Shown here: in pieces, positions 1-64,000 of the stretch
Numbering within the stretch: position 1 is the first letter of the stretch
How the letters are laid out: each line of letters opens with the position of its first letter
Assembly (NCBI GenBank): GCA_028695025.1
Contig: JAQVJV010000003.1
Span: 637-64,636, forward strand
DNA length: 64,000 nt
Direction: 5' to 3'
Source of the DNA: Candidatus Moraniibacteriota bacterium
GTDB taxonomy: Bacteria; Patescibacteriota; Minisyncoccia; Moranbacterales; UBA11712
Notes under the pieces: generated by a model
What the model saw: the letters and a program-made list of their open reading frames with translations, nothing else
What the model was told of the DNA's origin: nothing
Databases searched by the model: none
Made by a program: the position numbers and the translations under genes

Positions 1-458
1 TCTTTTTTGTCATTCATTTTTTCTCCCACAACCTTCTCCGCCGCCGCCACGACCAATCCCCCGATTTCAGATTTTATGTCGGAAATGGTTTTCTGTTTTT
101 CCTGTTCGATTTCCGCTTTGGCCGATTCGACAATTTTCTCCGCGTGGATCTTCGCATCTTCCGCAAGATCCGTCTTCATTTTTTCCGACTGGATCCGAGC
201 CGCCTCCAGGATTTCTCGCGCTTCCGTCCGGGCCTTCGCCAAAATTTCTTTTTCCCTTTTCTCGCTTTCCTCAAGTTTCTTTTTTGCTTCTTCCGCGTCG
301 GCAAGCCCCTTTTCGATTTTTTTCTGGCGCTTTTCAAGCATCGCCACAATCGGCCCGTAGGCAAATTTATACAGTACGAAAAGAAGTACCAAAAAGTTGA
401 TAATCTGCGCGATTAATAGCTTCCAATCAACGCCTAATTTGGTTAATAGCTCGGACAT
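1..458 (-). CDS. atpF: F0F1 ATP synthase subunit b (partial; 3' end runs off the window start)
   Basis: Minus-strand translation from the ATG at 458 gives MSELLTKLGVDWKLLIAQIINFLVLLFVLYKFAYGPIVAMLEKRQKKIEKGLADAEEAKKKLEES..., a single N-terminal TM helix followed by a long charged coiled coil, typical of subunit b. It lies directly downstream of atpE in the a-c-b order. It is absent from the ORF track only because no stop codon falls inside the window. Confidence 0.8.
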   Translation of the reverse strand, partial: MSELLTKLGVDWKLLIAQIINFLVLLFVLYKFAYGPIVAMLEKRQKKIEKGLADAEEAKKKLEESEKREKEILAKARTEAREILEAARIQSEKMKTDLAEDAKIHAEKIVESAKAEIEQEKQKTISDIKSEIGGLVVAAAEKVVGEKMNDKK

Positions 459-571
459 AGTTAAAACAAATTTTACACTAATTACAAACAGATTGGCACA
501 GATTACACAAATTTCTTAATCTGTGTAATCTGCGTGCGATCTGTCAAAAATCCGCGTTCGATTTGTGCGAT

Positions 572-901
<330 letters not shown>

Positions 902-939
902 TTAGAGTCGGAGAAGTAATAGAAACGAGAATTAAAATT

Positions 940-1036
940 TTGAATTATGAATTTGAAATTCGAAATGAATGAGAAAATATCTAAATTTTAAATTTTTTCA
1001 CTTAAAATTAACTTTAAATTTCAAATTGAAAATTTA
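940..1036. repeat. AT-rich intergenic element containing the ATGAATTTGAAATT / TTTCAAATTGAAAATTT motifs; member of a dispersed family (see also 38557..38663)
   Basis: Seen directly in the sequence: it shares several 9-14-mers, in the same order, with the spacer at 38557..38663. It fills the atpE-atpB intergenic gap. Confidence 0.4.
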
Positions 1037-1831
1037 CTAATGCGCTTCCGTTGTCGCCATCTTGAAAAATACCAATGTCAGCATGGAAAATACAAGAGCC
1101 TGCACAAATCCAACGAACAGTTCCAAAAACAAAAACGGGAGCGGAATGAAATACGGGGCGAGAAACAGCATCACCATAAGAAGCACTTCTCCCGCAAAAA
1201 TATTTCCAAACAACCGAAAAGAAAAAGAAATAACCTTCGCCACTTCGGAAACGATTTCCAAAAGCCCTACAAAAGTTCCAACTACATATGGCTTGTGAAA
1301 AGGACTTACAAAAAACTTTTTGGCGTATTTCGTTGCTCCAATCGCCGCAATTCCAAGGATTTGAGCTGAAAACACACTCACAATTGCAATCGCAAGAGTG
1401 AGATTGAGATCGGCGGAACCGCTGCGGATGAAGGGAACCAGCTCCATTTCTTCGCCATGCACCTCATGAAGGCCGATTGTTCCCAATCCCGGAACAAGCT
1501 CAACCCAGTTGGTGAGGATCACAAAAATGAAAATAGTCGCCACAATCGGGAAAAATTTCTTGCTTTGCTTTCTGTCTTGAGTAACAGAATCGATCAAATC
1601 CAAAAGGGCTTCCAGCACCAATTCTACGGTATTTTGAAAGCCCTTGGGAACAAGTCGGATTCGCGATTTCAGGATATATGATGCGACAATGATCAGCAAA
1701 CTGATACACAAAGTCACCAGTACCGTGTTGGTCACTGGAAATCCGAAAATATGAAAAATTGGTTCTGCGGCGATAGAAATATTCATCGGAAATTTTAATA
1801 CTCTTCCAATAAAAAAACCTGCCTGTCTCAA
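1037..1831 (-). CDS. atpB: F0F1 ATP synthase subunit a
   Basis: Polytopic membrane protein (…LFGNIFAGEVLLMVMLFLAPYFIPLPFLFLELFVGFVQALVFSMLTLVFF…) carrying the conserved subunit-a Arg and Glu/Gln helix motif, positioned upstream of atpE. The true start may instead be the internal Met (MNISIAAEP…) at about 1786. Confidence 0.85.
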   Translation of the reverse strand: MRQAGFFIGRVLKFPMNISIAAEPIFHIFGFPVTNTVLVTLCISLLIIVASYILKSRIRLVPKGFQNTVELVLEALLDLIDSVTQDRKQSKKFFPIVATIFIFVILTNWVELVPGLGTIGLHEVHGEEMELVPFIRSGSADLNLTLAIAIVSVFSAQILGIAAIGATKYAKKFFVSPFHKPYVVGTFVGLLEIVSEVAKVISFSFRLFGNIFAGEVLLMVMLFLAPYFIPLPFLFLELFVGFVQALVFSMLTLVFFKMATTEAH

Positions 1832-1859
1832 AGCGATCCTTTACTTGGCTATTATATCT

Positions 1860-2078
1860 CTATTTCCCGATTATGTCCAGTGTTTTTTTCCAAATGAGCC
1901 AGGAGCTCAAAAGGGTTGAAAGCAAGATGCCACCGAGCAAAAACCAAGGGCTGGTTTCCAGTTTTTTGTCGGCGTATCTTCCTGACAACGCAAAAACCAC
2001 AATCGGAACAGCAATTGTATAGCCCATCTCCCAAGCCAAACTCAAAGCGCTAAATGGTCTGTCTGATTTTTTGGACAC
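1860..2078 (-). CDS. AtpZ/AtpI-like small membrane protein of the ATP synthase operon
   Basis: The 72-aa two-helix protein (LSLAWEMGYTIAVPIVVFALSGRYADKKLETSPWFLLGGILLSTLLSSWLIW) matches the ATPase_gene1/AtpZ pattern (G..D..lgT.PwF.l.G.llG). It sits immediately upstream of atpB. Confidence 0.55.
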   Translation of the reverse strand: MSKKSDRPFSALSLAWEMGYTIAVPIVVFALSGRYADKKLETSPWFLLGGILLSTLLSSWLIWKKTLDIIGK

Positions 2079-2149
2079 AGAGTTTTGTTTAAGTCAAAAA
2101 CTTTAGTCTTTTCATTTCTATTTCCCCCAATTGCTCATGAGGTATCGGG

Positions 2150-2193
2150 ATCTCGAAGGCTCAACCTTCCGGTTTCCGAAGGTTGAGCCTTCG
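2150..2193 (-). terminator. Probable intrinsic terminator: perfect 16-bp inverted repeat directly after the stop of the 680-aa gene
   Basis: TCGAAGGCTCAACCTTC-cggtttcc-GAAGGTTGAGCCTTCGA is seen in the sequence. It lacks a clean U-tract, so termination efficiency is uncertain. Confidence 0.4.
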
Positions 2194-2194
2194 A

Positions 2195-4237
2195 CTATTT
2201 GCCGAAGTTGCTCATCAATATTCCCAAGTCGCGAACCGTGCATTGCCCGTCGGAGTTGATGTCGCTCCGGGAATTGGTGAGAGCTGCGGCAAGTTTCAGA
2301 AAATCTGATTTAAGAATGTCAAGGTCTGTTGAATTAATTTTGTAATCTTGATTGAGATCTCCCGCGGAAAATGTACCTGCGGAACAATCCACAGCGCAAC
2401 TTGCTTCTGTTTCTCCACGACTGCTATCGCAAACATCATTCCCACAAAACATTGATTGCATAAGAGTTCGGTATTGAACCATGTCACTTGTCGGAAACTT
2501 TGCTTGGTCGGAAGATGGAATGAAATCATTATACCTATCCCAATCATATATCCAAACATATTCGTAATTATCGAAAAGTCTTTTGATTAGCGGCCTGAAA
2601 TCCTCCAGCGTGTAAACTTCAATTGGATAAACATAATCGCTTGAAGTATAGCCCGTAGAAAGGGCAAGAGAATGCGTTGCTCCCAGCTCGTAATTTGGAT
2701 ACTGCGAGAGATACGAGGCCACCGCCTTATCGCGTTCAGCCAATTGATAATCAAGGGAAAACAGCGAGGGATGGTAATAATGCACTTGTTCTCCACCATC
2801 AATGATTGTAAATGTATAGCCCTTTTCACTGGCTCGCTGAAGCATGCCTTTTATAATATTAGCATAGGAGAGATTTGTGTTATCCAGTTTTGAAAAAGCA
2901 AAAAGAATTTTCGCGTTTGGTAAAATATCGTTGGTTATATCGGCCATCCGCGACCCAATATTTGACAATTTGGAAATTACTTCATCCTTAGAAATACCCT
3001 TTTTACTGCCGATATAACCGACTGAATAAGCACAATCCTGGCCATAAGTTTCAGGATCAACCGAAATTCCGGAGGCACCTGTGCTCTTGCTTAAATTGAG
3101 TCCAAGCGAATACATCTTCAAAAAATCTTCCAACGCCTGATCTCCCGCATCAAGAGCGTAGTAAGAATTGCCGGCAATATACTTGTCAAACTCTGATATT
3201 GGATTGGTTGGCTGAGTATATTTACATCCGCAACTGAAAGTTGTGTCATAGCTTTCGTCACAATATCCCGCCAGCCGCGACATCCAGATCTTGGGCCATA
3301 TTTCTTTCGTTTGTCTATTTATAGCATCAATATTTGCCTGAAAACTTGAAATGTCTGCCGTGCGAAAAGTATCCCCGGAGAAAAGAGGCATTGTTACAAC
3401 ATCAAAAGGCGAGTTATCCAATTTATCCAACTCGCTGTATGTCATACCTTGATAGTGTGCATTTCCCGTCCAGAAAATAAGATTTTTAAGCTTCTGCTTG
3501 AATGACTCTTTTCCCGCATCAATTCTTATTTCATCGTCAGAAAGTTGTCGATTGTACATCTTGAGACCGGATAATCTGCCTTTGAAAAATTTCCCGGTTG
3601 TGTCGGTCGGGGAAAGCCCACCAAGAACAAGGCGGCCGCTATCGGTGAGAAAAGTGCTACCTCTTGGGATATACCCCGTACACACAATATTTCCATCGAC
3701 ATACAGCCGTATATATCTGGTGGGACTCAGCGTCATGGCAATCCGCGACCATTGTGAGGTGGGCAATGCGTAATCGCATGTAGTACCGCCCTTGTAGGTA
3801 GTTCCGTCTTCAGTATACGACACAGTAAAAACCAATTTCTTTTGATCATTTCTCCAATGAAGAGAGAGTCCGCTTTTAGAGATCAAATAATCAAAGACCG
3901 ATCCCGGTTGCGCTGAATTATCTTCGACGTATGCCCAAGTTGAGATAGCAAATGATCGCGAAGAAGAAAGATCAAGGCTGGATGAATCCGGAATTTCTAC
4001 GTAATCATTGCTCCCATCAAAAGACAAAGAGCTGCCGCCAGATGGACCACTTTCCCAAATTGACCCTTGAATCGTCCCGTCATTTCCATTCCCGCTCACA
4101 TCATGAAGAACCACCCCCGATCCCTCATGAAAATCCCAGTGGGCAACGAGGCCATCTTCTGCATGAGCGGCGGATATTTTCATGCCGAAAAAAAGTATGG
4201 CTACGACAATGATGGTTTTAGTTTTTTTACTGTTCAT
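2195..4237 (-). CDS. Secreted LamG-like (concanavalin A-like lectin, Laminin_G_3) protein with an uncharacterised central domain and a C-terminal type-I-like dockerin
   Basis: Signal peptide MNSKKTKTIIVVAILFFGMKISAAHA. The LamG_3 signature LVAHWDFHEGSG…DVSGNGNDGT is present. The C-terminus DLNQDYKINSTDLDILKSDFLK…DINSDGQCTVRDLGILMSNFGK is two dockerin Ca-binding repeats of the D.N.D…D pattern. Confidence 0.8.
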   Translation of the reverse strand: MNSKKTKTIIVVAILFFGMKISAAHAEDGLVAHWDFHEGSGVVLHDVSGNGNDGTIQGSIWESGPSGGSSLSFDGSNDYVEIPDSSSLDLSSSRSFAISTWAYVEDNSAQPGSVFDYLISKSGLSLHWRNDQKKLVFTVSYTEDGTTYKGGTTCDYALPTSQWSRIAMTLSPTRYIRLYVDGNIVCTGYIPRGSTFLTDSGRLVLGGLSPTDTTGKFFKGRLSGLKMYNRQLSDDEIRIDAGKESFKQKLKNLIFWTGNAHYQGMTYSELDKLDNSPFDVVTMPLFSGDTFRTADISSFQANIDAINRQTKEIWPKIWMSRLAGYCDESYDTTFSCGCKYTQPTNPISEFDKYIAGNSYYALDAGDQALEDFLKMYSLGLNLSKSTGASGISVDPETYGQDCAYSVGYIGSKKGISKDEVISKLSNIGSRMADITNDILPNAKILFAFSKLDNTNLSYANIIKGMLQRASEKGYTFTIIDGGEQVHYYHPSLFSLDYQLAERDKAVASYLSQYPNYELGATHSLALSTGYTSSDYVYPIEVYTLEDFRPLIKRLFDNYEYVWIYDWDRYNDFIPSSDQAKFPTSDMVQYRTLMQSMFCGNDVCDSSRGETEASCAVDCSAGTFSAGDLNQDYKINSTDLDILKSDFLKLAAALTNSRSDINSDGQCTVRDLGILMSNFGK

Positions 4238-4276
4238 TTTGTTTTTTATGCCATGTATTTTACATTTTATATGATT

Positions 4277-7200
4277 TTATTTCCCCCACCCACTCATGAG
4301 AATACCAAGGTCTTTCACTGTGCATTGGCCATCCTGGTTGATGTCGGAACGGGGGTTTCCTAGGTTCGCTGTTAGTTTCAGGAAATCGGATTTCAGGATA
4401 TCGAAGTCAGCTTGGTTGACTTGGGTGTCTTGGTTTATGTCAGCCGCTGTGTAGCCTTCCTTGGTAAGATATATCTGGTCAATGGCAGGATCAGGTGTCC
4501 AGTTGCCTTTTTCATCCTTGAACCATACATAGACCAGCTGGTTGCCTTTGGTGTTGTCGAGGGTCCAGTCTTTGGTATGGGAATAGGGATAAGTTTGGGC
4601 GTTTTGGAAATTATTAACGTTGGAGATTTTCATTTCGGTGACATCATGGGCATCGGTGGTTTCCATGGTGAGAGTGACTTGATTGTTATCAGTAAAATTG
4701 TAACCTTCGTTGATTCTTGCGATTCCAGCGGGAGGATCAGAGTCTTTTTGGGATAGGAAGTAGTAAGTAGTGGCACGAGATTGATCTTGCCAAGCGCCGG
4801 AGCTGTTTTTTCCAATTATTGATATTGTATGGGAATCATTGGAAAGGTTTGAAAGATTGATTTTGCTTGCTATAGGGGTTTCATTGCTCCAGGATCCTTC
4901 ATCCAGCTTGTATTTGTAGCTGGTGACATTGGTGCCTTGTGGAGTGAGGGCGAGGGAGCTATCTTCTATTACATCTTGAGGATAGTCGGAGATATATGCG
5001 ATTGGGTTCACTGTACTTTGAGCCTCCCAGGTGGCTGGGTTGGTTCCATAACCCGGATCGGTGCATTTCCATTCATGGGTTTGGCCGGAAATTGGGGTTT
5101 TTAATCTATATATGTCGTTTATGAGGCAATTAGTGGTTGAGGTAGGAGGATTGGCGCCGAGGATGAGACGGTTGCCTTGGTATGTGTTGCCCTCGACACC
5201 AGCTGTTGACCCCGTGCCGGTAGCAATCTTGTTGGCTGATTCATCCAGCTGTGTTTTTTGGTTGGAATAGGTGTTTTCGTTGGGAACAGTGATATTTTCC
5301 TTGAGGCCGGTAGTGGTGTTGCGTATGGTGGCGGGAACGGTGGTGTTTTTGTTTAGCAGAATTGTTCCATAGGCATCCTTGTAGATATTCCCCTGTTGAT
5401 TGACACGGCAAAAGGCTTTTTCGTAGTTCCAGTCAGATTCAGCAAGTCTGGTTTGATAGAGATTAATGAGAGATGTTTTTAGGTTGCTGGCTATTGTCGA
5501 GGAATTTACAAGATTAATGAGATCTTCCTGGAAAAATATTTCGTCCGAAGTCGGATTGGAAAAAAACTGTTCCCAGGAGTTATCCGCACCAAAGATGTTG
5601 GTGACATCGGCTTTCGGAACCCAAACAGCAATATCATAATTAACTGTTCCTCCATTGCAACGAAATACAGAGCCGTTTTTAAGGTTGAAATTGTTTAGAT
5701 TCCAGGTTATACCGCTGAAGGAGGTACTGGTACTGAAGAAATTATCAATCTTACCTTGTGCGTAACCGCCATTAATTGTCACACTATTATTGGCCTCTAG
5801 GTCGTTTGTGGATGTATTGATGCCATAGACCAGATCACTGTCATCAATCGTATCATCTGTCTTGAAGCGGCAATTGTTGAAAATAGCGCTTTTATTTTCC
5901 AGATTTTTAAAACATTTTCCGCCGATCCATTGACAATAGGGCGCATAATATATATTAAAAGTTCGATCTGCCTCGGTTGCTTCGTTTTGCTCTGAATAAA
6001 GAAACTCGGTATTATCAGCTGTGAAATCTTCGGTTGCTAAAATATTCGTATGGCTCGACTTTCCGACAATAATTTTCGAGTCTGTGAGAGATATTTTTCC
6101 TTGCCCAGAAAAAGAAAAGGGATAATTGCTAAATACTTTTTTAATATTAACAGTATTACCTTTTTCCGCACTGTAAGTGATATAACCGCCTTTCAAAAGA
6201 TTCATGTCCTCAAATGATATTTGTGAAGGTGCAATTTCCGGATGATCGCTTAGAGGTTCAGAGTGGACTCCTGTTTTATCTCTGTCTCCAATAGTTGTGA
6301 AATTCCTTACTTTGAGACGGTAGTTTCGCCATTTGTCCGAACCAAATTGAATAGCTCCTCGCCAGAGATTATGGCCGATTACATTATAGACTGTAACATC
6401 TGTATTAATGTAAGAACTTATACCGTCTGCAGTGTTATCTTTCAGGTAGCAGTCTTCGATATATACCCTTAACCTGCCTTGGGAGGTCGATTTTGCCGAA
6501 ATTGAAATCGAGGCATTGTGTTCAAGCTCATAACTTGTATACGGTCCTTGTTCCTGACTATTTCCATCGATAGTAAGGCCTCTTATAATTAAGGGTTTTG
6601 AATCTACGGTATTATTATAGCCATAATAACCATAAGTTCCGTTAAATGGCGTCACCATTGAAGATACCCAATTGCCCGACATCGGCGGAACCTTGAGCGT
6701 TGCTCCATAGCCTTCATAAGTCACGTTATCCCGAATACGGACGCTCTTAGCAATATACGTTCCCTCCGGAAACACTACTACTGCTCCTTTTCCCGTAGAT
6801 CCCCCTCCAGCCGTGTAGGCCGCATCGCAAGCTGCTTGAATGGCAGCAGTATCATCGGTTATTCCATCTCCTTTAGCATTGTAAGGAGAGTCTTTTACGC
6901 TTATGAGGGCGGCCCGATCATCATCAAGAATGGTATAGCTATGATTTGTATTGATTCCTAAATGAGCATTTTGGGGATTGGAGAGGGTAAGATTGAAGGT
7001 TTCATCAGTTTCATTGATGGTATCGTTAATGATGGTGATGTTTATGGTCTTTTCTGTTTCTCCGGGGTTGAAAGTGAGGGTGTTTTTTGCAAATTCATAG
7101 TCTTTTCCAGTTCCCTCGGAAAGGTAATACGCTGTTCCTCCAGAGGTTTGATAGTCCACTTTTGCTATTTGGGATGATGAAGCAGAAAGTTTAACTTTTA

Positions 7201-7360
7201 TACTTGCCGTTGTTTGGGTTTCGGAGTTGGAAGAAGAGGCATTTTCGAAAAATACCGCAGGGGTGGATTGGGAGTGAACAAAATTACGGTGAATTATAAA
7301 TACCGCCAAGATAGTTACTCCGAGGACAATGTATCTTATTTTGATTTTTTTGTAATACAT
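4277..7360 (-). CDS. Secreted/anchored protein: N-terminal Calx-beta domain, pectate-lyase-superfamily right-handed beta-helix, beta-sandwich region, C-terminal dockerin
   Basis: N-terminal signal anchor. Calx-beta-like segment KVDYQTSGGTAYYLSEGTGKDYEFAKNTLTFNPGETEKTINITIINDTINETDETFNLTLS. Pectate_lyase_3 hallmark NAKGDGITDDTAAIQAACDAA. C-terminal DINQDTQVNQADFDILKSDFLK…DINQDGQCTVKDLGILMSGWGK is dockerin and is nearly identical to the C-terminus of the neighbouring 680-aa protein. Confidence 0.8.
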   Translation of the reverse strand: MYYKKIKIRYIVLGVTILAVFIIHRNFVHSQSTPAVFFENASSSNSETQTTASIKVKLSASSSQIAKVDYQTSGGTAYYLSEGTGKDYEFAKNTLTFNPGETEKTINITIINDTINETDETFNLTLSNPQNAHLGINTNHSYTILDDDRAALISVKDSPYNAKGDGITDDTAAIQAACDAAYTAGGGSTGKGAVVVFPEGTYIAKSVRIRDNVTYEGYGATLKVPPMSGNWVSSMVTPFNGTYGYYGYNNTVDSKPLIIRGLTIDGNSQEQGPYTSYELEHNASISISAKSTSQGRLRVYIEDCYLKDNTADGISSYINTDVTVYNVIGHNLWRGAIQFGSDKWRNYRLKVRNFTTIGDRDKTGVHSEPLSDHPEIAPSQISFEDMNLLKGGYITYSAEKGNTVNIKKVFSNYPFSFSGQGKISLTDSKIIVGKSSHTNILATEDFTADNTEFLYSEQNEATEADRTFNIYYAPYCQWIGGKCFKNLENKSAIFNNCRFKTDDTIDDSDLVYGINTSTNDLEANNSVTINGGYAQGKIDNFFSTSTSFSGITWNLNNFNLKNGSVFRCNGGTVNYDIAVWVPKADVTNIFGADNSWEQFFSNPTSDEIFFQEDLINLVNSSTIASNLKTSLINLYQTRLAESDWNYEKAFCRVNQQGNIYKDAYGTILLNKNTTVPATIRNTTTGLKENITVPNENTYSNQKTQLDESANKIATGTGSTAGVEGNTYQGNRLILGANPPTSTTNCLINDIYRLKTPISGQTHEWKCTDPGYGTNPATWEAQSTVNPIAYISDYPQDVIEDSSLALTPQGTNVTSYKYKLDEGSWSNETPIASKINLSNLSNDSHTISIIGKNSSGAWQDQSRATTYYFLSQKDSDPPAGIARINEGYNFTDNNQVTLTMETTDAHDVTEMKISNVNNFQNAQTYPYSHTKDWTLDNTKGNQLVYVWFKDEKGNWTPDPAIDQIYLTKEGYTAADINQDTQVNQADFDILKSDFLKLTANLGNPRSDINQDGQCTVKDLGILMSGWGK

Positions 7361-7592
7361 TCCAATATTTATATTATTTTAACAAAATTAATTTAAAATT
7401 CAAGTGCGTGGACTAAAATCGGGATACAATTAGAACTTATTCCAAAAATCGCTTTCGTGGCGAAAATCTTGAAAAATCTGCAGTGAGTATAGAATTTTTG
7501 AGATAATCCTCAACTTAGAACAATCGATTTACGGGCATTGAACATCCTGTATCGTTTCTCACCAAATACCGGCAATCGGAGTTTTCCGATGG

Positions 7593-7967
7593 ATGCCCAA
7601 CTCTGGCAACGAAGCCAAGAAAATGGAGGCGGAGGTGGAAAAATATACAGGCATCATCAGAAAAGTTTTCATGGACAGTAAAGCGGACGATCAAGGTATG
7701 TATTTCAATATGAAGAAGAATTACCGGATTCAATTGGTGACGAAACCCAGAAAAAACATGAACAAATCCGAATCCAGAAAACGGATGATAGGGGAAATAC
7801 TGACAATCAGAAATATTAATGATTACAAAGAATGTTCTGTTACAATTGAGCCAATGCAGGGACTGACTAAAAATATATTCGAACTGGATAATTGTTGGAT
7901 GAGAGGCAATAGCAGTAATCGCTGGGTATTCGCCGCCATGGGAATTGCAATGCAGATGTCGCAATGA
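7593..7967 (+). CDS. Hypothetical small protein (only plus-strand candidate in a minus-strand block)
   Basis: A 124-aa ORF with protein-like composition. The overlapping minus-strand ORF (7515..7988) is His/Cys/Phe-rich and looks non-coding. No RBS and no recognisable domain, so this call is weak. Confidence 0.3.
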   Translation: MPNSGNEAKKMEAEVEKYTGIIRKVFMDSKADDQGMYFNMKKNYRIQLVTKPRKNMNKSESRKRMIGEILTIRNINDYKECSVTIEPMQGLTKNIFELDNCWMRGNSSNRWVFAAMGIAMQMSQ

Positions 7968-8120
7968 AAAGCTTACCGGAATAATCAATCAACATTTAAT
8001 GTTAAATCGGATGTGTTAGAGATTTAGAGACTCCCCGACCCGTCAGCTAAATAAACGTAAAAATATATTTGCTTATCGAAAAATCGCCCTGCAAGAATCT
8101 GGGGAGTAGGCCCATCTTGA

Positions 8121-11100
8121 CTATTCTCCAAATCTCACCGCGCTTCCTTCGTTCATAACCTGCCGCACCTGCTCCGCTGTCAATGCATAATTATATATCC
8201 GGACATCGTCGATTTGGCCTTGGAAATTATAGGAGCCATTTGAGCGAGCACCGACGGTAAATTTGTAATTATTGTCTATGCTTCCAATGGATGCGTTTGT
8301 TTGTTGATTCTTATATACACCATTCAAATATACTTTAGCCTGCTTCGTTGTTCCTTCAAAAGTTGCAAAATAATGATTCCAATTTGATTTAATAGCGGAT
8401 AAATCACCAACATCGGACTCAACATTGTTTATCCCATCTCCAGCATAAAAATAAAGATGCTGATTGCCGGTTCCCATAAACATGAATCTGTATCCCGCAG
8501 TTGCATAAGCCTCTTGTCCCTTGGATACAGGAAACATCGTGGTCGCATTTGCCCCAAACTTTACCCAAAAGCCAACAGAGAAGCTACCAGTGCCGAAATT
8601 GAAATGTGAAGTATTGGTATCTTCTACCCGATCATCACTCCCATCAAAATCCAAAGCCTTCGCAAATTTCCCATCCACCCAATCCGTCGCCGGATCCATC
8701 GAAGTGAGCGTCCCGGTGTTGCCATTTCCCGAAGAATCATACGCCTTGTCGCCTTGCCCTTCGTCCATTTTCCACCACCCGACGGGCTTCCCGCGGTTAT
8801 AGTCCCAGGCGATTTGCGCCGCGCTGCGGGCGTAGTTGAAAACACTGACTTGATCTATCGAGCCATTAAATTTATACAACTGATCATTTCTAGCACCTAC
8901 ATACGCGTTGGTGGCAGGAGCATTGCTAATAGCACCGACCGAAGCTGTTCCGCTTGGTTTCCCATTAATATAGAACGATAAGTTTGTATCACTATCGCCA
9001 TTCTTTATCACAGTTATATACGTCCATTGATTTAGCGGGATGGTGTCTGTTGAATAACTATCGGTTCCCCCGTTTTTTACAAAATTAAGTTTATTATCAC
9101 TGCTAATCGCGACTCTCCAATAATCACCTGTTGATCCATTTGAATATACACTATGCCAAACTCCACCAACCGTTCTCTTTACCCAAGCGCTAAATGAAAA
9201 GTTAGTCGTAAGACTGCCTATAGGAGGAACCCAAACATAATCATCACTCCCGTTGAAACTCCCCGCATTGTTTGCGTATCCGTCCACCGTCCAATGCGAC
9301 CCCGTTCCGCTCCATGTTCCGTCGTTTCCATTCCCGCTTGTGTCTTTCACAGTGCCTCCGGCTCCTTCATCGAACTTCCATTCCCCCACCGGCGGGTTGC
9401 AGGGAGAAGTGTCGCCAGGAACGCAGTATTCGGCGGCGGCGCCGGTGACGGCCGTACCGTTGTTGTTGGCGGTTTGTCCTCCAAGCACAAGAGATTTTCC
9501 TTGGTTCATATCAATGGCGATTTGATCAGGAGTGAGAGCGGAATTATATATTTTCACTTCGTCCATCATCCCGCTTAGCGCAACTGCTGAATTAGCTGGA
9601 TTAGAGTTGCCAAATCTTATCGCTGTACTGGTGTTTTGAATACCATTCCATGTTTTGGTATTCGATTCGCTGAGAATGCCATCGATATAAACTTCTATTT
9701 TTTTATTAGTCGGGTTAATCACAACTCCAACATAATGCCAGTTTGTGTCATTTATGCTGTTAGTCGGTGTAGCAACCCAATGTTGAGTTGATCCATCGAA
9801 AGTCAAAACGGAAATACAATTTGTGTTGCCCGACCCCTTATCAGCACTTCCAGCCGTATCATCAAACCATATCATCAGAGGCTGATTTGTACTATGCGTT
9901 CCTTTGTATATAAAACCATGGTCTTCCGTGGTGTTGCTTACTTTTGCCCAAAAAGACAGGGTGACGTCCGACAATTCGACAGTGCTCATGTCCGTTGTAT
10001 CCACATAATCATTGCTCCCATCGAAACTCAAAGCCTTTCCAAATTTTCCGGAGTTCGTCCAAGTCGGCGCGGAGGATCCAATACCGAGATTTCCATTATT
10101 GCCGTTTATGCTTGAATCATATGCTGTTCCACCGTTACCCTCATCAAACTTCCAATGAGCGATAGACGAACCCACCGGACTGCCCCCGATCGGATGCCCG
10201 GCGTTCATGTCTTCGATGATTTGCTTCGAAGTCCTAGCGTAGTTATAGACACGGACGTCATCGAGAGAACTATTTGCATACCAGCTACTGCTCCAACCAG
10301 TAGCATGACCCATTTGGACATCATTGGAATTCTTGGCAATACCTTTTGCGGAAACAGACTGTTCTTTGTCCAGGATACCGTTTATATATAACCTGCTCTT
10401 ACCGGCCGCTTGGTCAAATACTCCAGCCAGATGAAACCACTCGCCCTCATCGCCCGAACTCAACTCATCTGTGTTAATCGTATACGCACTCCAACTCTGG
10501 CCTGGGCTGTAGACATTAAAATAAAATTTGTTCACATCCTGCCGCTTGCCTAAAAAATACGAATCGTATTTGAAAATATAAGTCTCGTAGTCTGAATATT
10601 CATCGAAATTAACCCAAGCTTCCAAAGTCAAAGATCCTCCGGCATCAAGACTGTCTGAATCAGCAACATTGACGTAATCATCCACATTATCAAACTTGCA
10701 TGTTCCTCCGTATTTCCCCTGCTGGGTGCAGTCCATTCCGCTCGCATTCGCGCCCCAGTTGGTCGTGCCGTTGTTTCCATTCCCCGATGAATCCACAATT
10801 GTTTGCAAATTTCCGGAAACGTTGTCATCCATCTTCCACCACCCCACCGGACCCGGGCCCCATTCAGCGAGTTGCAAAACTTCATCGGGTGAAAGACCTC
10901 GATTGTAGATACGAACATCATCCATCTCACCTTGAAAATAACCGGCTTCCGTTCTTCCGATCATCAAGTCGTAAACGTTATTTGCTAATGTTTGGCTAAT
11001 TTCTTTACTGGAATAATTTACAAATCCATCACTTCTCCCATTTATATATACTGCTATTTTGTTGTTCCTGATCGTGACAGCTACATGCGTCCACTGATTT

Positions 11101-13577
11101 TGAGATACTTGCGAATTACTGTAGTAAAAAGGATAAGATGACCCAGTACCAAAACTGACGACTATCTTTTTGCTATACCAGGAAGTAGTATGGTACGAAT
11201 ACCCTATTGCCCACTGATCATAACTACAACCGCCGGTACTATGCTTGCCAATAAGTTGCCCTAAATGGCATGATGGACTCAATCCATCAGCACTAGGATT
11301 GATCCACATGGCGAAAGTCGCTTCCCCATTGAAATCGAATGTACTGTTATGAGCCTTTCTTAAATAATCATTATCCCCCCCAAAACCCAACCCATTTCCA
11401 AATCTCCCTCCGGTCTGGTGCCTCACTTCATAGGCGCAGGAATTGGGTGTGTCTGCAAGGGTCGCCACGGTGAAGGTTCTGGTGGAGCCAGTGTAGTCCG
11501 TGATGGTGCGTTCGGTGCCACTCGTGATCGATCCGCAGGCGGCGGTGAAATAAAGAATCATGTTGTTATAGGCATCATCAGAGGAGGAAAGAGATGATCC
11601 GTCCGTGTCGACCATAGTTGTTGTTGTGTTTCCGCTTGCGTCCGACGTTCCTGACTCTTGAGCGTTCGTGAGTGTGCCGTCATTTCCGTTCTTGGAAACG
11701 TCCTCAACGGTGGTTCCGCTCAATTCGTCCATTTTCCAGTGGCCGACAAGCCCGTCCGTCATCCATTTAGGGGATTCGCCTCCGACCGAAACAGATGAGC
11801 CGGTGTTCGTCGCCATGCCGGCTAGTCCGGCGTTATAGTCTTGCTTTATCTGGTCGGCCGTGCGGGCGTAAGAATAGAACTTCATTTCGTCGATGGATGC
11901 TTGCCCGTAGTTTGTTGAAACTTGGCCGATTTTGATGGCTGATCCCGTCAAACCTCCGGTTGTGGTAACAGTAATATAGTGCCATTTGTTGGCGGTGATA
12001 GCCGTTCCTGTTTTTCCATCAACATATACGGTTTCTGTTCCAAAACTATTGGCTGTGATGGCTCCTGAAACGGATTGGATATAGTCGGTGCCGTTGAGGT
12101 CAATAAGTTGTTCCGTGGTGCTGGTTGAATTCACTCTTGCCCAAAAAGATACCGTTTGGATGTTGTTTGCCGTGGAAGCGACCGTCACAACATCATTTGT
12201 GCCGTCAAAGCTCAGACATTTCCCACTCACACATTCCGACTCCGGTTTCCAGGTGGCGCCGGAAATGGCTCCGTCGTTGTTGTTCACTGTTGCGTCCTCG
12301 GCCGTCGTCCCCTGCCCTTCGTCGAAGCGCCAGTAGGCAATCGGTCCGGGACCGGTTTCTTCAGATCCGGCAGAAGTGGTGGGATCAGTGGAGGCGTATT
12401 TGCGGACAAGTACCCAGTCGGTTACCAAATCAGTTATATCTGCTGTCCCCGAGCCAGAACCCAAGAAATAACCCAACCATAAATACGGTGCGTCAGTCCA
12501 GGTCCCTGCATAAGGATTGGTTTGAGACCGATTGTGATAAAAACGCACATAGCTGGCATCGACTGAAAAACCATCGACATAATAGTTATCAAAAGTTGCA
12601 TTATACTGATTAGTTCCGCTAACAATATTGTAGCTACTGACAGAACCATCCGCACCAAAAGCAGCGACTAAACTATTAGACATAGAAGTGTCGAAGTAAA
12701 CAAGTTTTCTAGCTGGGCTATTGCTACCATAGGTTCGTTGCGTATTGGCAATATTAAGACCAGAGTAGCTCACACCAGTTCCTGTCCATTTGCGCCTGGT
12801 TTCATAAACATAATTCTGCGCTCCATCGGTGGCGGTGTTTTTGGTATAGACCGCTCCAGTAGTGGTGGTGAGGGCTCCTCCGGAAATGGAATAGCTTCCG
12901 GTGGCGGTCCATTTGCTGACATCCAAAGCAGAATTGTTGAAATCATCGAAGAATGGGAATACATCGCTTCCGTTTTGGCTCGCAGTGGCACTCGAGTTTC
13001 CGTAATACATATATATAGAGGTGGCGTTGGTTCCATTGAAGACTTTGGGGACTTTGATCCAGATTTTGGTGGCGGCGTTTCCGCAACCGGGGTTGTTTTC
13101 TTCGATCCAGTAGTCGAGTTGTTGGCCGTTGTTCGAGGTGAATCTCATGTCCGAGCAGGTTCCAGTCATTTTTCCGGCGGTGATGAGAGAGGCCGTATCA
13201 ACAGTCATGGAAACTTGGAAATCGGTGAGATCGGCTCCGGTGGAGTTGGTGAGGGATATTTTTTGACGATAAGCCCAATTATCATCCCACCAGGCGGCTT
13301 TGGCAACATTGCGGAAAAAGAGGAATTGGATGGGGGCGACGATGAAAAGGACGATCAGAATCGAAGAAACAATTCTTCTCGGCAGAGTCGCCCAACACCA
13401 TTTGGCGGCTTTCTTCCAAACATTCAATGTTAGGACACTCCGAACATTGAATGTTAGGAGAGATTCCCGAACCGCGCGAAAAAAGCGTTTTGGATGACGG
13501 AAAGCATACCAAAAAGCGACGAAGAATATTTTCAGCTTGAATGTCAGTTTTTGTTTTAGGTGTTTTAGCTTTTGCAT
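8121..13577 (-). CDS. Giant surface protein: N-terminal DUF2341 domain followed by at least five LamG-like (Laminin_G_3) lectin-fold domains
   Basis: N-terminal TM segment, then the DUF2341 hallmark AAWWDDNWAYRQKISLTN…YWIEENNPG…IWIKVP. Recurrent LamG_3 units each carry W(K/R)(F/M)DEG.G…D.SGNGN.G…(V/I)Y.YAR(T/S)..QI (for example PVGWWKMDEGQGDKAYDSSGNGNTGT…VFNYARSAAQIAWDYN). Confidence 0.8.
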   Translation of the reverse strand: MQKLKHLKQKLTFKLKIFFVAFWYAFRHPKRFFRAVRESLLTFNVRSVLTLNVWKKAAKWCWATLPRRIVSSILIVLFIVAPIQFLFFRNVAKAAWWDDNWAYRQKISLTNSTGADLTDFQVSMTVDTASLITAGKMTGTCSDMRFTSNNGQQLDYWIEENNPGCGNAATKIWIKVPKVFNGTNATSIYMYYGNSSATASQNGSDVFPFFDDFNNSALDVSKWTATGSYSISGGALTTTTGAVYTKNTATDGAQNYVYETRRKWTGTGVSYSGLNIANTQRTYGSNSPARKLVYFDTSMSNSLVAAFGADGSVSSYNIVSGTNQYNATFDNYYVDGFSVDASYVRFYHNRSQTNPYAGTWTDAPYLWLGYFLGSGSGTADITDLVTDWVLVRKYASTDPTTSAGSEETGPGPIAYWRFDEGQGTTAEDATVNNNDGAISGATWKPESECVSGKCLSFDGTNDVVTVASTANNIQTVSFWARVNSTSTTEQLIDLNGTDYIQSVSGAITANSFGTETVYVDGKTGTAITANKWHYITVTTTGGLTGSAIKIGQVSTNYGQASIDEMKFYSYARTADQIKQDYNAGLAGMATNTGSSVSVGGESPKWMTDGLVGHWKMDELSGTTVEDVSKNGNDGTLTNAQESGTSDASGNTTTTMVDTDGSSLSSSDDAYNNMILYFTAACGSITSGTERTITDYTGSTRTFTVATLADTPNSCAYEVRHQTGGRFGNGLGFGGDNDYLRKAHNSTFDFNGEATFAMWINPSADGLSPSCHLGQLIGKHSTGGCSYDQWAIGYSYHTTSWYSKKIVVSFGTGSSYPFYYSNSQVSQNQWTHVAVTIRNNKIAVYINGRSDGFVNYSSKEISQTLANNVYDLMIGRTEAGYFQGEMDDVRIYNRGLSPDEVLQLAEWGPGPVGWWKMDDNVSGNLQTIVDSSGNGNNGTTNWGANASGMDCTQQGKYGGTCKFDNVDDYVNVADSDSLDAGGSLTLEAWVNFDEYSDYETYIFKYDSYFLGKRQDVNKFYFNVYSPGQSWSAYTINTDELSSGDEGEWFHLAGVFDQAAGKSRLYINGILDKEQSVSAKGIAKNSNDVQMGHATGWSSSWYANSSLDDVRVYNYARTSKQIIEDMNAGHPIGGSPVGSSIAHWKFDEGNGGTAYDSSINGNNGNLGIGSSAPTWTNSGKFGKALSFDGSNDYVDTTDMSTVELSDVTLSFWAKVSNTTEDHGFIYKGTHSTNQPLMIWFDDTAGSADKGSGNTNCISVLTFDGSTQHWVATPTNSINDTNWHYVGVVINPTNKKIEVYIDGILSESNTKTWNGIQNTSTAIRFGNSNPANSAVALSGMMDEVKIYNSALTPDQIAIDMNQGKSLVLGGQTANNNGTAVTGAAAEYCVPGDTSPCNPPVGEWKFDEGAGGTVKDTSGNGNDGTWSGTGSHWTVDGYANNAGSFNGSDDYVWVPPIGSLTTNFSFSAWVKRTVGGVWHSVYSNGSTGDYWRVAISSDNKLNFVKNGGTDSYSTDTIPLNQWTYITVIKNGDSDTNLSFYINGKPSGTASVGAISNAPATNAYVGARNDQLYKFNGSIDQVSVFNYARSAAQIAWDYNRGKPVGWWKMDEGQGDKAYDSSGNGNTGTLTSMDPATDWVDGKFAKALDFDGSDDRVEDTNTSHFNFGTGSFSVGFWVKFGANATTMFPVSKGQEAYATAGYRFMFMGTGNQHLYFYAGDGINNVESDVGDLSAIKSNWNHYFATFEGTTKQAKVYLNGVYKNQQTNASIGSIDNNYKFTVGARSNGSYNFQGQIDDVRIYNYALTAEQVRQVMNEGSAVRFGE

Positions 13578-13617
13578 ACCAAAAAAATTGGGCTTTTGCC
13601 TTTCTTGGATTATATCA

Positions 13618-13650
13618 CGAAAAAAAGAGTCCGGGAAGGCTCTTTTTTCT
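13618..13650 (-). terminator. Intrinsic terminator (A-tract / stem / T-tract) downstream of the 577-aa gene
   Basis: GAAAAAAAGAGtccgggaaggCTCTTTTTTCT is seen in the sequence; on the minus strand the hairpin is followed by TTTTTTT. A TATAAT-like -10 for the 1818-aa gene lies just beyond it at about 13607..13616. Confidence 0.45.
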
Positions 13651-13720
13651 AGGTTTAAAGGCTAAATTCCAAAGACTAAAGCGATGAAGCATAAAGTCAA
13701 CAACTTTGGCCTTTTCGTTG

Positions 13721-15310
13721 CTATTTCCCCACATTGAAACTGATAAGCACAAACCCGGCCGTGGCGTTTCCGCTTTCATCTTGGCAGCGGACATAGTACT
13801 TATAGCTCTTTCCACTTTCAACATCCACTTTAGTTGAATGGTCTTTTCCTCCCGTCGTTGAAAAAGTATTGGTCAAACGATTGTAGAGCAGAGAGCTTGT
13901 TCCGTATTTGCAAGTTGCGTCCTCGTTGGTGTGGATCTGCAAAGTGGCTTCCGTCGTGCCGGCCGGAAGAGACCCAGAAGGCGAAGGATCGCTCATGGTC
14001 GGCGGTGTTGTGTCTCCTGAACCCCCCGCCACCGAAAAGCTCACTACATAGTCACTCGTGTTTGCGTTCCCGCTTCCGTCCTGGCATCTTACGTAATAGT
14101 TATAGCTCTGGCCATTCTCCAAACCGTCAATTTTGGTGCTGCTAACTTTGTCGCCTGTTTTGGAGAAAGTATTCTTTATCGAGGAATAACTAGTTTCGGA
14201 CGAGGAGGAATATTTGCAAGTGGCATTGACACTGGTCGCAATTTTCAAGGTGATGGATTTTGTTCCGGCCGCCAACTCTCCGCTAGGCGAGGATTTGGTT
14301 ATGGCAGGGCCGTCGCCTGTTTTGGATCCACCCCCTGAATCCACGGAAAAGCTCACTGTGTAATCGCTGTCATTGACATTGCCGGCCGTGTCTTTGCACC
14401 TGACGTAATATTTGTAGGCCTGGCCGTCTTCCAAGCTGGTCAAACTGCTCGTATGATTTTTCCCGCCGGTATTTGTGAAGTCATTCGCCATTGAGCTGTA
14501 AGCATTGTCTTTTGTTTCGCCATATTTGCAAGTCGCGTTTTCGTTGGTGAGCACCCGCAAAGTGGTTGAGGCTGTTCCGGAAGATAAAGTTCCGCTTGGC
14601 GATCCTCCTGAAACTATCGGCGGCGTGCTATCCGTCACGGAAGGGCTGGTGACGACGTTTTTCACTTGCGTGAGGATGTTGGTCCCGTTCCCATCATCTT
14701 CAATAGCCGCCGAGTCGTCTACGGCTGCCGTCGAATCAAATTTGAGGGTGAGCGCGCTTCCGGAAAAATCAGTGAGGGCTTTCACGGTGATATCGACAAC
14801 CTTAGCCGTTATGGAATTCACACCGGGGGTCGGCTTCCCAAGCGCCACAAAAATTTTTCCGTTTTCGCTATCATCCTCATTTTTTACCTCATAGGGAAAA
14901 TCCGAGGTTGAATCGTCGATCGAAACAATTTGCACCTTGGCACTGTCATAAGTGGCAATCGCCTGCACCGCCACCGCCGCTTTCGTTCCCGTGTCGAGCA
15001 AGATGTGGTCGGTATATTCATCGCCGGCTTTCCGCGCATCCGTATCCGTCACCACCGACATGATCACCGGCGGATTATCCGCCTTGATGCCGACATACCA
15101 GCTGTTCATGGCAGTGAATATGATGGCTGCAAAAAACCCTCCCACAAAAAGGACGATGAGGTAGGCTTTCCAGGCGGCAACTTCCTTGCGGGAAATCAGG
15201 GCGAACTGGTCTCCCAAACCTTGTGTGGCACTGGCCACAGTTTGATCGATTTTTCTTTGTTTGTTATTTTCCATTTTTTTTGGCTTAAAGAGACTTTTTA
15301 TGTCCGGCAT
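13721..15310 (-). CDS. Membrane-anchored surface protein with three tandem ~95-aa Ig/FN3-like repeats
   Basis: One TM helix (AYLIVLFVGGFFAAIIFTAM). The C-terminal half is three repeats following the pattern P.SG.L..GT…TL…T…ATCKY……Y……F..TG…H……L..G..Y.YYVRC.D..GN.N.SDY..SF.V. The ORF track starts at 15454, but that would overlap the CBS gene; I prefer the Met at 15310 (MPDIKSLF…) or 15274 (MENNKQ…), so the start is uncertain. Confidence 0.65.
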   Translation of the reverse strand: MPDIKSLFKPKKMENNKQRKIDQTVASATQGLGDQFALISRKEVAAWKAYLIVLFVGGFFAAIIFTAMNSWYVGIKADNPPVIMSVVTDTDARKAGDEYTDHILLDTGTKAAVAVQAIATYDSAKVQIVSIDDSTSDFPYEVKNEDDSENGKIFVALGKPTPGVNSITAKVVDITVKALTDFSGSALTLKFDSTAAVDDSAAIEDDGNGTNILTQVKNVVTSPSVTDSTPPIVSGGSPSGTLSSGTASTTLRVLTNENATCKYGETKDNAYSSMANDFTNTGGKNHTSSLTSLEDGQAYKYYVRCKDTAGNVNDSDYTVSFSVDSGGGSKTGDGPAITKSSPSGELAAGTKSITLKIATSVNATCKYSSSSETSYSSIKNTFSKTGDKVSSTKIDGLENGQSYNYYVRCQDGSGNANTSDYVVSFSVAGGSGDTTPPTMSDPSPSGSLPAGTTEATLQIHTNEDATCKYGTSSLLYNRLTNTFSTTGGKDHSTKVDVESGKSYKYYVRCQDESGNATAGFVLISFNVGK

Positions 15311-15425
15311 TTTTTTATTTTTAAGGTTATAAAAGAAATTATAAAAAAAACCTTGTTGCAGATATCTTCTCCCGGCAGGAATGATTTTTTTTCTCTTCGG
15401 ATCCATATTCTGTTTTAAATTATTT

Positions 15426-15917
15426 TTATTTTTTCTCTCCTGCGATGAAATCAACTTCTTCTTCCCGAAATTTTCCGACCAGACCCAACACGTCCGCCTT
15501 GCTGACTATCCCAAGCAACTTTTTGTTTTCATCCACGACGGGAATAGGGTTGACTTTTTTTTCCTGGATAAGCCTGATAAGGTTGGTCACCTTTTCATCC
15601 GGCCGGATCGTGACCGCGTCAATCGACATTATGGAGGAAGCGTCAGCCGATAAGATCTCTTTCAAATTACCAGCTTTCTCCGGGAAATACTTGGAAATTT
15701 TAAGATCTTCCAAAATTTTTATGAGCGACGGGATATGCAATTTCTCAAAATCCCGGGTAAGAAAGTCGTTTTCAGTTATCATCCCGACCAATGCGCCGTC
15801 CTCAACCACGGGAATTCCGCGAAAATTATGATCAATCATCATCTTCGCCACTTCACTGATTTTCGTTTTTGGATCGACCGAAACCACCTCCTTGGTCATT
15901 ATGTCTTCTACTTTCAT
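15426..15917 (-). CDS. CBS-domain pair protein
   Basis: Two CBS modules (…EVVSVDPKTKISEVAKMMIDHNFRGIPVVEDGALVGMITENDFL… and …IMSIDAVTIRPDEKVTNLIRLIQEKKVNPIPVVDENKKLLGIVSKADVL…). Confidence 0.8.
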   Translation of the reverse strand: MKVEDIMTKEVVSVDPKTKISEVAKMMIDHNFRGIPVVEDGALVGMITENDFLTRDFEKLHIPSLIKILEDLKISKYFPEKAGNLKEILSADASSIMSIDAVTIRPDEKVTNLIRLIQEKKVNPIPVVDENKKLLGIVSKADVLGLVGKFREEEVDFIAGEKK

Positions 15918-16032
15918 AAAAAATCTCCTATTGATTTATTATAGCACAAACGCAATCATTCCGTCATTCAGAGTCTGTTAAAAATCTCTTTTTTGGAATT
16001 TGCGGCAGAATACGAAGATTCTGAACAGGCTC

Positions 16033-18948
16033 TTATATAATTCGGAGCCGGATTTTCCGCGAAACGGCGTTTCCGGCTTTGTCATAAACTTTCACGCGCA
16101 AGGTGTGGTATCCTAGACGGATATCCGATTTCAAATAGAAATGTTTGCGGGTAGTTTTGGAAATTTTTCCGTCCAGCTCAATCTTGTAGCGGTCCACGCC
16201 TTCATTGTCCTTGGCCTCCCACCAAATTTTCGCTCCCGGCCGCTTGGTGAGCTCTTGCGGAAGATCCGTGAATTCAGGCCGGTGTTTGTCCACCCCGATC
16301 TTGAAATCTCCCGATGACTTCACCTGCTCGCCGGCACTGTCATAATATTTGAAATTCAATCTGTACACTTTCTGTTTTTTTACCCTGACGCGCTGGCTCC
16401 ATTTGCCGCCTGAAGAAACCTCCGCCGTTTTCAAAAGTTTTCTTCCGCCGTATATCTTCACCGTCCCGTCCTCGATCCCCTTTGTGCTCGCCCTGAACAC
16501 AAAAGTTTTTGAAGAACTCCAGTATATTTTTTTCGGCTTCATATCGATCGTCTCGCCATTGAGCCTTATCTTCGGCTTGGGGATGCTGATGTCTTCCGCC
16601 GCGTCCGGATCAATTACGTAAGTTTCCGTATTGATACTTTCGCTGTTTCCAAGGCTGTCCTTCGCGAAAAACTTGAGCGTAGTGTCGGCGGAAATTTCGA
16701 TCGGGTCGGCATAAACATCCGACCCGGTATCCGGATCACTGCCGTCGATGGTGTAATAAATATCCGCTTCGCTGTCGTTGCAAGTGAGCGTCACTGTTTG
16801 CGCCTCATCATAGGTCCCGCCTTCCGGATTAGCCGTGGTGGTCGGCGCCGTGTTGTCCGTGTTCAATTGTCCGACCAGTTGGTATCCGGTGTTGGAATAT
16901 TCGTCGGTCGCCATGACGCAGAGATATTCGGTATGGTTTCCGGATATGGCGAAGTCAGTGGCGCTCGTGAAAGAATTGCCATAGGTGTCGGATCCGTTGC
17001 AGGTCGAATCAGATGAATAGCCGTATTCGCTCGCGGTGATGGAACTCGCGTCAGTCACTGTCACGTTGATCGTGTCGGTTTGCGTGGGGCCGGTGTCGGT
17101 GCCTTCGTTCACGGTGAAGGTGGGGGCGTCGGATTCCACTCCCGTATCAACGTTGATATCATTCGCGCTCGCAAGCGTATCGTAGTTTCCGGCCGCGTCA
17201 TCCCCATAAAGACAAATATATTTTCCGTTATTGGTTTCATCCGTCTGGTTCATGGAATCGGAATCAGTTTTGGTGTAATCTCCCGAACTGGTGGAACAAG
17301 TGCCGTCAGTGTCATAATCCCAAAGTTTGGTGCTGGCATCTCCCCAACTTCCGGTGACAGTGTCCGAAGCGACAGGGCCCGCCGCCACATTGTCAGTGAA
17401 AGAAAGGGTCGGCGCCGTGTTGTCCGTGTTCAATTGTCCGACCAGTTGGTATCCGGTGTTGGAATATTCGTCGGTCGCCATGACGCAGAGATATTCGGTA
17501 TGGTTTCCGGATATGGCGAAGTCAGTGGCGCTCGTGAAAGAATTGCCATAGGTGTCGGATCCGTTGCAGGTCGAATCAGATGAATAGCCGTATTCGCTCG
17601 CGGTGATGGAACTCGCGTCAGTCACTGTCACGTTGATCGTGTCGGTTTGCGTGGGGCCGGTGTCGGTGCCTTCGTTCACGGTGAAGGTGGGGGCGTCGGA
17701 TTCAGCCGGGATATATTCATAAGCCCCATCATCGTCGGCCGATCCCTGGGGACGGCCCACTTGGTCGAGGTCATGATCCGGCGCGTCCGCGGCATAGGAA
17801 TGGCTGATAGCCGGCGAAGCGTCGGCGAGGTGATAGTCATTGTTTCCCGAGTCGACAAAGAGCGTGTCGGTGATATCAAGCTGGTTTTCGGAACGGGTGA
17901 TCGCGCCGGAAGGATAATTGATATCGATCGCCGATTCGGTCGAAGTGTTGTTCCGGATATATGCCGAGGTCGCAGTATAACTATTTGAATACCAGTAAAC
18001 CAGGGAGTCAATCGACCCGTAGGAAATGTTGTTGGATATAATCACATTGGTCACCTGATCGTTTGAGTGATTTTCGATGATGATTTGCCCCGACTCGCCG
18101 TCGCCGCAAGCCACTCCGGAAAAAGTGTTGTTGGAGACTTGGATGTTTTGCGAACCACTGGTGTCTCCATCGTCGGATATGTCTACCATCCATCCGGAAT
18201 AGTCATTATAGAAAACGTTGTTGGTGATCGTATGGCCGTACCCGAAAAGATATATGGCGTGGTCGATATGCGAGCCTGCCGCGTCCGTCCGGCCGATGTC
18301 GTTCAAAGTGTTCGAGTCGATCGTGAAATTATAGGAATGGGCGGGGGCGGTGATTCCAGTCCTTGAGGTCGTATCCGGATTCAAATCATCCCTCGCGATG
18401 TTGTCAATCTGGTTCCGGGAAATGGTAATGTCATGGATCTCGTCTCCGGATGAAACATAGCCGTCCCCCTTGATTCCGGAATATGTATAATTTTTGATTT
18501 CAAAACCCTGTATGACTATGTGGTGAACCCCAGTCGCAAAGCCGATTCCAAATTCAGAAAAACCGGAGTCATCGATGACCGCCCCCAGATTATTTTCGGC
18601 TTGAATTGTGATTGGCGACCCGCTTGAACCGCTGGTTGTGATGTATACGGCGTAGTCGCCGTCAGTCTGGGTGGACGAGTCCGCGTAAGTTCCGTCTTCG
18701 ACAATGACCGTATCGCCGGCAGTGGCGGTGTCCGCCCCGTGCTGGATGGTCGCGAAAGGCTCCGCCTGGGTTCCCGGATTACCATCATCTCCTGTCGTTG
18801 AGACATAATAAGTCGCCGCGCTTGCCGGACGCGCGGACGCAAAAAAGAACAGCGCCATGGCACAGACAACCGGCAATAATATCAATTGTCTTTTTGTTTT
18901 CATTTTCCCGAAAGATGAAATTTTATTTTCTTGTATATATTGTAGCAT
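16033..18948 (-). CDS. Secreted right-handed parallel beta-helix protein with a duplicated ~100-aa module and a C-terminal CHB_HEX_C/FN3-like domain plus Ig-like domains
   Basis: Signal peptide …FFFASARPASAATYYV. Beta-helix repeats are present (DITISRNQIDNI…, HAIYLFGYGHTITNNVFYND, NIQVSNNTFSGV, VIISNNISYGS). The module SDAPTFTVNEGTDTGPTQTDTINVTVTDASSITASEYGYSSDSTCNG…QLVGQLNTDNTAPT occurs twice. The CHB_HEX_C-like stretch reads GGTYDEAQTVTLTCNDSEADIYYTIDGSDPDTGSDVYADPIEISADTTLKFFAKDSLGNSE. Confidence 0.8.
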   Translation of the reverse strand: MLQYIQENKISSFGKMKTKRQLILLPVVCAMALFFFASARPASAATYYVSTTGDDGNPGTQAEPFATIQHGADTATAGDTVIVEDGTYADSSTQTDGDYAVYITTSGSSGSPITIQAENNLGAVIDDSGFSEFGIGFATGVHHIVIQGFEIKNYTYSGIKGDGYVSSGDEIHDITISRNQIDNIARDDLNPDTTSRTGITAPAHSYNFTIDSNTLNDIGRTDAAGSHIDHAIYLFGYGHTITNNVFYNDYSGWMVDISDDGDTSGSQNIQVSNNTFSGVACGDGESGQIIIENHSNDQVTNVIISNNISYGSIDSLVYWYSNSYTATSAYIRNNTSTESAIDINYPSGAITRSENQLDITDTLFVDSGNNDYHLADASPAISHSYAADAPDHDLDQVGRPQGSADDDGAYEYIPAESDAPTFTVNEGTDTGPTQTDTINVTVTDASSITASEYGYSSDSTCNGSDTYGNSFTSATDFAISGNHTEYLCVMATDEYSNTGYQLVGQLNTDNTAPTLSFTDNVAAGPVASDTVTGSWGDASTKLWDYDTDGTCSTSSGDYTKTDSDSMNQTDETNNGKYICLYGDDAAGNYDTLASANDINVDTGVESDAPTFTVNEGTDTGPTQTDTINVTVTDASSITASEYGYSSDSTCNGSDTYGNSFTSATDFAISGNHTEYLCVMATDEYSNTGYQLVGQLNTDNTAPTTTANPEGGTYDEAQTVTLTCNDSEADIYYTIDGSDPDTGSDVYADPIEISADTTLKFFAKDSLGNSESINTETYVIDPDAAEDISIPKPKIRLNGETIDMKPKKIYWSSSKTFVFRASTKGIEDGTVKIYGGRKLLKTAEVSSGGKWSQRVRVKKQKVYRLNFKYYDSAGEQVKSSGDFKIGVDKHRPEFTDLPQELTKRPGAKIWWEAKDNEGVDRYKIELDGKISKTTRKHFYLKSDIRLGYHTLRVKVYDKAGNAVSRKIRLRII
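16840..17148. repeat. Copy A of a ~309-bp perfect intragenic direct repeat (period 569 bp)
   Basis: The nucleotide string GGTCGGCGCCGTGTTGTCCGTGTTCAATTGTCC…GGTGGGGGCGTCGGATTC is identical to 17409..17717; seen in the sequence. Confidence 0.85.
17409..17717. repeat. Copy B of the ~309-bp perfect intragenic direct repeat
   Basis: Identical to 16840..17148. It encodes the second copy of the duplicated protein module in the 971-aa beta-helix protein. Confidence 0.85.
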
Positions 18949-19298
18949 TTTTTTTATAGTTAGTTGAACGTGCTTTTGGTTTATTTTAGGGATATGGGAA
19001 TCAACTATTTTATTTCAACTTAATAAAATCTTGGAAGTTTTTTAGGCGCATACTGCCCATCAATCCTCAATTGATTTTCCGGCAATTTCATTATCCTTAA
19101 AGACCCCCTTCCTCCTGCTATTTTCACGACTGCAATAATTCATCCCATTATTTCTTTTATAGAAGCCAATAAAAATGTTTCACGGAAGTTTTGTCTTGAC
19201 CCTTATTCCGAGTTACTCCAAGAAATCCGATATTTTTTATATTGGCTTGCATATAGGAAATAATGGATTTTTTTAACTTAAATTTCAAAATTCAAAAT

Positions 19299-22200
19299 TT
19301 ACTTCTCCTCCACGATAAACCAACTGAATTTGATGTCTTGTGCAATAGCTTCCAAAACGTTTACTGAAAATTCTCCCGTGAGCCTCCCTGTTTCCGCATC
19401 GCGGATTTTTTCGATCCAATAGCGGCTCCCGGGATCGCCCTCGAAGCTCACGAAGATTTTGGCTGTTTCCGTCACCGCCGCAGTCTCCACACGCGCGCTT
19501 TTTCCGTCTACTTTCGTGATATCATCCCAACCGTCATTGTCATCATCTTTTTTTACTGAAAGAACAGTTCCGTCTCCCACTGTTGGCGCGTCCTCGTCGT
19601 TTTTCACCGAATAGGCTCCCGCCACCGTTTCATCCGCTTTCACTTTTTCAGCCTGGACAACTTTGGCTTCGAACAATCCGGCGAGCTTCACGTTTCCGTC
19701 TTCGTCGGTTGTCACGATATTCTCCGGAATCTCCCCGCCTGCCGTGACAGTCATTGTCGCCAATTTGTCCTCAAGATCCTTGATACGATCTTCGTGGTCA
19801 AACACCCGCGCGGTGAGTGTTTTTTCCGTTTCGATCATGGCGCCCAAAGTATCGTTCACCGATGTTTCAAAAGCGAGCAGATTATTTTCGCTTTCAGTGA
19901 GCCTTGTTTCAGCATCGGCAAGTTGAGATTGGAGAGTTGAAATTTGCAACTGCTGGTCGCTGATCGCCGTACCGACTATATTCAATTTATCATTCACCGC
20001 CGTCTGCAGTTCCGCTACGCTGGTTGACTGGCTTTCAATTTGCAACTGCTGGTCGCTGATCGTTGATCCTTGTTCGTTGATCATCGCCTGCTGTTCCTGT
20101 ATCGCCTTTGTGAGCATCGGCGTGAACATGGCATAGCTCAAACCTTTGTATCCGCTAGCGTTGGTGGAAACAAGTTCCGGTGAAATTTTTTCCACGTCCT
20201 GCGCGATGAACCCGGCATGGAGAGGGTCGGAACTATCCTCGCTCTTCATGTGGAAAGTCACCGGATCAAGCGCCATCACCTTGTCGAGCGCGGAATCCAT
20301 GGACTCGATATCTTTTTTCATCCGTACGTCGGAAGTGCTTCCCCAAGTTCCGTCAGAAGTGACGACATAACCCGTCGCTGTTCCGGTATATACTTCGAGT
20401 TTGTAGCCCGGGGCAGTCGTCCCGATGCCGACATTGCCAGCGAAATAGTTTTTATTTGAAGAAGAATATTGATAAACGCCCCAAGTGTTTGTGCCTCCGA
20501 TTGAATCAATATACAGTCCATAGCTATTTGTCACGGTGCCTGTGGCAGAAACACGCGCATATAAAGCTCGCGCATCAGAGATTGTCCCTCCTGATCCTTG
20601 CTGTTCAATATTTCCCACTACTCCATAAGCATTATTTACCGTTCCTGATGTATGAGTTCCGATTACGTAACCTCTTACTCCGGTTATTGAAGTAGCGGTA
20701 TATCCTGCCGGGTTCGTAACAACACCATCAAGTGCCCATAAATTTAGGGCATGTCCATTTTGATTTGAATAATTTGTAGCATTAGCCCTAAATGAAACTG
20801 CGTAATGATCGCCTGTCAACGTTCCTGAAGTTTTAAGGTCGCTGACGGTCAGAAATCGGCTTGCGCTTGAAATATCCACACTATTATCATTTACATACAG
20901 TTTTGCCCCCGGAGTCGTCGTCCCTATCCCCACATTCCCGGAAGTTGCCTGTATCATTGCTCCAAGTGCTGCCGAATTGCTAACGCGAAAATAAATGTCT
21001 GAGGCTGATCTCAACGTCACATCGTCTGATGCCCCCCCTGTAGTTCCGATAAGATCAGAAGATCCAATTAATCCTGAATTTGTTTCCCCGCTGTTCAATA
21101 GTAAATAGGAGTCAAATCGGCTTGTGCCGTTGACATGAAGAAGTCTTTGCGGATTCGTCGTCCCTATCCCCACATTCCCCTGCAATATGGTCTTCGTGAT
21201 CGAGGTGTTTCCGAGGGTTACGGAGTTGCTTCCCGCCCCGATGGCGGAAGCTCCGATGACGATTTCATTCGTGTCCCCGTCGGCGAGGGCTCTCGTGTCA
21301 TATCCGAGATAGAGAGAACTGTAGGAAGTCTGGTTGTTTCCCCCGCCGGAGATGTATCTTCCGGAATAATATCCCAGGGCGGTGTTATTGTATCCGGTGG
21401 TGTTGGAGTAGAGGGAATTCACTCCCAGGGCGGTGTTATTGTATCCGGTGGTGTTGTATTGGAGGGAATTCACTCCCAGGGCGGTGTTATAGTATCCGGT
21501 GGTGTTGGAGTAGAGGGAATTTACTCCCAGAGCAACATTTTGGTATCCGGTGGTGTTGGAGTAGAGGGAACTTGTTCCCAGAGAGGTGTTCGAGTATCCA
21601 GTGGTGTTGGAGTAGAGGGATTGATATCCCAGGGCGGTGTTATTGTATCCGGTGGTGTTGGAGTAGAGGGAATTCACTCCCAGGGCGGTGTTATTGTATC
21701 CGGTGGTGTTGCAGTAGAGGGAATATGTTCCCAGAGCGGTATTAGAGTATCCGGTGGTGTTGCAGTAGAGGGATTGATATCCCAGGGCGGTGTTATTGTA
21801 TCCGGTGGTGTTGTATCTTCCGCCGTATCTTCCGATGAAAGTGTTTGCTAAACTGGCCGTTGACGAGCGGATTTCCAGGGCGGAAGTCCCCGTGCTGTCG
21901 TTCAAGACGTAGGTCGGGCTGTATGTTCCGGTGATCCTTTTTATGGAAATGACAATGGTCCCGTTGAAGTCGGAGGTCGGGGTGATGGAAAGGGTTCCGG
22001 TTCCGGTGGCTTTCGGCCCCCATGTCCCGGTGGAATACAAACCGCCCTTGCTTTCCGAACCGAAAGAGATGGTGAATGTTCCAGCCGTCCTTCCGGTGAC
22101 GGTATAGGATATTTGGTAGAGATAATTTGTGGTGGGAACAACGGTGGTATCGGTGAGGGCGTCCGTGTATCCTGTCGTATGGGTGAATCCGCTGGCGAAG

Positions 22201-25200
22201 TCTCCCGTCCAGTTAGTGGTTCCCCAAGTGTCTCCCGCGGAAAGGAGTTCCGAAGAAAGAGGGGCGGATTCATAGGAAGAGGTGGACTGCATGGTGAGGA
22301 GAGCGGTCGGGCTTGTGGTGCCGATGCCGACGTTCGTTCCATTGTTGAAAAGGTTTCCGGTGGGTGTCCATTGGGTGGTGGAATTGTTCCAATAGAGGGT
22401 TTGTCCTGTATAGGTTCCGGCTTGGGTGATGGCGACAGAGGTTCCTCCGATTGAGAGGTTGGTGGCGTTGATGGTTCCGTTGACGTTCAGGCGATATGTT
22501 CCGATTGCGGTGGTTCCGATTCCCACGTTGGTTCCGTTGTCATATATCGATCCGGTGGAAAGGGTATTGGTTCCGTTCCATCGGGCGACATAGTTTGCAA
22601 GTCCCGTTCCCACGACGGCGGTTCCCGAGGTTCCGACCGAGAGGGTGTTTGATCCTAGGGTAAGGGTTCCGGTGCCTGTTGTGATTGTGTTTCCGTTGTA
22701 GGTTCCTCCCGTCACGTTGCCGGAGGAGGAAACGGTGAAGACATCGGCACCGATCACAAATTTGGAAGTTGGATTCGTCGTTCCTATCCCCACATTCCCC
22801 GAGGAATTCACGGTAACCACCGGAGCTCCGCCAGTGGCTCCCACTCCCAGATTGAAGCGACTGTTAGTCGCGTCGTAGCTCATCCAGGTTTCAGCGGCGG
22901 CGGAGGCGCCGAGGTGAATAGTGTCGCCCCCGAGCCATAGGTTAGCAAAGCGGTAGGAGTTCGATCCGAGATCATAGGTATCATTGGTCATCGGCGTGAT
23001 CGTTTGCGATTGTGCAGAATCGTTGAGAATGACGTAGCCGGAATTTGCCGCAGAGAGATAAAGATTTAAGTTCTCACTCGCCGACTCCGTCTGGATATAT
23101 CCCGGACCGTTGAATTTGATGTATCCAGCGGTGGTGTTAGTCATGTAGAAATCATAGGCCATGGAAACATCTCCCATCGAATTGAAGGTGGTCGGGACGT
23201 TGAAGATGGCTTGAGATGAGCTCACGGTGAGAAGATCAGTGCCGGCGTAGTTCAAGGTGAGAAGATTTCCGGTTCCGTCGCTTCGGACATAGAGGCCGGC
23301 GGCGGCCGCGTTGGTGGAGGAGTTGTAGAAATATCCGATGTAGTCGGAAACTGATCCGCGGGTGTCGAAAATATGGGTCGGGTTGGTGTTTCCTATTCCA
23401 ACATTTCCTCCGCGGGTGACGTTGAGAACTGCCGCGGTATCACCGCGAACTTCAAAAAGTGAGGATGGGCTGGTGGTGCCGATTCCCACATTTCCGGTTG
23501 TCGCCGAGACAAAGAACGGTGTCGTGGCTCCGATCCCGACTTGGAAAAGTCCGGTCGGGCTCGTCGTCCCGATCCCCACGTTCGTTCCATTGTTGAAAAG
23601 GTTTCCCGTGGGTGTCCATTGGGTGGTGGAATTGTTCCAATAGAGGGTTTGTCCGGTATAGGTTCCCGCGGTGGTGAGGGCGAGGGCGGTTCCGTTCATA
23701 TAATAGGAAGCGGCGTTGAGGGAACCGTTGACGTTCAGTTTGTAGGTTCCGACTGATGTGGTGCCGATTCCCACATTCGTCCCGTTGTCATATATCGATC
23801 CGATGGAGAGGGTGTTCGCGTCTGTCCATCTGGCGAGATAGTTTTGGGTTCCGGTTCCAAGAGCCGCGGTTCCTGTTGCGGGAATTGTGAGGGTGTAGGA
23901 CCCCGTGTTAATCGTTCCCGATCCGGAGAGAGTGACGCCGTTGTAGGTCGTGGCATACATTCCCCCGTTCACTTCGAGTTTGTAGTTGGGGTTGGTGGTG
24001 CCGATGCCGACATTGCCTCTAAAATAACTGTTTATTCCGCCGTAGTCCATTCCAATTCTTGCAACTTCTGTATTGGAGCTACCACCAGTAAACTGTAGAC
24101 CGTGGAAGGAACGAAAAATTGCGTTACTTCCATAGGTAGTTTCAATTTTATTATACGAATCCCCTCCATATTGGAAATTCACTGTGTGACCAGAAGTTAA
24201 GCCGCTTATCCCCCAAATCCTGCCATTTGCTGACTGAACAAGTAAATCCCCATTGACAAAAAGTTTGGCACTTGGCGAAGCGCTACCGATTCCTACATTT
24301 GTTCCGTTGTCATATATAACACCGGAAGAAATGGTGTTGGTTCCGGTCCAGCGAGTGACATAGTTTGCAAGTCCCGTTCCCACGGCGGCGGTTCCCGAGG
24401 TTCCGACCGAGAGGGTGTTTGATCCCAGGGTGAGGGTTCCGGTGCCTGTTGTGATTGTGTTTCCGTTGTAGGTTCCTCCCGTCACATTGCCGGAGGAGTT
24501 CACCTGGAATTGGGAAGTGGCACCCACGGAGAGGAGAGCGAGAGGGTTTGTTGTCCCAATTCCGACACTTCCACCGCTTAATATTGTAAGTCTCTCAGAA
24601 ACTCCGCTTTCGACTATATTAAAACTATTATTAGAATCATATCTGTTCATATGCCATTCATTGGCTCCGTTGTCCTTAAATACCAAGCCTTGGTCAGCAA
24701 CACTGTCTATTGCGATATTCCCGTCATATACATGTAATCTTTCACTAGGACTAGATGTCCCGATTCCAACATTGCCGGAAGCAACATTTACTGACAACCA
24801 TTCAATCGGATCGGGTGTGGCTGCAGCATTATAGATAGCGACATTACCCGTACTATCGAGATAACCAACAGCTCCCTTATCTGTTCCGTTTGTTTTGAAA
24901 CGTAATGTGCTTTCACCTCCCGTGCCAGTCGTGTCAATAGTCACATAGGTTGAAGCATTAGTCGCTTTGAATCTTGCGACTCCAATGCCAGTAATATGAA
25001 CTCCGAAAACATCGAGTTTTGTATTCGGACTCGTCGTCCCGATCCCCACGTTGGTTCCGTTGAAGTAGAAGTTGTCGCTTCCGGTGATGATGCCTTGGCC
25101 GGAGAAGTATGATACCTGGTATTGGCTCCCCGTTCCTCCGGCGACATAGTCAGTGCCGGCTGTGGCGGTGGAAAGGGCTCCGGTGCCGGTGGTGACTTTC

Positions 25201-28200
25201 AAGAGTCCCGTGGAAAGGGCGGAACTGACATAGGCTTGGGCGGTGTCGGCGCTCACCGTGGAACCGGAGATGGTGAGGGCAGTGAAGTTTCCGGTTCCGT
25301 TCACGTTCAGCTTGTAGGTTCCGACCGAAGTGGTGCCGATTCCCACGTTGGTTCCGTTGTCATAGATGACAGAACTTGAGATAGCACTGGTTCCATTTCC
25401 TTTGAGGAGATAATTGGAAGAGAAGGTTCCGGCTCCCGTGCCTCCCTGGGAAACATTGAGGTATTGCTGGGAAGTTATGGAGTTGGTTCCGTTCCAGACA
25501 GCTACATAGCCGTTGGTTCCGGTTCCAGTGACAGGATTGGTAAGAGCCGTTTGGAAGTATGAGGCATCGTGTCCTTGGAGATAGTTAGCGTTTAAATTGG
25601 TTATCTCGGTGGAATTGAGGACGGTGAAAGGGGCTCCGGAGTTGTAGTTGAAGGATAGCTGGTTTGTTGTTGATGCCCCTCTTCCGGTGACTGTTGCCAG
25701 GGTGTCAGCTTCTGTTGCGGTAATGGTAAGAGTATCCCCGGAGATTGCCGTTGTGGCTATTCCTCCACCATTGATGGTGAGAGTGTCGGTGGTTGAATTG
25801 GCAGTGGTGTTTCCAGATTGGGAGTTGATGGTGGCCCAGAGGTTTTGGTCTCCGGTGTTGGCGCCGGAGGAACTGCCGGTAAAGTTGGCGGCGGTGATGT
25901 TTCCGGTGAACTCTCCATTTCCTCCCACAGTGAGATTAGAGATGATGTTCGCGCTCCCTCCGATTCTCACATTTCCGGCGACATCAAGTTTCTGGCTCGG
26001 ATTCGTCGTCCCTATCCCCACATTCGTCCCATCATTGAAGAGATTGGCGTTGGCTGTCCAAGCCGATCCGTTCCAATAGAGGGTTTGGCCGGTGATTGAT
26101 CCGTTGGCAGGAAGTCCGGTGGCCAGGGTTCCTGCGGTATATAGACCGTTGGTAAAAGTAAGTCCTCCTGTTGTTTGGGAAGCTCCCGCTGTTCCTCCGG
26201 CATAGTATCCGGTAGCGTTCAAGCTTCCGTTCACGTTTACTCGGTAGGTTCCCACTCCGGTCGTCCCGATCCCCACGTTGGTTCCGTTGAAGTAGAAGTT
26301 GTCGCTTCCGGTGATGATGCCTTGGCCGGAGAAGTATGATACCTGGTATTGGCTCCCCGTTCCTCCGGCGACATAGTCAGTGCCGGCTGTGGCGGTGGAA
26401 AGGGCTCCGGTGCCGGTGGTGACTTTCAAGAGTCCCGTGGAAAGGGCGGAACTGACATAGGCTTGGGCGGTGTCGGCGCTCACCGTGGAACCGGAGATGG
26501 TGAGGGCAGTGAAGTTTCCGGTTCCGTTCACGTTCAGCTTGTAGGTTCCGACCGAAGTGGTGCCGATTCCCACGTTGGTTCCGTTGTCATAGATGACAGA
26601 ACTTGAGATAGCACTGGTTCCATTTCCTTTGAGGAGATAATTGGAAGAGAAGGTTCCGGCTCCCGTGCCTCCCTGGGAAACATTGAGGTATTGCTGGGAA
26701 GTTATGGAGTTGGTTCCGTTCCAGACAGCTACATAGCCGTTGGTTCCGGTTCCAGTGACAGGATTGGTAAGAGCCGTTTGGAAGTATGAGGCATCGTGTC
26801 CTTGGAGATAGTTAGCGTTTAAATTGGTTATCTCGGTGGAATTGAGGACGGTGAAAGGGGCTCCGGAGTTGTAGTTGAAGGATAGCTGGTTTGTTGTTGA
26901 TGCCCCTCTTCCGGTGACTGTTGCCAGGGTGTCAGCTTCTGTTGCGGTAATGGTAAGAGTATCCCCGGAGATTGCCGTTGTGGCTATTCCTCCACCATTG
27001 ATGGTGAGAGTGTCGGTGGTTGAATTGGCAGTGGTGTTTCCAGATTGGGAGTTGATGGTGGCCCAGAGGTTTTGGTCTCCGGTGTTGGCGCCGGAGATAC
27101 TCGCATTTCCCGCCAAAGTGAAGGTGTATGATCCCGAACCTGTCACAATCGTTCCGTTTCCGGAAAGGGTTACTCCGTTATACGTCGCGGCCGTCACCGC
27201 TCCCGCGTTTGTCACCTGGAACTGGTTGGCCGTCCCGACCGCGAGGCCATTGGTCCCGTCCGTCGGGAAAATAGCCCCCCCTGCTAGGCTCCAGATCGTT
27301 CCCGGCCCCCCGCTTGAGATGGCCGTATCCAGATCAGCCAGCACTTCCTGGACGTTCGCGGAGCTTGAGTTCGTGAACCCGCCAGTGAAGGCTCCGACCA
27401 TGTACGCGCCCGAATCGATGGCACTCGTCGCTTCCCCTAGCGACGTGGTTCCGCCGAAGATAAGATTATTCGATGAATTAATATTAATGTTACCGTTTGC
27501 GGTGATATCCGTGAAAGTAGGGCTTGCAACTGTATTGAGTGTGAGACTGATCCCTCCGCCAGCCGTACCGGTTCCTCCGCCGGTGAGATTTCCGGCCGTG
27601 TTCACGACAATCGGAGTAGAACCTTCCGCGACCGTGTTGTTGCTCGAGCCATAGACCGGAGAAATGGTGAGTGTGTTTAAATTGCGGGAAGTCGCGATTC
27701 CGTCGGCGCCCTCGAAGATCGCGCCTTTCTTGGTTTTGATCTGCACTCCGGCATCGGTGGCGGATGTCTGAAGTTTCCAGGAAACATAGTTATCATAATC
27801 CCCTGCCGCCTGATAGTTTCCCGCGGCTTGGAAATAGCTCGCCTTGTGCCCGCCCAAAAGTTCCGCGTTGAGATTCACGTTCAATATCCCGTTCGAAAGC
27901 GGTATGCTTCCGGCGGCGTTCCCGATCGTCTGGCCGGCAATGTTCATGGCCGTGCGTGCGAGCGGCACCGCGCCGATCCTTTTTCGGGGAATCATTTCCG
28001 CATCCTCTCCAACCCGGATGCCGACAAAATAGTTTTCGGCAGCGAAATTCAAATTGGGAAGCGGATTTGCTTCGCCGAGATAAACATCAAGAAGTCCGTT
28101 TTCGACCGCAACCTTTCGGGTTTCTTCCCAAATGCGCGTTCCGGCATCAGTGTCGGAAGGATACGGATCGCTTTCGGTCCGGTCAGCCGTATATATGGAA

Positions 28201-29447
28201 AAGCGGACATCGTATTCTCCGTTGGTGAGTTCCTTGTTCTGGCTGTCCATCAAGTAGGCGGATATTTCGATGTCACCCGGATGCGCTTCAAGGATTTGAT
28301 CGCCGGTTTCGGCCGCTAAGACCAAACCTTTATTGTTTTCCTGTCCACTGCCGCCGGAAGTTTCAGATAATTCATTCACAGCCTCAACTCCCGCGACTTG
28401 TCCCTTGTCCTCTTCATTACTGCCGGTAAGACGCAAACCTGACTTCTCTTCAAACTCTTGTACTTTCTGATGGCGGAACGCATCCTTCGCAAGTTCCGCG
28501 AACTTGTCGGCGCCTACTTTCAGCTGATCCACATTTTCTGCGACCTGGCTTCCCGCAAAACCAGCGACTTTGGAAAGCGCATCCACCCCGCGGTTATATG
28601 AAGCGTAAATTTTTTTCTCGCCCAGGTTTTCCCAATAGGCGAGATCCTTTGAAGTTATGTTACCGACTGCCATCAAAACGACCAGTAAGATGAAAGCCAA
28701 AGCCGGTTTCAAATTGTTGGATGAAAATTCCCGCAGGCTCGCCGACTCGATTTTTTTTCTCAAATCGAACTTCCTGATATTGATCTTATTGGGTTCCCCG
28801 ATCTTGGAAAGTTTAGAAAAACTTTTCTTGATCCCGGCCAGCGCTCCCGCGGACAACCGGCGCAACTCTTCCCAAACAATATCACCTTGAACTTCGCCCC
28901 GGTTTTCGGAAACGGTTTTTTCAATTTCAGCCGGTCCGGAAACAACGCTTCCTTTCTTTTCCGCCTCATCCGTTTTTGCGATTTTGGCGGCGGGCGCTTC
29001 CTTGGGAGAGTTGAGGGAAATGGAATCGCTTTTCAAGAATTCTCTCAACTCCGCTTTTCTTGCCTCGACTTCATCAACCGCGGCTTCCGGAATGGAAATT
29101 TCTTTTGCCGAAATTTTTTCTTCTTTCTTCTCCGCCGCACCTTCTTTTCCGCCGAGTTCTTTCGAAAGCCTTTCTTTGTATTTTTTCTTTTTTTCCTGGG
29201 ACGCTTTTGTGAACTCATTAAGCCATTCTTCGGTCGTATGCCATACGCCTTTTATTTTCTCCGCCTTGAGTTTCCCCTGCCGCGCGGAAAAGTTTATGTA
29301 GTTTTTCGAGTACGCTGAAGTCTTCGCGATTTCAGATAGCGGGATAAAATTCGTCTCTTGTCCGTCTTTTTCAGAAAGCAAAAAACGGCCCTTTTCGGAA
29401 GCGTTTTTGGAATTGATTTTCGGTTTTTTTGTTTCTGTCTTTTTCAT
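19299..29447 (-). CDS. 3382-aa membrane-anchored giant tail-fibre-like protein: cytoplasmic HTH_17 (excisionase-family) N-terminus, single TM, phage-tail-fibre repeat arrays, C-terminal Peptidase_S74 intramolecular chaperone domain and coiled coil
   Basis: The N-terminus FIPLSEIAKTSAYSKNYINFSARQGKLKAEKIKGVWHTTEEWLNEF fits the HTH_17 consensus (…GeL.a.kiGgrWri…). A TM helix follows at LKPALAFILLVVLMAVGN. The extracellular part has dozens of NGTNVGIGTT(S/N)P…L.V.G repeats plus a block of 20-aa NTTGYNNTALGxxSLYS repeats (Phage_fiber_2-like). The C-terminal SDVRMKKDIESMDSALDKVMALDPVTFHMK…HAGFIAQDVEKISPELV matches the S74 autoproteolytic chaperone, followed by a Q-rich coiled coil. Confidence 0.85.
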   Translation of the reverse strand: MKKTETKKPKINSKNASEKGRFLLSEKDGQETNFIPLSEIAKTSAYSKNYINFSARQGKLKAEKIKGVWHTTEEWLNEFTKASQEKKKKYKERLSKELGGKEGAAEKKEEKISAKEISIPEAAVDEVEARKAELREFLKSDSISLNSPKEAPAAKIAKTDEAEKKGSVVSGPAEIEKTVSENRGEVQGDIVWEELRRLSAGALAGIKKSFSKLSKIGEPNKINIRKFDLRKKIESASLREFSSNNLKPALAFILLVVLMAVGNITSKDLAYWENLGEKKIYASYNRGVDALSKVAGFAGSQVAENVDQLKVGADKFAELAKDAFRHQKVQEFEEKSGLRLTGSNEEDKGQVAGVEAVNELSETSGGSGQENNKGLVLAAETGDQILEAHPGDIEISAYLMDSQNKELTNGEYDVRFSIYTADRTESDPYPSDTDAGTRIWEETRKVAVENGLLDVYLGEANPLPNLNFAAENYFVGIRVGEDAEMIPRKRIGAVPLARTAMNIAGQTIGNAAGSIPLSNGILNVNLNAELLGGHKASYFQAAGNYQAAGDYDNYVSWKLQTSATDAGVQIKTKKGAIFEGADGIATSRNLNTLTISPVYGSSNNTVAEGSTPIVVNTAGNLTGGGTGTAGGGISLTLNTVASPTFTDITANGNININSSNNLIFGGTTSLGEATSAIDSGAYMVGAFTGGFTNSSSANVQEVLADLDTAISSGGPGTIWSLAGGAIFPTDGTNGLAVGTANQFQVTNAGAVTAATYNGVTLSGNGTIVTGSGSYTFTLAGNASISGANTGDQNLWATINSQSGNTTANSTTDTLTINGGGIATTAISGDTLTITATEADTLATVTGRGASTTNQLSFNYNSGAPFTVLNSTEITNLNANYLQGHDASYFQTALTNPVTGTGTNGYVAVWNGTNSITSQQYLNVSQGGTGAGTFSSNYLLKGNGTSAISSSVIYDNGTNVGIGTTSVGTYKLNVNGTGNFTALTISGSTVSADTAQAYVSSALSTGLLKVTTGTGALSTATAGTDYVAGGTGSQYQVSYFSGQGIITGSDNFYFNGTNVGIGTTGVGTYRVNVNGSLNATGYYAGGTAGASQTTGGLTFTNGLYTAGTLATGLPANGSITGQTLYWNGSAWTANANLFNDGTNVGIGTTNPSQKLDVAGNVRIGGSANIISNLTVGGNGEFTGNITAANFTGSSSGANTGDQNLWATINSQSGNTTANSTTDTLTINGGGIATTAISGDTLTITATEADTLATVTGRGASTTNQLSFNYNSGAPFTVLNSTEITNLNANYLQGHDASYFQTALTNPVTGTGTNGYVAVWNGTNSITSQQYLNVSQGGTGAGTFSSNYLLKGNGTSAISSSVIYDNGTNVGIGTTSVGTYKLNVNGTGNFTALTISGSTVSADTAQAYVSSALSTGLLKVTTGTGALSTATAGTDYVAGGTGSQYQVSYFSGQGIITGSDNFYFNGTNVGIGTTSPNTKLDVFGVHITGIGVARFKATNASTYVTIDTTGTGGESTLRFKTNGTDKGAVGYLDSTGNVAIYNAAATPDPIEWLSVNVASGNVGIGTSSPSERLHVYDGNIAIDSVADQGLVFKDNGANEWHMNRYDSNNSFNIVESGVSERLTILSGGSVGIGTTNPLALLSVGATSQFQVNSSGNVTGGTYNGNTITTGTGTLTLGSNTLSVGTSGTAAVGTGLANYVTRWTGTNTISSGVIYDNGTNVGIGSASPSAKLFVNGDLLVQSANGRIWGISGLTSGHTVNFQYGGDSYNKIETTYGSNAIFRSFHGLQFTGGSSNTEVARIGMDYGGINSYFRGNVGIGTTNPNYKLEVNGGMYATTYNGVTLSGSGTINTGSYTLTIPATGTAALGTGTQNYLARWTDANTLSIGSIYDNGTNVGIGTTSVGTYKLNVNGSLNAASYYMNGTALALTTAGTYTGQTLYWNNSTTQWTPTGNLFNNGTNVGIGTTSPTGLFQVGIGATTPFFVSATTGNVGIGTTSPSSLFEVRGDTAAVLNVTRGGNVGIGNTNPTHIFDTRGSVSDYIGYFYNSSTNAAAAGLYVRSDGTGNLLTLNYAGTDLLTVSSSQAIFNVPTTFNSMGDVSMAYDFYMTNTTAGYIKFNGPGYIQTESASENLNLYLSAANSGYVILNDSAQSQTITPMTNDTYDLGSNSYRFANLWLGGDTIHLGASAAAETWMSYDATNSRFNLGVGATGGAPVVTVNSSGNVGIGTTNPTSKFVIGADVFTVSSSGNVTGGTYNGNTITTGTGTLTLGSNTLSVGTSGTAVVGTGLANYVARWNGTNTLSTGSIYDNGTNVGIGTTAIGTYRLNVNGTINATNLSIGGTSVAITQAGTYTGQTLYWNNSTTQWTPTGNLFNNGTNVGIGTTSPTALLTMQSTSSYESAPLSSELLSAGDTWGTTNWTGDFASGFTHTTGYTDALTDTTVVPTTNYLYQISYTVTGRTAGTFTISFGSESKGGLYSTGTWGPKATGTGTLSITPTSDFNGTIVISIKRITGTYSPTYVLNDSTGTSALEIRSSTASLANTFIGRYGGRYNTTGYNNTALGYQSLYCNTTGYSNTALGTYSLYCNTTGYNNTALGVNSLYSNTTGYNNTALGYQSLYSNTTGYSNTSLGTSSLYSNTTGYQNVALGVNSLYSNTTGYYNTALGVNSLQYNTTGYNNTALGVNSLYSNTTGYNNTALGYYSGRYISGGGNNQTSYSSLYLGYDTRALADGDTNEIVIGASAIGAGSNSVTLGNTSITKTILQGNVGIGTTNPQRLLHVNGTSRFDSYLLLNSGETNSGLIGSSDLIGTTGGASDDVTLRSASDIYFRVSNSAALGAMIQATSGNVGIGTTTPGAKLYVNDNSVDISSASRFLTVSDLKTSGTLTGDHYAVSFRANATNYSNQNGHALNLWALDGVVTNPAGYTATSITGVRGYVIGTHTSGTVNNAYGVVGNIEQQGSGGTISDARALYARVSATGTVTNSYGLYIDSIGGTNTWGVYQYSSSNKNYFAGNVGIGTTAPGYKLEVYTGTATGYVVTSDGTWGSTSDVRMKKDIESMDSALDKVMALDPVTFHMKSEDSSDPLHAGFIAQDVEKISPELVSTNASGYKGLSYAMFTPMLTKAIQEQQAMINEQGSTISDQQLQIESQSTSVAELQTAVNDKLNIVGTAISDQQLQISTLQSQLADAETRLTESENNLLAFETSVNDTLGAMIETEKTLTARVFDHEDRIKDLEDKLATMTVTAGGEIPENIVTTDEDGNVKLAGLFEAKVVQAEKVKADETVAGAYSVKNDEDAPTVGDGTVLSVKKDDDNDGWDDITKVDGKSARVETAAVTETAKIFVSFEGDPGSRYWIEKIRDAETGRLTGEFSVNVLEAIAQDIKFSWFIVEEK
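21365..21835. repeat. Tandem 60-bp repeat, ~8 copies, encoding 20-aa Phage_fiber_2-like units (NTTGYNNTALGxxSLYS)
   Basis: Seen in the sequence: units of TCCCAGGGCGGTGTTATTGTATCCGGTGGTGTTGGAGTAGAGGGAATTCAC with minor variation. It lies inside the giant gene, is in frame, and has no spacers. Confidence 0.8.
25036..25880. repeat. Copy 1 of a ~845-bp perfect direct repeat inside the giant gene (period 1227 bp)
   Basis: Identical nucleotide blocks at 25036..25880 and 26263..27107. Encoded peptides in the ORF track, including antisense ones, are identical (for example 25122..25379 equals 26349..26606). Confidence 0.8.
26263..27107. repeat. Copy 2 of the ~845-bp perfect direct repeat inside the giant gene
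   Basis: See copy 1. On the minus strand both copies encode GANTGDQNLWATINSQSGNTTANSTTDTLTINGGGIATTAISGDTLTITATEADTLATVTGRGASTTNQLSFNYNSGAPFTVLNSTEITNLNANYLQGHDASYFQ…. Confidence 0.8.
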
Positions 29448-29747
29448 CCCTTGTTAATTCCCTTTTTTATCAGATTTAACCGCTGTATTTATTGGAAAAA
29501 TCGCCTTTTTCTTTTTTATTTTTATTCCCCAGTTTTTTGCGGCTGTTATTTGCTTTATATAAGAGATATAACACTTTATATAATAATTATATTTTTACTA
29601 AAAAATGGCGCAAATGATTTCGCAAAAAGACAGCCTCTTTTTTTAATACAAACCAATTTAGTGAAATTAGCGTATTTGGTTATTGTTTTTCTGGAAAATT
29701 ATTTCTTATTTTTATAAAATTTTAATAATATTTACTTAAGTAAAATA

Positions 29748-29795
29748 AAAACCGATATTTATTTTATATCGATCTTTTTCAAAAATATCGGTTTT
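29748..29795 (-). terminator. Perfect 13-bp inverted repeat (AAAACCGATATTT … AAATATCGGTTTT) flanked by A/T runs, between the ABC operon and the giant gene; candidate terminator or operator
   Basis: Seen in the sequence. The stem is AT-rich, so stability is modest, and it sits in a ~590-bp AT-rich region upstream of the giant gene. Confidence 0.3.
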
Positions 29796-29960
29796 TATTA
29801 AAACACTACTTATCGGATTTCTTATATTTTATTTTATTTATAATTTCGGAGAAACAACCCATCTGATATTTCTATAAAAAATTATTTGCTACAAAAAAAT
29901 TTTGTCAAATCGCCTCAAAAAAATTCGCCGGGAAATATAGTTATCCACAGTTAATTTCAG

Positions 29961-30033
29961 CGAACAGTGAAGAAAGATCGATGAACAATATTTCGCGATT
30001 GATCACTGTTCGCTGATCATTGTTCATCGATCG
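29961..30033 (-). promoter_or_regulatory. Two interleaved perfect inverted repeats immediately 3' of the 216-aa gene stop (CGAACAGTGA/TCACTGTTCG and GATCGATGAACAAT/ATTGTTCATCGATC)
   Basis: Seen in the sequence. The arms are arranged A1-B1-A2-B2, so the hairpins are mutually exclusive or form a pseudoknot. They abut the stop at 30034, and no clean U-tract follows. Confidence 0.3.
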
Positions 30034-30684
30034 TTATCTCTTCGCCCAGCCGAACATCTGGCCGAAAGCGTCGCTCAAAAGATCGAAGATGGAAACGTTC
30101 GGCGCTCCGGTATAGAAAGCGAGCTTTCCGGATTCCGCAAAATTCCCCCATTTGTCTTTTGCGTTCACGACATATGAGTAGGAAGTGCTGTAATTCAATT
30201 TGGTTATTTCGGCGCTATGCACGAATCCATAACCGTCTTCGGAAATTATTTTTCCCTCCGTCTGCCCTTCGCGCATATACTCGATCGAAGAGAGGCACGG
30301 CTTGTTGGTCGTCCAGCTCAAAAGGAACCGGACTTCTTCATCTGTTTTGGTCATCAAAAGTTCTGAGCGCAAATCTTCGATTTCGGGAGCGAGCGACTGC
30401 TGGCCTGACGGAACCGTAATGGCCGCTCCTCCGAAATTGATGTGCGGCGTCCGGAAGTTTTCACTTGAAAAAGAATTTGTCGCATTTTGATTCTCCTCTT
30501 CGCCCAAGACGGATCCGCTCGGACTTTGCTCGTTTGAAATACTGGCCGTTTCCACGTTCGTTTTCTTCTCAATATATTTTGAATAAAGGTACGGAGAAAA
30601 ATATCCGAGTGAAAATATGATCGTGGCCAGGAGCGCGTATTTTGAAAATTTTTTTAATTTCATAAATCCTGAATTATAAATCAA
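30034..30684 (-). CDS. Membrane-anchored small secreted protein with a purple-acid-phosphatase-N-terminal-like (FN3) domain
   Basis: N-terminal anchor KYALLATIIFSLGYF. The C-terminal VRFLLSWTTNKPCLSSIEYMREGQTEGKI…HSAEITKLNYSTSYSYVV resembles the Pur_ac_phosph_N beta-sandwich. The start may be the internal Met (MKLKKF…). Confidence 0.6.
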   Translation of the reverse strand: MIYNSGFMKLKKFSKYALLATIIFSLGYFSPYLYSKYIEKKTNVETASISNEQSPSGSVLGEEENQNATNSFSSENFRTPHINFGGAAITVPSGQQSLAPEIEDLRSELLMTKTDEEVRFLLSWTTNKPCLSSIEYMREGQTEGKIISEDGYGFVHSAEITKLNYSTSYSYVVNAKDKWGNFAESGKLAFYTGAPNVSIFDLLSDAFGQMFGWAKR

Positions 30685-30686
30685 AT

Positions 30687-31865
30687 TTATCGCGAGCTCA
30701 AAGCCTCAAGCGGATCAAGCGAACTCGCCCGTTTGGCCGGACCGATCCCGGTCGCGAACCCGATCACGATCGAGAACAGCAGGATGAATCCCAAAAACCA
30801 CAAAGGATAAGCAAAGAGATCCATCGGCTTCCCGCCGAAATATTTGGCCGCCAGATTGACGATTATATTCACCGCCTGCCCCGACAAAAATCCAAAAAAC
30901 AAACCGGCCAGCCCGCCGCAAAGGCCCATGAGCGTTGATTCAATCACGAATAGAGAAAGAATATCCGTTTTCGAAGCGCCGATTGAGCGCATGATCCCGA
31001 TCTCATTTGTCCTTTCAAGAAGAGTGACCGTCATCGTGTTGAACATTCCGATCGCGGAAACGGCAAGAGTGATGATTCCGAACAAGCCCAGAATGATATT
31101 CACAACACGGAAAAGCTTGTTTACCTCCGCCACCGTTTCCGAAAGGGATGAAACCGTGAAGCCTATTCCGGAAATTTTTTCTTTCACGGAATCCATCACC
31201 TCGCTCGATCGGCATCCCACCTTCGCTTTGGCATACTGCAAACCGCCGGGGAGGTTTAGGTTATCCGGAAGGACGTAGAAAATCGTGTCCTCCCCTTCAA
31301 CAACTCCCGCTATTGCAAAATCAGGCTCATCGATATTGGAACTGCCCTTCCCAGCCGGGGAAAGCAGCGTGAAAGATATCTTCTGGCCGGCCAATTCTTC
31401 CGGATTTTTTCCAAGCGTTTTCCCGATGGCCGCAGTCACCAAAATTTCCTTGGAACTGCTTTTGCCAAGCATTTCTCCTGAAAACACTTTGAGCCCCTCA
31501 AGATTGAGATACCCGAGGGTCGCCACCTCCGCCCGCGAATCAAGGCTTGTATCGCCCAGCGACATCCGCGAATTGAAATTGAAGCTGGTCTCCACGCCGG
31601 AGACGCCTTCTATTTTTTTCATTTCATCAATAGCTTGGCCCGTCAAAAAAATTGCGTCCTGCTCGTTGGGAGAAACGTCAAGCGAGGTGAGCGCCCCGGA
31701 AGCAGTGATTGTCTCAAGAAGGGCGTCCTGGAGGCCGTACCCGAGCGAAACCAAAAACAGGATCGCGCCAAATCCGATCCCCATACCTAAAACCGTGAGG
31801 ATGGTCCTCCCTCTTCGGGCCGTGAACATGCGGGTGGAAAGTTTGAGTATATCGCGGGCAGTCAT
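30687..31865 (-). CDS. ABC transporter permease, MacB/FtsX family, with a large extracytoplasmic domain
   Basis: TM1 is followed by a ~200-aa periplasmic domain and then three C-terminal TMs of the FtsX pattern (…ERTNEIGIMRSIGASKTDILSLFVIESTLMGLCGGLAGL…). It lies immediately downstream of the ATPase gene. Confidence 0.8.
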   Translation of the reverse strand: MTARDILKLSTRMFTARRGRTILTVLGMGIGFGAILFLVSLGYGLQDALLETITASGALTSLDVSPNEQDAIFLTGQAIDEMKKIEGVSGVETSFNFNSRMSLGDTSLDSRAEVATLGYLNLEGLKVFSGEMLGKSSSKEILVTAAIGKTLGKNPEELAGQKISFTLLSPAGKGSSNIDEPDFAIAGVVEGEDTIFYVLPDNLNLPGGLQYAKAKVGCRSSEVMDSVKEKISGIGFTVSSLSETVAEVNKLFRVVNIILGLFGIITLAVSAIGMFNTMTVTLLERTNEIGIMRSIGASKTDILSLFVIESTLMGLCGGLAGLFFGFLSGQAVNIIVNLAAKYFGGKPMDLFAYPLWFLGFILLFSIVIGFATGIGPAKRASSLDPLEALSSR

Positions 31866-31880
31866 AGAAAAGTTTAAAAA

Positions 31881-33488
31881 TTACATAGAATATCTCGCCA
31901 GCATGATGATCTCCATCTCCCGCGCCACTTTCACCGCCGTGCGCCGGTCAAGCCCCACCCCGCCTTTCATGACCGGTCGGTCGGCAAGATCAAGGAATTC
32001 ATCCATATTAAGCTCGTTCATGAGGCGCATCTTTACATATTCCACGAATTTCGTCTTTTCCATATCTTCCATTCTCAACTTGAATTTTTCAATCAGATAA
32101 TCGGAAATATCCTTCGTCGATATTTCAATATTCCCGAAATCAATTTTTTTTACCTGATCGAAAATTTCCCGCACGCCTTCGACCAGTTTTTTAGCCTGAT
32201 ACTTGTCCCACCCCGCTCCGCCCTTTTCCTCTGATTCAGCAAGCCTTTTTTCCAAATCTTCTGCGGTTATTCCTCCTGCGATATAATCCTGAAAAATCTT
32301 TTTAGCTTCATTCAGCTGGGCGTCAGGAATATGGAAAAAGACATGGGAAAATATTTGCTGGGCCTTGAAAGGAATGAGCAATGTCCCGAGCTGGTCCGGC
32401 GTCAGATTGCGAAATGATTGCATAAGGGCCAACAGTTCCGGAGCAATTTTTTCTTTGCGCCGCTCTCCCAGCTCGCTTTTTTTCACCAGCTCGTATTCTC
32501 CGCCCAATTCCCAGTCTTCTCCCAATTTCCCTTCCTTGAAAGCTTTCCAGGCCTTGGCAAGTTCGTCCTTTTTCACCAATTCCCATTCCTGATCGAGCTG
32601 TCCTTTCTGATGAAGCTCCCAGGCTTTGCCCAATGTCCCTTTCTTGAAAGCCGCCCATTCTTCATCCATTTTCTGTTTTTCCTTGAGATATTTTTCGTCT
32701 ATTTCCACTCCCGGCTTCTTTTTGTCCATGACCTCGACCACTTTGGTAACTTTTCCGTCCTGCATATGTATCACCTTGTCGCCGTATTCCAGATGAGTCG
32801 GATCATGGGTTACCAGAATGACCAATTTTTTATCCACTTCGTTGAGTTCCTTGAGGATGGTAAGCACGTTATACGTCGCTTTGGAATCCAGGTTTCCCAC
32901 CGGCTCGTCGGCAACGATTATGGCCGGGCTGTTGATGAGCGACCGCGCAATAGCCACCCTTTGCCTTTGCCCGCCGGAAAGGTCGGCCGGAAACTTTTCG
33001 CCTTGCGCTTCGATCCCGAATCTTTTGAGGAGATTCAAAGCGTCTTTTTTTCTGGTCTCGGGATCATCATTGACAAAAGCCCGTGGAAGACAAACGTTAT
33101 CGGCTATCGACAGTGTGGGAACCAGATAGAACGATTGGAAAATCATACCGACTTTGCGCCGATGATATTCCAGCTTGTCCTTTTCCGTGAAGGCCGATAT
33201 GTCCCGGCCGTCAACCTCCACTTTTCCGCTTGTCGGCGGAAGCAGCCCGGAAATGACGTTGAGAAGCGTGGACTTCCCGCAACCGGAAGGCCCGAAAAGG
33301 ATCACGTATTCATGGGGATAAAATTCAAGGTTGATATTCTCCAGGGTATGCGCTTCATTCAATTTTCCCCGATTGAAAATAATATTCAGGTTTTCGATTT
33401 TGATAAGGGGCTTCAATGTTTCATTCATGACTATTAGTATATCATAAAAATTATTTTTACCGGAAAAGAAAAACAAAAAAAATCCCAT
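31881..33488 (-). CDS. ABC transporter ATP-binding protein (MacB/LolD-like) with a ~280-aa non-canonical C-terminal extension containing Trp-centred 12-aa repeats
   Basis: Walker A GPSGCGKST; ABC signature LSGGQRQRVAIARSL; Walker B IIVADEPVGNLD; H-loop VTHD. After about aa 255 the sequence is repeats LGKAWELHQKG / QLDQEWELVKKD / ELAKAWKAFKEG / KLGEDWELGGEY followed by an uncharacterised helical domain. Confidence 0.8.
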   Translation of the reverse strand: MGFFLFFFSGKNNFYDILIVMNETLKPLIKIENLNIIFNRGKLNEAHTLENINLEFYPHEYVILFGPSGCGKSTLLNVISGLLPPTSGKVEVDGRDISAFTEKDKLEYHRRKVGMIFQSFYLVPTLSIADNVCLPRAFVNDDPETRKKDALNLLKRFGIEAQGEKFPADLSGGQRQRVAIARSLINSPAIIVADEPVGNLDSKATYNVLTILKELNEVDKKLVILVTHDPTHLEYGDKVIHMQDGKVTKVVEVMDKKKPGVEIDEKYLKEKQKMDEEWAAFKKGTLGKAWELHQKGQLDQEWELVKKDELAKAWKAFKEGKLGEDWELGGEYELVKKSELGERRKEKIAPELLALMQSFRNLTPDQLGTLLIPFKAQQIFSHVFFHIPDAQLNEAKKIFQDYIAGGITAEDLEKRLAESEEKGGAGWDKYQAKKLVEGVREIFDQVKKIDFGNIEISTKDISDYLIEKFKLRMEDMEKTKFVEYVKMRLMNELNMDEFLDLADRPVMKGGVGLDRRTAVKVAREMEIIMLARYSM

Positions 33489-33536
33489 ACGGGACTTGCT
33501 AAAATTATCCGCTTAATTTTGAATTTCCCTGGAGAC

Positions 33537-34463
33537 TCAACTCGCTTGGACAGAAATCTGCTTTAGTCCAAAAAATTTTATCGCCGTATCATCAGTCGCT
33601 TCTTCCACTTCGGTGAATCCGATATTTTTTATTTCAGCTATTTTTTGAGCAATATATCGGATATATATCGGTTCATTCCTTTTTCCCCGAAATTCCTGCG
33701 GGGCAAGAAATGGAGAGTCCGAATCAAGCATGATCCTGTCAATTGGAATCATCTTGATTGCCTCCGCTAAATCATTAGCTCTCTCCGCCGGCTTCGGATA
33801 AGTGATATTTCCCGAAAAAGAAAAATATATATCCGGCAATTCCAGAAACTTTTCCGTGTCGTTTTTATTTCCGGAATAGCAATGAAGGACGAATTTCGTC
33901 AAGGTTTGGCCTTGAGGAATTCCGAAAGCTTTGCTTGAGGAAGGGAAAGGCCGAACCTTAGACGAAATTGGATTTTTTTTCAGATTTAGATCTTGATTTT
34001 TATTAGATATTGGATATTGGATATTGGATATTATTTCATAAACATCATCCCAAGCATCGCGGCAATGAACCACAACCGGCAAATTCAAATCTTCAGCAAT
34101 ACTTAATTGTTTTTCGAATAGCGCTTTTTGCTGTTTGATCTGGTCTGGATTTTTGTAACAGGAATAATCAAGGCCGATTTCACCAATCGCTTTGACCTTT
34201 GGATTGGCAGCTATTTTTTTCAATTCCTCCATATTGTCATCCGTCGGCAAGGAAAGTTTTTCCGAAGCGTCATGGGGGTGAAATCCAACGGAAGAAAAAA
34301 TATTTTCATAATTCTCCGCGAGATCGATGCTCTTTTTGCTTGTTGCCAGGTCTACTCCAATATTCACGATCGCTTTTCCACCCCCGGCAAAAAACCGCGC
34401 AATCACTTCGTCGCGGTCTTCATCGAATTTTTCAAAATCCAAATGGGCGTGAGTGTCAATCAT
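33537..34463 (-). CDS. tatD: TatD-family metal-dependent deoxyribonuclease/hydrolase with a ~38-aa low-complexity insertion
   Basis: MIDTHAHLD; …GEIGLDY…; …LPVVVHCRDAWDDV… ; …VLHCYSG…; …MLDSDSPFLAP. The insertion ISNIQYPISNKNQDLNLKKNPISSKVRPFPSSSKAFGIPQGQTLTK lies between the third and fourth metal-ligand motifs and contains a 7-bp microsatellite (GATATTG x4) at about 34020..34050. Confidence 0.8.
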   Translation of the reverse strand: MIDTHAHLDFEKFDEDRDEVIARFFAGGGKAIVNIGVDLATSKKSIDLAENYENIFSSVGFHPHDASEKLSLPTDDNMEELKKIAANPKVKAIGEIGLDYSCYKNPDQIKQQKALFEKQLSIAEDLNLPVVVHCRDAWDDVYEIISNIQYPISNKNQDLNLKKNPISSKVRPFPSSSKAFGIPQGQTLTKFVLHCYSGNKNDTEKFLELPDIYFSFSGNITYPKPAERANDLAEAIKMIPIDRIMLDSDSPFLAPQEFRGKRNEPIYIRYIAQKIAEIKNIGFTEVEEATDDTAIKFFGLKQISVQAS

Positions 34464-34476
34464 AAAAATATAAAAA

Positions 34477-35895
34477 CTATCTTATTCTTGGAAACAGCGC
34501 TTCTGTTTTTCCGATCTCAATTGCTTTTAATATTTTTCCCGAAGTTTCCGGCATGAAAAATTTTAGGAGATTCGCAATACCAAATAAATCGCCCAATAAT
34601 TTTCCCATAACTTCATCGAATTTTTTCTTGTTAGTTTTTGCCAACTCCCACGGCTTCATCTCTTCGATAAATTTATTATTTTCCCGAACAATATTCCATA
34701 TATAATCTAAAGCTTTATCAGGCTCTATTTTATCCAAGAAATTTGAAATTTTCTCATTGGTATTTATTTTAGACAATTGAATATCAGATAGTGAAATCAA
34801 CTTTAACACTCTTGAAACCAAGTTTCCAAGACCATTAGCCAAATCCGCATTGTATTTTTCCGTCATCCGCTCCATTGTCACGTCAACGTCTTCTCCAAAA
34901 GTCCCCGCGCCCATGAGGAGATACCGTGTTCCGTCCGTTCCGAATTTTTCCAGCATCTCGTCGATGGAAATAACATTGCCGATTGTTTTTGACATTTTGC
35001 GCCCGCCGGAAAGCAGATGCCCGTGCACAAACATTTTTTTAGGAAGTTCAATTCCGAGATGCAAAAGCATAATCGGCCAAATCGTAGCATGCACCCGCAA
35101 AATATCTTTTCCAATAAACTGCACGTCCGCCGGCCATTGCCATGGAATATTTTTCTTATCACCACCCCACCCCAAACCCGTGAGATAACTCAAAAACGCA
35201 TCAAACCAGACATAAGTCGTGTGGCTTTCATCAAACGGCAAGGGTATCCCCCATTTCACATTTTTTCTCGAAATGGAAATATCTTTCAATTTTTCTTTTT
35301 TGAGGAACGACAAAATCTCACGTTTGTATTTCTCCGGCTGGATTAAGAATTTATCACTTTCGATTTTCGCAATCAACTTATCTTGCATATCAGCCATCTT
35401 GAGAAGATAGCTTTCCTCTTTCACGCGCTCACAAACAGTATCGTGATCAGGACATCGGCCATTTACTAAATCTCCTTCGTTTTTGAATTGCTCACAACCA
35501 ACGCAATACAGTCCCTCATATTCGCCTTTGTATATCACGCCTTCGCCATAAAGCTTCTGCAAAACTTTTTGGACGGCTTTTTCATGATTTGGATCAGTGG
35601 TTCGGATGAAGTTATCATATTTGATATTCAGGCTTTCCCAGAGGCTTGTGAACTCTTGCGAAAATTTATCTACAAATTCTTTCGGATCCTTTCCGGATTC
35701 CTCGGCTTTCTTCTCAATTTTGAGGCCATGCTCGTCAGCCCCCGCCAGTAAGAATACATCTTTGTCTCGCTCTCGATGAAACCGCGCCAGCACGTCTCCG
35801 GCAACCGTTGTGTACGCATGTCCGATATGGGGCTTGGCGTTGACGTAATATACCGGCGTGGTGATATAAAATTTGTTTTTTTTGTTTTCTGGCAT
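34477..35895 (-). CDS. metG: Methionyl-tRNA synthetase (short form, no C-terminal tRNA-binding extension)
   Basis: HIGH motif (PHIGHAYT), zinc knuckle CVGCEQF…CPDHDTVC, KMSKS motif (KMSKTIGN). Confidence 0.9.
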   Translation of the reverse strand: MPENKKNKFYITTPVYYVNAKPHIGHAYTTVAGDVLARFHRERDKDVFLLAGADEHGLKIEKKAEESGKDPKEFVDKFSQEFTSLWESLNIKYDNFIRTTDPNHEKAVQKVLQKLYGEGVIYKGEYEGLYCVGCEQFKNEGDLVNGRCPDHDTVCERVKEESYLLKMADMQDKLIAKIESDKFLIQPEKYKREILSFLKKEKLKDISISRKNVKWGIPLPFDESHTTYVWFDAFLSYLTGLGWGGDKKNIPWQWPADVQFIGKDILRVHATIWPIMLLHLGIELPKKMFVHGHLLSGGRKMSKTIGNVISIDEMLEKFGTDGTRYLLMGAGTFGEDVDVTMERMTEKYNADLANGLGNLVSRVLKLISLSDIQLSKINTNEKISNFLDKIEPDKALDYIWNIVRENNKFIEEMKPWELAKTNKKKFDEVMGKLLGDLFGIANLLKFFMPETSGKILKAIEIGKTEALFPRIR

Positions 35896-35930
35896 AAAAA
35901 AGAATTTAATAAAAAAGAAAGAAACAGAAA

Positions 35931-36239
35931 TTATAGAAATGATTGGGTTTTCTCAATGAACTTTTTTACTGCATCGACATCTTTTTGCTCTTTTATTCTT
36001 GGCAAGTCATTGTTGAATTCTGCCACTATTCTATCCACCTCCCTTTTAGATTCCCGATTGCTTCTCCCAACCATCTCATATTTATTTTGTCTTTTTAAAT
36101 ATTCCTCGTAAGTTTCAACTGGTTCCAACTTTTCAAAATCATCTATCATTGCAAACATTAAAGATTGTAGGATATTTCTATAATGCGTATATAATCCTTT
36201 TTCACTAAATCGATGTTCTTCCATTTTTTCGATGACCAT
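35931..36239 (-). CDS. Hypothetical small protein
   Basis: A 102-aa ORF with ordinary composition, co-directional with its neighbours. No recognisable motif. Confidence 0.45.
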   Translation of the reverse strand: MVIEKMEEHRFSEKGLYTHYRNILQSLMFAMIDDFEKLEPVETYEEYLKRQNKYEMVGRSNRESKREVDRIVAEFNNDLPRIKEQKDVDAVKKFIEKTQSFL

Positions 36240-36266
36240 AAAATTTATAAATTTAGATAAATTAAT

Positions 36267-36968
36267 TTAATATGAAACAATCACGAACTCTCCTTTCAAG
36301 TTTTTTTTATTTTTCCAGTAACTTTTTATTTCTTGAATATTCCCTCGCTGAATTTCTTCAAACATTTTTGTAAGTTCGCGACCCACTACAATTTTAGCAT
36401 TTGGCTTGAATTTTTCTAAAAGTTCGAGGTTTTTGAAAAACCGGTGCGGCGAGTCAAAATAGACAATCGGGTATTTTGATTCCGCCATTTCCCGGAAAAA
36501 AGTTTCCCGCCCTTTTTTGTGAGGGGGAAAACCCAGAAATAGGAATTTATCCATGCTAATTCCAGCAGCACTCGCGATCGTTGCTACCGCCGATGGCCCT
36601 GGAATAGGAATAATTTCGACCTCTCCCTCACCCCCTCTCCTTGGTAAGGAGAGGGTTGGGGTGAGGTTTGCAATCAATCTATTTCCCGGATCAGAAATTC
36701 CCGGCGTTCCCGCGTCTGAAACCAGCGCCAAATCCTTACCGTTTTCAAGATGCTCCATGATTTTTTCCGTCCTGGAAAGTTTCGAATGATGATGGTAAGA
36801 TAAGAGAGGTTTTTTGATTTTGTAGCGGTCGAGCAGTTTCCTGGTGACACGCGTATCCTCGCAAAGTATCAGGTCGACCTCTCTCAGTACGCGCAAAGCC
36901 CGAAGAGTGATATCCTCAAGATTGCCTATCGGGGAGGCGACGATATATAACTTACCTAACTGATCCAT
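36267..36968 (-). CDS. rsmI: 16S rRNA (cytidine1402-2'-O)-methyltransferase RsmI (tetrapyrrole-methylase fold) carrying a short in-frame palindromic insertion
   Basis: LYIVASPIGNLEDITLRALRVLREVDLILCEDTRVTRKLL… and LVSDAGTPGISDPG match the family. There are about 11 extra residues (TPTLSLPRRGGEGEV) relative to the family spacing before IPIPGPSA. Confidence 0.8.
   Translation of the reverse strand: MDQLGKLYIVASPIGNLEDITLRALRVLREVDLILCEDTRVTRKLLDRYKIKKPLLSYHHHSKLSRTEKIMEHLENGKDLALVSDAGTPGISDPGNRLIANLTPTLSLPRRGGEGEVEIIPIPGPSAVATIASAAGISMDKFLFLGFPPHKKGRETFFREMAESKYPIVYFDSPHRFFKNLELLEKFKPNAKIVVGRELTKMFEEIQRGNIQEIKSYWKNKKNLKGEFVIVSY
36626..36666. repeat. Imperfect inverted repeat inside the rsmI coding sequence
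   Basis: CCTCACCCCCTCTCCTT-ggt-AAGGAGAGGGttggGGTGAGG, a 10+6 bp stem, seen in the sequence. It coincides exactly with the extra peptide in RsmI. Confidence 0.6.
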
Positions 36969-37044
36969 AAAAAAATTTTAAATGAAAAGTGATCACAGCG
37001 AACACCAAAACTTTTCACTTTTCATTTTTAACTTTTAACTTATT

Positions 37045-37515
37045 ATGATCCTGGCTTCCCATATATTATCCGGCGCTGTTATCGGTGAAAATATCAATAA
37101 TCCCTATATTGTAGCCATTTCCGCAGTCGCCGTCCATTTCCTCCTCGATTTCGTTCCGCACGGAGATTATCTTGATAAAAAATCGAAATTCCAGGAGTTT
37201 TGGAAGGTGGCGTTGGATCTTTTGTCCGGCCTGGGAATTGTATTTGCAATCCTATATTTCCAAAAAGCGGATTTTACTTTTCATCAAATCCAAAATACCG
37301 CCATCGGGATTTTTTTCTCGCTCCTTCCGGACGGACTTACGCTTCTCTATTGGAAAATGGGGATGAAGTTCCTTGGCCCGATTTACCGCTTCCATCAAAA
37401 ACTTCATCTCATCCACTATCCTGATTTCGCGCCGGAACGCGAATTCCGCCTCAAAAACAATTTGGGCGATGTTTTTGTGTCGTTTCTTTCTATTTTTATC
37501 CTTATAATATTCTAG
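37045..37515 (+). CDS. Hypothetical integral membrane protein (possibly DUF457-like membrane-bound metal-dependent hydrolase)
   Basis: Four or five hydrophobic helices with conserved His/Asp (AVHFLLDFVPHGDY). It is divergent from rsmI across a short AT-rich spacer containing a 12-bp inverted repeat (AAATGAAAAGTG…CACTTTTCATTT). Confidence 0.45.
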   Translation: MILASHILSGAVIGENINNPYIVAISAVAVHFLLDFVPHGDYLDKKSKFQEFWKVALDLLSGLGIVFAILYFQKADFTFHQIQNTAIGIFFSLLPDGLTLLYWKMGMKFLGPIYRFHQKLHLIHYPDFAPEREFRLKNNLGDVFVSFLSIFILIIF

Positions 37516-38558
37516 CTATCTTTTTTAGCAGCCGGGAGAGACTCGTGTGAATCCTTGATCACGTCTCTCAAGATTTCCCAAATCACCGTCGCCACCGGGA
37601 TAGCAATAAGCGCCCCGATAATTCCGCCAAGTTCAAACCCAACCAAAAGGGCGACGATGACAATCACCGGATTGAGCCCGACCGCTTTTTTCATGACGAG
37701 CGGCGTGATCGCGTTTCCCTCAAGCTGCTGGACCAGTGTGAAGAGAACCAAGACCGAAACTCCCATCCAGGGATTATGGAAAAAACCGATAAGCGCGGCA
37801 ACTGCGATTGAGACAATCGGTCCGACATAGGGAATGACTTCAAGGAGCCCGGCGACGAGAGCCAGGATCAAGGCATAAGGCATCCCAATGATCAGCATTC
37901 CGACATAATCCAAAGTAAAAACGACCGCGATAAGCGCTAATTGGCCCAGAAGCCAGCGGCCCATTTTGTATTCAATCCGGTCAATCAGCGCCGAGATATA
38001 CTCTTCGTGTTCTTTCGGAGTGATTGAAGTGAAAAATTTTTTGACTCCCTTCTCCTGGACAGACATATAGAAAGAAATTGACAAAATAACCACGAAAGAA
38101 AAGATACCGCCGATGAAAGAGATTGTCCCGCTGAAAAGATTGGTGCCGAGTTGAGATATCTGTGTGTTAAAATTGGAAGAGAAATTGCTGACCTGGCTGC
38201 TCACATTGTGTTGGACGGCAAAATTATTCAGCCCCTGAAAATATTCCGACACTTTTTCCAGCATCACAGGAAAGTTTTGTCCGAGATTGTTAAGTTCGGA
38301 AGAAAGGGGCGAAACAAGAAAATATATCGCCGCGGTAACGATAGAGAAAGCCAGGATGTATATCAGGAATACGGATAGGGCCCGAGGCACCCTTTTTCTT
38401 TGTAGCCAATCGACAATCGGGTCAATGGCGCAGACGATTATGAGTGCCATAAAAACCAGCACCAAAATTCCCCGGATCAGAAACAAAAACCAGAGAAGCA
38501 ACACCATGAATATTGTCCGCAAGATAGTGCCGGATGAAATTTCGATGGGACTGTTCAT
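37512..38558 (-). CDS. AI-2E family transporter (PerM/UPF0118)
   Basis: Eight TM segments and the characteristic C-terminal region …LVAGLLEVIPYVGPIVSIAVAALIGFF…QQLEGNAITPLVMKKAVGLNPVIVIVALLVGFELGGIIGALIAIPVA. Confidence 0.85.
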   Translation of the reverse strand: MNSPIEISSGTILRTIFMVLLLWFLFLIRGILVLVFMALIIVCAIDPIVDWLQRKRVPRALSVFLIYILAFSIVTAAIYFLVSPLSSELNNLGQNFPVMLEKVSEYFQGLNNFAVQHNVSSQVSNFSSNFNTQISQLGTNLFSGTISFIGGIFSFVVILSISFYMSVQEKGVKKFFTSITPKEHEEYISALIDRIEYKMGRWLLGQLALIAVVFTLDYVGMLIIGMPYALILALVAGLLEVIPYVGPIVSIAVAALIGFFHNPWMGVSVLVLFTLVQQLEGNAITPLVMKKAVGLNPVIVIVALLVGFELGGIIGALIAIPVATVIWEILRDVIKDSHESLPAAKKDS

Positions 38559-38663
38559 GAATTTGAAATTACAAATTTGAAATTTAAAATCAATCCAAAA
38601 TTACTAAATTTAAGGTTTATTGGCTTAAAATTCATTTCAAATTTTAAATTTAGACTTTCAAAT
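38557..38663. repeat. AT-rich intergenic element of the ATGAATTTGAAATT family, filling the entire spacer between the M16 peptidase stop and the AI-2E transporter start
   Basis: It shares the ordered motifs ATGAATTTGAAATT, CTTAAAATT and TTTCAAATT with 940..1036; seen in the sequence. Confidence 0.4.
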
Positions 38664-39953
38664 TCATAAGGCAAGTATTTTTTCCAAAAAAACTTTATCT
38701 TCAATCGGCCCGATGAACGCCAAGTTGAGTTTTTCATTGGCAAAAACATCTTTTGCCACTTTCAATATATCATCTCGGCTGATTTTTTCAATTTTGGCAA
38801 GAATTTGCTCCGGTGTTTTTATTTCCCGCCGCGCGAGTTCCTGACCGGCAAAATATGAAGCCACTTCATCTGAAGATTCAAGCGTGAGAGCCATTCTCCC
38901 GCGTAGATTATCCTTGGCGCTTTGAAGCTCTTTAGCCGTCACTCCTTTTGCAAGAGTTTTTTTCACTTCTGCAAGAATTGTCTTCACAGTTTTTTCGATT
39001 TTTCTCCGGTCGGTGTCCACTCCGGCCCGTACCGAAAAATACCCGCAATCGGAATATTCTTCCGTCCCGGCTTTTACGTAGTAGGCAAGTCCCTGCCGCT
39101 CCCGGACGGAAAGAAACAGCCGGCTGCTCATCGTCCCGCCGAGGATATTCGCAAGAAGCGCGAGGGCATATCGGTCGGGATGGAACATGCCGTATCCGCG
39201 AAAACCGAGAATCAGATGCACCTGGTCGGTTTTTTTATGTTTGATCTTGATGTTAGGACCGCTTTGCCGTTCAACCGTTTTCACTTTTCCGTTCACTCCG
39301 CCCTTCTTCATCTTGGAAAATATTTTTTTGACATCCCGGATCACTTTTTCTTCCCCCTCTTCGCCAAAATTTCCCGCGACGCAAACGACCGTATTTTCCG
39401 CGTTATACAGCTTGGCGCGGTAATCCAGAAAATTCTTCCGCGTGACGCGTTTGATATTTTCCTTCGTCCCGATCACCTTCCACCCCGCCGGCTGGTCGCC
39501 GTACAGAAGATGTTCGAATTCCTCCTGGACGGCCGCCATCGGCGTGTCTTCATACATGTTTATTTCCTGAAGAATCACTCCCCGCTCTTTTTCGATTTCT
39601 TTGGCTTCGATTTTGGAATTCAAGAATATGTCCGACACGACATCCACCGCCAGCCCGACGTGCGCCTTGTCCACCTTGGCATAATAGGCCGTGCTCTCCT
39701 CGGACGTAAACGCGTTGAATTCGCCGCCGACCGCATCAAGCGCCTGCGCGATATCTTTTGTCTTCGGCCGTTTTTTGGTTCCCTTGAACATCATATGCTC
39801 CAGGAAATGAGAAAGGCCGTTCAAATTCTTTGTCTCATATTTCGAACCGGCCGCCACCGCCACGATCACCGTCGCCGTATTCGTGTCTTTCATCGGCGCC
39901 GTCACCAGCCGCAATCCGTTCTTGAAAGTTGTTTTTTTAAAATGCATAGCCAC
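38664..39953 (-). CDS. M16-family zinc peptidase (insulinase/pitrilysin-like)
   Basis: Inverted zincin motif HFLEHMMFKGT (HxxEH) plus a downstream Glu, with two-domain length. Confidence 0.85.
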   Translation of the reverse strand: MAMHFKKTTFKNGLRLVTAPMKDTNTATVIVAVAAGSKYETKNLNGLSHFLEHMMFKGTKKRPKTKDIAQALDAVGGEFNAFTSEESTAYYAKVDKAHVGLAVDVVSDIFLNSKIEAKEIEKERGVILQEINMYEDTPMAAVQEEFEHLLYGDQPAGWKVIGTKENIKRVTRKNFLDYRAKLYNAENTVVCVAGNFGEEGEEKVIRDVKKIFSKMKKGGVNGKVKTVERQSGPNIKIKHKKTDQVHLILGFRGYGMFHPDRYALALLANILGGTMSSRLFLSVRERQGLAYYVKAGTEEYSDCGYFSVRAGVDTDRRKIEKTVKTILAEVKKTLAKGVTAKELQSAKDNLRGRMALTLESSDEVASYFAGQELARREIKTPEQILAKIEKISRDDILKVAKDVFANEKLNLAFIGPIEDKVFLEKILAL

Positions 39954-39982
39954 AAATTATGGATTAAACAAATATACAAAAT

Positions 39983-40948
39983 CTATTTTTTCCCAAATCT
40001 CTTCACCCTCGTTAATCCCGAAAATGGAATGATTTCAATTCCCTTTTTCTCAAGCTCGTCCAAAAACAAATTCATGCCGATCGAATCCGACTGGGTATCG
40101 CCGCAAATGACCACATTGATGTGATGCTTTTCGGCCTCTTTCCTCCATTCTTCCCTCATATGCATTCCAACAATTGTCCCGATGCCCGCCTGTGAAGCAT
40201 GTTTGTATATTTCTTTGGCTCCGTTTGTTCCGCCCGCATATTCATAGGCAATTTTTCCAACCCGCGCTTCTTTTCTTCCGGTGACAATCTGCGGGCCTGC
40301 CTTGAATTTTTTCGCTTCTTTATACTCGGGAATTCCGTCAATAATCTCCAGAAGCTCTTCAAGCGTTTCCGGATTTTGTTTTTTTATCTCCCGGTCGATG
40401 AAATTTGCCACCAGATTATCAGCCGGCGTATGGACACACATGAGAGGCAATCCCAAAAGTTCAGCCGCCTGTACCGTCCGGCCATAGTTTTCACTCTGAA
40501 AAATCAAACGGGAAATTTCGGTGATCCGCGGAAGCATCACCGATTCGGCAATGTTTATCGGCACTCCGTGGCGCGCCAAAACATCCGCTTGGAGATGCAT
40601 CACGTCAGCCAAATCATTAAGCGCTTCACCGATGGGATGATGCCCGATCACAAGATCAATCTCCTTATTTTTGTCGCTAAAATAGCGGGCAATCATCAGC
40701 TCGGACGGATCGACATCGATGCCGACCATCACTCTTTTCACTTTTTTCTTCGGATCGCCAAAGAGGATCCGTGAGTCGGAATAGGGATTCCAAAGTTTTT
40801 CTTGGTCAAAATCCGCTTTTTTTTCTTTGGATAATTTTTCAAATTTTTCCTTTGTTTTTTTGAGCTGTTTTTTTACGAATTCCTTCCCGCGCATATCCGC
40901 CCCGATTCCCATTTCAACCGCCAGCTTGAAAATTTGTTCGATGGTCAT
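39983..40948 (-). CDS. Conserved hypothetical protein (possibly a metal-dependent enzyme; weak Nif3-like HH motif)
   Basis: Non-membrane composition; motif VIGHHPIGEAL and conserved Asp/His clusters. No confident family assignment. Confidence 0.4.
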   Translation of the reverse strand: MTIEQIFKLAVEMGIGADMRGKEFVKKQLKKTKEKFEKLSKEKKADFDQEKLWNPYSDSRILFGDPKKKVKRVMVGIDVDPSELMIARYFSDKNKEIDLVIGHHPIGEALNDLADVMHLQADVLARHGVPINIAESVMLPRITEISRLIFQSENYGRTVQAAELLGLPLMCVHTPADNLVANFIDREIKKQNPETLEELLEIIDGIPEYKEAKKFKAGPQIVTGRKEARVGKIAYEYAGGTNGAKEIYKHASQAGIGTIVGMHMREEWRKEAEKHHINVVICGDTQSDSIGMNLFLDELEKKGIEIIPFSGLTRVKRFGKK

Positions 40949-40958
40949 AAATGCTTTC

Positions 40959-42359
40959 TTACGCTTCTAATTTTTCTCTTAAATATCCGGCCAACTCGTC
41001 TATTTTTATCCGTTCCTGCTCCATCGTATCCCGGTCGCGCACTGTGACGGCCTTGTCGTCCAAGGTGTCGAAATCCACCGTCACGCAATACGGCGTCCCG
41101 ATCTCGTCCTGGCGGCGATAGCGCCGGCCGATGGATTGGGTTTCGTCATATTCGGACATGAAGTGCATTTTCAGTTCATTCCATAAATCCTTGGCCGGTT
41201 TCACAAGTTCCTCTTTTTTTGAGAGAGGCAAGACCGCCACTTTGATCGGCGCAAGCCTTTTGTCAAATTTCAAAACAACTCTCGTTTCATCCCCGACTTT
41301 TTCTTCATTGTACGCTTGATCAATAAACATGAAAACATGCCTGTTCAAGCCGGCTGAAGTTTCCATGATATGGGGGATGAATTTTTCACCGGTCTTTTCA
41401 TCGAAATAGCCGAGATCAACCCCTGAAAATTTTGAATGCTGGGAAAGGTCCCAATCGCCGCGCGCATGAATGCCTTCGACTTCCTTGAAACTTCCCAAGG
41501 ACTTGAAATTATATTCGACGTCATAGGCTTCAGACGCATAATGGGCAAGTTTCTCATGTTTGTACCAGCGGATTTCATTTTCTTCCAGGCCGTATTCCAA
41601 ATACCAATTCCAACGGATTTCTTTCCACATGTCATATTTTTCTTTCATGACGCCCGGATGCAAAAAATATTGCATTTCCATCTGCTCAAATTCGCGCGTC
41701 CGGAAAATGAATTGCCGCGCCACAATTTCATTTCGGAAAGCCTTTCCCACTTGGGCAATTCCGAAAGGCAATTTCATATGGAGCGAATCAAGGGTGTTTT
41801 TATACTCCAGATAAATTCCGCCGCAAGTTTCTGGACGCAAATAGACCGCATTTTCCTCGCTAAGGGCGTCCGTGGGAGATCCCAAGTTTGATTTCACCAT
41901 CAGGGAAAATCTTTTGGCCGGCGTGAGATCATCTGATCCGCAAGAGACACATTTCAACTTTTTTGCCGCCCTCAATTCGTCGATTTTCCCGTTGATGAAT
42001 TCGATCGGCGCTTTGTCGGCGCTTATGCCGTGTTCTTCCAGGACATGGTCGGCCCGCATCCGGGCTTTGCATTTCCTGCAATCGATTTGCGGATCATCGA
42101 ATCCTTCAACATGCCCGGAAGCGATCCAAGTGGTCGGGTGCATGAATATGGCGCTGTCAAGCCCCACGACATCATCGCGGAACTGAACCATGCTTTTCCA
42201 CCAAGCATCGCGTATATTGTTTTTGAGAAGCGTTCCGTAGTGGCCATAGTCATAGATAGCCTGCATCCCTCCATATATTTCCGACGACGGAAAAACAAAT
42301 CCCCGCCGCTTGCAAAGCGACACGATTTTTTCCATCAGGTTTTCTTTTTTTTCTGACAT
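40959..42359 (-). CDS. glyQS: Glycyl-tRNA synthetase, alpha2 (archaeal/eukaryal-like) type
   Basis: The N-terminus RRGFVFPSSEIYGG…YDYGHYG and the class-II motifs are present. The single ~466-aa chain is typical of alpha2 GlyRS. Confidence 0.85.
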   Translation of the reverse strand: MSEKKENLMEKIVSLCKRRGFVFPSSEIYGGMQAIYDYGHYGTLLKNNIRDAWWKSMVQFRDDVVGLDSAIFMHPTTWIASGHVEGFDDPQIDCRKCKARMRADHVLEEHGISADKAPIEFINGKIDELRAAKKLKCVSCGSDDLTPAKRFSLMVKSNLGSPTDALSEENAVYLRPETCGGIYLEYKNTLDSLHMKLPFGIAQVGKAFRNEIVARQFIFRTREFEQMEMQYFLHPGVMKEKYDMWKEIRWNWYLEYGLEENEIRWYKHEKLAHYASEAYDVEYNFKSLGSFKEVEGIHARGDWDLSQHSKFSGVDLGYFDEKTGEKFIPHIMETSAGLNRHVFMFIDQAYNEEKVGDETRVVLKFDKRLAPIKVAVLPLSKKEELVKPAKDLWNELKMHFMSEYDETQSIGRRYRRQDEIGTPYCVTVDFDTLDDKAVTVRDRDTMEQERIKIDELAGYLREKLEA

Positions 42360-42736
42360 ATGTTTTTAGCTAAAAAATAAAATGGTTGTGAGATCAGCGA
42401 ACTCCAAAATTTTGCATTTTTATTTTTTAATTTTGAATTTTTTAAAAAAATCGCCCGTCCTGAATATCCAAAAAACTTTTCAGATATTCGGGACGAGCCG
42501 TTTATGTATCAAGTATGTCGTACATGTATAATGTATCGAAATAAATACACCATACATTATACTTTATACATCATACAAAATTGGTCCGCGGTTCCACCCG
42601 ATTTCCTTGACCGCCTGCTTTTTTCGGAGAAATAGCGGCGGGTTCCGGCGCTTTGAGATATTGATTTTTCGCGTTTGCGCGAAGCTGCCAACCCTCGCAG
42701 TTTGAATAATAGGTTACTTATTGATCTTCGTCAATA

Positions 42737-43471
42737 TCAGCCCGCATTATCCAACAGGGTGAAAAGCACTTCGCACTGGTTGACCACCGCCCGCAAAAAA
42801 TCCGCGATATCCGGCTCCAAGCTGGAACCATTCTGAAAAATGAGGAAAACTTTCCTTTCCATCGGTCCGGATCCGGCCGATCCGAAAACATGAAAATCTT
42901 TCTTTTCCGCGCTTGGCTTTTCCGAATCCCATTTCACAATATCCTTGTTCCCGATTTTTATCCCCTTCGCTTTCGCATCTTGCTTTTCCCCCGCCACAAA
43001 AGACCAGTATTCTTTTTGCGTCTTGAGGTTTTTCATGTCAATCGCCCGAAGCGTCACCCATCTTTTCCCGCTCAAGGAAAGGGCGATTTTGAGAATTTCC
43101 TGGATATAACCCTCCGCCTCTTTCTGGTCCGAAGGGGCTTTCAATTTTTTCAAGAAAGTTTTGATGAGAGAGACCTGCACATTCACTTTCCCGAGATAAG
43201 CGAAAGCCTCAAGCAGTTCTTTTTCCCTTTTTTGGTATTCTTTTTCCAATTTTTGCAGTTCTTTTTCCCGATGATCGACGCTTTTTTCATAAAGCCGGAA
43301 AATCTGCCAGGCAATCGACACTTGGACAAGCAAGAGGACTGATTCCAATATTTCTTCGGAGAAAATGGATATGCCGCCTTGCACAATCAAGGGAGTGAAG
43401 ATCATCGTTATGACCAAAAAGAAGAATATATAGAAGAAGAAGTTTCTTAATTTGTCTATTTTTGAGCCCAT
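42737..43471 (-). CDS. Hypothetical membrane protein with a coiled-coil region
   Basis: N-terminal TM helices (FFFYIFFFLVITMIFTPLIV…) followed by a KE-rich coiled coil. Confidence 0.5.
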   Translation of the reverse strand: MGSKIDKLRNFFFYIFFFLVITMIFTPLIVQGGISIFSEEILESVLLLVQVSIAWQIFRLYEKSVDHREKELQKLEKEYQKREKELLEAFAYLGKVNVQVSLIKTFLKKLKAPSDQKEAEGYIQEILKIALSLSGKRWVTLRAIDMKNLKTQKEYWSFVAGEKQDAKAKGIKIGNKDIVKWDSEKPSAEKKDFHVFGSAGSGPMERKVFLIFQNGSSLEPDIADFLRAVVNQCEVLFTLLDNAG

Positions 43472-43600
43472 ACGGAAACGGTTATTTTAGGTAATTTGAA
43501 TCCCCCGGCCCGGCATTGACTTTTTATAGTACGCAACCCGATAATTTTATATTCAAAACGGCCGCTCTTTAAAAAAAGGCCTCTCCGCGAGGCCTTTCTG

Positions 43601-44269
43601 CTATTTCAGGGTGAAACTTTTCACAATTTCATTCGCGAGGTTGCATCTTGCAACTATATTTCCCGGACAATCGTCGGCCATAGTGTAGGCATAAACATAA
43701 TCTTCATCAACTTTTGCGCCATCTGCCTGAAGATCAATTTTTTTTCCGGCCAAATCACACACTTTTTGGCCTTCTTTCTCACAATCTTTTTGGATATCCG
43801 CCCATTCTTCAGCTGTCATTTTCCGAATGGTCAGGATCTCTTTGTACTGCTTGTCCATATCATTGTAGTTTTTCCCGGGAAAAGGAATATATATTTTCAA
43901 ATATTGGTCCGAAAGGCTTTCGTCGGTGAGGCTTTGCACATGGCCTGTTTTATAAAGCCATTTCCCCATCTGGGCCGGAACAGCCAACGTAAAGCCGAGA
44001 TTTTCATCGTCCAGAACATCATTTTGGAAAGCCATGGCCTGTTGCTTATTCAATTCTATTGGATAATAATTGGCTTGCGGCATTCCCTTGCCGCTCCCTA
44101 AAGTCCGGTTGAGCGACACCAAAAAAAGCATGGAGGAAAAGGTAAGCATCCCGATGAGAATCACCAAGGACACGTCGAAACGTTTGACCTTTGATTTTTT
44201 CGACGCTATGCTTGTTTTTGCCGCGGTTTTTCTCCCGCCGGTTTTTTTTGCGCTTATTTTCCTGGACAT
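43601..44269 (-). CDS. Hypothetical membrane-anchored protein
   Basis: Basic N-terminus, one TM helix (VSLVILIGMLTFSSMLFLVSL), then an extracytoplasmic domain. Confidence 0.5.
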   Translation of the reverse strand: MSRKISAKKTGGRKTAAKTSIASKKSKVKRFDVSLVILIGMLTFSSMLFLVSLNRTLGSGKGMPQANYYPIELNKQQAMAFQNDVLDDENLGFTLAVPAQMGKWLYKTGHVQSLTDESLSDQYLKIYIPFPGKNYNDMDKQYKEILTIRKMTAEEWADIQKDCEKEGQKVCDLAGKKIDLQADGAKVDEDYVYAYTMADDCPGNIVARCNLANEIVKSFTLK

Positions 44270-44363
44270 TTTGTTTTTTGATTTTTTAAGTATGTTTTTT
44301 CATATTTTAGCATAAATCGGTTTTTCGTGCAATATCCAAAAGTCCGAATATCCCGGTTATTCC

Positions 44364-45554
<1,191 letters not shown>

Positions 45555-47492
45555 TTATTCCTCCACCCTCCCCGCGTCTCCCACGCTCAAATCTTCTGTG
45601 AGATTTGTACTTTTTCCGCCCAGTTCCACTTTCGAAGCTTGGCCGGTGAAAGCGTCTTTTGCCGAGAAAACCGTGCTCGAAATGAGCGTCGGATAAGTAC
45701 TTGTCTGGTTTTGCGACGGCGTCACCCCAAGTTGGAAAATCAGCTCTCTGGGATCGGTGATTATTCCGGTTCCCGCCGAAAGGCTGCCAATATTCCAAAC
45801 CAGTTCATTGGTCCGGCCGTTATAGCTCATCGAAGCGTCGTTGGGAATGAAATTGCTTTTCCAACTGACGCCCGGCCCCAGCGTCATTGTAACCCTGGCA
45901 TCGGTTATGTCATTTGAAACATTGGAAACCTTGAGGTGCAGGGTGAACGTGGTTTCCTGTCCGACTTTGAGCGGCAACTCTCCCGTGTTCTGAATTTCCG
46001 AGTCGTTATAGAATCCTTGAAGATCAACTAACAATTTCGAATTAAGCTTAACCGTCAACGAGTTTGAGGCCACGATCTTGTTGGCTCCTTCCGAAGTGGG
46101 AATGTCCGGGCTGTCCATGTATGCCACCGCCGAAAAAGAAAAGTTCTTGTCATTCGAGCTGGAAACGGGAATGATATTTTTCACCGGGACGGAAAAACTT
46201 ACATATCCCGAATCGCCGGGAGCCAGCGTTTTGAAAGCGGGAATGTCCGAAGCTTTCCAGGTGATCGTTTTTTTGCCCGAGTCGAATTCCCCTTTCCTGT
46301 CCAGCATATCCACTTGGCCATAGTCCAAAATCGGGCTGTTTATGTCCACTGAAAGTATCGCGTCCCGGAGAGAAATCTCCCCGGCATTGCGGTAGCCCAC
46401 CCTGAACATGAGCGAGTCTCCCGCGCTTACCATGGAATTTTCGCTTTTCCCGTTCATTTCCACATTGAGGGCAAGAGGCGAACCGATGATCTTGAGGGAA
46501 CTTTCAGCCTCGGCATAGGCGATGAAAGAGTTTTCGGACCCGATCTGGCCGATGGAAATTTTGACGCTTTTTTGCTGGTCGCGCGCGCCGCTGATTTTCC
46601 CGCTGATCGTGATTTTCCCGGATTGGCCGGGCGCAAGCGTCCCGACATACCAGATATTTTCCTGGGCCGGCAAAGGATCCGAATTCGAAAAAGAGAAACC
46701 TTCCGGAAAATCGGCTTTGATTTTGAGATCGTTGAAATCCGTTTGTCCGGTATTTTGGTAAGTGGCGACATATGAAACGGCATTTCCATCGGCGGCATTT
46801 TGAGGTCCGCCCACTTCGATATTGATCGGGCTTGACACGATGAAAACATTGGAAGTCCCTTCCGCCGCGAAAGTTGAATTGAAAACTGACGGCTTGTATT
46901 CCAATTTGGCTTTTACATAAACCAGGGCATCAGTCGCTCCGAAAAATTTTCCTTGGATAGTCACTTTTCCGCTTGATTTCCCGGAAACGGATCCGACATT
47001 GAATTTGCTGACCGTCGGCCCTTCAACTTCAAATTGCAAATTTCCGGCCGGCTGAAAATTTTCCGAATAGCTCACATAAAGGACCGCGCTCCCGAGTGAC
47101 GCCCTGTTCAGATTTTGATAACTGATATCGATGCTCACGCTTTCTCCGCTCATTACTTTCTCTGGGCCAGAAAGGCTCACTTTTACCTGATCGGCCGAAA
47201 AAGAAGTTTTGCGGATATAGAGCGCCAGCCAAACACCGCCGGCCGCAAGCAAAACCGCGCCCGTAATAATAGCCGCTATCGTGTAAGCTCTTTTTCTTTT
47301 TGTCTTTTTTTCTTCCTGGCTCCTGGCCCAATCCTCCTGTTTTTTTTCAAGGTCGGAAGCGCCGAATGATGAAGCGAAAAAAGGAGATTCCGCAGGTTTT
47401 TGGGAGCTCGAACCCATCGGGCCGCCCAGCCCGCCAGCCGGATTCTCCTCCGGACGCTTGTATATTTTTCTTTCTGTTTCCTGAAGAGACAT
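45555..47492 (-). CDS. Membrane-anchored surface protein with repeated DUF11/CARDB-like beta-sandwich domains
   Basis: N-terminal TM (YTIAAIITGAVLLAAGGVWLALYI) followed by several ~110-aa beta-rich repeats. The domain assignment is tentative. Confidence 0.5.
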   Translation of the reverse strand: MSLQETERKIYKRPEENPAGGLGGPMGSSSQKPAESPFFASSFGASDLEKKQEDWARSQEEKKTKRKRAYTIAAIITGAVLLAAGGVWLALYIRKTSFSADQVKVSLSGPEKVMSGESVSIDISYQNLNRASLGSAVLYVSYSENFQPAGNLQFEVEGPTVSKFNVGSVSGKSSGKVTIQGKFFGATDALVYVKAKLEYKPSVFNSTFAAEGTSNVFIVSSPINIEVGGPQNAADGNAVSYVATYQNTGQTDFNDLKIKADFPEGFSFSNSDPLPAQENIWYVGTLAPGQSGKITISGKISGARDQQKSVKISIGQIGSENSFIAYAEAESSLKIIGSPLALNVEMNGKSENSMVSAGDSLMFRVGYRNAGEISLRDAILSVDINSPILDYGQVDMLDRKGEFDSGKKTITWKASDIPAFKTLAPGDSGYVSFSVPVKNIIPVSSSNDKNFSFSAVAYMDSPDIPTSEGANKIVASNSLTVKLNSKLLVDLQGFYNDSEIQNTGELPLKVGQETTFTLHLKVSNVSNDITDARVTMTLGPGVSWKSNFIPNDASMSYNGRTNELVWNIGSLSAGTGIITDPRELIFQLGVTPSQNQTSTYPTLISSTVFSAKDAFTGQASKVELGGKSTNLTEDLSVGDAGRVEE

Positions 47493-47565
47493 CTTATGGT
47501 TTATTATATACTATCTCGCCGTTTTCTGGAAATAATATCTATTTATGCAGATATATAAAGCAATT

Positions 47566-48264
47566 TTAATAATTATATTTTTCAAAATCGTTTCTCAATC
47601 TCGAAAGACCAACCGTCTCTCCTTCACCAATTTTCACTTTCACTATTTTTTCAAGCGGATTTCCAAGAATAATTCTCAAGAATTTTATTTGATTTGAATT
47701 TATTTCTAAAATATTATCTTCCCTTCCAAAACATTTCTCACAAATAACACCGCCTCTCGCAGTTGAAAAAAATTTGCGCTCATTTTCTTTGAGAATATCC
47801 TCACAGCGCAAGCACTTTTTCATTTCCGGTCGATTCCCCATCAAATCAAAAAGTTTCCACCAAAAGGCTTCTTCGATAATTTTTATATTTTCCGCCGAAT
47901 TTAACACTTTCAAAAAACTGGAAAGCAGATCAAAAATGCTCTCGTCTTTTTCTTCTTCCGCGAATTTGCGCGCCATGAACTTGAAGACATCAAGGGCCGC
48001 TGAAATTTTTTCGAAATCTTTTTTTATGCCTTCAAAATTATCCACCGTGATCGCGCTTGTGATCTGGCCGATGCCTCTTGAGCGGGCAATGTATATTTCA
48101 GAATGCGTCCCCGGCTCGAGATGCCCCGCCAGTTTCGCTTGCGGCTTTCTCACTCCCTTTCCCATCACGCGCACAAGGCCCGCTTCCCGGGCATAAAGAA
48201 AATACATCCGGTCGAACTCGCCAATGTCGCGCGAAGACAAAATTATGGCCAGATACTTGTTCAT
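47566..48264 (-). CDS. recO: DNA repair protein RecO
   Basis: N-terminal OB-fold region (LAIILSSRDIGEFDRMYFLYAREAGLVRVMGKGVRKPQAKL…) and a C-terminal Cys4 zinc finger (CLRCEDI…CEKCF). Confidence 0.8.
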   Translation of the reverse strand: MNKYLAIILSSRDIGEFDRMYFLYAREAGLVRVMGKGVRKPQAKLAGHLEPGTHSEIYIARSRGIGQITSAITVDNFEGIKKDFEKISAALDVFKFMARKFAEEEKDESIFDLLSSFLKVLNSAENIKIIEEAFWWKLFDLMGNRPEMKKCLRCEDILKENERKFFSTARGGVICEKCFGREDNILEINSNQIKFLRIILGNPLEKIVKVKIGEGETVGLSRLRNDFEKYNY

Positions 48265-48267
48265 TTG

Positions 48268-48356
48268 CTATGTTTGTCATCCCGCACTTGATGCGGGATC
48301 CAGGGAATAAAATTTTAGCTAAAACCCTGGATCCTGGCTCGGAGGCCGGGATGACA
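48268..48356 (-). promoter_or_regulatory. Nested-hairpin structured element in the recO 5' leader (possible ncRNA, operator or MITE remnant)
   Basis: Seen in the sequence: hairpin CCCGCA-cttga-TGCGGG; perfect 10-bp hairpin GGATCCAGGG-20 nt-CCCTGGATCC; both enclosed by GTCATCCCG…CGGGATGAC. It lies between a TGGTATAAT extended -10 at about 48385..48393 (minus strand) and the recO ATG. Confidence 0.4.
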
Positions 48357-48402
48357 TAAATTTGTGATAAATATTATTAAGTACCTCATTATACCAACCG
48401 CC

Positions 48403-48446
48403 CGGGCAAAATAAAAGCAGGGATCGGTCTCCGTTCCGTCCCTGCT
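48403..48446 (-). terminator. Rho-independent terminator (minus strand) ending the small-gene operon upstream of recO
   Basis: AAGCAGGGA-cggaacggagaccga-TCCCTGCTT followed by TTATTTT on the minus strand. Confidence 0.55.
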
Positions 48447-48475
48447 TGAAAACTCGTTTTCACTGCAATTACCTC

Positions 48476-48730
48476 CTAAAATTCCAATACGCCATCTTCA
48501 ATGGCTTGGCGCTGTTCGGGAGTAGGAATCTGTGCTGGATCCCCTCCCGTAACTTTTACGATAAATTTCAGTTGCTCAATTTCCCGCGCCGCGTGCCGCT
48601 TCACCACCCGAAGTAAAACAGCATCGGAAAGTTAGCTGATTTTCAACACTTTGCACGGCCCTTCTTGTCTCTTCGGTTCTATTTGCTTCCGTCGCTTTGA
48701 TTGGTCAAGAAGAGTAACTTTTGATTCCAT
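48476..48730 (-). pseudogene. Small ORF with a strong RBS interrupted by an in-frame TAA (32 aa, then 51 protein-like aa); candidate disrupted gene, read-through site or sequencing error
   Basis: AAAGGAGGcaccaATG gives MESKVTLLDQSKRRKQIEPKRQEGPCKVLKIS-TAA-LSDAVLLRVVKRHAAREIEQLKFIVKVTGGDPAQIPTPEQRQAIEDGVLEF-TAG. The distal part is amphipathic and protein-like and is followed by the terminator above. Confidence 0.3.
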
Positions 48731-48753
48731 TGGTGCCTCCTTTGAACTAAAGG

Positions 48754-49059
48754 TTATTTGATTTCCCTGCCGTCCAGATAAATAATAGCAACCATATCCT
48801 CATCCTCCTTTATTTCAAATTGGGGACTATAAAATTGCTTTCCGCAGTCCTTGCCTAAACACGTAAAGATATAATGGATTCTTTCGGGATTGGGATCGAT
48901 AGTGTCATCCTTTAGAACAAAATGACAATGAACTTCTTCGTTCTCTAACTCTACCCTCTTACATCCGCAGTATGGACAGGGCGGATAGATCAAATGAGCC
49001 ACAAGACATCTCAAATAAAAATAAGATGTCCACAGAAAGCCAGTTATCTCAAAATACAT
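48754..49059 (-). CDS. Hypothetical Cys-rich (zinc-ribbon-like) small protein
   Basis: CPPCPYCGC…HCHF…CLGKDCGK is seen in the sequence. AT-rich and co-directional with the small genes on either side. Confidence 0.45.
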   Translation of the reverse strand: MYFEITGFLWTSYFYLRCLVAHLIYPPCPYCGCKRVELENEEVHCHFVLKDDTIDPNPERIHYIFTCLGKDCGKQFYSPQFEIKEDEDMVAIIYLDGREIK

Positions 49060-49076
49060 AACACCTTCCTTCTAAA

Positions 49077-49301
49077 TTAATTTTTGGGGACGTGCCAGGT
49101 TAGTCCGCATTTTTTGCAACCATACACTAACTCTGTACTATCACCCGCAGAGTGACCAAGATACTCCGTCTCTCCATCACATTTCCCACCCGGATGTTTT
49201 GGATATTTAGGTGAAAGAAGATTGTAAAAAAATAGAGCCATAGCACACAGTATGGCTATAACCCCAATAATTACAACATAAACAGGCATATTAAATTCCA
49301 T
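49077..49301 (-). CDS. Hypothetical small membrane protein with a C-terminal zinc-ribbon-like motif
   Basis: TM helix PVYVVIIGVIAILCAMALFFY followed by GGKCDGETEYLGH…CKKCGLTWHVP. Confidence 0.45.
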   Translation of the reverse strand: MEFNMPVYVVIIGVIAILCAMALFFYNLLSPKYPKHPGGKCDGETEYLGHSAGDSTELVYGCKKCGLTWHVPKN

Positions 49302-49350
49302 GGTAATTCTCCTCCTCTAAATCCGAAGTTTGATTGACAAAAAACAACTC

Positions 49351-52305
49351 TCATACCCTTCTTAACCATACCTTGACCGGCGTGGTTTCGAGGGCAACCA
49401 ATTCTGATATTTCGGCCGCCGGCTCTTCGGCCGATTCAATCACTTGGTCAGCCAGCGTTTCCTTAGCGATTAATTCACTAAAACGACCGAATATTTCAGA
49501 TCCTCCTTTATAGTATAATTCAATCCTGTTGTCAACTTGAAAACCGGCCTTTTTTCGCAACTCCTGGATCCGCCGGATGAGCTCGCGCGCTTCGCCCTCA
49601 AGGCGCAAATCGTCCGTAATGGACGTATCAAGCCCCACCTCCCAAGTGATTTCTTCCTGGCGCACAAAACCGGGCTCGTCGGAAACGCCTCCGGCAAAAT
49701 GCACTTTTTTCACATTCACCTCATCTTTCACAAGTTCCGCCATTTCTCCGCCGATATCTTCGTTGATCTTGAGTTCTGCGAGCGGCTGGCGCACCTTGAT
49801 GCCGACTTTCGCCCGCGCGGCGAGCCCCAGCTTCACGAACCGGCGGGTGATCCGCATTTTTTGGTTCAGATCTTCGTCGATCAACTCTTCATCGGCTTGG
49901 GGATAGTTTTCGAGATGGACGGATTGCAGAAACGCAAAATCTTGCGTCTTTATGGAAGCCAAATTCCGATAAATTTCTTCGGCAACAAACGGCATGAACG
50001 GCGCCATGAGTTTTGCGAGCTCCACCAAGACATAATGCAAAGTTTCATAGGCTTCGTTTTTGTCCCCATCATTTTCCGATTTCCAAAAACGCTTCCTCGA
50101 ACGTCTCACATACCAATTGGAAAGATGATCCACAAATTCCGGGAATAATCTCACGGCTTTGTTAAGCTCATATTTTTCCATATGCAAATTCACGTTTTTG
50201 ATAAGCGCGTTAAGCTCGGAAATAATCCACTTATCCAGCAAGTTTTTAGTTTGTATCTTGTAGTTTGTAGTTTGTGGATCAAACTCATCAATGTTCGCAT
50301 AGAGCACGAAAAATGAGTACGTGTTCCAAAGCATCCGAAGCATCCCTCGTACGTTTTCCGCAAGATCTTTCTCAAGAAAAAGAAAATTTTCCGCGGCCAC
50401 AACGGGAGAAGCCATAAGATAGTATCGAAGCGCGTCCGCTCCGTATTTCTTCATCATTTCAGCCGGATCCGGATAGTTTTTGAGACGCTTTGAAAGTTTT
50501 TTTCCGTCCGAACCGACCACAATCCCGTTCACGATGACGTTTTTGTAGGCTTTTGAATCTTTGATGCCGGTCGCGATCGCATGGAGATAATAGAACCAAG
50601 CCCGCGTTTGATCCACTCCTTCCGCAATGAAATCCGCCGGGAAACTTTTTTCGAACTCCTCTTTATTTTCAAACGGATAGTGTGCTTGCGCGTACGGCAT
50701 CGACCCGGAATCGAACCACGTGTCGAGCACATCCGGGATCCGCTTCATCTCCCCGCCGCATTTTTCACATTTGAAGGTGATTTTGTCGACGACGTGCTTG
50801 TGAAGATCAGAAATTTTTTCTCCGCTTAATTTTTCTAATTCGTCCACCGAACCGACCACTTTCGTTTCTCCGCATTTCTCGCACCGCCAAATCGGAATGA
50901 CCGAAGCCCAAAAACGCTGGCGGGAAATTGACCAGTCGCGCGCGCCTTCGAGCCAGTTGCCGAATCTTCCAACCTTGATATGCTCCGGCGACCAGTTGAT
51001 ACCACCCGCCAGTTCCAGCATCCGCTCTTTGATTTTCAAGATATTCACGAACCAGGATGAGGTTGCGTAGTTCAGGAGCGGCGTATCGCACCGCCAGCAA
51101 TGCGGATAGCTGTGTTCATATTTGGCTTTTGCAAACAATAGATTTTTTTTAGCAAGAAATTTGATGATTTCAACATCTGTTTTCTGGCTATCGTCGATCG
51201 GCTTCACGTCGAGTCCGGAAAAATCTTTCGCTTCCGGCCGGATGGTTCCGTCCATATCCACGTGCGACACGAACGGCAAATCGTATTTTTGTCCCAGTTT
51301 CAAATCGTCCTCTCCGAAAGCGGGAGCAATATGCACAATTCCCGTCCCTTCCTCCGTTGTCACAAAGTCGCCCGCGTAAACTTTCCAGCCGTTTTCGCGA
51401 TTTTTGAGGCTTTCGTTCGAAGAATAGTAATCAAAAACCGGTTTGTATTTCATCCCCACCAAATCTTTTCCGGAAATTTCTCGGACTATTTCATAATCTT
51501 TTCCGGAAAATACTTCCGGCGCGCGATCTTTTGCGACAATATAATATTCACTTTCAAATTTAACTAAAACATATTCAATGTTCTCCCCCACAGCAAGCGC
51601 CATATTACCAATCAACGTCCAAGGTGTTGTCGTCCATGCGAGGAGATAAGTCCCCGGTTCATCGATCAATTCAAACTTCACGATCGCCGACAAATCCTTC
51701 ACTATCTTGTATCCTTCCGCCACTTCCGACTGCGAAAGCGTCGTCTCGCACCGCGGACAGATGTGCATTGAGCGATAGCCTTCGTATATCAAGCCCCTGT
51801 TCCAAAGTTCCTTGAAAACCCACCAGACCGATTCCATGAACGGAAGATCCATCGTGCGGTAGCTGTTTTCCATATCCGCCCAGCGGCCGAGACGCCGGAT
51901 TATTTTTTTCCATTCGGCGACATATTCCAAAACTTTCGAGCGGCAAATTTCATTGAATTTTTGGACTCCGTATTTTTCAAGAATCTCTTTCTTGCGTGCG
52001 ACACCCAATTCTTTTTCGGCGATGTTCTCGATCGGAAGGCCGTGGCAGTCCCACCCCCAAACCCGCGGAACCCGGTATCCCCGCATCGTCCAATATCGCG
52101 GCACGACATCTTTCATCGTGCTTGCGACGATGTGGCCGTAGTGCGGGAGACCCGTCGCGAACGGCGGCCCGTCATAAAAAGAATAAAGCGGCGCATTTTT
52201 GCGCGCTTCCAAAGATTTCTCGAATATTTGATTTTCTTCCCAAAATTTCAAAATATTCTCCTCCATCTCCGGAAGAGACTGTTTGGGATCAACAGGGTTG
52301 AACAT
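49351..52305 (-). CDS. ileS: Isoleucyl-tRNA synthetase, type 2 (eukaryote/archaea-like)
   Basis: FYDGPPFATGLPHYGHIV (HIGH region, type-2 form), WDCHGLPIE, the editing domain, KLSKRLKNYPDP (KMSKS), and WSISRQRFW. Confidence 0.9.
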   Translation of the reverse strand: MFNPVDPKQSLPEMEENILKFWEENQIFEKSLEARKNAPLYSFYDGPPFATGLPHYGHIVASTMKDVVPRYWTMRGYRVPRVWGWDCHGLPIENIAEKELGVARKKEILEKYGVQKFNEICRSKVLEYVAEWKKIIRRLGRWADMENSYRTMDLPFMESVWWVFKELWNRGLIYEGYRSMHICPRCETTLSQSEVAEGYKIVKDLSAIVKFELIDEPGTYLLAWTTTPWTLIGNMALAVGENIEYVLVKFESEYYIVAKDRAPEVFSGKDYEIVREISGKDLVGMKYKPVFDYYSSNESLKNRENGWKVYAGDFVTTEEGTGIVHIAPAFGEDDLKLGQKYDLPFVSHVDMDGTIRPEAKDFSGLDVKPIDDSQKTDVEIIKFLAKKNLLFAKAKYEHSYPHCWRCDTPLLNYATSSWFVNILKIKERMLELAGGINWSPEHIKVGRFGNWLEGARDWSISRQRFWASVIPIWRCEKCGETKVVGSVDELEKLSGEKISDLHKHVVDKITFKCEKCGGEMKRIPDVLDTWFDSGSMPYAQAHYPFENKEEFEKSFPADFIAEGVDQTRAWFYYLHAIATGIKDSKAYKNVIVNGIVVGSDGKKLSKRLKNYPDPAEMMKKYGADALRYYLMASPVVAAENFLFLEKDLAENVRGMLRMLWNTYSFFVLYANIDEFDPQTTNYKIQTKNLLDKWIISELNALIKNVNLHMEKYELNKAVRLFPEFVDHLSNWYVRRSRKRFWKSENDGDKNEAYETLHYVLVELAKLMAPFMPFVAEEIYRNLASIKTQDFAFLQSVHLENYPQADEELIDEDLNQKMRITRRFVKLGLAARAKVGIKVRQPLAELKINEDIGGEMAELVKDEVNVKKVHFAGGVSDEPGFVRQEEITWEVGLDTSITDDLRLEGEARELIRRIQELRKKAGFQVDNRIELYYKGGSEIFGRFSELIAKETLADQVIESAEEPAAEISELVALETTPVKVWLRRV

Positions 52306-52311
52306 AAAATC

Positions 52312-53460
52312 TCAGATATTTTTATAAACCTCGAGCGTTTCCTTCGCCGTTTTTTCCCAGCTGAATTTCTGCGCCTGTTTCACGCCAGAGGCGGATAAGC
52401 GCGTCCTTAAATCCTTATCAATTGCCAAATTCTTCATAGCACCCGCGATCCCGTCCGTGTCATGCGGATCGACATAGGCCGCCGCCTCGCCAGCCACTTC
52501 CGGAATTGAAGAAACTTTCGAAAGAAGGCAAGGCGCGCCGCAAGCCATCGCTTCAGCCACCGTTTGCCCGAAGCCTTCCCAAAGCGACGGCATCACAAAA
52601 AATTGGGCGTTCGCGTAGAGCGGCTTGAGCTCGTCCCCGCCGACATATCCGGTGAAAACAACATTTTCCTTCACTCCCAAATCCTCCACCTGCTGAAAAT
52701 ATTCTTTGAAAAGCCAGCCTCGTTTTCCGGCAACGACCAATTGATAGTCAAAATTTCCGCCGTATCCTTTTTTGAAACGCGCGAAAGCGTCGAGCACCCG
52801 CGTCAAGTTTTTCCGCGGTTCAAGCGTTCCAAGAAACAAAATATACTTGTCGGCCAAGTTATACAGCTTCTTCACTTCTTCCCATTTCATTCCGCCCTCG
52901 CCGAAAAATCTTTTGTCGATTCCGTTGTAGACGGTGGTGATTTTTTCCAGCGGATATCCCAAAAATTCGTGCGCGTCTTGCTTGGTCGAATCCGAAACGG
53001 CAATGATCCGGCCGGATTTGGCCGCCGCGAAGCTATAAAGCGTTTTCAATTTGGCCGTTGAAAGCCGCGGAAAAAATTCCGGAACGTGATACGGCGCGAA
53101 ATCGTAGAAAGTAGTCACCACTTTTCCGCGATAGCTGGCCGGGACGCGATAGAGCGGCGAAGTGACATGAAGCACGTCGATTTTCTCGCGAGCAAGTGTT
53201 GCCATTCCCAAAATTTCCGAATACGCCGCCGGCATATATTTTTTGTAGTCCGAAAAAGGATAGAACTTGATTTTCACGTTCGGCTGGGAAAAGCGCTTCA
53301 CGTCTTTGTCGCGCACTTTGAAATCGAAAAACAGGGTATATTGGTTGCTTTTGTCAATTTCGAGAAGATTTTTGACCAAATGCCAAACATAGTTCGCCAC
53401 CCCGGTGGGCGCCGATTTTTCCGGATTCAGTATGGCTCGCGCGTCAATTCCGATCCGCAT
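52312..53460 (-). CDS. Glycosyltransferase family 4 (GT-B, group-1 glycosyl transferase)
   Basis: C-terminal EGFGQTVAEAMACGAPCLLSKVSSIPEVAG… matches the GT4 E-x7-E region, and the protein has two-Rossmann-domain length. Confidence 0.8.
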   Translation of the reverse strand: MRIGIDARAILNPEKSAPTGVANYVWHLVKNLLEIDKSNQYTLFFDFKVRDKDVKRFSQPNVKIKFYPFSDYKKYMPAAYSEILGMATLAREKIDVLHVTSPLYRVPASYRGKVVTTFYDFAPYHVPEFFPRLSTAKLKTLYSFAAAKSGRIIAVSDSTKQDAHEFLGYPLEKITTVYNGIDKRFFGEGGMKWEEVKKLYNLADKYILFLGTLEPRKNLTRVLDAFARFKKGYGGNFDYQLVVAGKRGWLFKEYFQQVEDLGVKENVVFTGYVGGDELKPLYANAQFFVMPSLWEGFGQTVAEAMACGAPCLLSKVSSIPEVAGEAAAYVDPHDTDGIAGAMKNLAIDKDLRTRLSASGVKQAQKFSWEKTAKETLEVYKNI

Positions 53461-53607
53461 AAAACTAGCCTTAAAGTCTTAATTTCATCTAAAATATATC
53501 CCTTTTCGGGAAAAAAAGCAAGTTCATATCTTACTACGCGCCAAAAAAATTATTGATGAAAAAAGCAAGAGACAGCTTTGTTTATGCGCCATCACCGTGC
53601 CTGATTT

Positions 53608-54438
53608 TTATTGCAAGCCTATTATCTTGTAGTTGCACTCCCCGTCCTGGGTGAGGGCGTTTGCTGTCAGAAATTGGACGCCGCCTATCTCCGCCCCGAT
53701 GTCGTAGTGCCAATGCCCCGTGAGCACATATTTCACGTTCGGCGTGAGCGCGTTGAAAAAATTTTCAAAAAGAGGCTCTTTGTCGCGCGTATATATGTCC
53801 TCCCGCGAGTTATAGAAAAAAGGAGGATGGTGCATGGCGATTACCACCTGCTTGTCCGTGCCGAGCGAATCCCGCAAAAAATTCAGCTGGGCATCGTCAA
53901 GGTATCCGGTCGAACTGCCGAATTGCTCGGCGGTGTCCAAAACTATAACGCGCAAATTGTCATAATCGGAAGAGTAATAGTTTTTGTCGGACAAAATTTT
54001 GAAATCGTCCGAGTCGTGGTTCCCCTTCACCCAAAGAAATTTGCGGCCGCCGACGATTGCTTTCATGTCGTTGTAATATTCAGCGCCTCCATTGTTCGTG
54101 TTGTCTCCCGTGGCGATGACCAAGTCTGTTCCGAGGCCGAGCACTTGTTCCAAACATTCCTTGTATTTGTTCGGGTAGATTATATTGTCACCCTCCTCCC
54201 GCTTGTTTTTCTTGTCCGCGTGGATGTCGGTGATCCAGGCGATTTTGGAAATGGCATTTTTGGGATGATCTTCGGGGCGTTCCTCCGCAAAAGCCGCCTG
54301 GCTTTCTTCAGTGCGGTTTTGTTTTTTTGCTTTGCCAACAAAAAAGATCAGCCCGATAGCAGCCAAAAAAACAATTATAGCTATTGTCGAAAATATTTTT
54401 TTGTTGAGTTTTTGCTCCATTACCAGCCATTTTAGCAT
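53608..54438 (-). CDS. Membrane-anchored calcineurin-like metallophosphoesterase
   Basis: N-terminal TM, then WITDIHAD, ATGDNTNNG, VKGNHD, and GHWHYDIG metal-ligand motifs. Confidence 0.8.
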   Translation of the reverse strand: MLKWLVMEQKLNKKIFSTIAIIVFLAAIGLIFFVGKAKKQNRTEESQAAFAEERPEDHPKNAISKIAWITDIHADKKNKREEGDNIIYPNKYKECLEQVLGLGTDLVIATGDNTNNGGAEYYNDMKAIVGGRKFLWVKGNHDSDDFKILSDKNYYSSDYDNLRVIVLDTAEQFGSSTGYLDDAQLNFLRDSLGTDKQVVIAMHHPPFFYNSREDIYTRDKEPLFENFFNALTPNVKYVLTGHWHYDIGAEIGGVQFLTANALTQDGECNYKIIGLQ

Positions 54439-54482
54439 ATCCGCGAAAACCTACCAATTTTTTCACGGATAAAATACACCGG

Positions 54483-55676
54483 CTATCGGCCGCCTTTGGA
54501 CAACAGCCCGTCGATCACGTCTTCATCCTTGCAACTGTACGCGTCGGAAGGAGAATAAAAGCCTTTTTTCGGGCCGTAGCATCCGCCGTTTTCTTTATAA
54601 AGCACGCCGAAATACGGCATGAGAAATCCCATATTCTTTTTGGAATCGAAATATTTATAAAGTTTTCGAAGGGTTTTTGCCCGTGTTTTCTCATCCATCC
54701 GGGCGAAAATATCAAGATCGTCCGAGGAAATTCCCGTCCAATCCAAGTGGAGCAAAACATTTTTCGCTTTCGAAGCATAAGCCTTGTTCCAAAGGAGCGC
54801 CCAACAGCTTCCGCGGCTGGAAAGGCACGGCCCGTCTTCGATATTTCCGGCGGCGTCAATTCCCACTCCCCCCTCGATATAGTCAAAAAGTTCGAGGTAT
54901 TTTTCGTCGGTAATGCTTCCCGTCTGCGCGCCGATCACCACATCCATGCCTTTTTTCTTGGCATAGCTACGGATATCTTTCACGATTTCGGGAGCGTAAT
55001 CTTTTTTTCCGCTCTCCTGCATATAAATTTGTCCAAAAGTGAAGCTTTGAACGCCGAGGTCAATCGCTTTTCGGGTAATATACTTTATGTAGCGTCGGTA
55101 TTCCGAGCTGGAAAAAGTCGGCACACACGTACGCTCTCCCCATTCATTCATTGTGTCCTCATGGCACATTTTCCGGAAATTGAAAACGTGACCGTCGTCG
55201 TCTTCGTAGCCGTCCTTGAAACGGATGGCTTCCGCGATGAACATGCCATAGACCACGTCCGACTTTGAGATTTGCGCCATGTTTTTTTCAATCACCTCGA
55301 AATCAGGCGGCTTGAGCCATGTTTCGACCGAACGATGGAGATAGTAACAACTCGAACGGTTGATGAGCTGGATGAATTCGCCTTGGTCGGGATTGTATTC
55401 CGTGAGAAGCCCGTCCGCCACGCAACCTTGGGACTTGAGCCGGTCCATATCCACCGGGGGAGGCGGCGCTTTTTCAATCCAAGCGGGCAAAACCCCGAGA
55501 AAAGAGTCAACCGCCGATTCCGAGACGCTCGGAACCCGCTCGGGCCCGGCTTCCGCGCTGGCTTTTTCCGTTTTTTTCCGGAATTCCAGATAGCCAAAAA
55601 CACCCGCCGCGAGAAAAACAACCGCGAGAACGGCCAAAAAATAGGGGTTTATTTTCCGCTTTTTCTTCCGTCTCAT
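54483..55676 (-). CDS. Hypothetical membrane-anchored protein (possibly a glycoside-hydrolase-like TIM-barrel domain)
   Basis: N-terminal TM (YFLAVLAVVFLAAGVFGYL) followed by a ~350-aa soluble domain with no firm family match. Confidence 0.5.
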   Translation of the reverse strand: MRRKKKRKINPYFLAVLAVVFLAAGVFGYLEFRKKTEKASAEAGPERVPSVSESAVDSFLGVLPAWIEKAPPPPVDMDRLKSQGCVADGLLTEYNPDQGEFIQLINRSSCYYLHRSVETWLKPPDFEVIEKNMAQISKSDVVYGMFIAEAIRFKDGYEDDDGHVFNFRKMCHEDTMNEWGERTCVPTFSSSEYRRYIKYITRKAIDLGVQSFTFGQIYMQESGKKDYAPEIVKDIRSYAKKKGMDVVIGAQTGSITDEKYLELFDYIEGGVGIDAAGNIEDGPCLSSRGSCWALLWNKAYASKAKNVLLHLDWTGISSDDLDIFARMDEKTRAKTLRKLYKYFDSKKNMGFLMPYFGVLYKENGGCYGPKKGFYSPSDAYSCKDEDVIDGLLSKGGR

Positions 55677-55740
55677 AGCTTCTCACTTTAGCCTACTTTT
55701 TCTTACGCGGCAAGCGGGAAATTGCATTTGGCAAAAAACA

Positions 55741-55778
55741 AAAAACCCGCACGGGATTGTGCGGATTTTTTCGCGAAA
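55741..55778 (-). terminator. Rho-independent terminator after the lipoprotein gene
   Basis: Minus strand: CCGCACAATCCCGTGCGG followed by GTTTTTTGTTTTTT. Confidence 0.55.
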
Positions 55779-55787
55779 AAAGTTTTT

Positions 55788-56459
55788 TTATTCTTGGCAA
55801 GCCGCCTGGCATTGGGCCTTGGCACCAGCATCCGGGATGGAATCGCACATTTCGCAAGAAATTGCCGGCATTTGCTGTTGAGCTTTGTTTTTCATATCTT
55901 CCATGATTTTTGATTGGTCGACAAAATCCACTTCTGTCGGGACCGAAAACATTGAGTCGTCCGCTTTCCAAGATTCGCAGTCAAAATCCATCTTTTCATC
56001 GAGTTGATTTTCGGCGGGAGCTGGAGCCGGTGCTCCCGGGGAATTTTCTCCGGACGAGGGCATATTTTGAGCTTCTTCGATATTTATCTTCATTCCTGAA
56101 GCGTTTCCTTCGTTCCAGGAATACATCCAGCCATCAGCAATGATCACGTGAGCGGTGGTTTGGGACGAGTCTCCGGCTTGCGACGTGACATCCGACCGGA
56201 TTTTCCCGTCGGCAACATAAGTCGTGCCGCTTGAGCTGAATTTGCCGTCGCTGTTCGAATAGGCGCACTTGAGCGACCCGCCTTTGGCCAGCAAGTCTTT
56301 CATGCTCCCGGAAAATTTGTTTCCCTGGTTTTGATCGACCGTTTTATTTTGATTCTCTGCGGATTGTTCCGAGTTCGATGCCGGCTGATTCTTCGCGCCG
56401 CACCCGGCCAGAAAAACAACACCAAGCGCCAACGCGGCCGCAGTAATAATTTTTTTCAT
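55788..56459 (-). CDS. Lipoprotein, hypothetical, with a Cys-rich C-terminus
   Basis: Lipobox MKKIITAAALALGVVFLAGC and a C-terminal CEMCDSIPDAGAKAQCQAACQE. Confidence 0.65.
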   Translation of the reverse strand: MKKIITAAALALGVVFLAGCGAKNQPASNSEQSAENQNKTVDQNQGNKFSGSMKDLLAKGGSLKCAYSNSDGKFSSSGTTYVADGKIRSDVTSQAGDSSQTTAHVIIADGWMYSWNEGNASGMKINIEEAQNMPSSGENSPGAPAPAPAENQLDEKMDFDCESWKADDSMFSVPTEVDFVDQSKIMEDMKNKAQQQMPAISCEMCDSIPDAGAKAQCQAACQE

Positions 56460-56530
56460 TTTTATGTTCTTAAGAATTAGCTGATTCTTATTATAATCCG
56501 GGGAAACCGCGCGGTCAAAGAATTATTTCG

Positions 56531-57199
56531 CTATGTTTTTAATTTTCCCGACCGGAAACTTTTTCCGACCACAGCGCCGATCACCGCCCCCGCGATCGCT
56601 CCCGCCAAAAAATCGGAAAACCAGTGAATCGTCGCCGAAACTCCAATCCCGATATAAAAAGCATAAGCCAAGGCGATATATTTCAGAAACTTGTCCTTTG
56701 GGCGAAGCGTGATGAGCGCCAACGCCATCGAAAAAGCCACCGCCGTGTGCGACGATGGCCAGCCAAAAAAAATCCCTCCGCGCCCGAGGCCGAAACGAAA
56801 AATGTGGCTCGTATCGGAGATTAATCCTCCTGCTATAATCCCAGGCGGTTCCGGGCGACCCGTGAAAAATTTGAAGAAAGAAGACACAAGCCAGCCAAGA
56901 ACCACCGCCTGGCCAACGGCAAAAGCGACGATTTCAAGTTTTCTTTTTTTCGCCCAAGAACTCAAAAGCCAAAACGGCAGGATTCCAAACATCGGGACAA
57001 ACCCGCCCAAAAGCACTGCCGGCCAAAGAATATTTTGGAGAATGGCATTGCGCGTCAATTCAAAATACCGCCAATCAAAACCGGAAAAAACCAAAATGCC
57101 GGTCAAGACAAACGCCGCCAAAATCCAAACCAAATTCCACCCCGAAAAAACGCGGGCGATGTTTTTGGAAATATTTCGAAAAAATCCAAATGTAGCCAT
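56531..57199 (-). CDS. PAP2-family (type-2 phosphatidic acid / undecaprenyl-PP) phosphatase
   Basis: The polytopic membrane protein carries the PAP2 PSGH motif (WPSSHTAVAF) and the C3 His…Asp motif (TIHWFSDFLAG). Confidence 0.75.
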   Translation of the reverse strand: MATFGFFRNISKNIARVFSGWNLVWILAAFVLTGILVFSGFDWRYFELTRNAILQNILWPAVLLGGFVPMFGILPFWLLSSWAKKRKLEIVAFAVGQAVVLGWLVSSFFKFFTGRPEPPGIIAGGLISDTSHIFRFGLGRGGIFFGWPSSHTAVAFSMALALITLRPKDKFLKYIALAYAFYIGIGVSATIHWFSDFLAGAIAGAVIGAVVGKSFRSGKLKT

Positions 57200-57450
57200 A
57201 GGTGAAATCTTATTCTTATTTTATCACAAACAAAACCCGCCTCGAAATTGAGACGGGCGGTTGATAAACACAACGTGAGCATATCACCGGCCGGAAACCG
57301 AAGTTTCGAGGAATTGATAAGGGGTTGGGAATTCTCTTTCGAAATGCAATAATCTTCCTCCGGATCGGGTAATACTTTTTAGCTGACCAATAATTGAAAA
57401 GTTATGTAAATGCAGTATGCTAAAATAGGGGGAGAGGCGGATTATATTTT

Positions 57451-57624
57451 ATGCGTTCGAAATTATTTCTCCTTTCATTTTTGATTTTGGTTTTGGCGGC
57501 AGGAATGATTGCTTGTTTCTTTTTGCCAAAGCGAAACCTACCGGAATTTATCAAAGATAAATCCTTTTTTCATAAAAGGAATTTTTTCGGAAATTTTGAT
57601 CACCGCGCCAGCGTGCTGATGTAG
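57451..57624 (+). CDS. Possible small membrane protein (57 aa)
   Basis: GGGGGAGAGG lies 9 nt upstream of the ATG. The N-terminal hydrophobic helix is LFLLSFLILVLAAGMIACFF. It overlaps the convergent small ORF below, so at most one of the two is likely real. Confidence 0.25.
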   Translation: MRSKLFLLSFLILVLAAGMIACFFLPKRNLPEFIKDKSFFHKRNFFGNFDHRASVLM

Positions 57625-57764
57625 CTGCCGAGATAGTACGGCCAGACGACGACCGCCAGCACGCCCGTCCAAAACGAGAGATGGAGGAAACCGATCGTGA
57701 ACAGCCAGCCGGCGAACCAGGAAAACGCCGAGAAGCTATGGTTTTCGATTTTTATCTTTTCCAT
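57600..57764 (-). CDS. Possible small membrane protein (54 aa)
   Basis: A GC-rich island in an AT-rich spacer. Product MEKIKIENHSFSAFSWFAGWLFTIGFLHLSFWTGVLAVVVWPYYLGSYISTLAR. Confidence 0.3.
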   Translation of the reverse strand: MEKIKIENHSFSAFSWFAGWLFTIGFLHLSFWTGVLAVVVWPYYLGSYISTLAR

Positions 57765-58165
57765 GGCTTTATTTTATCATCCTTCGGGAAAAATAATAGG
57801 GCCGGCCGTTTAGCCTGCCCTATTTCTGGCAAAAATTAACGCAATCTTTTTCAATTTCTTGGAGATTCAGGGGATTGTTACCGCAACTGCAGTAATAAGC
57901 CGGTCTCCCTCACCTTTCACCAAGAAAAATAAAATGGTTTCCAATTTCTTCATAGAAACCGCTGATGATTCCCTTTGCCCGGAGCAAACCGCGATCGTGC
58001 ATAGACAGCTTTTCAATTTGATCCAGTGGTAAAAAGTACAATGTTTCCCTCCTCAAAATATAATTTGATCAACTTTTTATAACTTTATCATAATGCATTT
58101 GACTTACGGCAACAATAAAATAGAATTTTTATAGCCCACTAACAATTTGAAAGGAGAAGGAAAAA

Positions 58166-58504
58166 TTGGATACAATAACTCCAGAGATAATAGACGCTGT
58201 CCAGAAAATTTTGGACCAGCAGGGTTTTTCGGATGAGAAGATTGAAGCTCTGCATAAAATTCATCCGAACTGGCGATTGATAGCTAAGCAATTATCGCAA
58301 GAAATGGCACAAAAAAATCCCATACAGATAACGCAAGTCCGTATCGGCATGGGAGTAATCACCAAAAAAGATACTCTATTCCGAGACCAATTTGAAAAAA
58401 TCAAACTACAAAAAAGAAATTGCCCTGGTTTTTTTGCGTGCGGTGCAGGCTCCAAAAGCCGAAGCTGGCCTGAATTTACCTGCGAAAATTGTCCTTATTA
58501 TTAA
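58166..58504 (+). CDS. Hypothetical protein with a C-terminal Cys cluster (TTG start)
   Basis: AAAGGAGAAGG lies 7 nt upstream of the TTG. The C-terminus is CPGFFACGAG…CENCPYY. It is followed by a terminator. Confidence 0.5.
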   Translation: MDTITPEIIDAVQKILDQQGFSDEKIEALHKIHPNWRLIAKQLSQEMAQKNPIQITQVRIGMGVITKKDTLFRDQFEKIKLQKRNCPGFFACGAGSKSRSWPEFTCENCPYY

Positions 58505-58515
58505 GGAACCCGAAT

Positions 58516-58560
58516 AGCCTTGGCGAAACCGCCCGGGCTATTATCTTTTTCTTGACATAT
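58516..58560 (+). terminator. Rho-independent terminator
   Basis: AATAGCC-ttggcgaaaccgcccg-GGCTATT followed by ATCTTTTTCTT. Confidence 0.5.
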
Positions 58561-58580
58561 ATCGAAAATTTGCTAGACTT
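58551..58580 (+). promoter_or_regulatory. Candidate sigma70-type promoter for the RND efflux operon
   Basis: TTGACA (58551..58556), a 17-bp spacer, then TAGACT. The position is appropriate for the RND operon, but the -10 match is weak. Confidence 0.3.
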
Positions 58581-58641
58581 GAGAACTAAAAAATGATGGC
58601 TGAAAAACGTCATTTTTTTGTGGAAAAAATAATTTTTTAGC

Positions 58642-59802
58642 TTGAATTTTCCAATGAAAAGAAAAGATATTGTGACTTTTGGACTAATTATTCTCACTGC
58701 GGTTTTTTTCGTCGCCGTTGCCGTTCATTTTCGAAAAACTTCCACTCCCGCTCCGGAAACTTCCCGGCCGGCACCTGAAGTCACCGTCCAGTCTGTTGCC
58801 GCGAGCCACATCTATATGGAATCGGTCCAATATCCGGCGAATATTGTCGGCGATCAGGAAATCCAAGTGGCAGCCACCGCGACCGGAACTGCGACCGTGG
58901 CTAATTTTTCGCTTGGAGATTATGTCCCAGCGGGAGCCTTGCTTGTGAAAATTGATAACATCGGGCCGAATCTCAAAACCGAAAAAGCTGGATTCGAGAG
59001 TAGCGCCGTGCAGCAATCCTACCTCTCAGTCAAACAAGCAGAAGAAAATCTCGATCTTGCCGAGGAAAATTATGACAATATCAAAGACCAATACGATTAT
59101 CAAAAGAAAAATCCAACCGCCGCCCAAACCGTCACTAAAGCCGATCGCGACGCCGCCAAAAAAGCAGTCGACCTCGCCGAAATCGCGCTTGAAAACGCCA
59201 AGGTGGGATACAAAGGCACACTTGATAATCACTTGGTGACAAGCCCGATCAGCGGATACGTCACCGAAAAATCAGTGAGCGCTGGCGATTCCGTTTCAAA
59301 TGGACAAACCCTTTTCTCAATCAGCAAAACTAAAAAGGTAAAAGTTCAGTTTTTCGTTGATGAAAACCAATTGTCTTCGCTCGCCAAAGGGCAAATCATC
59401 ACCCTCGCTGACAATTCCGGAAATCAAATTCCAGTCGTCATTCAGAACGTTTCCCCGCAGGCTGATACAGCCACCAAACGATTTTTGATTGAAGCCTATC
59501 CCAAAAGTCCGAACGAAAACACTCTCATCGCCGGAACAGTAGTAGGTGTCTCTTTCTTTTTTTCTAAAAATCCCAGCCAGCCGGACACTCTCATTCTGCC
59601 TCTTGCCGCACTCAACGTCGGACAAAACGAGAATTATATCTTCACCGCCGAAGACGGAAAAGCCAAGAAAGTGAATGTGGACGTGGTTCAGGTGAGTGGG
59701 CAAACAGTTGAGATAAAAGCCGGCCTCTCCTCGGATGCTGAAATCATTATCAACGGAAGCAAACTCGTCCGGGACGGCCAAGTGATAAATATTTCGAAAT
59801 AG
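58642..59802 (+). CDS. Efflux RND transporter periplasmic adaptor subunit (membrane fusion protein, HlyD/AcrA family)
   Basis: N-terminal TM anchor, a biotinyl/lipoyl-like hairpin region, a coiled coil (SYLSVKQAEENLDLAEENYDNIKDQYD…), and beta-barrel/MP domains. It lies immediately upstream of the RND permease. Confidence 0.8.
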   Translation: MNFPMKRKDIVTFGLIILTAVFFVAVAVHFRKTSTPAPETSRPAPEVTVQSVAASHIYMESVQYPANIVGDQEIQVAATATGTATVANFSLGDYVPAGALLVKIDNIGPNLKTEKAGFESSAVQQSYLSVKQAEENLDLAEENYDNIKDQYDYQKKNPTAAQTVTKADRDAAKKAVDLAEIALENAKVGYKGTLDNHLVTSPISGYVTEKSVSAGDSVSNGQTLFSISKTKKVKVQFFVDENQLSSLAKGQIITLADNSGNQIPVVIQNVSPQADTATKRFLIEAYPKSPNENTLIAGTVVGVSFFFSKNPSQPDTLILPLAALNVGQNENYIFTAEDGKAKKVNVDVVQVSGQTVEIKAGLSSDAEIIINGSKLVRDGQVINISK

Positions 59803-59805
59803 ACC

Positions 59806-62800
59806 ATGGAAAATCCGGAAAACAACCGAAAACCCGAATATACCACAACTGATTCGGCCTACCTCGACCGGCTTGAATTCAAGCCGGAATTGCGCAAAAC
59901 TTGGCTCAATTTTTTCGTCACCCGCTGGCGGGTGGTCGCGCTTTTGATTCTGCTTGTTTCGGTTTGGGGGATTTATTCTTTCTTCCAGCTCCCCCGCGAA
60001 TCAAATCCGGAAGTGAAAATTCCGATTGCCGTAATCACCGATGTATATCCCGGCGCATCCCCTTCCGATGTCGAAGAGCTCGTCACTAAAAAAATCGAAA
60101 CGGATATTTCGGGTGTGGCCGGCATAGATAAAATCACTTCAAGTTCAACCAATTCTTTTTCCGCTGTCACGGTAGAATTTGATTCGGACCAAGATATCGA
60201 CAATTCCATCCGCAGCCTGCGCGACAAGTTGAGTTCAATCCGGAATGACATCCCGGAAGACGCCAACGATCCGGAAGTGGTGGAAATATCTTTTGACGAC
60301 ACGCCGATTGTCACTTTCGAACTCGTCGGGCCCTATGACGGTTTCCAGATGCGCCAATATGCCGAAACCATCCAGAATGAGCTGGAGAAAAATCCGGGAA
60401 TCCGCGAAGTGCAAGTTGACGGTGGGGACGAACGCGAATTTGACGTCGCTTATGACCCGCAAAAACTGACTTTTTACGGCATAACCATCGACCAGGCCAA
60501 CCAGGCCATCGCCGCCACCAACAAGGCTGTTCCGGCCGGAAATTTCAAAGGCGCCGAGTTTGATTATTCCGTGCGCTCCGACGCCCGCCTTTTTGACGCG
60601 GCCGCATTCGGAAATATCCCCGTTTCGCACACCGGTTTGGGAGCCATTGTTTTTCTCAAAGACATCGCCGATGTGAAAGAAACCTCCATTGAAAAAACCG
60701 TCCTTTCGAGATTTTCCATCAACGGCAAAACGCCGCAGAACGCCGTCACTATCCAAGTCGTGAAACGTGTCGGCGGAAATATCCTGGAAACAGTTGACGA
60801 ATCCAAGCAAACCATCGACGACTTAACCAAAACCTTCCCGCCGGGAATCGAATACCGGACTACCGTGAACATGGCCGAGGAAATCAACAAGGATTTCGCC
60901 CAACTCCAGCACGATTTTCTTTTGACGCTCTCTCTGGTCATGATCATTTTATTCCTCATTGTAGGGCTCAAGGAAGCACTGGTTGCAGGACTTGCGATCC
61001 CTTTGGTTTTTTTCGTCACCTTCGGAGTGATGAAAGGGACCGGGACAACCCTGAACTTCCTTTCAATTTTTTCCTTGCTTCTTTCTCTCGGCCTTTTGGT
61101 GGATGACGCCATCGTGGTGGTTTCCGCCACCAAGCAATATATGAAAACCGGAAAATACACGCCGGAAGAAGCCGTCCTTCTGGTGCTTAATGATTTCAAA
61201 ATCGTGCTCACCACAACAACGCTTGCCACTGTTTGGGCTTTTCTTCCTCTTCTTCTTTCGACCGGCATCATCGGCGAATTTATCAAATCCATTCCAATCA
61301 CTGTCTCCGTTACGCTCACCGCCTCCCTCCTTATCGCGCTCATGATTAACCATCCGTTGGCAGCGGTGCTCGAGCGCATCCGTTTCACCAAGGGATTCTA
61401 TGCCGTCACCATATTCCTCCTTCTCGCCCTCGGCTCATTCGGCGCTTATCAGCACAATATCATCGGCTATGCCATCGCCATCCTTTCCTTCTTCATCCTC
61501 GCCTGGCTCATTTTTTGGTATTCACAATCCGGAAAAAATATTCTTGTACGCAACCAGGCTTTGATGGAACGCGAAAGCGCCGATGACAGGCTCATCAAAG
61601 AAAAACTTTTGAAACAAGGGAACCGCGAAGAATCCACCCTTGCGGAAAAAATCATCCACGGGATCATCCGGTTCGACGCGGTCTTGCCTGTTTATGAAAA
61701 ATATCTTCGCAAGCTCTTAGTCACCCAAAAAAGGCGCGCCTTTACGCTTGTCGGAACCCTTGCCTTGTTTTTGGCCGCGTTTTCCCTTTTGGCCTTCGGG
61801 GTTGTGAAGACGGAATTTTTTCCACCCCAGGACTCCGAAAATCTCTATGTTTCCATCGAAGGTCCGCCGGGACTCGACTTGGACCAGACCAACCTGATCG
61901 CCGAAAAGGTGGAAGAGCGCTTGCTTAAATATCCGGAAATACTGAATTTTTCTACGCTGGTCGGAAATCCCGGAAGCGACGGCGGAAGTATTTCCGTGAG
62001 CCAGAACACTTCAAACACCGCTTCGATGACCGTCAAGCTGACAGACACTTCGGATCGTTCCATTGCTTCCTATGATATTGCCGCCAAAATACGCGCGGAT
62101 ATTTCCGATATCCAGGGCGCGACCATTTCCGTCACCACTCCGAGCGGCGGACCGCCTTCCGGTTCCGCTTTTCAAGCCCAAATTTCCGGCGACGATTTGC
62201 AAACGCTCGACGAAATCGCCCATGATCTGAAACCGATCCTCGATTCCATACCCGGCGCCGTGAACAGCGACATTTCTTTCAAAAACGCACCAGCTGAATA
62301 CACTTTTCAGCTCGATCCGGCCAAAATGGAGCTTTACGGCCTCACGGCAAACTCGGTCGGATCAACTCTCCGCACTGCCATCTCCGGAACAACTGTAAGT
62401 ACCGTCATCGCCAGAAACAAAACTATCGATGTCGTCGCCAAATTTTCCGAAGAAAAAATCCCCGATCTCGACGCGCTTCAAAATCTTGAGATCATGAACA
62501 GCGCCAGCCAGCCGGTTTTCGTGAAGGACGTGGCCACGGTGAAGCTCATCCCCTCCGTGGACACCATCACCCGCCTCGACCAAAAACGCACGGTATACAT
62601 CACCGCCGACGTTTCGGGCGAAAACAGTTCTACCCAAGTCGTGAAAGAGTTCCAAGATAAATTGGCCGCCGAATACCAGCTCCCCGACGGCTACGCCATT
62701 TCCTACGGCGGGGAAGAAGAACAGAATACCGAATCAGTGGTTTCCATCCTGCGGGCCATGATTATCGCTGCCGTGCTCATCATCGCCACCCTGGTCATCC

Positions 62801-63231
62801 AGTTTGATTCTTTCATCGAAGCCTTTGTCGTTCTCGCGACCCTGCCGCTTGCTCTCATCGGCGTATTCATCGGCATGGCCATCTTCAACGTGAGTTTGAG
62901 TTTTCCGGGACTTATCGGGATCCTCGCGCTTTTCGGCATTGTCGTGAAGAATGCCATCATCCTTATCGACAAGATCAATTTAAACATACGCACTGGAATA
63001 CCCTTTGAGACTTCCGTGATCGACGCCGGGAAATCACGGCTCGAGGCGATCTTCATCACTTCATTTTGCACAATTGCGGGGATCATCCCTATCACCCTTT
63101 CCAACGAACTCTGGCGGGCTCTCGGAAGCGCCATCATTTTCGGCCTTTCCATTTCCTCTTTCTTCACCCTTTTCATCATCCCGACGCTCTATATCTCTTT
63201 CGTAAAAAACAAAAAGAAGCAAAACTTGTAG
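59806..63231 (+). CDS. Efflux RND transporter permease (AcrB/AcrD/AcrF family)
   Basis: 1141 aa, 12 TM helices with two large periplasmic loops, and the typical N-terminus (VTRWRVVALLILLVSVWGIYSFFQLPRESNPEVKIPIAVITDVYPGASP). Confidence 0.9.
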   Translation: MENPENNRKPEYTTTDSAYLDRLEFKPELRKTWLNFFVTRWRVVALLILLVSVWGIYSFFQLPRESNPEVKIPIAVITDVYPGASPSDVEELVTKKIETDISGVAGIDKITSSSTNSFSAVTVEFDSDQDIDNSIRSLRDKLSSIRNDIPEDANDPEVVEISFDDTPIVTFELVGPYDGFQMRQYAETIQNELEKNPGIREVQVDGGDEREFDVAYDPQKLTFYGITIDQANQAIAATNKAVPAGNFKGAEFDYSVRSDARLFDAAAFGNIPVSHTGLGAIVFLKDIADVKETSIEKTVLSRFSINGKTPQNAVTIQVVKRVGGNILETVDESKQTIDDLTKTFPPGIEYRTTVNMAEEINKDFAQLQHDFLLTLSLVMIILFLIVGLKEALVAGLAIPLVFFVTFGVMKGTGTTLNFLSIFSLLLSLGLLVDDAIVVVSATKQYMKTGKYTPEEAVLLVLNDFKIVLTTTTLATVWAFLPLLLSTGIIGEFIKSIPITVSVTLTASLLIALMINHPLAAVLERIRFTKGFYAVTIFLLLALGSFGAYQHNIIGYAIAILSFFILAWLIFWYSQSGKNILVRNQALMERESADDRLIKEKLLKQGNREESTLAEKIIHGIIRFDAVLPVYEKYLRKLLVTQKRRAFTLVGTLALFLAAFSLLAFGVVKTEFFPPQDSENLYVSIEGPPGLDLDQTNLIAEKVEERLLKYPEILNFSTLVGNPGSDGGSISVSQNTSNTASMTVKLTDTSDRSIASYDIAAKIRADISDIQGATISVTTPSGGPPSGSAFQAQISGDDLQTLDEIAHDLKPILDSIPGAVNSDISFKNAPAEYTFQLDPAKMELYGLTANSVGSTLRTAISGTTVSTVIARNKTIDVVAKFSEEKIPDLDALQNLEIMNSASQPVFVKDVATVKLIPSVDTITRLDQKRTVYITADVSGENSSTQVVKEFQDKLAAEYQLPDGYAISYGGEEEQNTESVVSILRAMIIAAVLIIATLVIQFDSFIEAFVVLATLPLALIGVFIGMAIFNVSLSFPGLIGILALFGIVVKNAIILIDKINLNIRTGIPFETSVIDAGKSRLEAIFITSFCTIAGIIPITLSNELWRALGSAIIFGLSISSFFTLFIIPTLYISFVKNKKKQNL

Positions 63232-63400
63232 GATCTCGCCCCGAAGATTTGCCAGGAAAAAGATTGCTTGATAAAATTCATCTGTGCAAGACATCTATCG
63301 CTATTCCAACCGAAGGTACCGGTTCAATCCTCCTCCCAAAAAACCAAAATCAAAATCCGGTTTTCTGGTTTTTTTTCTTTTTCTCCTTGTCATTTTGATC

Positions 63401-64000
63401 ATGGTCCGCTTTTTCACGTATCGGGACAATGATGCACAGCCGGTCGATTCGGTTCAAGCAAGCCCCACCCCCGCCGAAGAAGAAAAACCGAAAATCGAGC
63501 CGTTGAAAGCGCAAGCCGTGGATAATCCGGAATACGAGCCGGTGCGCGACGAAGACATGCCGGATCTCGCCATCCCTACTGCTCACGCTTTTTCCGTCGT
63601 TGATGCCGATACGGGACAAATTCTCGCCGGAAACCACGAAGATGACCAACGGCAAATCGCCTCGCTCACCAAGATGATGACGGCGATACTCGTGATGGAG
63701 AAAATAAAAGACCTCGACAAGCCGATTGACATCGATGAAGAAGCGGTCTATGTCGAGGGAACCCGGATCGGCTGCCCCCGAAGCGGGTATTGCATCACTC
63801 CGCGGCTTAAAGTCGGCGAACAAGTTTCCGCCCGAAATCTCCTGAAAGCAATGCTTATGAACAGCGCAAACGACGCCGCCATTGCCCTCGCGAAAGACAT
63901 TTCCGGATCGCAAGAAAAATTTGCCGGCCTCATGAATGAAAAAGCGGGACAAATGGAACTTGCCAATACTCATTTTTGCACCCCTTCCGGGCTGGAAATA
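63401..64000 (+). CDS. D-alanyl-D-alanine carboxypeptidase (peptidase S11, PBP5/DacA-like); partial, continues beyond the window
   Basis: SxxK motif (IASLTKMMT), SxN motif (LMNSANDAAIALA), and a TM-like leader FLVFFLFLLVILIM immediately upstream in frame. The true start may be an upstream GTG at about 63284. Confidence 0.75.
   Translation, partial: MVRFFTYRDNDAQPVDSVQASPTPAEEEKPKIEPLKAQAVDNPEYEPVRDEDMPDLAIPTAHAFSVVDADTGQILAGNHEDDQRQIASLTKMMTAILVMEKIKDLDKPIDIDEEAVYVEGTRIGCPRSGYCITPRLKVGEQVSARNLLKAMLMNSANDAAIALAKDISGSQEKFAGLMNEKAGQMELANTHFCTPSGLEI

Follow-up and report, generated by a model that had tools for sequence, protein, structure and literature searches.

A predicted membrane-anchored cohesin and two dockerin proteins in a surface-protein gene cluster of a Candidatus Moraniibacteriota bacterium

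What kind of surface does a CPR bacterium build from a run of neighbouring genes for very large exported proteins, and how are these proteins held on the cell? We addressed this question in a window of 64 kb, the whole stretch of DNA that was analysed. The reading that we favour, with a probability of roughly 0.6, is a chromosomal cell-surface cluster with at least two display systems, one of the cohesin-dockerin type and one of directly anchored proteins, that would bind glycans, likely on a partner cell.

The gene block and its origin

2195-33488, minus strand: the island, eleven ORFs
Left flank: ATP synthase operon; right flank: TatD, MetRS and others (housekeeping)
2153..2194, minus strand: perfect 17-bp hairpin directly 3' of the p680 stop codon; beyond it, left of the island, an AtpZ-like ORF and then atpB
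7593-7967, plus strand: 124-aa ORF, IS5-family transposase remnant, inside the block

The eleven ORFs of the preliminary description were all found on the minus strand with their coordinates unchanged, and surface proteins take up about 27 kb of the island. The flanks are housekeeping genes, as had been described, which supports a distinct same-strand cluster of genes for extracytoplasmic proteins between housekeeping operons. Its left end is marked by the hairpin at 2153..2194 (fold -32.9 kcal/mol, z -6.9). The CBS-pair protein had been taken for the sole non-surface gene; the CBS assignment was confirmed, but the transposase remnant also lies inside the block. Independent same-strain Logan contigs confirmed contiguity from M16 through residue 793 of the giant protein (L001) and from the C-terminus of p971 through p680 (L166/L167), the middle of the giant gene, the N-terminal part of p971 and the p680/atp junction lying outside this check.

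Every surface protein of the island carries a Sec-type signal or anchor. The p680, p1027 and p971 proteins have cleavable signal peptides, and p1818, p577 and p3382 each carry a signal-anchor TM helix towards the N-terminus. Domains were accepted when a Pfam match passed the gathering threshold. Nearly all earlier domain calls hold on this basis; those of FN3/PAP_N, of p577 as Ig-like only and of a tail fibre over the whole length of p3382 were corrected. The FN3/PAP_N matches of p577 (26.8 bits) and p216 (24.2 bits) are under the Pfam cutoff of 30.

It is conceivable that the block was acquired horizontally as an island, or that it is a degenerate prophage or tailocin with tail-fibre and tailspike-like genes. 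The GC fraction climbs to 0.50-0.55 within it, the transposase remnant is present, an S74 domain of phage type occurs in the giant protein, and the beta-helix proteins share their fold class with phage depolymerases. However, GC3 of the island genes (0.41-0.62) matches the flank range (0.39-0.61), and the GC rise sits at codon position 2 and therefore reflects amino-acid composition; nothing in the codon composition of the island points to horizontal transfer. Genes for an integrase, tRNA, capsid, terminase, tail tube or baseplate were not found, and p3382 has no PHROG match outside its S74 part. The proximal island, which is the part covered by the comparison with close relatives since their contigs all end within the giant gene, before p971-p680, is syntenic in them at 51-73% protein identity. 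We therefore regard such an origin as highly improbable.

A cohesin and two dockerins

2195..4237, minus strand: p680 (680 aa); signal peptide, LamG (aa 74-237), a domain of about 350 aa, Cys-rich linker, type I dockerin
2198-2365, minus strand: dockerin of p680 (aa 625-680), Dockerin_1 29 bits against a cutoff of 22.9
4277..7360, minus strand: p1027 (1027 aa); signal peptide, Calx-beta, beta-helix, unassigned region, Ig-like modules, type I dockerin
4280-4444, minus strand: dockerin of p1027 (aa 973-1027)
13721..15454, minus strand: p577 (577 aa); basic cytoplasmic tail, TM helix 92-110, predicted cohesin, three FN3-like modules
14645-15067, minus strand: predicted cohesin module of p577 (about aa 130-270)
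15426..15917, minus strand: cytoplasmic CBS-pair protein (CBS 108 bits), directly upstream of the cohesin gene

The p577 protein had been described as a set of Ig-like repeats. Repeat modules are present, namely three FN3-like modules of about 100 aa with Cys pairs, but a cohesin N-terminal to them had been overlooked, as its homologues, an AF2 model and Foldseek indicate. An exhaustive HMMER search yielded 206 homologues of p577, and the Pfam Cohesin family (PF00963) is matched by 62/87 p577 homologues. Ten homologues were checked, and in eight of them the cohesin match lies above the 24.1-bit cutoff and overlaps with the region aligned to p577; one of these eight, P0037, is 50% identical to p577. 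Because p577 itself reached no score against Pfam Cohesin, and because the E-values of a profile search against PDB were marginal (0.01-0.13, with cellulosomal cohesins as five of the six best matches), the assignment by sequence is transitive. The AF2 model of the module (pLDDT 88.2) has nine strands. Cohesins make up all of its best 50 Foldseek matches in PDB (E 2e-7 to 3e-5), with target-normalised TM-scores of up to 0.71 in a range of only 0.5-0.7, and this modelled fold is consistent with a cohesin. Taken together, homology and modelling identify p577 as a putative N-terminally membrane-anchored cohesin that was previously unrecognised. The preliminary description had proposed to look for a cohesin partner of the dockerins in the genome; p577 places such a gene inside the island itself. 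The gap between the CBS-pair gene and p577 is 19 nt with the ATG start of p577 at 15406, and the two overlap by 29 nt when the longer form starting at TTG is considered.

The LamG domain and dockerin of p680, and the Calx-beta, pectate-lyase-type fold and dockerin of p1027, pass Pfam gathering thresholds, in agreement with the earlier assignments. LamG of p680 is lectin-like (Laminin_G_3 76.8 bits), and searches with its middle domain of about 350 aa gave no match. In p1027, the right-handed beta-helix is RHGA/pectate-lyase-like (Pect-lyase_RHGA_epim). The two dockerins are 69% identical and each has two DxNxDxxxxxxD loops; the calcium loops of p680 are DLNQDYKINSTD and DINSDGQCTVRD. The genes are separated by 39 nt, so co-transcription is likely. 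Dockerins occur on two of the three proteins with signal peptides and on none of the three TM-anchored proteins. Since p680 and p1027 have no anchor other than their C-terminal dockerins, docking to the cohesin of p577 probably keeps them on the cell.

The window contains exactly one cohesin and two dockerins. Adjacent dockerin genes were found in 7 of 12 other cohesin loci, which are 11 census loci (the window and the own-strain contig L166 excluded) and L172. In L168, one cohesin lies amid four Dockerin_1 genes, one of which encodes a DUF2341-dockerin protein, and L170 and L172 have the same pattern; L141 has the order dockerin, CBS, cohesin, cohesin, so that CBS precedes a cohesin there as well. 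A cohesin beside dockerin genes is thus a recurring arrangement in other CPR loci, although these metagenomic matches are at the level of modules, not of orthologues. This recurrence and the anchored cohesin of the island strengthen the earlier idea of assembly through dockerin-cohesin contacts.

It may be argued that these genes are neighbours without assembly, a loose pile-up of fast-evolving surface genes in which the cohesin-like module and the dockerins do not bind each other. Dockerin-like modules might be calcium-binding stabilising or sorting tags, or partners of cohesins encoded elsewhere. Cohesin and dockerin modules outside cellulosomes are common and for the most part uncharacterised, modules of the LamG, FN3-like and dockerin types turn up in many shuffled combinations at metagenomic loci, Pfam Cohesin was reached through homologues of p577, and our view covers 64 kb of the genome. 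Nevertheless, dockerin genes flanking cohesins in 7 of 12 loci are hard to explain without functional pairing, and the island dockerins sit exactly on the proteins that lack another anchor. We consider a lack of assembly quite unlikely. Binding of the dockerins to p577 is our preferred reading; partner specificity is not readable from sequence, and the dockerins could instead have a partner other than p577, either a cohesin encoded elsewhere in the genome or a quite different molecule. The stoichiometry of one cohesin for two dockerins counts against our preferred reading.

Directly anchored proteins and the ABC/FtsX pair

8121..13577, minus strand: p1818 (1818 aa); basic N-terminal tail, TM helix 69-87 (type II anchor), DUF2341, 6-7 LamG modules
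16033..18948, minus strand: p971 (971 aa); signal peptide, polysaccharide-lyase-like beta-helix N-terminus, Ig-like modules, CHB_HEX_C_1
19299..29447, minus strand: p3382 (3382 aa); cytoplasmic N-domain, TM helix 243-261, rod of about 2780 aa, S74, coiled-coil
About 20058-20333, minus strand: S74 intramolecular chaperone domain of p3382, starting at S3039 (Peptidase_S74 60 bits)
29448..30033, minus strand: spacer separating the giant gene from p216, with elements that five relatives conserve (alignment, fold, sequence)
29752-29791, minus strand: conserved terminator-like hairpin ending the ABC-FtsX-p216 unit
29613-29586, minus strand: sigma70-type giant-gene promoter; -35 TTGCGC (29613-29608), 16-nt spacer, -10 TATAAT (29591-29586)
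30034..30684, minus strand: p216 (216 aa); signal-anchor, one FN3-like module, conserved C-terminal tail
30687..31865, minus strand: MacB/FtsX-type (type VII ABC) permease; MacB_PCD, FtsX, four TM helices
31881..33488, minus strand: ABC ATPase; ABC_tran, 285-aa C-terminal all-alpha extension

The description of p1818 as DUF2341 plus LamG repeats agrees with Pfam (Laminin_G_3 382.8 bits over six stretches; DUF2341 above threshold). The hydrophobicity score of its TM helix is 2.63, and the LamG domain of p680 aligns with seven segments of p1818. The beta-helix reported for p971 has weak evidence, a match to the rhamnogalacturonan lyase 5olq (E 9e-7 over 80 aa) and a choice_anch_Q score of 29.3 bits against a cutoff of 25. 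This protein has neither a dockerin nor an anchor, and ends in an Ig-like domain after CHB_HEX_C_1. Its Ig-like modules are duplicated, with an exact 297-nt duplication (16840-17136 = 17407-17703).

The cytoplasmic N-domain of p3382 is Lys-rich and 242 aa long. Its rod of about 2780 aa is rich in Thr, Gly, Ser and Asn, and has seven YadA-head-like 17-aa repeats and at least 20 copies of the motif NVGIGT, 13 of them in the full form NVGIGTTxP; the gene contains an exact 837-nt duplication (25033-25869 = 26260-27096). In the S74 domain the Ser/Lys dyad is intact, and SDVRMK stands opposite SDRRIK in an alignment with the phage S16 fibre (6f45). A typical S74 domain is terminal and of about 150 aa, whereas 344 aa remain here to the C-terminus, including a 225-aa coiled-coil plus terminal domain after S74. 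Phage matches, to T5-like and Thermus phage tail fibres at 28-37% identity, are limited to about aa 2952-3158; the label tail-fibre-like holds for this part and not for the rest of the protein. From its sequence, p3382 may trimerise and be cleaved.

The earlier assignment of an FtsX/MacB permease and an ABC ATPase with an extension is borne out by Pfam (MacB_PCD, FtsX, ABC_tran). The permease has an extracytoplasmic MacB_PCD domain of about 210 aa, and its 513 relatives are nearly all from Moraniibacteriota or Parcubacteria MAGs, in line with a Moraniibacteriota-like CPR genome as the source of the window. In the ATPase extension, the distal 190 aa or so are conserved in Moranbacteria and Falkowbacteria, and a Trp-rich repeat insert of about 95 aa is found in the close clade only; the AF2 model (pLDDT 74, above 88 over the last 150 aa) gave no fold match.

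The p216 gene starts 2 nt past the FtsX stop codon, and its FN3-like module shows homology to the repeats of p577 (E 3e-16 to 8e-11).

The pair had been regarded as an exporter dedicated to the island, that is, a secretion or assembly machine for its giants. Several observations agree with this. The p216 gene adjoins ABC/FtsX in 16 other loci, and of 80 loci, 16 small-protein and 2 large-protein ones have p216-type modules beside the pair. The order ABC-FtsX-p216-giant is kept in the closest clade (L007-L010 and L013), in part also in L011 (ABC-FtsX-p216, then the contig end) and L016 (FtsX-p216-giant), and in L021 p216 stays beside the giant gene though moved away from FtsX. Through this conserved synteny, p216 links the giant gene with the ABC pair. 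However, more than 500 Moranbacteria-type genomes have the pair, in most cases with no giant gene close by, and its neighbours include a type IV pilus cluster, ParAB, RND pumps and aminoacyl-tRNA synthetases; it is a core Moranbacteria gene pair that occurs in varied surroundings. Between p216 and the giant gene lie a conserved terminator and a conserved promoter (giant-gene 5'UTR about 130 nt), which indicates that the giant gene is transcribed separately from the pair. Each of the six large proteins carries a Sec signal peptide or a signal anchor. Type VII ABC systems act by passing force to partners outside the cytoplasm; they do not translocate polypeptides, and we know of no MacB-type transporter that exports giant proteins across the cytoplasmic membrane. 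The dedicated exporter was thus rejected, and such a role of the pair is distinctly improbable.

What the island may do

In the first display system, a minimal cohesin-dockerin one, the signal-anchor of p577 would insert in the membrane and present one cohesin near it, followed by the three FN3-like modules. The LamG lectin p680 and p1027, with its Calx-beta and beta-helix, would be exported by Sec, lose their signal peptides and dock through their near-identical calcium-binding dockerins to this cohesin, which would keep both on the cell; the cytoplasmic CBS-pair protein is co-encoded with the anchor. The second system would be the directly anchored LamG array p1818 and giant fibre p3382, whose phage-tail-fibre-type S74 domain is expected to drive folding and probably trimerisation, with predicted autocleavage before S3039. 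The p971 protein would be a secreted beta-helix protein. ABC-FtsX may be a lineage-wide MacB/FtsX-type envelope machine with p216 as its accessory; in the closest clade, synteny ties both p216 and the giant fibre gene to it. Together, the surface proteins would bind, and possibly cut, glycans of an external surface; these targets are predicted from the domains, and for a CPR cell, the envelope or EPS of a partner cell is the most likely such surface.

Polysaccharide degradation is the job of classical cohesin-dockerin systems, so the anchored cohesin might hold glycan binders and cleavers in a cellulosome-like feeding apparatus that harvests sugars from free pectin-like polymers, EPS or chitin-like material, rather than serve host attachment. 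The beta-helices of p1027 and p971 resemble pectate lyase, rhamnogalacturonase or RG-lyase, CHB_HEX_C_1 is present in p971, and LamG/ConA-like folds are typical carbohydrate-binding modules. The domains fit a nutritional and an attachment role equally well. However, no recognisable CAZyme catalytic family reaches its threshold, all equivalog scores being far under cutoff, and known feeding cellulosomes have no 3382-aa membrane-anchored fibre or 1818-aa lectin array. In a saccharibacterium, a genetically tractable CPR bacterium, Tn-seq found a dockerin-domain, a VCBS and an FN3 protein essential for epibiotic growth (PMC10633639). By this analogy a role of the island in host attachment is plausible, and a feeding apparatus seems unlikely.

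In conclusion, the putative membrane-anchored cohesin beside two dockerin proteins provides a bench-testable model for how CPR bacteria arm their surface.

Cohesin and dockerin modules of the block

The eleven open reading frames (ORFs) that the preliminary description had assigned to the block were all found where it had placed them, on the minus strand. Pfam domains exceed the gathering thresholds in p680, p1027 and p1818 (island proteins are named by their length in amino acids), the CBS ORF, p971, p3382, the permease and the ATPase; the FN3/PAP_N calls in p577 and p216 score below threshold. The ORF at 7515-7988 (157 aa, minus strand) looks spurious by domain and export-signal checks.

Features of the block, with their Pfam families
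2195-4237, minus strand: p680, Laminin_G_3 and Dockerin_1
4277-7360, minus strand: p1027, Calx-beta, Pect-lyase_RHGA_epim and Dockerin_1
8121-13577, minus strand: p1818, DUF2341 and six Laminin_G_3
15426-15917, minus strand: CBS-pair protein, CBS pair
16033-18948, minus strand: p971, CHB_HEX_C_1/Fn3_assoc
19299-29447, minus strand: p3382, the giant fibre, Peptidase_S74 at aa 3039-3093
30687-31865, minus strand: permease, MacB_PCD and FtsX
31881-33488, minus strand: ATPase, ABC_tran

The N-terminal domain of p577 had no match in direct Pfam, NCBIfam and PDB-sequence searches, and a k-mer-indexed homologue search with the segment between its transmembrane (TM) helix and its three FN3-like repeats (aa ~111-285) returned one relative only. 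An exhaustive HMMER search of 1.84 billion representatives was needed; it yielded 206 homologues, of which 55 have E ≤ 1e-10. The Pfam family Cohesin (PF00963) is matched by 62 of the 87 scanned homologues and not by p577 itself; this divergent cohesin family thus escapes Pfam when the p577 protein itself is searched. For eight of ten individually inspected homologues, the match to cohesin scores above the cutoff of 24.1 bits and falls on the segment that aligns with p577; among these eight are P0037, a homologue 50% identical to p577, and several proteins of about 170 aa that consist of a TM helix and the cohesin domain alone. Some homologues carry cohesin and dockerin in a single chain. When a profile of the domain was compared with the PDB, five of the six best matches were cellulosomal cohesins (5aoz, 5m2o, 5m2s, 1g1k and 2vn5), at marginal E values of 0.01-0.13. 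The AlphaFold2 model of the domain, built from 39 homologues (pLDDT 88.2, pTM 0.78), has nine strands in the flattened beta-sandwich (jelly-roll) of the cohesin fold. In a Foldseek search of the PDB with this model, the 50 best matches were cohesins without exception (types I, II and III; probability 1.00, E values 2e-7 to 3e-5), and they include SdbA (2bm3), OlpA (3ul4) and OlpC (4dh2). Since homologues match PF00963, the profile matches cohesins of the PDB and Foldseek places the model among cohesins, we regard p577, at the level of fold and, through its homologues, of family, as a membrane-anchored cohesin. The assembly by dockerin-cohesin contacts that had been proposed is strengthened by this putative partner inside the block.

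p680 and p1027 each end in a dockerin, with 69% identity between the two modules. They score 29.0 and 26.0 bits, respectively, for PF00404 (cutoff 22.9). Each has two canonical Ca-binding loops (DLNQDYKINSTD and DINSDGQCTVRD in p680, DINQDTQVNQAD and DINQDGQCTVKD in p1027) followed by helices, and lies at the C-terminus of a protein with a signal peptide. Such a profile score, two loop-helix repeats and a secreted protein are the features of type I dockerins. The 64-kb window holds one cohesin and two dockerins; a multi-cohesin scaffoldin with many dockerin-bearing CAZymes, as in a cellulosome, was not found within these 64 kb, and no CAZyme equivalog of NCBIfam reaches its threshold. The middle domain of p680 and the middle region of p1027 have no Pfam or PDB match. 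The two genes are separated by 39 nt and are probably co-transcribed. Fimbrial identity with TafC, the haloarchaeal Tat-fimbriae subunit (PMC11821415; NF052521), was considered for p1818 and p680 and rejected: p1818 scores 187.6 bits summed over five LamG repeats and p680 scores 33 bits, below the full-length threshold of 410, so that the likeness does not extend beyond the LamG domain.

Cleavable classical signal peptides are found in p680, p1027 and p971, and signal-anchors, composed of a basic N-tail and one strong hydrophobic helix, in p1818 (TM 69-87), p577 (TM 92-110) and p3382 (TM 243-261). Therefore, Sec-dependent export is sufficient for all six large proteins. Of the three secreted proteins without a membrane anchor, two carry dockerins.

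For a census of such neighbourhoods, a cohesin HMM built from A2, the alignment of p577 cohesin-domain homologues, and an iterated dockerin profile were run over all fetched loci (Lnnn, metagenome or genome loci). It covers twelve cohesin loci: eleven, excluding the window and the own-strain contig L166, plus L172. Dockerin genes are immediately adjacent to the cohesin in seven of the twelve (L105, L139, L141, L149, L163, L168 and L170). No dockerin was detected in the other five; four of these are short contigs or have the cohesin at the contig end, and in the fifth, L171 (10.9 kb), the cohesin lies in the middle of the contig. According to precomputed Pfam annotations, L168 has the order Dockerin, Cohesin+PKD, CarboxypepD_reg, DUF2341+Dockerin, Dockerin, SecA, and L170 and L172 repeat this cohesin/dockerin theme. 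Small PAP_N/FN3-like proteins adjoin the cohesins of L171 and L172. In L141 a dockerin-ending ORF is followed by a CBS gene, a cohesin protein and a second cohesin protein. The order of CBS then cohesin is thus shared by the window (13721-15917) and L141 (Ga0315286_10055637, 2-4073), with identities of 40% and 28%, which hints that the CBS sensor module may be functionally tied to the cytoplasmic tail of the cohesin anchor. In the metagenome scan with p577, matches to the FN3-like repeats dominated and no close orthologues were found, hence the distal boundary of the block is without comparison. A literature search, with subscription journals outside its scope, found no description of a cohesin-dockerin neighbourhood in the candidate phyla radiation (CPR).

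The giant fibre, the ABC-FtsX pair and p216

p3382 begins with a 242-aa Lys-rich cytoplasmic domain and one TM helix, followed by a Thr/Gly/Ser/Asn-rich rod of about 2780 aa. The rod holds at least 20 copies of 'NVGIGT', 13 of them in the full form NVGIGTTxP, and seven 17-aa repeats 'NTALGxxSLxxNTTGY'. Peptidase_S74 (PF13884) is matched with 60 bits (cutoff 22), and the Ser/Lys(+5) catalytic dyad of this family is present as S3039 and K3044 in SDVRMK, aligned to SDRRIK of the phage S16 fibre (6f45). The S74 domain lies 344 aa before the C-terminus; no matches were found for the 225-aa coiled-coil and terminal domain that comes after it. The N-terminal domain and aa 241-816 have no Pfam or PDB match. 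Likeness to phage proteins is limited to aa ~2952-3158, which are 28-37% identical to T5-like and Thermus phage fibres; the S74 region matches a single PHROG, the tail fibre family phrog_33119 (E 9e-12). In relatives the first ~600 aa are 45-51% identical and the S74 region ~38%, and the middle varies in length and sequence, as it does in phage fibres. A diversity-generating retroelement was rejected as a source of variation: mismatches between divergent repeats of the giant gene are not biased towards adenine, and a reverse transcriptase is lacking.

The permease scores 68.1 bits for FtsX (cutoff 25.5) and 45.5 bits for MacB_PCD (cutoff 27), with TM helices at about 19-37, 248-266, 302-340 and 348-366, and the adjacent ATPase scores 123.6 bits for ABC_tran. 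An FtsX domain, MacB_PCD between TM1 and TM2, four TM helices and a cognate ATPase place the pair among type VII ABC systems. It falls in none of the named subfamilies (MacB, LolCDE, FtsEX, each with its partner); every NCBIfam equivalog score falls well short of its cutoff, for instance 82 against 966 for MacB, 192 against 308 for LolD and 174 against 265 for FtsE. No MFP or PG hydrolase gene adjoins the pair, the nearest HlyD being 25 kb off and paired with AcrB. At least 513 relatives of the permease were confirmed, out of at least 598 pattern matches, among species-representative genomes (best identity 73%), and nearly all of the relatives listed are labelled Candidatus Moraniibacteriota or Parcubacteria. 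The all-alpha C-terminal extension of the ATPase is conserved in 33 proteins, from Moraniibacteriota or Falkowbacteria wherever the source is labelled, and its model has no fold match.

The pair is invariant across 80 loci and its neighbours vary widely; they include a type IV pilus cluster (on a Falkowbacteria contig), ParAB, HlyD-AcrB and leucyl-tRNA synthetase. In L002/L003 (Falkowbacteria, 11379-19761) the homologous pair is directly followed by a PilC-like T2SSF protein, an N_methyl pilin-like protein of 624-679 aa and PilM. An HlyD-like protein (~375 aa) and an AcrB-type RND protein (~1120 aa) are encoded at most a few kb downstream of the pair in many Moranbacteria (L004, L023, L036, L040, L048, L053, L054, L071, L077 and L080). 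In the window, the HlyD-AcrB pair lies at 58642-63231, 25 kb from the ABC-FtsX pair and on the opposite strand. Such a pump, an RND protein combined with a membrane-fusion protein, stands out in a CPR cell that presumably has a single membrane.

The closest relatives share the order aaRS-NIF3-M16-AI2E-p156-methylase-MetRS-TatD-ABC-FtsX-p216-giant. Its upstream part is seen in L009, L011 and L013, and ABC-FtsX-p216-giant in L007-L010 and L013; the L011 contig stops after p216. The p216 family follows FtsX in 14 other loci and precedes the ABC gene in two more, and in L021 p216 adjoins a giant gene though it lies 4.8 kb from FtsX. The ectodomain of p216 is homologous to the three repeats of p577. 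A p216-type module also forms the C-terminal part of large proteins encoded directly upstream of the ABC gene in L041 (2708-8551) and L085 (3-3479), in which eight tandem FN3-like modules are followed by the p216 C-terminal tail.

The spacer between p216 and the giant gene (586 nt, 29448-30033, read in minus strand sense) contains blocks that are invariant in L007-L010 and L013. In comparative alignment they comprise a perfect DnaA-box sequence (TTATCCACA, 29941-29949, just after the p216 stop), a TTGACA box (29908-29903), AAATCCGAT, a terminator-like hairpin with a T-run (CCGATATTT...AAATATCGG), a promoter (TTGCGC-16 nt-TATAAT) and a leader of ~130 nt. The conserved hairpin and promoter argue against an operonic or export link between the ABC unit and the giant gene. 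A small RNA or attenuator may lie between the first of these boxes and the hairpin. A generic promoter/terminator scan gave no enrichment over shuffles, the comparative alignment alone being informative, and an Rfam search of the spacer gave nothing credible. A replication origin at the DnaA box was rejected, as the box is single and the window shows no enrichment (17 observed, 12.8 expected). At 29958-30031 inverted repeats interleave as A, B, A', B' (pairing segments: ATCGATGAACAAT with ATTGTTCATCGAT, CAGCGAACAGTGA with TCACTGTTCGCTG), a pseudoknot-like or alternative-hairpin arrangement that is specific to the window, is absent from the spacers of relatives and has Rfam matches at noise level only.

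The preliminary description had included a MacB-type ABC exporter in the block. To read the neighbouring pair as a dedicated exporter of the block proteins is tempting, but this is unsupported and is corrected here, because the pair occurs with many different neighbours, a terminator and a promoter lie in the spacer, and the Sec signals are sufficient. We conclude that this pair, with its FN3-like accessory protein, is an envelope machine common to the lineage and not the exporter of the block. p216 and the fibre gene are tied by synteny.

Assembly and origin of the locus

Most of the layout is confirmed by two independent short-read contigs from the same strain. The Logan contig L001 extends from the M16 peptidase into the giant gene as far as aa 793, and L166/L167 cover the last 278 aa of p971, then CBS, p577, p1818, p1027 and p680. 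There are exact in-frame duplications of 837 nt in the giant gene (25033-25869 = 26260-27096) and of 297 nt in p971 (16840-17136 = 17407-17703), and independent Logan contigs break off ~28-30 nt into both. A de Bruijn graph is expected to break off like this where a sequence is truly repeated, so these intragenic repeats are real; their copy number is not independently fixed. In all six close relatives the contigs stop inside or just before the giant gene. The giant-gene locus is systematically broken in metagenome-assembled genomes (MAGs). Since giant repeat-bearing genes break short-read assemblies here, such islands are under-represented in MAGs. On the 3' side of p680, an unusually strong, perfect 17-bp hairpin without a T-run lies at 2153-2194 (-32.9 kcal/mol, z -6.9); a Logan contig stops ~30 nt past the p680 stop, and the p680/atp junction rests on the window assembly.

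The flanks are housekeeping genes: an AtpZ-like ORF and atpB on the left, and TatD, MetRS, a SAM-methylase, an M16 peptidase, aminoacyl-tRNA synthetases, TGT, RecO and others on the right. A 645-aa DUF11 protein (45555-47492), probably another surface protein, is encoded among the housekeeping genes outside the block and has no dockerin or cohesin.

A horizontally acquired island would be one explanation of the block, which has a raised GC content and a trace of a transposase. The rise in GC is due to codon position 2, and GC3, at 0.41-0.62, does not depart from the values of the flanking genes. The transposase trace is a 124-aa ORF (7593-7967, plus strand) within the 760-nt p1027-p1818 gap, matching the C-terminal end of IS5-family/DDE_Tnp_1_6 transposases at E values of 1e-3 and 5e-3 in two libraries, both below cutoff; by this likeness it is probably a decayed IS fragment. 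Apart from this weak opposite-strand remnant, genes of mobility or phage type are absent, no tRNA was found in the window, and Rfam gave nothing at gathering threshold there. A prophage or tailocin is suggested by the S74 segment of p3382; the block has no phage Pfam families and no capsid, terminase, tail tube, sheath or baseplate genes, and its PHROG matches are limited to that segment and to the LamG of p680, which matches families without a known function. The proximal part of the block is syntenic in relatives, a comparison that stops where their contigs end in the giant gene. In composition, gene content and proximal synteny, the block is native and not a recent import.

Comparison with known systems and proposed function

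The best-supported reading is a surface-display cluster with cohesin-retained, directly anchored and free secreted components. A single membrane-anchored cohesin (p577) would retain the dockerin-tagged lectin p680 and the dockerin-tagged beta-helix protein p1027; two giants, the LamG array of p1818 and the fibre p3382 with its predicted S74 maturation, would be anchored directly, and the beta-helix protein p971 would be secreted free. Ca-dependent binding between cohesin and dockerins is predicted for the block, with gene adjacency in other loci as indirect support.

Among the closest known arrangements is that of the anchoring scaffoldins of Clostridium thermocellum (SdbA, OlpA/OlpC, with type I/II dockerins), in which a cell-bound nine-stranded cohesin is likewise combined with secreted proteins ending in a dockerin of ~60 aa, composed of two Ca-binding loop-helix repeats. 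The present system differs from the cellulosome in having a single cohesin instead of a multi-cohesin scaffoldin, and an N-terminal TM helix instead of SLH domains or sortase. The cohesin is membrane-proximal and the FN3-like modules are distal. The predicted cargo comprises a LamG lectin and an unclassified beta-helix protein instead of recognised cellulases, and the organism is a CPR bacterium with a reduced genome. Cohesin-dockerin contacts outside the cellulose context are known from glycoside-hydrolase toxin complexes of Clostridium perfringens and from a pair of Archaeoglobus fulgidus, where the modules are on soluble secreted enzymes that bind each other. Shared with these pairs would be the assembly, by such contacts, of glycan-binding or -cleaving proteins that act on surface glycans of another organism; here one partner sits in the membrane as an integral anchor, and the genes lie in a cluster with giant fibres.

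p3382 shares with phage fibres and tailspikes (endosialidase endoNF, the T5 L-shaped fibre pb1, S16 gp37) an S74 domain with Ser-x4-Lys after a repetitive Gly/Thr/Asn-rich rod. Unlike them, it is chromosomal, N-terminally membrane-anchored with a 242-aa cytoplasmic domain and about 3 to 10 times longer, it extends past S74 by the coiled-coil and terminal domain, and no other phage genes are nearby. The ABC-FtsX pair resembles MacAB, LolCDE and FtsEX in its separate NBD and 4-TM FtsX-domain permease with a large MacB_PCD extracytoplasmic domain, but has a lineage-specific all-alpha NBD extension and, as recurrent neighbour, a small FN3-like single-pass protein.

In the saccharibacterium Southlakia epibionticum, a dockerin protein is described as essential for epibiotic growth (Wang et al. 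2023, PMC10633639), and giant surface genes, with giant dockerin-bearing proteins, are described in Omnitrophota (bioRxiv 10.1101/2023.11.21.568195). As the cited passages present them, both are ultra-small host-dependent bacteria whose proteins are proposed to target glycans of partner cells. They share with the block proteins with dockerin, lectin-like and FN3 domains, or giant extracellular proteins; those passages make no mention of a cohesin partner, a cohesin-dockerin neighbourhood or an S74-type fibre. The present lineage, in contrast, belongs to Moranbacteria. Judging by its domains, the cluster would bind, and possibly cleave, external glycans. By analogy with Saccharibacteria (PMC10633639), a partner cell is favoured as the target over a free polysaccharide; either would fit the domains. 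The host attachment that had been proposed is plausible on this analogy.

A wider picture, which we consider rather unlikely, is that CPR bacteria generally use a stripped-down, membrane-anchored cohesin-dockerin 'socket-and-plug' to load interchangeable lectins and depolymerases on their surface for attachment to or attack on partner cells. A CBS sensor coupled to the cytoplasmic tail of the anchor would gate display by energy/nucleotide state, and the lineage-specific MacB-type ABC, with its unique ATPase extension and p216, would mechanically anchor, tension or release the S74-matured fibre, as a new fibre-handling apparatus.

How ultra-small CPR bacteria, of which almost none are culturable, hold and exploit other cells is a long-standing question. 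Cohesin-dockerin is a known kind of interaction; what appears to be new here, from the sequences and the model, is the putative display system of a CPR bacterium that is non-cellulosomal and built on one TM-anchored cohesin. The central claim concerns three short recombinant modules, one cohesin and two dockerins, and can be tested in vitro without cultivation. If the modules bind with Ca2+, cohesin-dockerin neighbourhoods in other CPR loci would be readable as surface-display cassettes, and their LamG, DUF2341 and beta-helix cargo would become candidate host-recognition and host-wall-cutting factors.

Follow-up and report, generated by a model that had tools for sequence, protein, structure and literature searches.

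A candidate non-cellulosomal cohesin–dockerin surface display in Candidatus Moranbacteria

Main Finding

Two neighboring genes of an uncultured, ultra-small bacterium, represented by a Candidatus Moranbacteria MAG (CPR/Patescibacteria), here gA and gB, were found to encode putatively secreted proteins that end in dockerins, while a third gene, p577, encodes a candidate membrane-anchored protein with a single divergent cohesin module. We consider it fairly probable that these genes specify a minimal, non-cellulosomal cohesin–dockerin surface display, in which the dockerins are predicted to bind the cohesin. The analysis covered one stretch of 64 kb of this genome, referred to below as the window.

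Architecture of gA and gB

The features of the two dockerin genes were as follows:

2195..4237, minus strand: gA ORF (680 aa), with signal peptide, LamG, probable beta/alpha barrel, Cys-rich linker and dockerin
3527..4018, minus strand: gA Laminin_G_3/ConA-like lectin-glucanase domain, aa 74–237 (Pfam E 2.5e-21)
2450..3520, minus strand: gA middle domain, aa 240–596, a probable (beta/alpha) barrel, nearly orphan
2381..2449, minus strand: gA Cys-rich linker FCGNDVCDSSRGETEASCAVDCS, aa 597–619 (read off the sequence)
2198..2368, minus strand: gA type I dockerin, aa 624–680, at the extreme C-terminus (Pfam Dockerin_1)
4277..7360, minus strand: gB ORF (1027 aa), with signal peptide, Calx-beta, pectate-lyase-like beta-helix, ~630 aa without a family, and dockerin
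6917..7270, minus strand: gB Calx-beta domain, aa 31–148 (Pfam E 8.9e-21)
6347..6901, minus strand: gB pectate-lyase-like right-handed beta-helix, aa 154–338 (Pfam Pect-lyase_RHGA_epim E 2.8e-11)
4280..4450, minus strand: gB type I dockerin, aa 971–1027 (Pfam Dockerin_1; subtype HMM E 1.2e-35)

As an earlier note on this DNA had claimed, the two ORFs were adjacent, 39 bp apart on the minus strand, and both ended in dockerins; the range 2195–4450 that it gave took in the whole of gA, but of gB only the dockerin. The sequence of gA was identical to the NCBI entry ‘MAG: dockerin type I domain-containing protein [Candidatus Moranbacteria bacterium]’, and its dockerin identity is therefore already part of NCBI naming, while gB is listed as MDD3486962.1, ‘Calx-beta domain-containing protein’, a name from which the dockerin is absent. 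Hydropathy scans revealed a hydrophobic N-terminus in both proteins, that of gA being MNSKKTKTIIVVAILFFGMKISAAHA|ED, with the cleavage site judged by eye. The lectin-fold and lyase-fold domains that the note had assigned were recovered as Laminin_G_3 in gA and Pect-lyase_RHGA_epim in gB, the latter accompanied by Calx-beta. Sequence matches of gB in the PDB comprised a beta-1,3-glucanase, a pectin lyase and mannuronan C5-epimerases, and the entire gB architecture was also found in P0134.

For the middle domain of gA, about 360 aa long and absent from the earlier account, 5.8 billion proteins yielded one homologue, P0238 (26% identity, E 1.5e-11), with which the domain shared the motifs DPE.YG, IDGGE and YPNYELG. 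Its AF2 model consisted of alternating strands and helices but was poor (pLDDT 47.5), and Foldseek matches of this model in the PDB were nearly all TIM barrels, with a TM of about 0.3, pointing to a probable beta/alpha barrel.

Dockerin Modules

The Dockerin_1 search that the note had proposed as a check was positive for both tails, with scores above the gathering score of Pfam PF00404 (22.9 bits): 29.0 bits for gA aa 625–675 (E 1.2e-6) and 26.0 bits for gB aa 973–1021 (E 1.1e-5). The gA tail directly matched the solved dockerin of Clostridium thermocellum CelS (1daq/2mte, E 1.5e-5), and the gB tail gave a weaker match to 2mte (E 6.5e-3). A profile of the dockerin subtype, built from 33 sequences, matched 2mte/1daq with an E of 5e-13 over positions 4–52, spanning both Ca loops. 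Cellulosomal type I dockerins made up the top 15 PDB matches of this profile without exception, and calmodulin EF-hands were reached only at ~1e-3 and over one loop; because the calmodulins were so much weaker, the tails are more than generic EF-hands.

Each tail contained two 22-residue segments, and the 12-residue loop of each segment had D1, N3, D5 and D12. The loops of gA were DLNQDYKINSTD and DINSDGQCTVRD, followed by LDILKSDFLK and LGILMSNFGK, respectively, and the layout of gB was alike; D1, D5 and D12 were invariant in both loops across the 33 subtype sequences. Judged from these sequences, gA and gB both end in a true type I dockerin, in agreement with the duplicated Ca-binding repeats that had been described. 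The description of the tails as near-identical was overstated, as 40 of 62 aligned residues were identical (65%; 69% over a 58-aa core) and the DNA was 59% identical, with 42 of the 77 mismatches at third codon positions. Protein identity of 65–69% against DNA identity of 59% points to old copies under selection, and on this comparison the modules are read as ancient duplicates kept by purifying selection. A six-frame motif scan and the subtype HMM detected no dockerin in the window's 64 kb other than these two tails.

The Candidate Cohesin Protein p577

The gene for p577, on the same strand as gB and ~6.4 kb upstream of it, had the following features:

13721..15406, minus strand: p577, candidate membrane-anchored single-cohesin anchor protein (homology to a Moranbacteria cohesin protein)
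15113..15181, minus strand: single transmembrane helix VAAWKAYLIVLFVGGFFAAIIFT, behind a Lys/Arg-rich N-terminal tail (hydropathy scan)
14645..15067, minus strand: divergent cohesin module, aa 130–270 in 577-aa numbering (profile of relatives)
13724..14608, minus strand: putative extracellular stalk of three FN3-like repeats (motif ..ATCKY..YYVRCxD..GN; weak Pfam matches)

The protein is listed in NCBI as MDD3486965.1, ‘hypothetical protein PHF35_01130’. Three start candidates were found, at 15406 (561 aa, the Logan call), 15310 (529 aa) and 15274 (517 aa, NCBI), and a start-codon comparison indicated that 15310 suited the relatives best. Homology was found to the cohesin protein of Moranbacteria GW2011_GWC2_40_12 (E 7.6e-48), and p577 and its relatives had a common layout of tail, transmembrane helix and cohesin, with the helix kept in all relatives. 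The topology would be N-in/C-out.

Pfam Cohesin (PF00963, gathering score 24.1 bits) did not match p577 itself, either with the full protein at E ≤ 10 or with aa 115–275 alone, and the cohesin assignment was therefore made via relatives that lay 3–6 bits above the cut-off. These relatives (L005/L015, L014, L017 and L018) scored 27.4–29.8 bits, with 29.1 bits for the GW2011_GWC2_40_12 protein (L005:2408-3670). A profile of three Pfam-positive relatives matched p577 aa 130–270 with an E of 4.9e-43 over positions 4–144 of 146, and the module aligned to them without gaps at 38–47% identity. The best single-stretch PDB sequence matches of the module were Ruminococcus flavefaciens cohesins (E 0.03–0.07). 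A single-sequence AF2 model was all-beta and of low confidence (pLDDT 51.7); the first Foldseek match of this low-confidence model was the cohesin 5nrk_A (E 7.8e-3, TM 0.47), and ~25 of its top 50 matches were cohesins, with CBM2/CBM3 sandwiches interspersed. When p577 was compared with one CipA cohesin by hhalign, the N-terminal signature alone was aligned (P 0.0085, probability 4.7%).

The stalk repeats carried ATCKY at aa 307, 411 and 513 and gave weak Pfam matches to Pur_ac_phosph_N, DUF7800 and fn3; the same stalk was present in locus L002, where the fn3/Pur_ac_phosph_N matches were significant. No SLH or sortase-signal match was found in p577 by Pfam search, and p577 and its relatives each had a single cohesin and matched no CBM. 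No further cohesin-like ORF was detected, either in the window or in the loci retrieved for comparison. Taken together, p577 likely carries the cohesin socket for the gA and gB dockerins, and the earlier claim that the window lacks the cohesin-bearing anchor is probably incorrect; other, better-matched cohesins may exist elsewhere in the genome, beyond the 64 kb.

Gene Linkage, Distribution and Cargo

In four independent loci, representing only about four independent lineages, the distance between a cohesin gene and dockerin genes was no more than ~7 kb. The cohesin gene of L002 was directly followed by two dockerin genes, the order in L017 was dockerin gene, CBS and cohesin gene, and L018 and L005 had dockerin gene(s), AAA, CBS and cohesin gene. 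Since two further dockerin loci from the same MAGs (L003 and L004) had no cohesin within 10 kb, the linkage is frequent, not obligatory.

When 1.84 billion representatives were searched exhaustively with the subtype by HMMER, 1166 matches were returned at E ≤ 1e-3, 80 of them at ≤ 1e-10. Among the top ~45 matches, the close ones had the tag at the extreme C-terminus, where it ends in a conserved MSxWK, and 36 of 40 subtype-tagged proteins examined matched Dockerin_1. The cargo of these 40 proteins included Beta_helix (11), NosD (5), LamG (4) and Calx-beta (3), together with GH123_N, CBM6/35/96, DUF2341 and BNR/Sortilin; GH5/9/48 or other classical cellulase families were absent from the 25 families listed for them. 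The subtype dockerin, including the linker between the loops, was 50–75% identical across unrelated cargo proteins.

Comparison with Known Systems

In the OlpA/OlpC type of C. thermocellum surface anchor, as is proposed for p577, a cell-bound protein with one type I-like cohesin holds a single dockerin-tagged enzyme, and many different cargo proteins compete for the same socket; the OlpA complex Coh-OlpA-Doc918 (PDB 3ul4) was recovered in the fold search with the p577 model, 3ul4_A being at rank 11. OlpA is attached to the wall by SLH repeats; p577 lacks these and carries a transmembrane helix at its N-terminus together with a stalk of FN3-like repeats. The Moranbacteria cargo also differs from that of OlpA/OlpC in not being cellulases, and, unlike the cellulolytic Firmicute that carries OlpA/OlpC, the host belongs to the CPR. 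An SLH- or sortase-anchored scaffoldin (OlpA/OlpB/SdbA or ScaE type) was rejected for p577, in which SLH and LPXTG were absent and the anchor is the N-terminal transmembrane helix.

The cohesins of Archaeoglobus fulgidus (2xdh) and Clostridium perfringens (2jh2, 2vo8) are similarly used outside plant-cell-wall degradation and in small ~1:1 complexes rather than large scaffoldins, and these structures were among the fold matches of the p577 model (ranks 22, 27, 35 and 37). The A. fulgidus cohesin and dockerin are a working binding pair that has been applied in surface display (PMC12484212). Taxon and sequences differ from those of Moranbacteria, where the pairing of p577 is predicted from sequence and one candidate membrane-anchored cohesin would serve many C-terminally tagged proteins, a large family in which the dockerin subtype and its linker are strongly conserved. 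With the classical cellulosome (CipA/ScaA type) there is homology to the type I dockerins of CelS, CelD and Xyn10B (the last labeled ‘endo-1,4-beta-xylanase Y’ in the PDB) and the same two-segment Ca-loop design, but no multi-cohesin scaffoldin, CBM3 or cellulase cargo.

Envelope proteins with dockerins have also been reported from other ultra-small or episymbiotic bacteria with small genomes and an association with hosts, namely Saccharibacteria (SEML1_0315) and Omnitrophota, where proteins with PF00404 were proposed to act in adhesion or glycan processing (PMC10633639; PMC10066038; bioRxiv 10.1101/2023.11.21.568195). Those reports name no cohesin partner, whereas the Moranbacteria locus has a linked candidate cohesin gene, and the internal multi-dockerin arrays in giant proteins of Omnitrophota contrast with the single C-terminal tag of each Moranbacteria cargo protein. 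In the literature searched, no dockerin or cohesin was linked to Moranbacteria or Parcubacteria, and for Patescibacteria the sole mention was one line, concerning a Saccharibacterium in which a dockerin-domain protein is essential (PMC10633639); the remark in the earlier note that, cellulolytic Firmicutes and a few archaea aside, dockerin-based display is poorly characterized is fair for CPR.

Alternative Explanations

The dockerins could be real and yet have as partner another cohesin, encoded elsewhere in the genome or carried by another organism such as a host, while the p577 sandwich binds something else, e.g., a glycan. This is unlikely, although the lack of a direct Pfam match for p577, the CBM2 and CBM3 folds among its fold-search matches and the dockerin loci L003 and L004 are in its favor, such a partner could sit beyond the 64 kb covered, and host-directed adhesion has been proposed for dockerin proteins of Saccharibacteria (PMC10633639) and Omnitrophota (PMC10066038). 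Against it, the Pfam Cohesin scores of the p577 relatives exceed the cut-off, with no match to a CBM family in any of them, the four independent loci place a cohesin gene near dockerin genes, and no second cohesin-like ORF was present in the window or the fetched loci. Still less is to be said for orphan dockerins whose sole task would be to aid Ca2+-dependent folding or stability, or to mark the protein for sorting or attachment in another way, no cohesin being involved. Dockerin-like modules are reportedly widespread, also in non-cellulolytic organisms, and may act as adhesins, and many such organisms are said to have no recognizable cohesin. Many non-cellulosomal dockerins have been suggested to play such a partnerless role, and the position of the subtype tag, always at the extreme C-terminus with the conserved MSxWK end, resembles a sorting signal; the same MAGs nevertheless have a Pfam-positive cohesin family adjoining dockerin genes, and dockerin identity of 50–75% over unrelated cargo, linker included, is what would be expected if many tags fit one receptor.

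A true cellulosome, i.e., a multi-enzyme complex degrading plant cell walls on a multi-cohesin scaffoldin, is very improbable. Type I dockerins and a cohesin are present, and some subtype cargo proteins bear CBM6, CBM35 or CBM96 modules, but p577 and its relatives have a single cohesin each and no CBM3, the families listed for the cargo of the 40 tagged proteins contain no GH5/9/48 or other classical cellulase, and the host is a small-genome CPR bacterium. With neither a multi-cohesin/CBM3 scaffoldin nor cellulase cargo found, the cellulosome was disfavored.

Proposed Model

In the favored reading, a minimal cohesin–dockerin surface display, gA and gB would be exported via Sec signal peptides and bring carbohydrate-binding or carbohydrate-active modules, namely LamG and the probable barrel in gA, and Calx-beta and the pectate-lyase-like beta-helix in gB. 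Their C-terminal type I dockerins, presumably folded around Ca2+, would plug into the single cohesin module of p577, a predicted type II membrane protein with a short cytoplasmic tail, one transmembrane helix, the cohesin and three FN3-like repeats, so that one cargo would be held per p577 anchor at the cell surface. Since the socket is single and conserved, any dockerin-tagged protein of the genome could be held there, and the cargo proteins would likely bind or cleave environmental or host-cell glycans. Together, gA, gB and p577 thus resemble a small plug-and-socket display of sugar-acting proteins at the cell surface.

Two neighboring genes with dockerin tails

The genes gA and gB were co-directional on the minus strand, with 39 bp between them. 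In what follows, L codes denote related loci fetched from other genomes or metagenomes, and P codes homologous proteins.

Features of gA and gB
2195..4237, minus strand: gA, 680 aa
gA, N-terminus: hydrophobic, resembling a signal peptide
gA, aa 74-237: Laminin_G_3/ConA-like (LamG) domain, E 2.5e-21
gA, middle region: ~360 aa between LamG and a Cys-rich linker, without family assignment
gA, aa 625-675: Dockerin_1, 29.0 bits (gathering cut-off 22.9)
4277..7360, minus strand: gB, 1027 aa
gB, N-terminus: similar to the hydrophobic, signal-peptide-like N-terminus of gA
gB, aa 31-148: Calx-beta, E 8.9e-21
gB, aa 154-338: pectate-lyase-like beta-helix, E 2.8e-11
gB, ahead of the dockerin: ~630 residues without family assignment
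gB, aa 973-1021: Dockerin_1, 26.0 bits

The lectin-fold and lyase-fold cargo described in the earlier note corresponded to the Laminin_G_3 domain of gA and the beta-helix of gB, the latter resembling beta-1,3-glucanase, pectin lyase and mannuronan C5-epimerases. gA was 100% identical to the NCBI entry 'MAG: dockerin type I domain-containing protein [Candidatus Moranbacteria bacterium]', on a contig of 67 kb that was also present in a Logan assembly of SRR22315504; the organism is thus a member of the CPR/Patescibacteria. gB was deposited as MDD3486962.1, 'Calx-beta domain-containing protein', a name in which the dockerin goes unmentioned; thus one of the two dockerins was already annotated. 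Directly N-terminal of the gA dockerin was the Cys-rich linker FCGNDVCDSSRGETEASCAVDCS (window 2381-2449, minus strand), with 4-5 Cys per 23 residues, assigned to no family and absent from gB.

Full-length gA as a query recovered LamG relatives only. Its middle domain had a single homologue (26% identity; common motifs DPE.YG, IDGGE and YPNYELG), too few for a useful alignment, and its AF2 model showed alternating strands and helices but was poor (pLDDT 47.5). With few exceptions the fold matches were low-TM TIM barrels, among them a class III chitinase, a GH53 galactanase and an endoglycoceramidase. The domain may plausibly be a glycoside-hydrolase-like barrel; since the matches to this poor model were only TIM-barrel-like, no specific enzyme activity is claimed.

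The two tails are almost certainly true dockerins. By itself, gA matched the solved Clostridium thermocellum CelS dockerin (E 1.5e-5), with a weaker match for gB (E 6.5e-3). A 33-sequence profile of the subtype matched 2mte/1daq at E 5e-13, covering both calcium loops, and in a PDB search with this profile ranks 1-15 were taken entirely by type I dockerins from cellulosomes. EF-hands of calmodulin reached only ~1e-3, over a single loop, which argues against a generic EF-hand-like site. Both tails had the canonical two 12-residue loops (D1, N3, D5, D12), with a helix after each. With Dockerin_1 above cut-off, homology to the CelS dockerin and paired loops, the view of the tails as duplicated Ca-binding dockerin repeats was upheld. 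They were not, as had been proposed, near-identical: protein identity was 65-69% and DNA identity only 59%, with mismatches mostly at third codon positions. The low DNA identity ruled out a recent duplication or an assembly repeat, and the tails are best read as an old duplication maintained by selection. No dockerins beyond those of gA and gB were found within the 64 kb window.

The dockerin subtype in other proteins and genomes

Across 1.84 billion cluster representatives searched exhaustively with HMMER, 1166 proteins matched at E<=1e-3, 80 of them at E<=1e-10. The 62-aa dockerin profile returned one fragment (P0088) from a 5.8-billion-protein index, a word index unfit for short queries. 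Close matches within the top ~45 carried the module at the extreme C-terminus. The consensus was ADLNQDxxVNxTDFxILKTDFLKLTAxLxNPRSDIDGDGQxTxKDVGILMSxWK, in which the inter-loop linker was, unusually, as conserved as the loops. Dockerin_1 was matched in 36 of 40 tagged proteins examined. Their cargo comprised right-handed beta-helices (11), NosD (5), LamG (4) and Calx-beta (3), together with GH123 N-terminal domains, CBM6/35/96, DUF2341 and BNR/Sortilin; the 25 families listed for these 40 proteins included none of the classical cellulase families. Many cargo proteins bear this subtype, a tag typical of the lineage.

In a scan of GTDB species genomes, the tag was present in Candidatus Moranbacteria GW2011_GWC2_40_12, in one Moraniibacteriota MAG and on two Bathyarchaeia-labelled contigs with Moranbacteria gene order, with weaker variants in other Patescibacteria. 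Dockerin genes again occurred in tandem pairs in L002, L003, L007 and L018. Variants were genome-specific, with QCT.RDLGILMS in the window and QAT.KDVGIMMS in GW2011_GWC2_40_12.

The loci L002 and L004 (DATGZC01, labelled Candidatus Bathyarchaeia archaeon SMAG_U10653) shared with the window the gene order M16 peptidase, AI-2E transporter, TP_methylase, MetRS, TatD, ABC and FtsX, as well as the dockerin subtype and cohesin family. On account of these three features, these 'archaeal' contigs are probably mis-binned. In a single ORF of a metagenomic locus (L017:2469-3853), 34 residues of the TatD N-terminus were fused, in the same reading frame, with a dockerin, a Calx-beta domain and a pectate-lyase-like helix. 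The product is gB-like with the dockerin on the N-terminal side, and could be an assembly chimera or a genuine rearrangement.

A candidate membrane-anchored cohesin

Pfam Cohesin had no match in any window ORF of at least 150 aa, unknown proteins being scanned to E<=10. With two queries, a cohesin of CipA and one from Bacteroidota, phmmer gave noise-level matches only across every ORF of the window and the loci; one protein from L005, a locus of GW2011_GWC2_40_12, was top for both and was therefore tested against Pfam Cohesin. This protein (L005:2408-3670, 420 aa; GenBank KKT32261.1, 'hypothetical protein') scored 29.1 bits against a cut-off of 24.1. Its homologue in the window (phmmer E 7.6e-48) was p577, numbered here on 577 aa:

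13721..15454, minus strand: p577, NCBI 'hypothetical protein PHF35_01130'

Metagenome relatives of p577 (L014, L017 and L018) were also above the Cohesin cut-off, at 27.4-29.8 bits. A profile built from the Pfam-positive modules alone matched p577 aa 130-270 at E 4.9e-43 (positions 4-144 of 146), and p577 aligned without gaps to its Pfam-positive relatives at 38-47% identity. Every member of the family had, in this order, a short N-terminal tail rich in Lys/Arg, a single transmembrane helix, a cohesin and a stalk, the last consisting in p577 of three FN3-like repeats. Comparison with relatives makes 15310, or 15274 as called by NCBI, a more probable start of p577 than 15454.

Against the PDB, the best single-stretch matches of the family profile were Ruminococcus flavefaciens cohesins (E 0.03-0.07); the designer 'Bagel' propellers that topped this search were an artefact of eight insignificant repeats summed (each i-Evalue ~700). 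In hhalign, the cohesin N-terminal signature was aligned with CipA cohesin 7 (P 0.0085), the reference sequence having been verified against 1aoh. The top Foldseek match of a low-confidence single-sequence AF2 model of p577 (pLDDT 51.7) was a cohesin, 5nrk_A (E 7.8e-3, TM 0.47), and the top 50 comprised ~25 cohesins (types I, II, III and non-cellulosomal), the remainder being CBM2/CBM3 sandwiches. These PDB-profile, hhalign and fold results gave weak but consistent support for p577 itself. The module identities are shown, with this weakness as the caveat for p577, and so are the linkage and the cargo range. In all, p577 very likely carries a cohesin. It is homologous to Pfam-positive cohesins, and the earlier statement that the cohesin-bearing anchor lies outside the window is probably wrong.

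Three copies of an FN3-like module of ~100 aa (..ATCKY..YYVRCxD..GN; window 13724-14608, minus strand, and also P0101, P0125, P0133 and L002:3-1136) form the p577 stalk. In several cargo proteins the module immediately precedes the dockerin, so that anchor and cargo share a spacer module. A 216-aa membrane protein (30034-30684) beside FtsX/ABC genes was dropped as an anchor candidate, its FN3-like matches being weak and its gene syntenic with an ABC transporter. In the window (30034-33488, minus strand), L004 and L005, this membrane protein (~210 aa, its FN3-like domain weak) adjoined a MacB/FtsX-type ABC transporter pair, an arrangement conserved in all Moranbacteria loci examined.

Gene neighborhood

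Wherever an independent locus was long enough to judge, dockerin genes were present near the cohesin gene.

Arrangement of cohesin and dockerin genes
Window: p577, LamG giant, gB, gA, with 6.4 kb between p577 and gB
L002: two dockerin genes immediately after the cohesin gene
L017: dockerin gene, CBS, cohesin gene
L018 and L005: dockerin gene(s), AAA, CBS, cohesin gene

At L003 and L004, further dockerin loci from the same MAGs, there was no cohesin within 10 kb, so each genome seems to have one cohesin gene and several scattered tag-bearing genes. Promoter and terminator scans gave no excess over shuffled expectation, and no operon is therefore claimed.

A CBS-pair protein gene (window 15426-15917, minus strand) was immediately upstream of the cohesin gene, a gene pair conserved in the window, L005, L017 and L018. 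Flanked by the cohesin gene on one side and gB and gA on the other, the LamG giant (window 8121-13577, minus strand) was a protein of 1818 aa with DUF2341, six Laminin_G_3 repeats, its own N-terminal membrane helix (aa 61-79) and no dockerin. The 760-bp gap separating it from gB held a 124-aa ORF (window 7593-7967, plus strand), a gene call in the Logan assembly with no family match on record. Further along, a 3382-aa protein (window 19299-29447, minus strand; NCBI 'tail fiber domain-containing protein', MDD3486968.1) was almost devoid of recognizable features apart from a Peptidase_S74 intramolecular-chaperone domain (aa 3039-3093); the GC content of its gene (0.50-0.55) was clearly higher than that of the surrounding DNA (0.40-0.46).

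Proposed surface display and alternative explanations

In the proposed mechanism, gA and gB would be secreted and their dockerins would bind, Ca2+-dependently, the single cohesin of p577, the predicted membrane anchor, so that LamG, beta-barrel and beta-helix proteins would be displayed at the cell surface. The linkage of the genes is consistent with such pairing of the gA and gB dockerins with the p577 cohesin, which is probable. A partner encoded at another place in the genome, or carried by a host, is unlikely; p577 would in that case have a different ligand. Orphan dockerins that have no cohesin at all are rather improbable. Dockerin domains have been described earlier in envelope proteins of symbionts with small genomes: a Saccharibacterium has an essential protein of this type, SEML1_0315 (PMC10633639), and giant proteins of Omnitrophota bear dockerin domains (PMC10066038; bioRxiv 10.1101/2023.11.21.568195). 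In neither case is a cohesin partner given, whereas a linked candidate cohesin is present in the window. The type I character of the dockerins might recall a true cellulosome, but there is only one cohesin, CBM3 is absent and the cargo are not cellulases, making this explanation extremely improbable.

In mechanism, docking of gA and gB on p577 would most closely resemble single-cohesin surface anchors such as OlpA of C. thermocellum (complex 3ul4) and the non-cellulosomal cohesin-dockerin pairs of Archaeoglobus fulgidus (PMC12484212) and Clostridium perfringens, structures of which were among the fold matches of the p577 model. The system would be non-cellulosomal cohesin-dockerin display, of a known kind and with no new principle; p577 differs from these analogues in its transmembrane anchor in place of SLH or sortase attachment, its FN3-like stalk, its CPR host and a different cargo set. 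A literature search found no paper on dockerins with Moranbacteria, nor on cohesin and dockerin with Parcubacteria.

Just downstream of a gene that encodes a variant dockerin (INKDG.VD..DYS), another locus encoded a 343-aa protein (L010:6725-7756) with a membrane helix, a beta-rich region and a Pro-rich linker. This protein had no Pfam match, and its likeness to the N-terminal signature of cohesins was faint (hmmsearch E 0.03, hhalign P 0.0016), hinting that anchor and tag pairs of a similar kind may occur in other Patescibacteria.

If the pairing of these dockerins with the p577 cohesin is true, a GenBank-'hypothetical' family (MDD3486965.1, KKT32261.1) would gain a putative cohesin assignment, and a compact, strongly conserved pair from a new lineage would be available for the orthogonal-pair toolbox of designer complexes. 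It would also mean that a 'missing cohesin' conclusion can arise from divergent cohesins just below HMM thresholds. More speculatively, there might be a lineage-wide 'one socket, many plugs' display in Moranbacteria, and perhaps other Patescibacteria, as an exchangeable armoury for attaching to and feeding on a partner's envelope. A single membrane-anchored cohesin, annotated as hypothetical, would then hold whichever of dozens of tagged glycan-binding or -cutting proteins is secreted, and ultra-small, probably host-dependent cells would use this exchangeable display on the cell envelope of their partner; the genome-specific dockerin variants would reflect co-evolution with the resident cohesin. 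Much of bacterial diversity belongs to the CPR/Patescibacteria, whose surface organization and host engagement are poorly understood; a conserved cohesin-dockerin pair, if true, would provide a testable wiring diagram of surface proteins and their anchor in this group.

What the first reader, a model, noticed from the sequence alone, without database searches (positions are those of the whole stretch)
19299..29447. Giant membrane-anchored protein built from phage tail-fibre modules, with a cytoplasmic excisionase-type HTH and a C-terminal autocleaving S74 chaperone
A single 10.1-kb ORF encodes four things in order:
- an N-terminal HTH_17-like DNA-binding motif, …LSEIAKTSAYSKNYINFSARQGKLKAEKIKGVWHTTEEWL…;
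- one TM helix, giving ToxR/CadC-like topology;
- about 3000 extracellular residues made of GxGTT(S/N)P beta-helix repeats and 20-aa Phage_fiber_2-like repeats;
- a textbook Peptidase_S74 intramolecular chaperone, SDVRMKKDI…HAGFIAQDVEKISPELV, with a coiled coil and a further ~150-aa C-terminal domain.

No capsid, terminase, baseplate or tube genes occur anywhere in the 64 kb. This is therefore not a prophage tail fibre but a cellular, membrane-tethered fibre. In a CPR-like genome the obvious role is adhesion to a host cell. Fusing a DNA-binding domain on the cytoplasmic side suggests contact-dependent signalling, or regulated intramembrane release of a transcription factor.
Basis: partly seen in the sequence, partly recalled or inferred. 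Interest (0 to 1): 0.85.

Follow-up and report, generated by a model that had tools for sequence, protein, structure and literature searches.

The report
Membrane-anchored giant fibre with cytoplasmic HTH
A 3,382-residue chromosomal protein of a tiny candidate-phyla-radiation bacterium carries an excisionase-like domain inside the cell, one membrane helix, and a very long phage-tail-fibre-like stalk outside capped by a self-cleaving chaperone; its inside-plus-membrane anchor recurs on over a thousand surface-protein clusters, and I found no description of it.

Summary
The ORF (19299-29447, minus strand, 3,382 aa) is real and uninterrupted.

Confirmed:
- a single hydrophobic helix at aa 246-264;
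- a Peptidase_S74 chaperone (aa 3039-3093, E 1e-16/1e-17) with the Ser-Asp-x3-Lys catalytic motif;
- a 127-residue helix and a beta-sandwich end domain after it;
- no phage genes anywhere in the 64 kb.

The N-terminal domain gets no direct Pfam hit. It is nevertheless a divergent HTH_17/MerR-type winged helix. Its profile finds about 1,500 protein clusters, 22 of 37 sampled relatives hit HTH_17, and the AlphaFold model matches excisionases and MerR regulators.

Not confirmed: Phage_fiber_2 repeats. The repeat is 17 aa, not 20, and has no Pfam hit.

New here:
- The gene sits at a fixed chromosomal locus in six Candidatus Moraniibacteriota genomes.
- Its head (1-3 HTH copies, linker, one TM helix) is a module found on many surface proteins, several of them giant. 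Every relative that carries an organism name is from the radiation.
- Seven full-length relatives repeat the whole HTH-TM-fibre-S74 design.

Best reading: an N-in anchored, trimeric surface fibre for attachment. Its cytoplasmic HTH probably binds DNA or another shared ligand. Signalling is possible but untested.

The parts
19299..29447 (-). Giant ORF, 3,382 aa, including the stop codon
   Evidence: composition T 13.7%, G 12.9%, S 9.8%, N 8.8%, 2 Cys
29181..29354 (-). Cytoplasmic winged HTH (aa 32-89), a divergent HTH_17 / MerR-excisionase type
28713..29180 (-). K/E-rich cytoplasmic linker (aa 90-245), poorly conserved
   Evidence: 32 K/R and 29 D/E in 156 aa; 26-54% identity over only short stretches (13-80 aa) with relatives
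28656..28712 (-). Single transmembrane helix (aa 246-264), N-in signal anchor
   Evidence: The only 19-residue window with Kyte-Doolittle hydropathy above 1.6 in the protein. Basic N-flank. Same position in relatives.
28248..28655 (-). Juxtamembrane extracellular segment (aa 265-400)
   Evidence: 38-44% identity to subfamily representatives; no family hit
27768..28247 (-). Highly conserved membrane-proximal ectodomain (aa 401-560), function unknown
   Evidence: 69-75% identity to subfamily representatives; no Pfam hit and no significant PDB sequence match (best E 1.1)
20334..27767 (-). Fibre shaft (aa 561-3038): modules opening with the G(T/N)NVGIGTT(S/N)P motif, 18 occurrences
   Evidence: no Pfam hit; the same motif recurs in 23 other family members
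26260..27096 (-). First copy of the 837-nt perfect internal duplication
   Evidence: 279 aa exact
25033..25869 (-). Second copy of the 837-nt perfect internal duplication
21321..21881 (-). About 10-11 tandem 17-aa repeats NTTGYxNTALGxxSLYS (51-nt period)
   Evidence: no Pfam or PDB hit
20169..20333 (-). Peptidase_S74 intramolecular chaperone core (aa 3039-3093), with S3039-D3040-x3-K3044
   Evidence: The dyad is present in all 16 aligned sequences that cover this region (the window protein plus 15 relatives). 255 phage records match only this part.
19755..20135 (-). Single long helix (aa 3105-3231), probably a trimeric coiled coil
   Evidence: AF2 H90-216 of the fragment, pLDDT 78-95; conserved in Moran(ii)bacteria relatives
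19311..19580 (-). C-terminal beta-sandwich domain (aa 3290-3379)
   Evidence: AF2. Weak Foldseek matches to 93-113-residue parts of phage tailspike/depolymerase chains and to Helix pomatia lectin. 66% identity to P0007.
29448..30033 (-). AT-rich (26% GC) upstream region with blocks conserved in the orthologs compared, including the gene's own promoter-like site and 5'UTR
30034..33488 (-). Conserved syntenic neighbours: ABC ATPase (535 aa), FtsX/MacB permease (392 aa), 216-aa membrane protein

Best explanation
This is a conserved chromosomal gene of a Candidatus Moraniibacteriota (CPR/Patescibacteria) bacterium. It encodes a type-II (N-in, C-out) membrane-anchored surface fibre.

Anatomy, shown here:
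- The first 245 residues have no signal peptide or other hydrophobic segment and so stay in the cytoplasm. They carry one MerR/excisionase-type winged HTH followed by a flexible charged linker.
- One helix spans the membrane.
- About 3,100 residues lie outside.

Assembly, inferred from the S74 family. The C-terminal S74 chaperone, with an intact Ser-Lys dyad, nucleates trimerisation of the fibre modules. It then cuts itself off at S3039, shedding the coiled coil and the beta-sandwich end domain. What remains is an SDS-stable trimeric stalk on the order of 100 nm long. As in a phage tail fibre, its free C-terminal end is the distal, ligand-binding tip. The likely role is attachment to a host cell or a surface.

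The anchor, shown here. The cytoplasmic HTH plus TM is not a one-off fusion. It is a CPR-wide N-terminal anchor module of 1-3 HTH copies.

Role of the HTH, inferred. Each trimer presents 3-9 HTH domains under the membrane. I think the most likely role is multivalent binding of DNA, or of one conserved ligand, at the base of the fibre. That would be a tether or positioning device, with autoregulation possible, rather than a gene-specific ToxR-like switch.
For: - The ORF is intact with a single TM.
- S74 scores 60-64 bits against a cutoff of 22. The SDxxxK dyad is present in the window protein and all 15 aligned relatives that cover this region. This dyad is the catalytic pair in endosialidases and MYRF (PMC3742443).
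- The C-terminal model shows the S74 core, a 127-aa helix and a beta-sandwich.
- The HTH profile finds 1,495 clusters at E<=1e-3. Among the top 150, 107 have two copies, 38 have one and 5 have three. Of the 99 that are at least 300 aa, 93 have a TM within 320 aa after the last copy (median 52). 11 are at least 3,000 aa.
- 22 of 37 relatives hit HTH_17, best E 2.6e-8.
- The AF2 model (pLDDT 86) has beta-alpha-alpha-beta-beta-alpha order. It matches Pukovnik Xis, the RdfS excisionase, MerR regulators, RacA, BldC and TraN.
- The HTH is the most conserved segment, at 73-85% identity.
- Y22, S23, Y26, R32, K35, K40, W45 and T47 of the domain are at least 90% conserved among 73 sequences.
- Chromosomal: synteny in six genomes, housekeeping neighbours, and no relative of the HTH module in viral contigs.
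- Seven full-length relatives share HTH-TM-fibre-S74.
- All relatives that carry an organism name are CPR.
Against: - No experiment supports any step. Trimerisation, cleavage, surface exposure and DNA binding are all inferred.
- The window's own HTH fails Pfam and NCBIfam thresholds.
- The shaft (aa 561-3038) has no family or structure match, so its trimeric beta-fibre nature rests on the S74 context and on composition.
- TM and topology rest on a hydropathy scan and the positive-inside rule only.
- The 837-nt perfect repeat may be an assembly effect.
Confidence: 0.6

Rival explanations
1. ToxR/CadC-like membrane-bound transcription factor. Engagement or tension of the fibre outside changes how the tethered HTH binds a specific operator, or triggers intramembrane proteolysis that releases it. 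Host contact would then reprogramme transcription.
For: - The topology matches: cytoplasmic DNA-binding fold, one TM helix, external domain.
- The MerR/excisionase fold is mostly sequence-specific DNA binding.
- The upstream region holds a sequence-conserved palindrome AAAACCGATATTT-N20-AAATATCGGTTTT plus a third half-site-like box. These are conserved in sequence, without covariation, in the orthologs compared. They could be an operator.
Against: - The same HTH, with nearly invariant polar recognition-helix residues, heads proteins with many different ectodomains in relatives named from several CPR groups, often as near-identical tandem copies. That is not expected for gene-specific regulators.
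- The external part is a 3,100-aa structural fibre, not a sensor domain.
- S74 cleavage is distal and cannot release the HTH.
- No site-2 protease link was found.
- The palindrome is equally well explained as a terminator hairpin followed by a T-run.
Confidence: 0.2
2. RodZ-like use of an HTH fold for protein binding. The cytoplasmic domains would dock the fibre base to a conserved cytoplasmic partner (cytoskeleton, division or secretion machinery). Alternatively they act as a sorting or retention signal for very large type-II membrane proteins, with no DNA involved.
For: - RodZ is a bitopic protein with its N-terminus in the cytoplasm, carrying an HTH required for its function in cell shape (PMC4890886).
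- Protein-binding members of this fold, CbpM and DafA, are among the structural matches.
- Cross-phylum invariance of surface residues fits a single conserved partner.
- The module precedes unrelated ectodomains, as a signal would.
Against: - The domain is basic: 12 K/R against 6 D/E.
- The conserved residues include R, K and K on the recognition helix and wing, where MerR-type domains contact DNA.
- Sequence homology is to HTH_17 / excisionase DNA binders.
Confidence: 0.17
3. A prophage or phage-derived tail fibre gene that happens to lie in this window.
For: S74 and the region around it match phage tail fibres: PHROG 33119, PDB 6f45, and 255 phage records.
Against: - No capsid, terminase, tube, baseplate or integrase gene in the 64 kb.
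- Fixed chromosomal synteny in six genomes.
- Phage matches cover only about a third of the C-terminal fragment.
- The N-terminus is HTH+TM, not a virion-attachment domain.
- The HTH module has no relative in IMG/VR.
Confidence: 0.02
4. An assembly or gene-calling artefact that fuses a small HTH gene to a separate fibre gene.
For: The gene is repetitive and contains an 837-nt perfect duplication. The ortholog in L001 is broken by frameshifts.
Against: - Five independent MAGs show the same uninterrupted HTH-TM-ectodomain reading frame.
- Seven full-length representatives carry HTH, TM and S74 in one protein.
- L001 also splits MetRS, so its frameshifts are sequencing errors.
- The duplication lies far from the HTH/TM junction and keeps the frame.
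Confidence: 0.01

Closest known systems
Phage tail fibres and tailspikes with a C-terminal intramolecular chaperone (Peptidase_S74 / ICA; endosialidase K1F, phage S16 long tail fibre, T5 L-shaped fibre), and the cellular proteins that NCBI names 'tail fiber domain-containing protein'
   Same: - C-terminal S74 with the Ser-Lys dyad, followed by a helix.
- Fibre polarity: N-terminus anchored, C-terminus distal.
- NCBI already labels C-terminal fragments of the Moranbacteria relatives this way.
   Different: - Anchored in a cell membrane by HTH+TM rather than to a virion.
- Chromosomal, at a conserved locus.
- The chaperone is extended by a 127-aa helix and a beta-sandwich domain. Full-coverage matches (P0269-P0284) that carry an organism name are all Moranbacteria/Patescibacteria.
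- The shaft has no Pfam or PHROG match.
ToxR / CadC / TcpP-type bitopic one-component regulators
   Same: Cytoplasmic N-terminal winged-helix domain, one TM helix, extracytoplasmic C-terminus.
   Different: The HTH is MerR/excisionase type, not OmpR type (no Trans_reg_C hit). It is often tandem. The external part is a giant structural fibre. The module is shared by many different proteins.
MYRF (myelin regulatory factor) family
   Same: As far as I know, the only described proteins that combine a DNA-binding domain, a TM helix and an S74/ICA domain in one type-II membrane protein that trimerises (PMC3742443).
   Different: In MYRF the order is DBD-ICA-TM, all on the cytoplasmic side, so cleavage frees the DBD. 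Here the order is DBD-TM-fibre-ICA, so cleavage happens outside and cannot free the DBD. The DBD type also differs: Ndt80-like in MYRF against MerR-like here.
RodZ
   Same: Bitopic protein with an N-terminal cytoplasmic HTH, a single TM helix and an external C-terminus. The HTH is needed for a role in cell shape.
   Different: By general knowledge the RodZ HTH is Xre-type, and no Xre-type family appeared in the Pfam scans here. RodZ has a small external domain. No homology was detected.
RacA (B. subtilis chromosome-anchoring protein) and TraN (pIP501)
   Different: Both are soluble proteins. RacA reaches the membrane through a partner, and neither has a TM helix or an ectodomain.
Giant surface proteins of ultra-small or predatory bacteria (for example the Omnitrophota giant genes, bioRxiv 10.1101/2023.11.21.568195)
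   Same: Very long, repeat-rich, predicted attachment proteins in uncultured lineages.
   Different: Those are described with signal peptides and N-terminal C39/S8 peptidase domains. The dockerin-type ones have C-terminal TM and intracellular regions. The text has no mention of 'S74' or 'helix-turn-helix'.

Membership tests
Peptidase_S74 / intramolecular chaperone auto-processing (ICA) domain | Pfam PF13884 match above the gathering score | tested here: met
   60 bits (whole protein) and 64 bits (fragment) against a cutoff of 22; aa 3039-3093 cover profile positions 1-57 of 58
Peptidase_S74 / intramolecular chaperone auto-processing (ICA) domain | Catalytic Ser-Lys dyad in the motif S-D-x-x-x-K | tested here: met
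   S3039, D3040, K3044. The same motif is in all 16 aligned sequences that cover this region, the window protein included. The dyad definition is from PMC3742443.
Peptidase_S74 / intramolecular chaperone auto-processing (ICA) domain | Lies C-terminal to a trimeric beta-helix or fibre and is followed by a helical bundle | tested here: inconclusive
   The helix after the core is predicted with high confidence. The preceding shaft was not modelled and has no family hit.
Peptidase_S74 / intramolecular chaperone auto-processing (ICA) domain | Trimerisation-dependent autocleavage | not testable with these tools
   Needs expression of the C-terminal fragment and S3039A / K3044A mutants
HTH_17 (PF12728) / excisionase-type MerR-like winged helix | Direct Pfam or NCBIfam match of the window protein | tested here: not met
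   No HTH_17 hit at E<=10 for aa 1-100, aa 1-300 or aa 30-85; no NCBIfam hit
HTH_17 (PF12728) / excisionase-type MerR-like winged helix | Homology through intermediate sequences | tested here: met
   - The window-subfamily profile retrieves relatives at E 1e-11 to 1e-43.
- 22 of 37 of them hit PF12728, best E 2.6e-8.
- P0013 scores 44.9 bits against a cutoff of 27 and also matches TIGR01764 'excise' at E 1.9e-5, below that model's cutoff (24.9 vs 28.8 bits).
- JGI names one relative an excisionase-family DNA-binding protein.
HTH_17 (PF12728) / excisionase-type MerR-like winged helix | Fold: beta-strand, two helices, a two-stranded wing, a C-terminal helix | tested here: met
HTH_17 (PF12728) / excisionase-type MerR-like winged helix | Binds DNA | not testable with these tools
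   Only indirect support: net charge +6, and conserved R/K on helix 2 and the wing
ToxR/CadC-type membrane-bound regulators | N-in bitopic topology with a cytoplasmic DNA-binding domain | tested here: met
   Single hydrophobic segment at aa 246-264 with a basic N-flank; prediction only
ToxR/CadC-type membrane-bound regulators | OmpR/PhoB-type winged helix (Trans_reg_C) | tested here: not met
   No such Pfam hit; the fold matches the MerR/excisionase class instead
ToxR/CadC-type membrane-bound regulators | External sensor domain that controls transcription | not testable with these tools
   The external part is a roughly 3,100-aa fibre; regulation was not assessed
Prophage tail fibre | Embedded among phage structural and packaging genes | tested here: not met
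   33 neighbouring ORFs across the 64 kb are housekeeping, transport or surface proteins, or have no hit; synteny in six genomes
Prophage tail fibre | Phage_fiber_2 or other phage fibre repeats in the shaft | tested here: not met
   No Pfam hit at E<=1 in nine overlapping 400-aa pieces; the only PHROG hit covers the S74 region
MYRF-type membrane transcription factors | Domain order DBD - ICA - TM, so that ICA cleavage releases the DBD | tested here: not met
   The order here is HTH (32-89) - TM (246-264) - fibre - S74 (3039-3093)
Trimeric autotransporter adhesins | C-terminal YadA-type outer-membrane anchor and YadA head/stalk repeats | tested here: not met
   No YadA_anchor, YadA_head or YadA_stalk hit. 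The 17-aa NTTGYxNTALG repeat only resembles head repeats by eye.

The most novel reading that the evidence does not exclude
The tandem excisionase-like HTH + single TM head is a CPR-wide device, not described before, that links surface fibres and other ectodomains to the chromosome. It would act either as a multivalent nucleoid tether or as a contact- or tension-responsive membrane-bound DNA-binding switch. Its operator could be the conserved CCGAT palindrome upstream of the gene. That would make these proteins a new class of 'DNA-anchored adhesins' in ultra-small episymbiotic bacteria.
Probability: 0.3. Interest if true: 0.85.

Novelty: new variant of a known kind. Interest (0 to 1): 0.62.

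Why it matters
How CPR/Patescibacteria, which make up a large share of bacterial diversity, attach to and sense their hosts is largely unknown, and most of their surface proteins are unannotated.

This locus shows two things.
- A phage-type fibre assembly device (the S74 chaperone) is used for a conserved chromosomal cell-surface structure.
- An excisionase-like HTH followed by one membrane helix is a common N-terminal head for CPR surface proteins. It occurs in about 1,500 clusters at 50% identity, and 11 of the 150 best-scoring ones exceed 3,000 aa.

The module gives a simple sequence handle for cataloguing candidate CPR adhesins. It also raises a testable question: does it bind DNA, and if so, do these tiny cells couple their surface fibres to the nucleoid or to transcription? 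The module could further improve annotation, since these proteins are currently labelled 'hypothetical', 'tail fiber domain-containing' or 'excisionase family'.

Tried and rejected
- Direct Pfam scans of the whole protein, of N-terminal pieces and of nine overlapping 400-aa pieces found only S74. There was no HTH_17 and no Phage_fiber_2.
- NCBIfam gave nothing for the window protein.
- PHROGs matched only the S74 region.
- PDB sequence searches gave no significant match. This covered the HTH profile, the whole protein, aa 380-620 and the 17-aa repeat region.
- A whole-protein search of the 5.8-billion-protein database timed out.
- The 37-sequence HTH alignment was too diverse for the genome scan, so I used the 3-sequence alignment instead.
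- The IMG/VR scan for the HTH module found no relative.
- I checked for an N-terminal extension like that of the orthologs. None is encoded upstream: the region is non-coding and 26% GC.
- No further copy of the HTH domain is in the window. The C-terminal extension of the neighbouring ABC ATPase is unrelated to it.
- Rfam found nothing in the window or in the upstream region.
- The DnaA-box count in the window is not above chance, so this is not an origin.
- Nine literature searches, plus term look-ups in two candidate papers, found no description of an HTH-TM module or of S74 fibres in CPR.
- I considered and rejected prophage, assembly chimera, MYRF-like release of the HTH by S74, and trimeric autotransporter. 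The reasons are in the membership tests.
Full report
**1. The observation**

The minus strand of the window carries one open reading frame from 29447 down to 19299, 3,382 codons with no internal stop. By my own arithmetic, (61/64)^3382 is about e^-162, so this is not a chance ORF. The product is rich in Thr, Gly, Ser and Asn and has only two Cys.

A Kyte-Doolittle scan finds a single hydrophobic stretch, aa 246-264. The 20 residues before it hold five K/R. The 20 after it are net neutral.

Pfam finds one significant family, Peptidase_S74, at aa 3039-3093. It scores 60 bits in the whole protein and 64 bits in the C-terminal fragment, against a cutoff of 22.
- PHROG 33119 (long tail fibre distal subunit) matches only aa 3029-3130.
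- PDB 6f45 (a phage long tail fibre tip) matches the same part.
- 255 phage records match it, at 32-36% identity in the ten best listed, and never cover more than about a third of the last 367 residues.

Two items of the finding do not hold as written.
- No Phage_fiber_2 or other repeat family is detected, even at E<=1, in nine overlapping 400-aa pieces. The tandem repeat near aa 2523-2709 has a 51-nt = 17-aa period (NTTGYxNTALGxxSLYS, about 10-11 units), not 20 aa.
- The 'GxGTTSP' motif is real: G(T/N)NVGIGTT(S/N)P occurs 18 times. Its spacing is irregular, from 29 to 386 aa. It therefore marks the starts of modules and is not a regular beta-helix repeat.

The gene also contains an 837-nt perfect duplication at an offset of 1,227 nt. 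Long exact internal repeats also occur in relatives from other assemblies: 265 aa in P0099, 83 aa in P0007, 61 aa in P0146. This may be a family trait, but the exact length of this gene needs long-read confirmation.

**2. The N-terminal domain**

The window's own sequence gives no HTH_17 hit at E<=10 and no NCBIfam hit.

- *Sequence relatives.* I built a profile from the window and its two closest relatives and scored it against 1.84 billion cluster representatives. It found 1,495 proteins at E<=1e-3 and 160 at E<=1e-10. Of 37 domain copies taken from these, 22 hit PF12728 on their own, best E 2.6e-8. One relative scores 44.9 bits against a cutoff of 27 and also matches TIGR01764 'excise' at E 1.9e-5, below that model's cutoff.
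- *Predicted fold.* An AlphaFold model of aa 25-100, made with a 73-sequence alignment, has pLDDT 86. Its order is strand, helix, helix, two-stranded wing, long helix.

**3. What the family search revealed**

The HTH+TM head is a recurrent module. Among the best 150 representatives:
- 107 have two tandem copies, 38 have one and 5 have three.
- The first copy starts at a median of residue 11.5.
- Of the 99 proteins that are at least 300 aa, 93 have a hydrophobic helix within 320 residues after the last copy, at a median gap of 52.
- 30 are at least 1,000 aa, 18 at least 2,000 aa and 11 at least 3,000 aa. The longest is 6,890 aa.

Nine mid-sized members showed almost no Pfam domain in their ectodomains; one has an intein. 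Twenty-three members carry the GNVGIG motif at least twice. Seven full-length members (P0004, P0006, P0007, P0032, P0135, P0136, P0146; 1,779-4,120 aa) also end in S74. The complete design HTH-TM-fibre-S74 therefore recurs, including in distant members with two HTH copies.

Every relative that carries an organism name is from the CPR:
- Moraniibacteriota/Moranbacteria, Nealsonbacteria, Gribaldobacteria, Torokbacteria and Azambacteria;
- records labelled only 'Parcubacteria group' or 'Patescibacteria group'.

Within the domain, Y22, S23, Y26, L27, L29, R32, G34, K35, T47 and Y55 are at least 90% conserved, and K40 and W45 are invariant, in 73 sequences. Several of these are polar residues on helix 2 and the wing. 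The window protein keeps all the polar ones. Its domain has 12 K/R against 6 D/E.

**4. Genomic context**

All other window genes scanned are cellular:
- ATP synthase a; MetRS, IleRS and a class-II aminoacyl-tRNA synthetase;
- TatD, RsmI-like methylase, AI-2E transporter, M16 peptidase;
- TGT, RecO, a GT4 glycosyltransferase, AcrB/HlyD.

A run of large surface-type proteins lies at 2195-18948; N-terminal signal-like hydrophobic segments were seen by eye.

Five GTDB genomes, all Candidatus Moraniibacteriota, and one ENA contig carry the ortholog. In all six the order ABC ATPase / FtsX-MacB permease / 216-aa protein / giant gene is kept, with TatD found upstream in three. P0007 has the same neighbours. 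P0146 lies next to MetRS, LeuRS and rpoB/rpoC.

In the five MAGs the reading frame runs uninterrupted from the HTH through the TM helix into the ectodomain until the contig ends. The ENA contig is frameshifted, but it also splits MetRS, so those are sequencing errors. The HTH module has no relative in IMG/VR. Prophage and chimera explanations are therefore rejected.

**5. The C-terminus**

The motif S3039-D-V-R-M-K3044 matches the S-D-x3-K catalytic dyad described for endosialidases and MYRF (PMC3742443). It is present in the window protein and all 15 aligned relatives that cover this region.

The AlphaFold model of the last 367 residues (pLDDT 72) has four parts:
- the S74 core;
- one continuous helix at aa 3105-3231;
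- a disordered linker;
- a beta-sandwich at aa 3290-3379.

The sandwich weakly resembles 93-113-residue parts of phage tailspike and depolymerase chains, and Helix pomatia lectin. Only 16 relatives (P0269-P0284) align beyond the S74 part. Most cover nearly the whole fragment, though a few truncated ones cover only 58-67%. Those with an organism name are all Moranbacteria or Patescibacteria. Non-CPR S74 proteins align to the S74 part alone.

**6. How it most likely works**

*Shown.* The architecture, the homologies, the conservation and the chromosomal context.

*Inferred from the S74 literature.* The three C-termini associate through the chaperone. The shaft then folds as a trimer, and the chaperone cuts itself off. 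Because the anchor is N-terminal, the new C-terminus is the distal tip, as in phage fibres. The released coiled coil plus beta-sandwich would be shed or stay bound non-covalently. By analogy with the T4 long tail fibre (my own estimate), about 2,800 residues per chain would give a stalk on the order of 100 nm. A role in attachment to a host or a surface is plausible for an ultra-small CPR cell but is untested.

*The HTH.* Segment conservation against five subfamily representatives:

| Segment | Identity |
|---|---|
| HTH | 73-85% |
| Membrane-proximal domain, aa 401-560 | 69-75% |
| Juxtamembrane segment | 38-44% |
| S74 | 35-41% |
| Linker | barely alignable |

So the HTH is under strong constraint. 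It is basic. It would be presented in 3-9 copies per trimer and sits on a flexible linker. Its recognition surface is nearly the same in proteins with many different ectodomains, from relatives named from several CPR groups.

I read this as multivalent binding of DNA, or of one shared ligand, at the base of the fibre. That is a tether or positioning function, as in RacA or TraN. A gene-specific ToxR-like switch and a RodZ-like protein-binding or sorting role are the live rivals. S74 cleavage cannot release the HTH. This is the key difference from MYRF, where the order is DBD-ICA-TM.

**7. Comparison and novelty**

The parts are known kinds: the S74 chaperone, the MerR/excisionase HTH and the bitopic HTH protein. 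NCBI already labels fragments of these proteins 'tail fiber domain-containing protein'.

I could not find two things described, in nine literature searches plus look-ups in two candidate papers:
- the tandem HTH_17-like + TM head as a widespread CPR anchor module;
- its combination with giant S74-capped fibres at a conserved chromosomal locus.

I rate it a new variant of known kinds, of moderate-to-high interest. The interest lies more in the family-wide module than in this single gene.

**8. Side observation**

The 586-nt AT-rich region upstream (29448-30033) contains blocks conserved in the orthologs compared:
- a perfect DnaA-box-like TGTGGATAA, present in five of the six syntenic orthologs (not L006) and the only perfect copy in the window;
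- a TTGACA-16-AATAAT promoter-like site;
- a sequence-conserved palindrome or hairpin followed by a T-run, at a constant 165-167 nt from that promoter;
- a second promoter-like block and a conserved 5'UTR.

Rfam has no match. This could be a small RNA, an attenuating leader for the giant gene, or a protein-binding site. I did not resolve which.

Noticed in passing
window 29744-29949 (read on the minus strand); L001 9538-9704, L002 5446-5611, L003 5255-5421, L004 5258-5424, L005 5138-5304, L006 5243-5409: A unit of conserved length (165-167 nt) lies between the MacB-type ABC operon and the giant gene. It has a TTGACA-16-AATAAT promoter-like site, a conserved AAATCCGAT box, then a sequence-conserved palindrome AAAACCGATATTT...AAATATCGGTTTTT followed by a T-run. 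The stem shows no covariation, so it could be a terminator hairpin of a ~130-nt small RNA or leader, or a protein operator. No Rfam match.
   Followed up: partly
window 29941-29949 (+): A perfect DnaA-box sequence TTATCCACA, the only perfect copy in the 64 kb. It sits just after the stop of the 216-aa gene and is conserved as CTGTGGATAACT in four orthologs and CTATGGATAACT in L005 (absent in L006). The count of near-matches in the window is not above chance, so this is not an origin signature.
   Followed up: partly
window 29960-30030 (minus strand): Two interleaved 13-14-nt perfect inverted repeats (GATCGATGAACAAT...ATTGTTCATCGATC and CAGCGAACAGTGA...TCACTGTTCGCTG) lie immediately downstream of the 216-aa gene. 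They are present in the window and not seen in the upstream regions of the orthologs.
   Followed up: no
window 25033-25869 and 26260-27096: An 837-nt perfect direct duplication inside the giant gene (279 aa exact). Similar long exact internal repeats occur in relatives from other assemblies: P0099 265 aa, P0007 83 aa. It is either recent duplication or gene conversion, or a repeat-assembly effect.
   Followed up: partly
window 2195-18948 (minus strand): A run of large surface-type proteins lies downstream of the giant gene (N-terminal signal-like hydrophobic segments seen by eye):
- 971 aa with CHB_HEX_C/Fn3_assoc;
- 577 aa with a weak FN3-like hit;
- 1,818 aa with five Laminin_G_3 domains plus DUF2341;
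- 1,027 aa with Calx-beta, a pectate-lyase-like fold and dockerin;
- 680 aa with Laminin_G_3 and dockerin.

Together they look like a surface-protein island.
   Followed up: no
window 30034-33488 (minus strand): The ABC ATPase (535 aa) has a ~290-aa C-terminal extension with short 'G(K/Q)L..(A/E)WEL'-type repeats. It is conserved at 69-73% identity in orthologs. With the FtsX/MacB permease and a 216-aa membrane protein, it is always immediately upstream of the giant gene in this lineage. The extension is unrelated to the HTH domain.
   Followed up: partly
L008 1-1706 and L009 226-1713: The contigs that carry the 4,120-aa relative P0007 also encode a second, shorter S74-containing protein (495-698 aa) about 8 kb upstream. 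A genome can therefore hold several S74 fibre genes.
   Followed up: no
P0080 (1,205 aa family member), aa 727-989: One member of the HTH-TM family carries an intein splicing domain in its ectodomain (Pfam PF14890, E 1.4e-24).
   Followed up: no
window 29448-29560 compared with L001-L006: The window protein lacks the ~70-100-aa N-terminal extension (IFFGKA...VRAKL..LYGG) that precedes the HTH in five of the six syntenic orthologs (L002 has only about 35 residues before its HTH). The window has non-coding AT-rich DNA there, so this extension is dispensable or was lost.
   Followed up: yes
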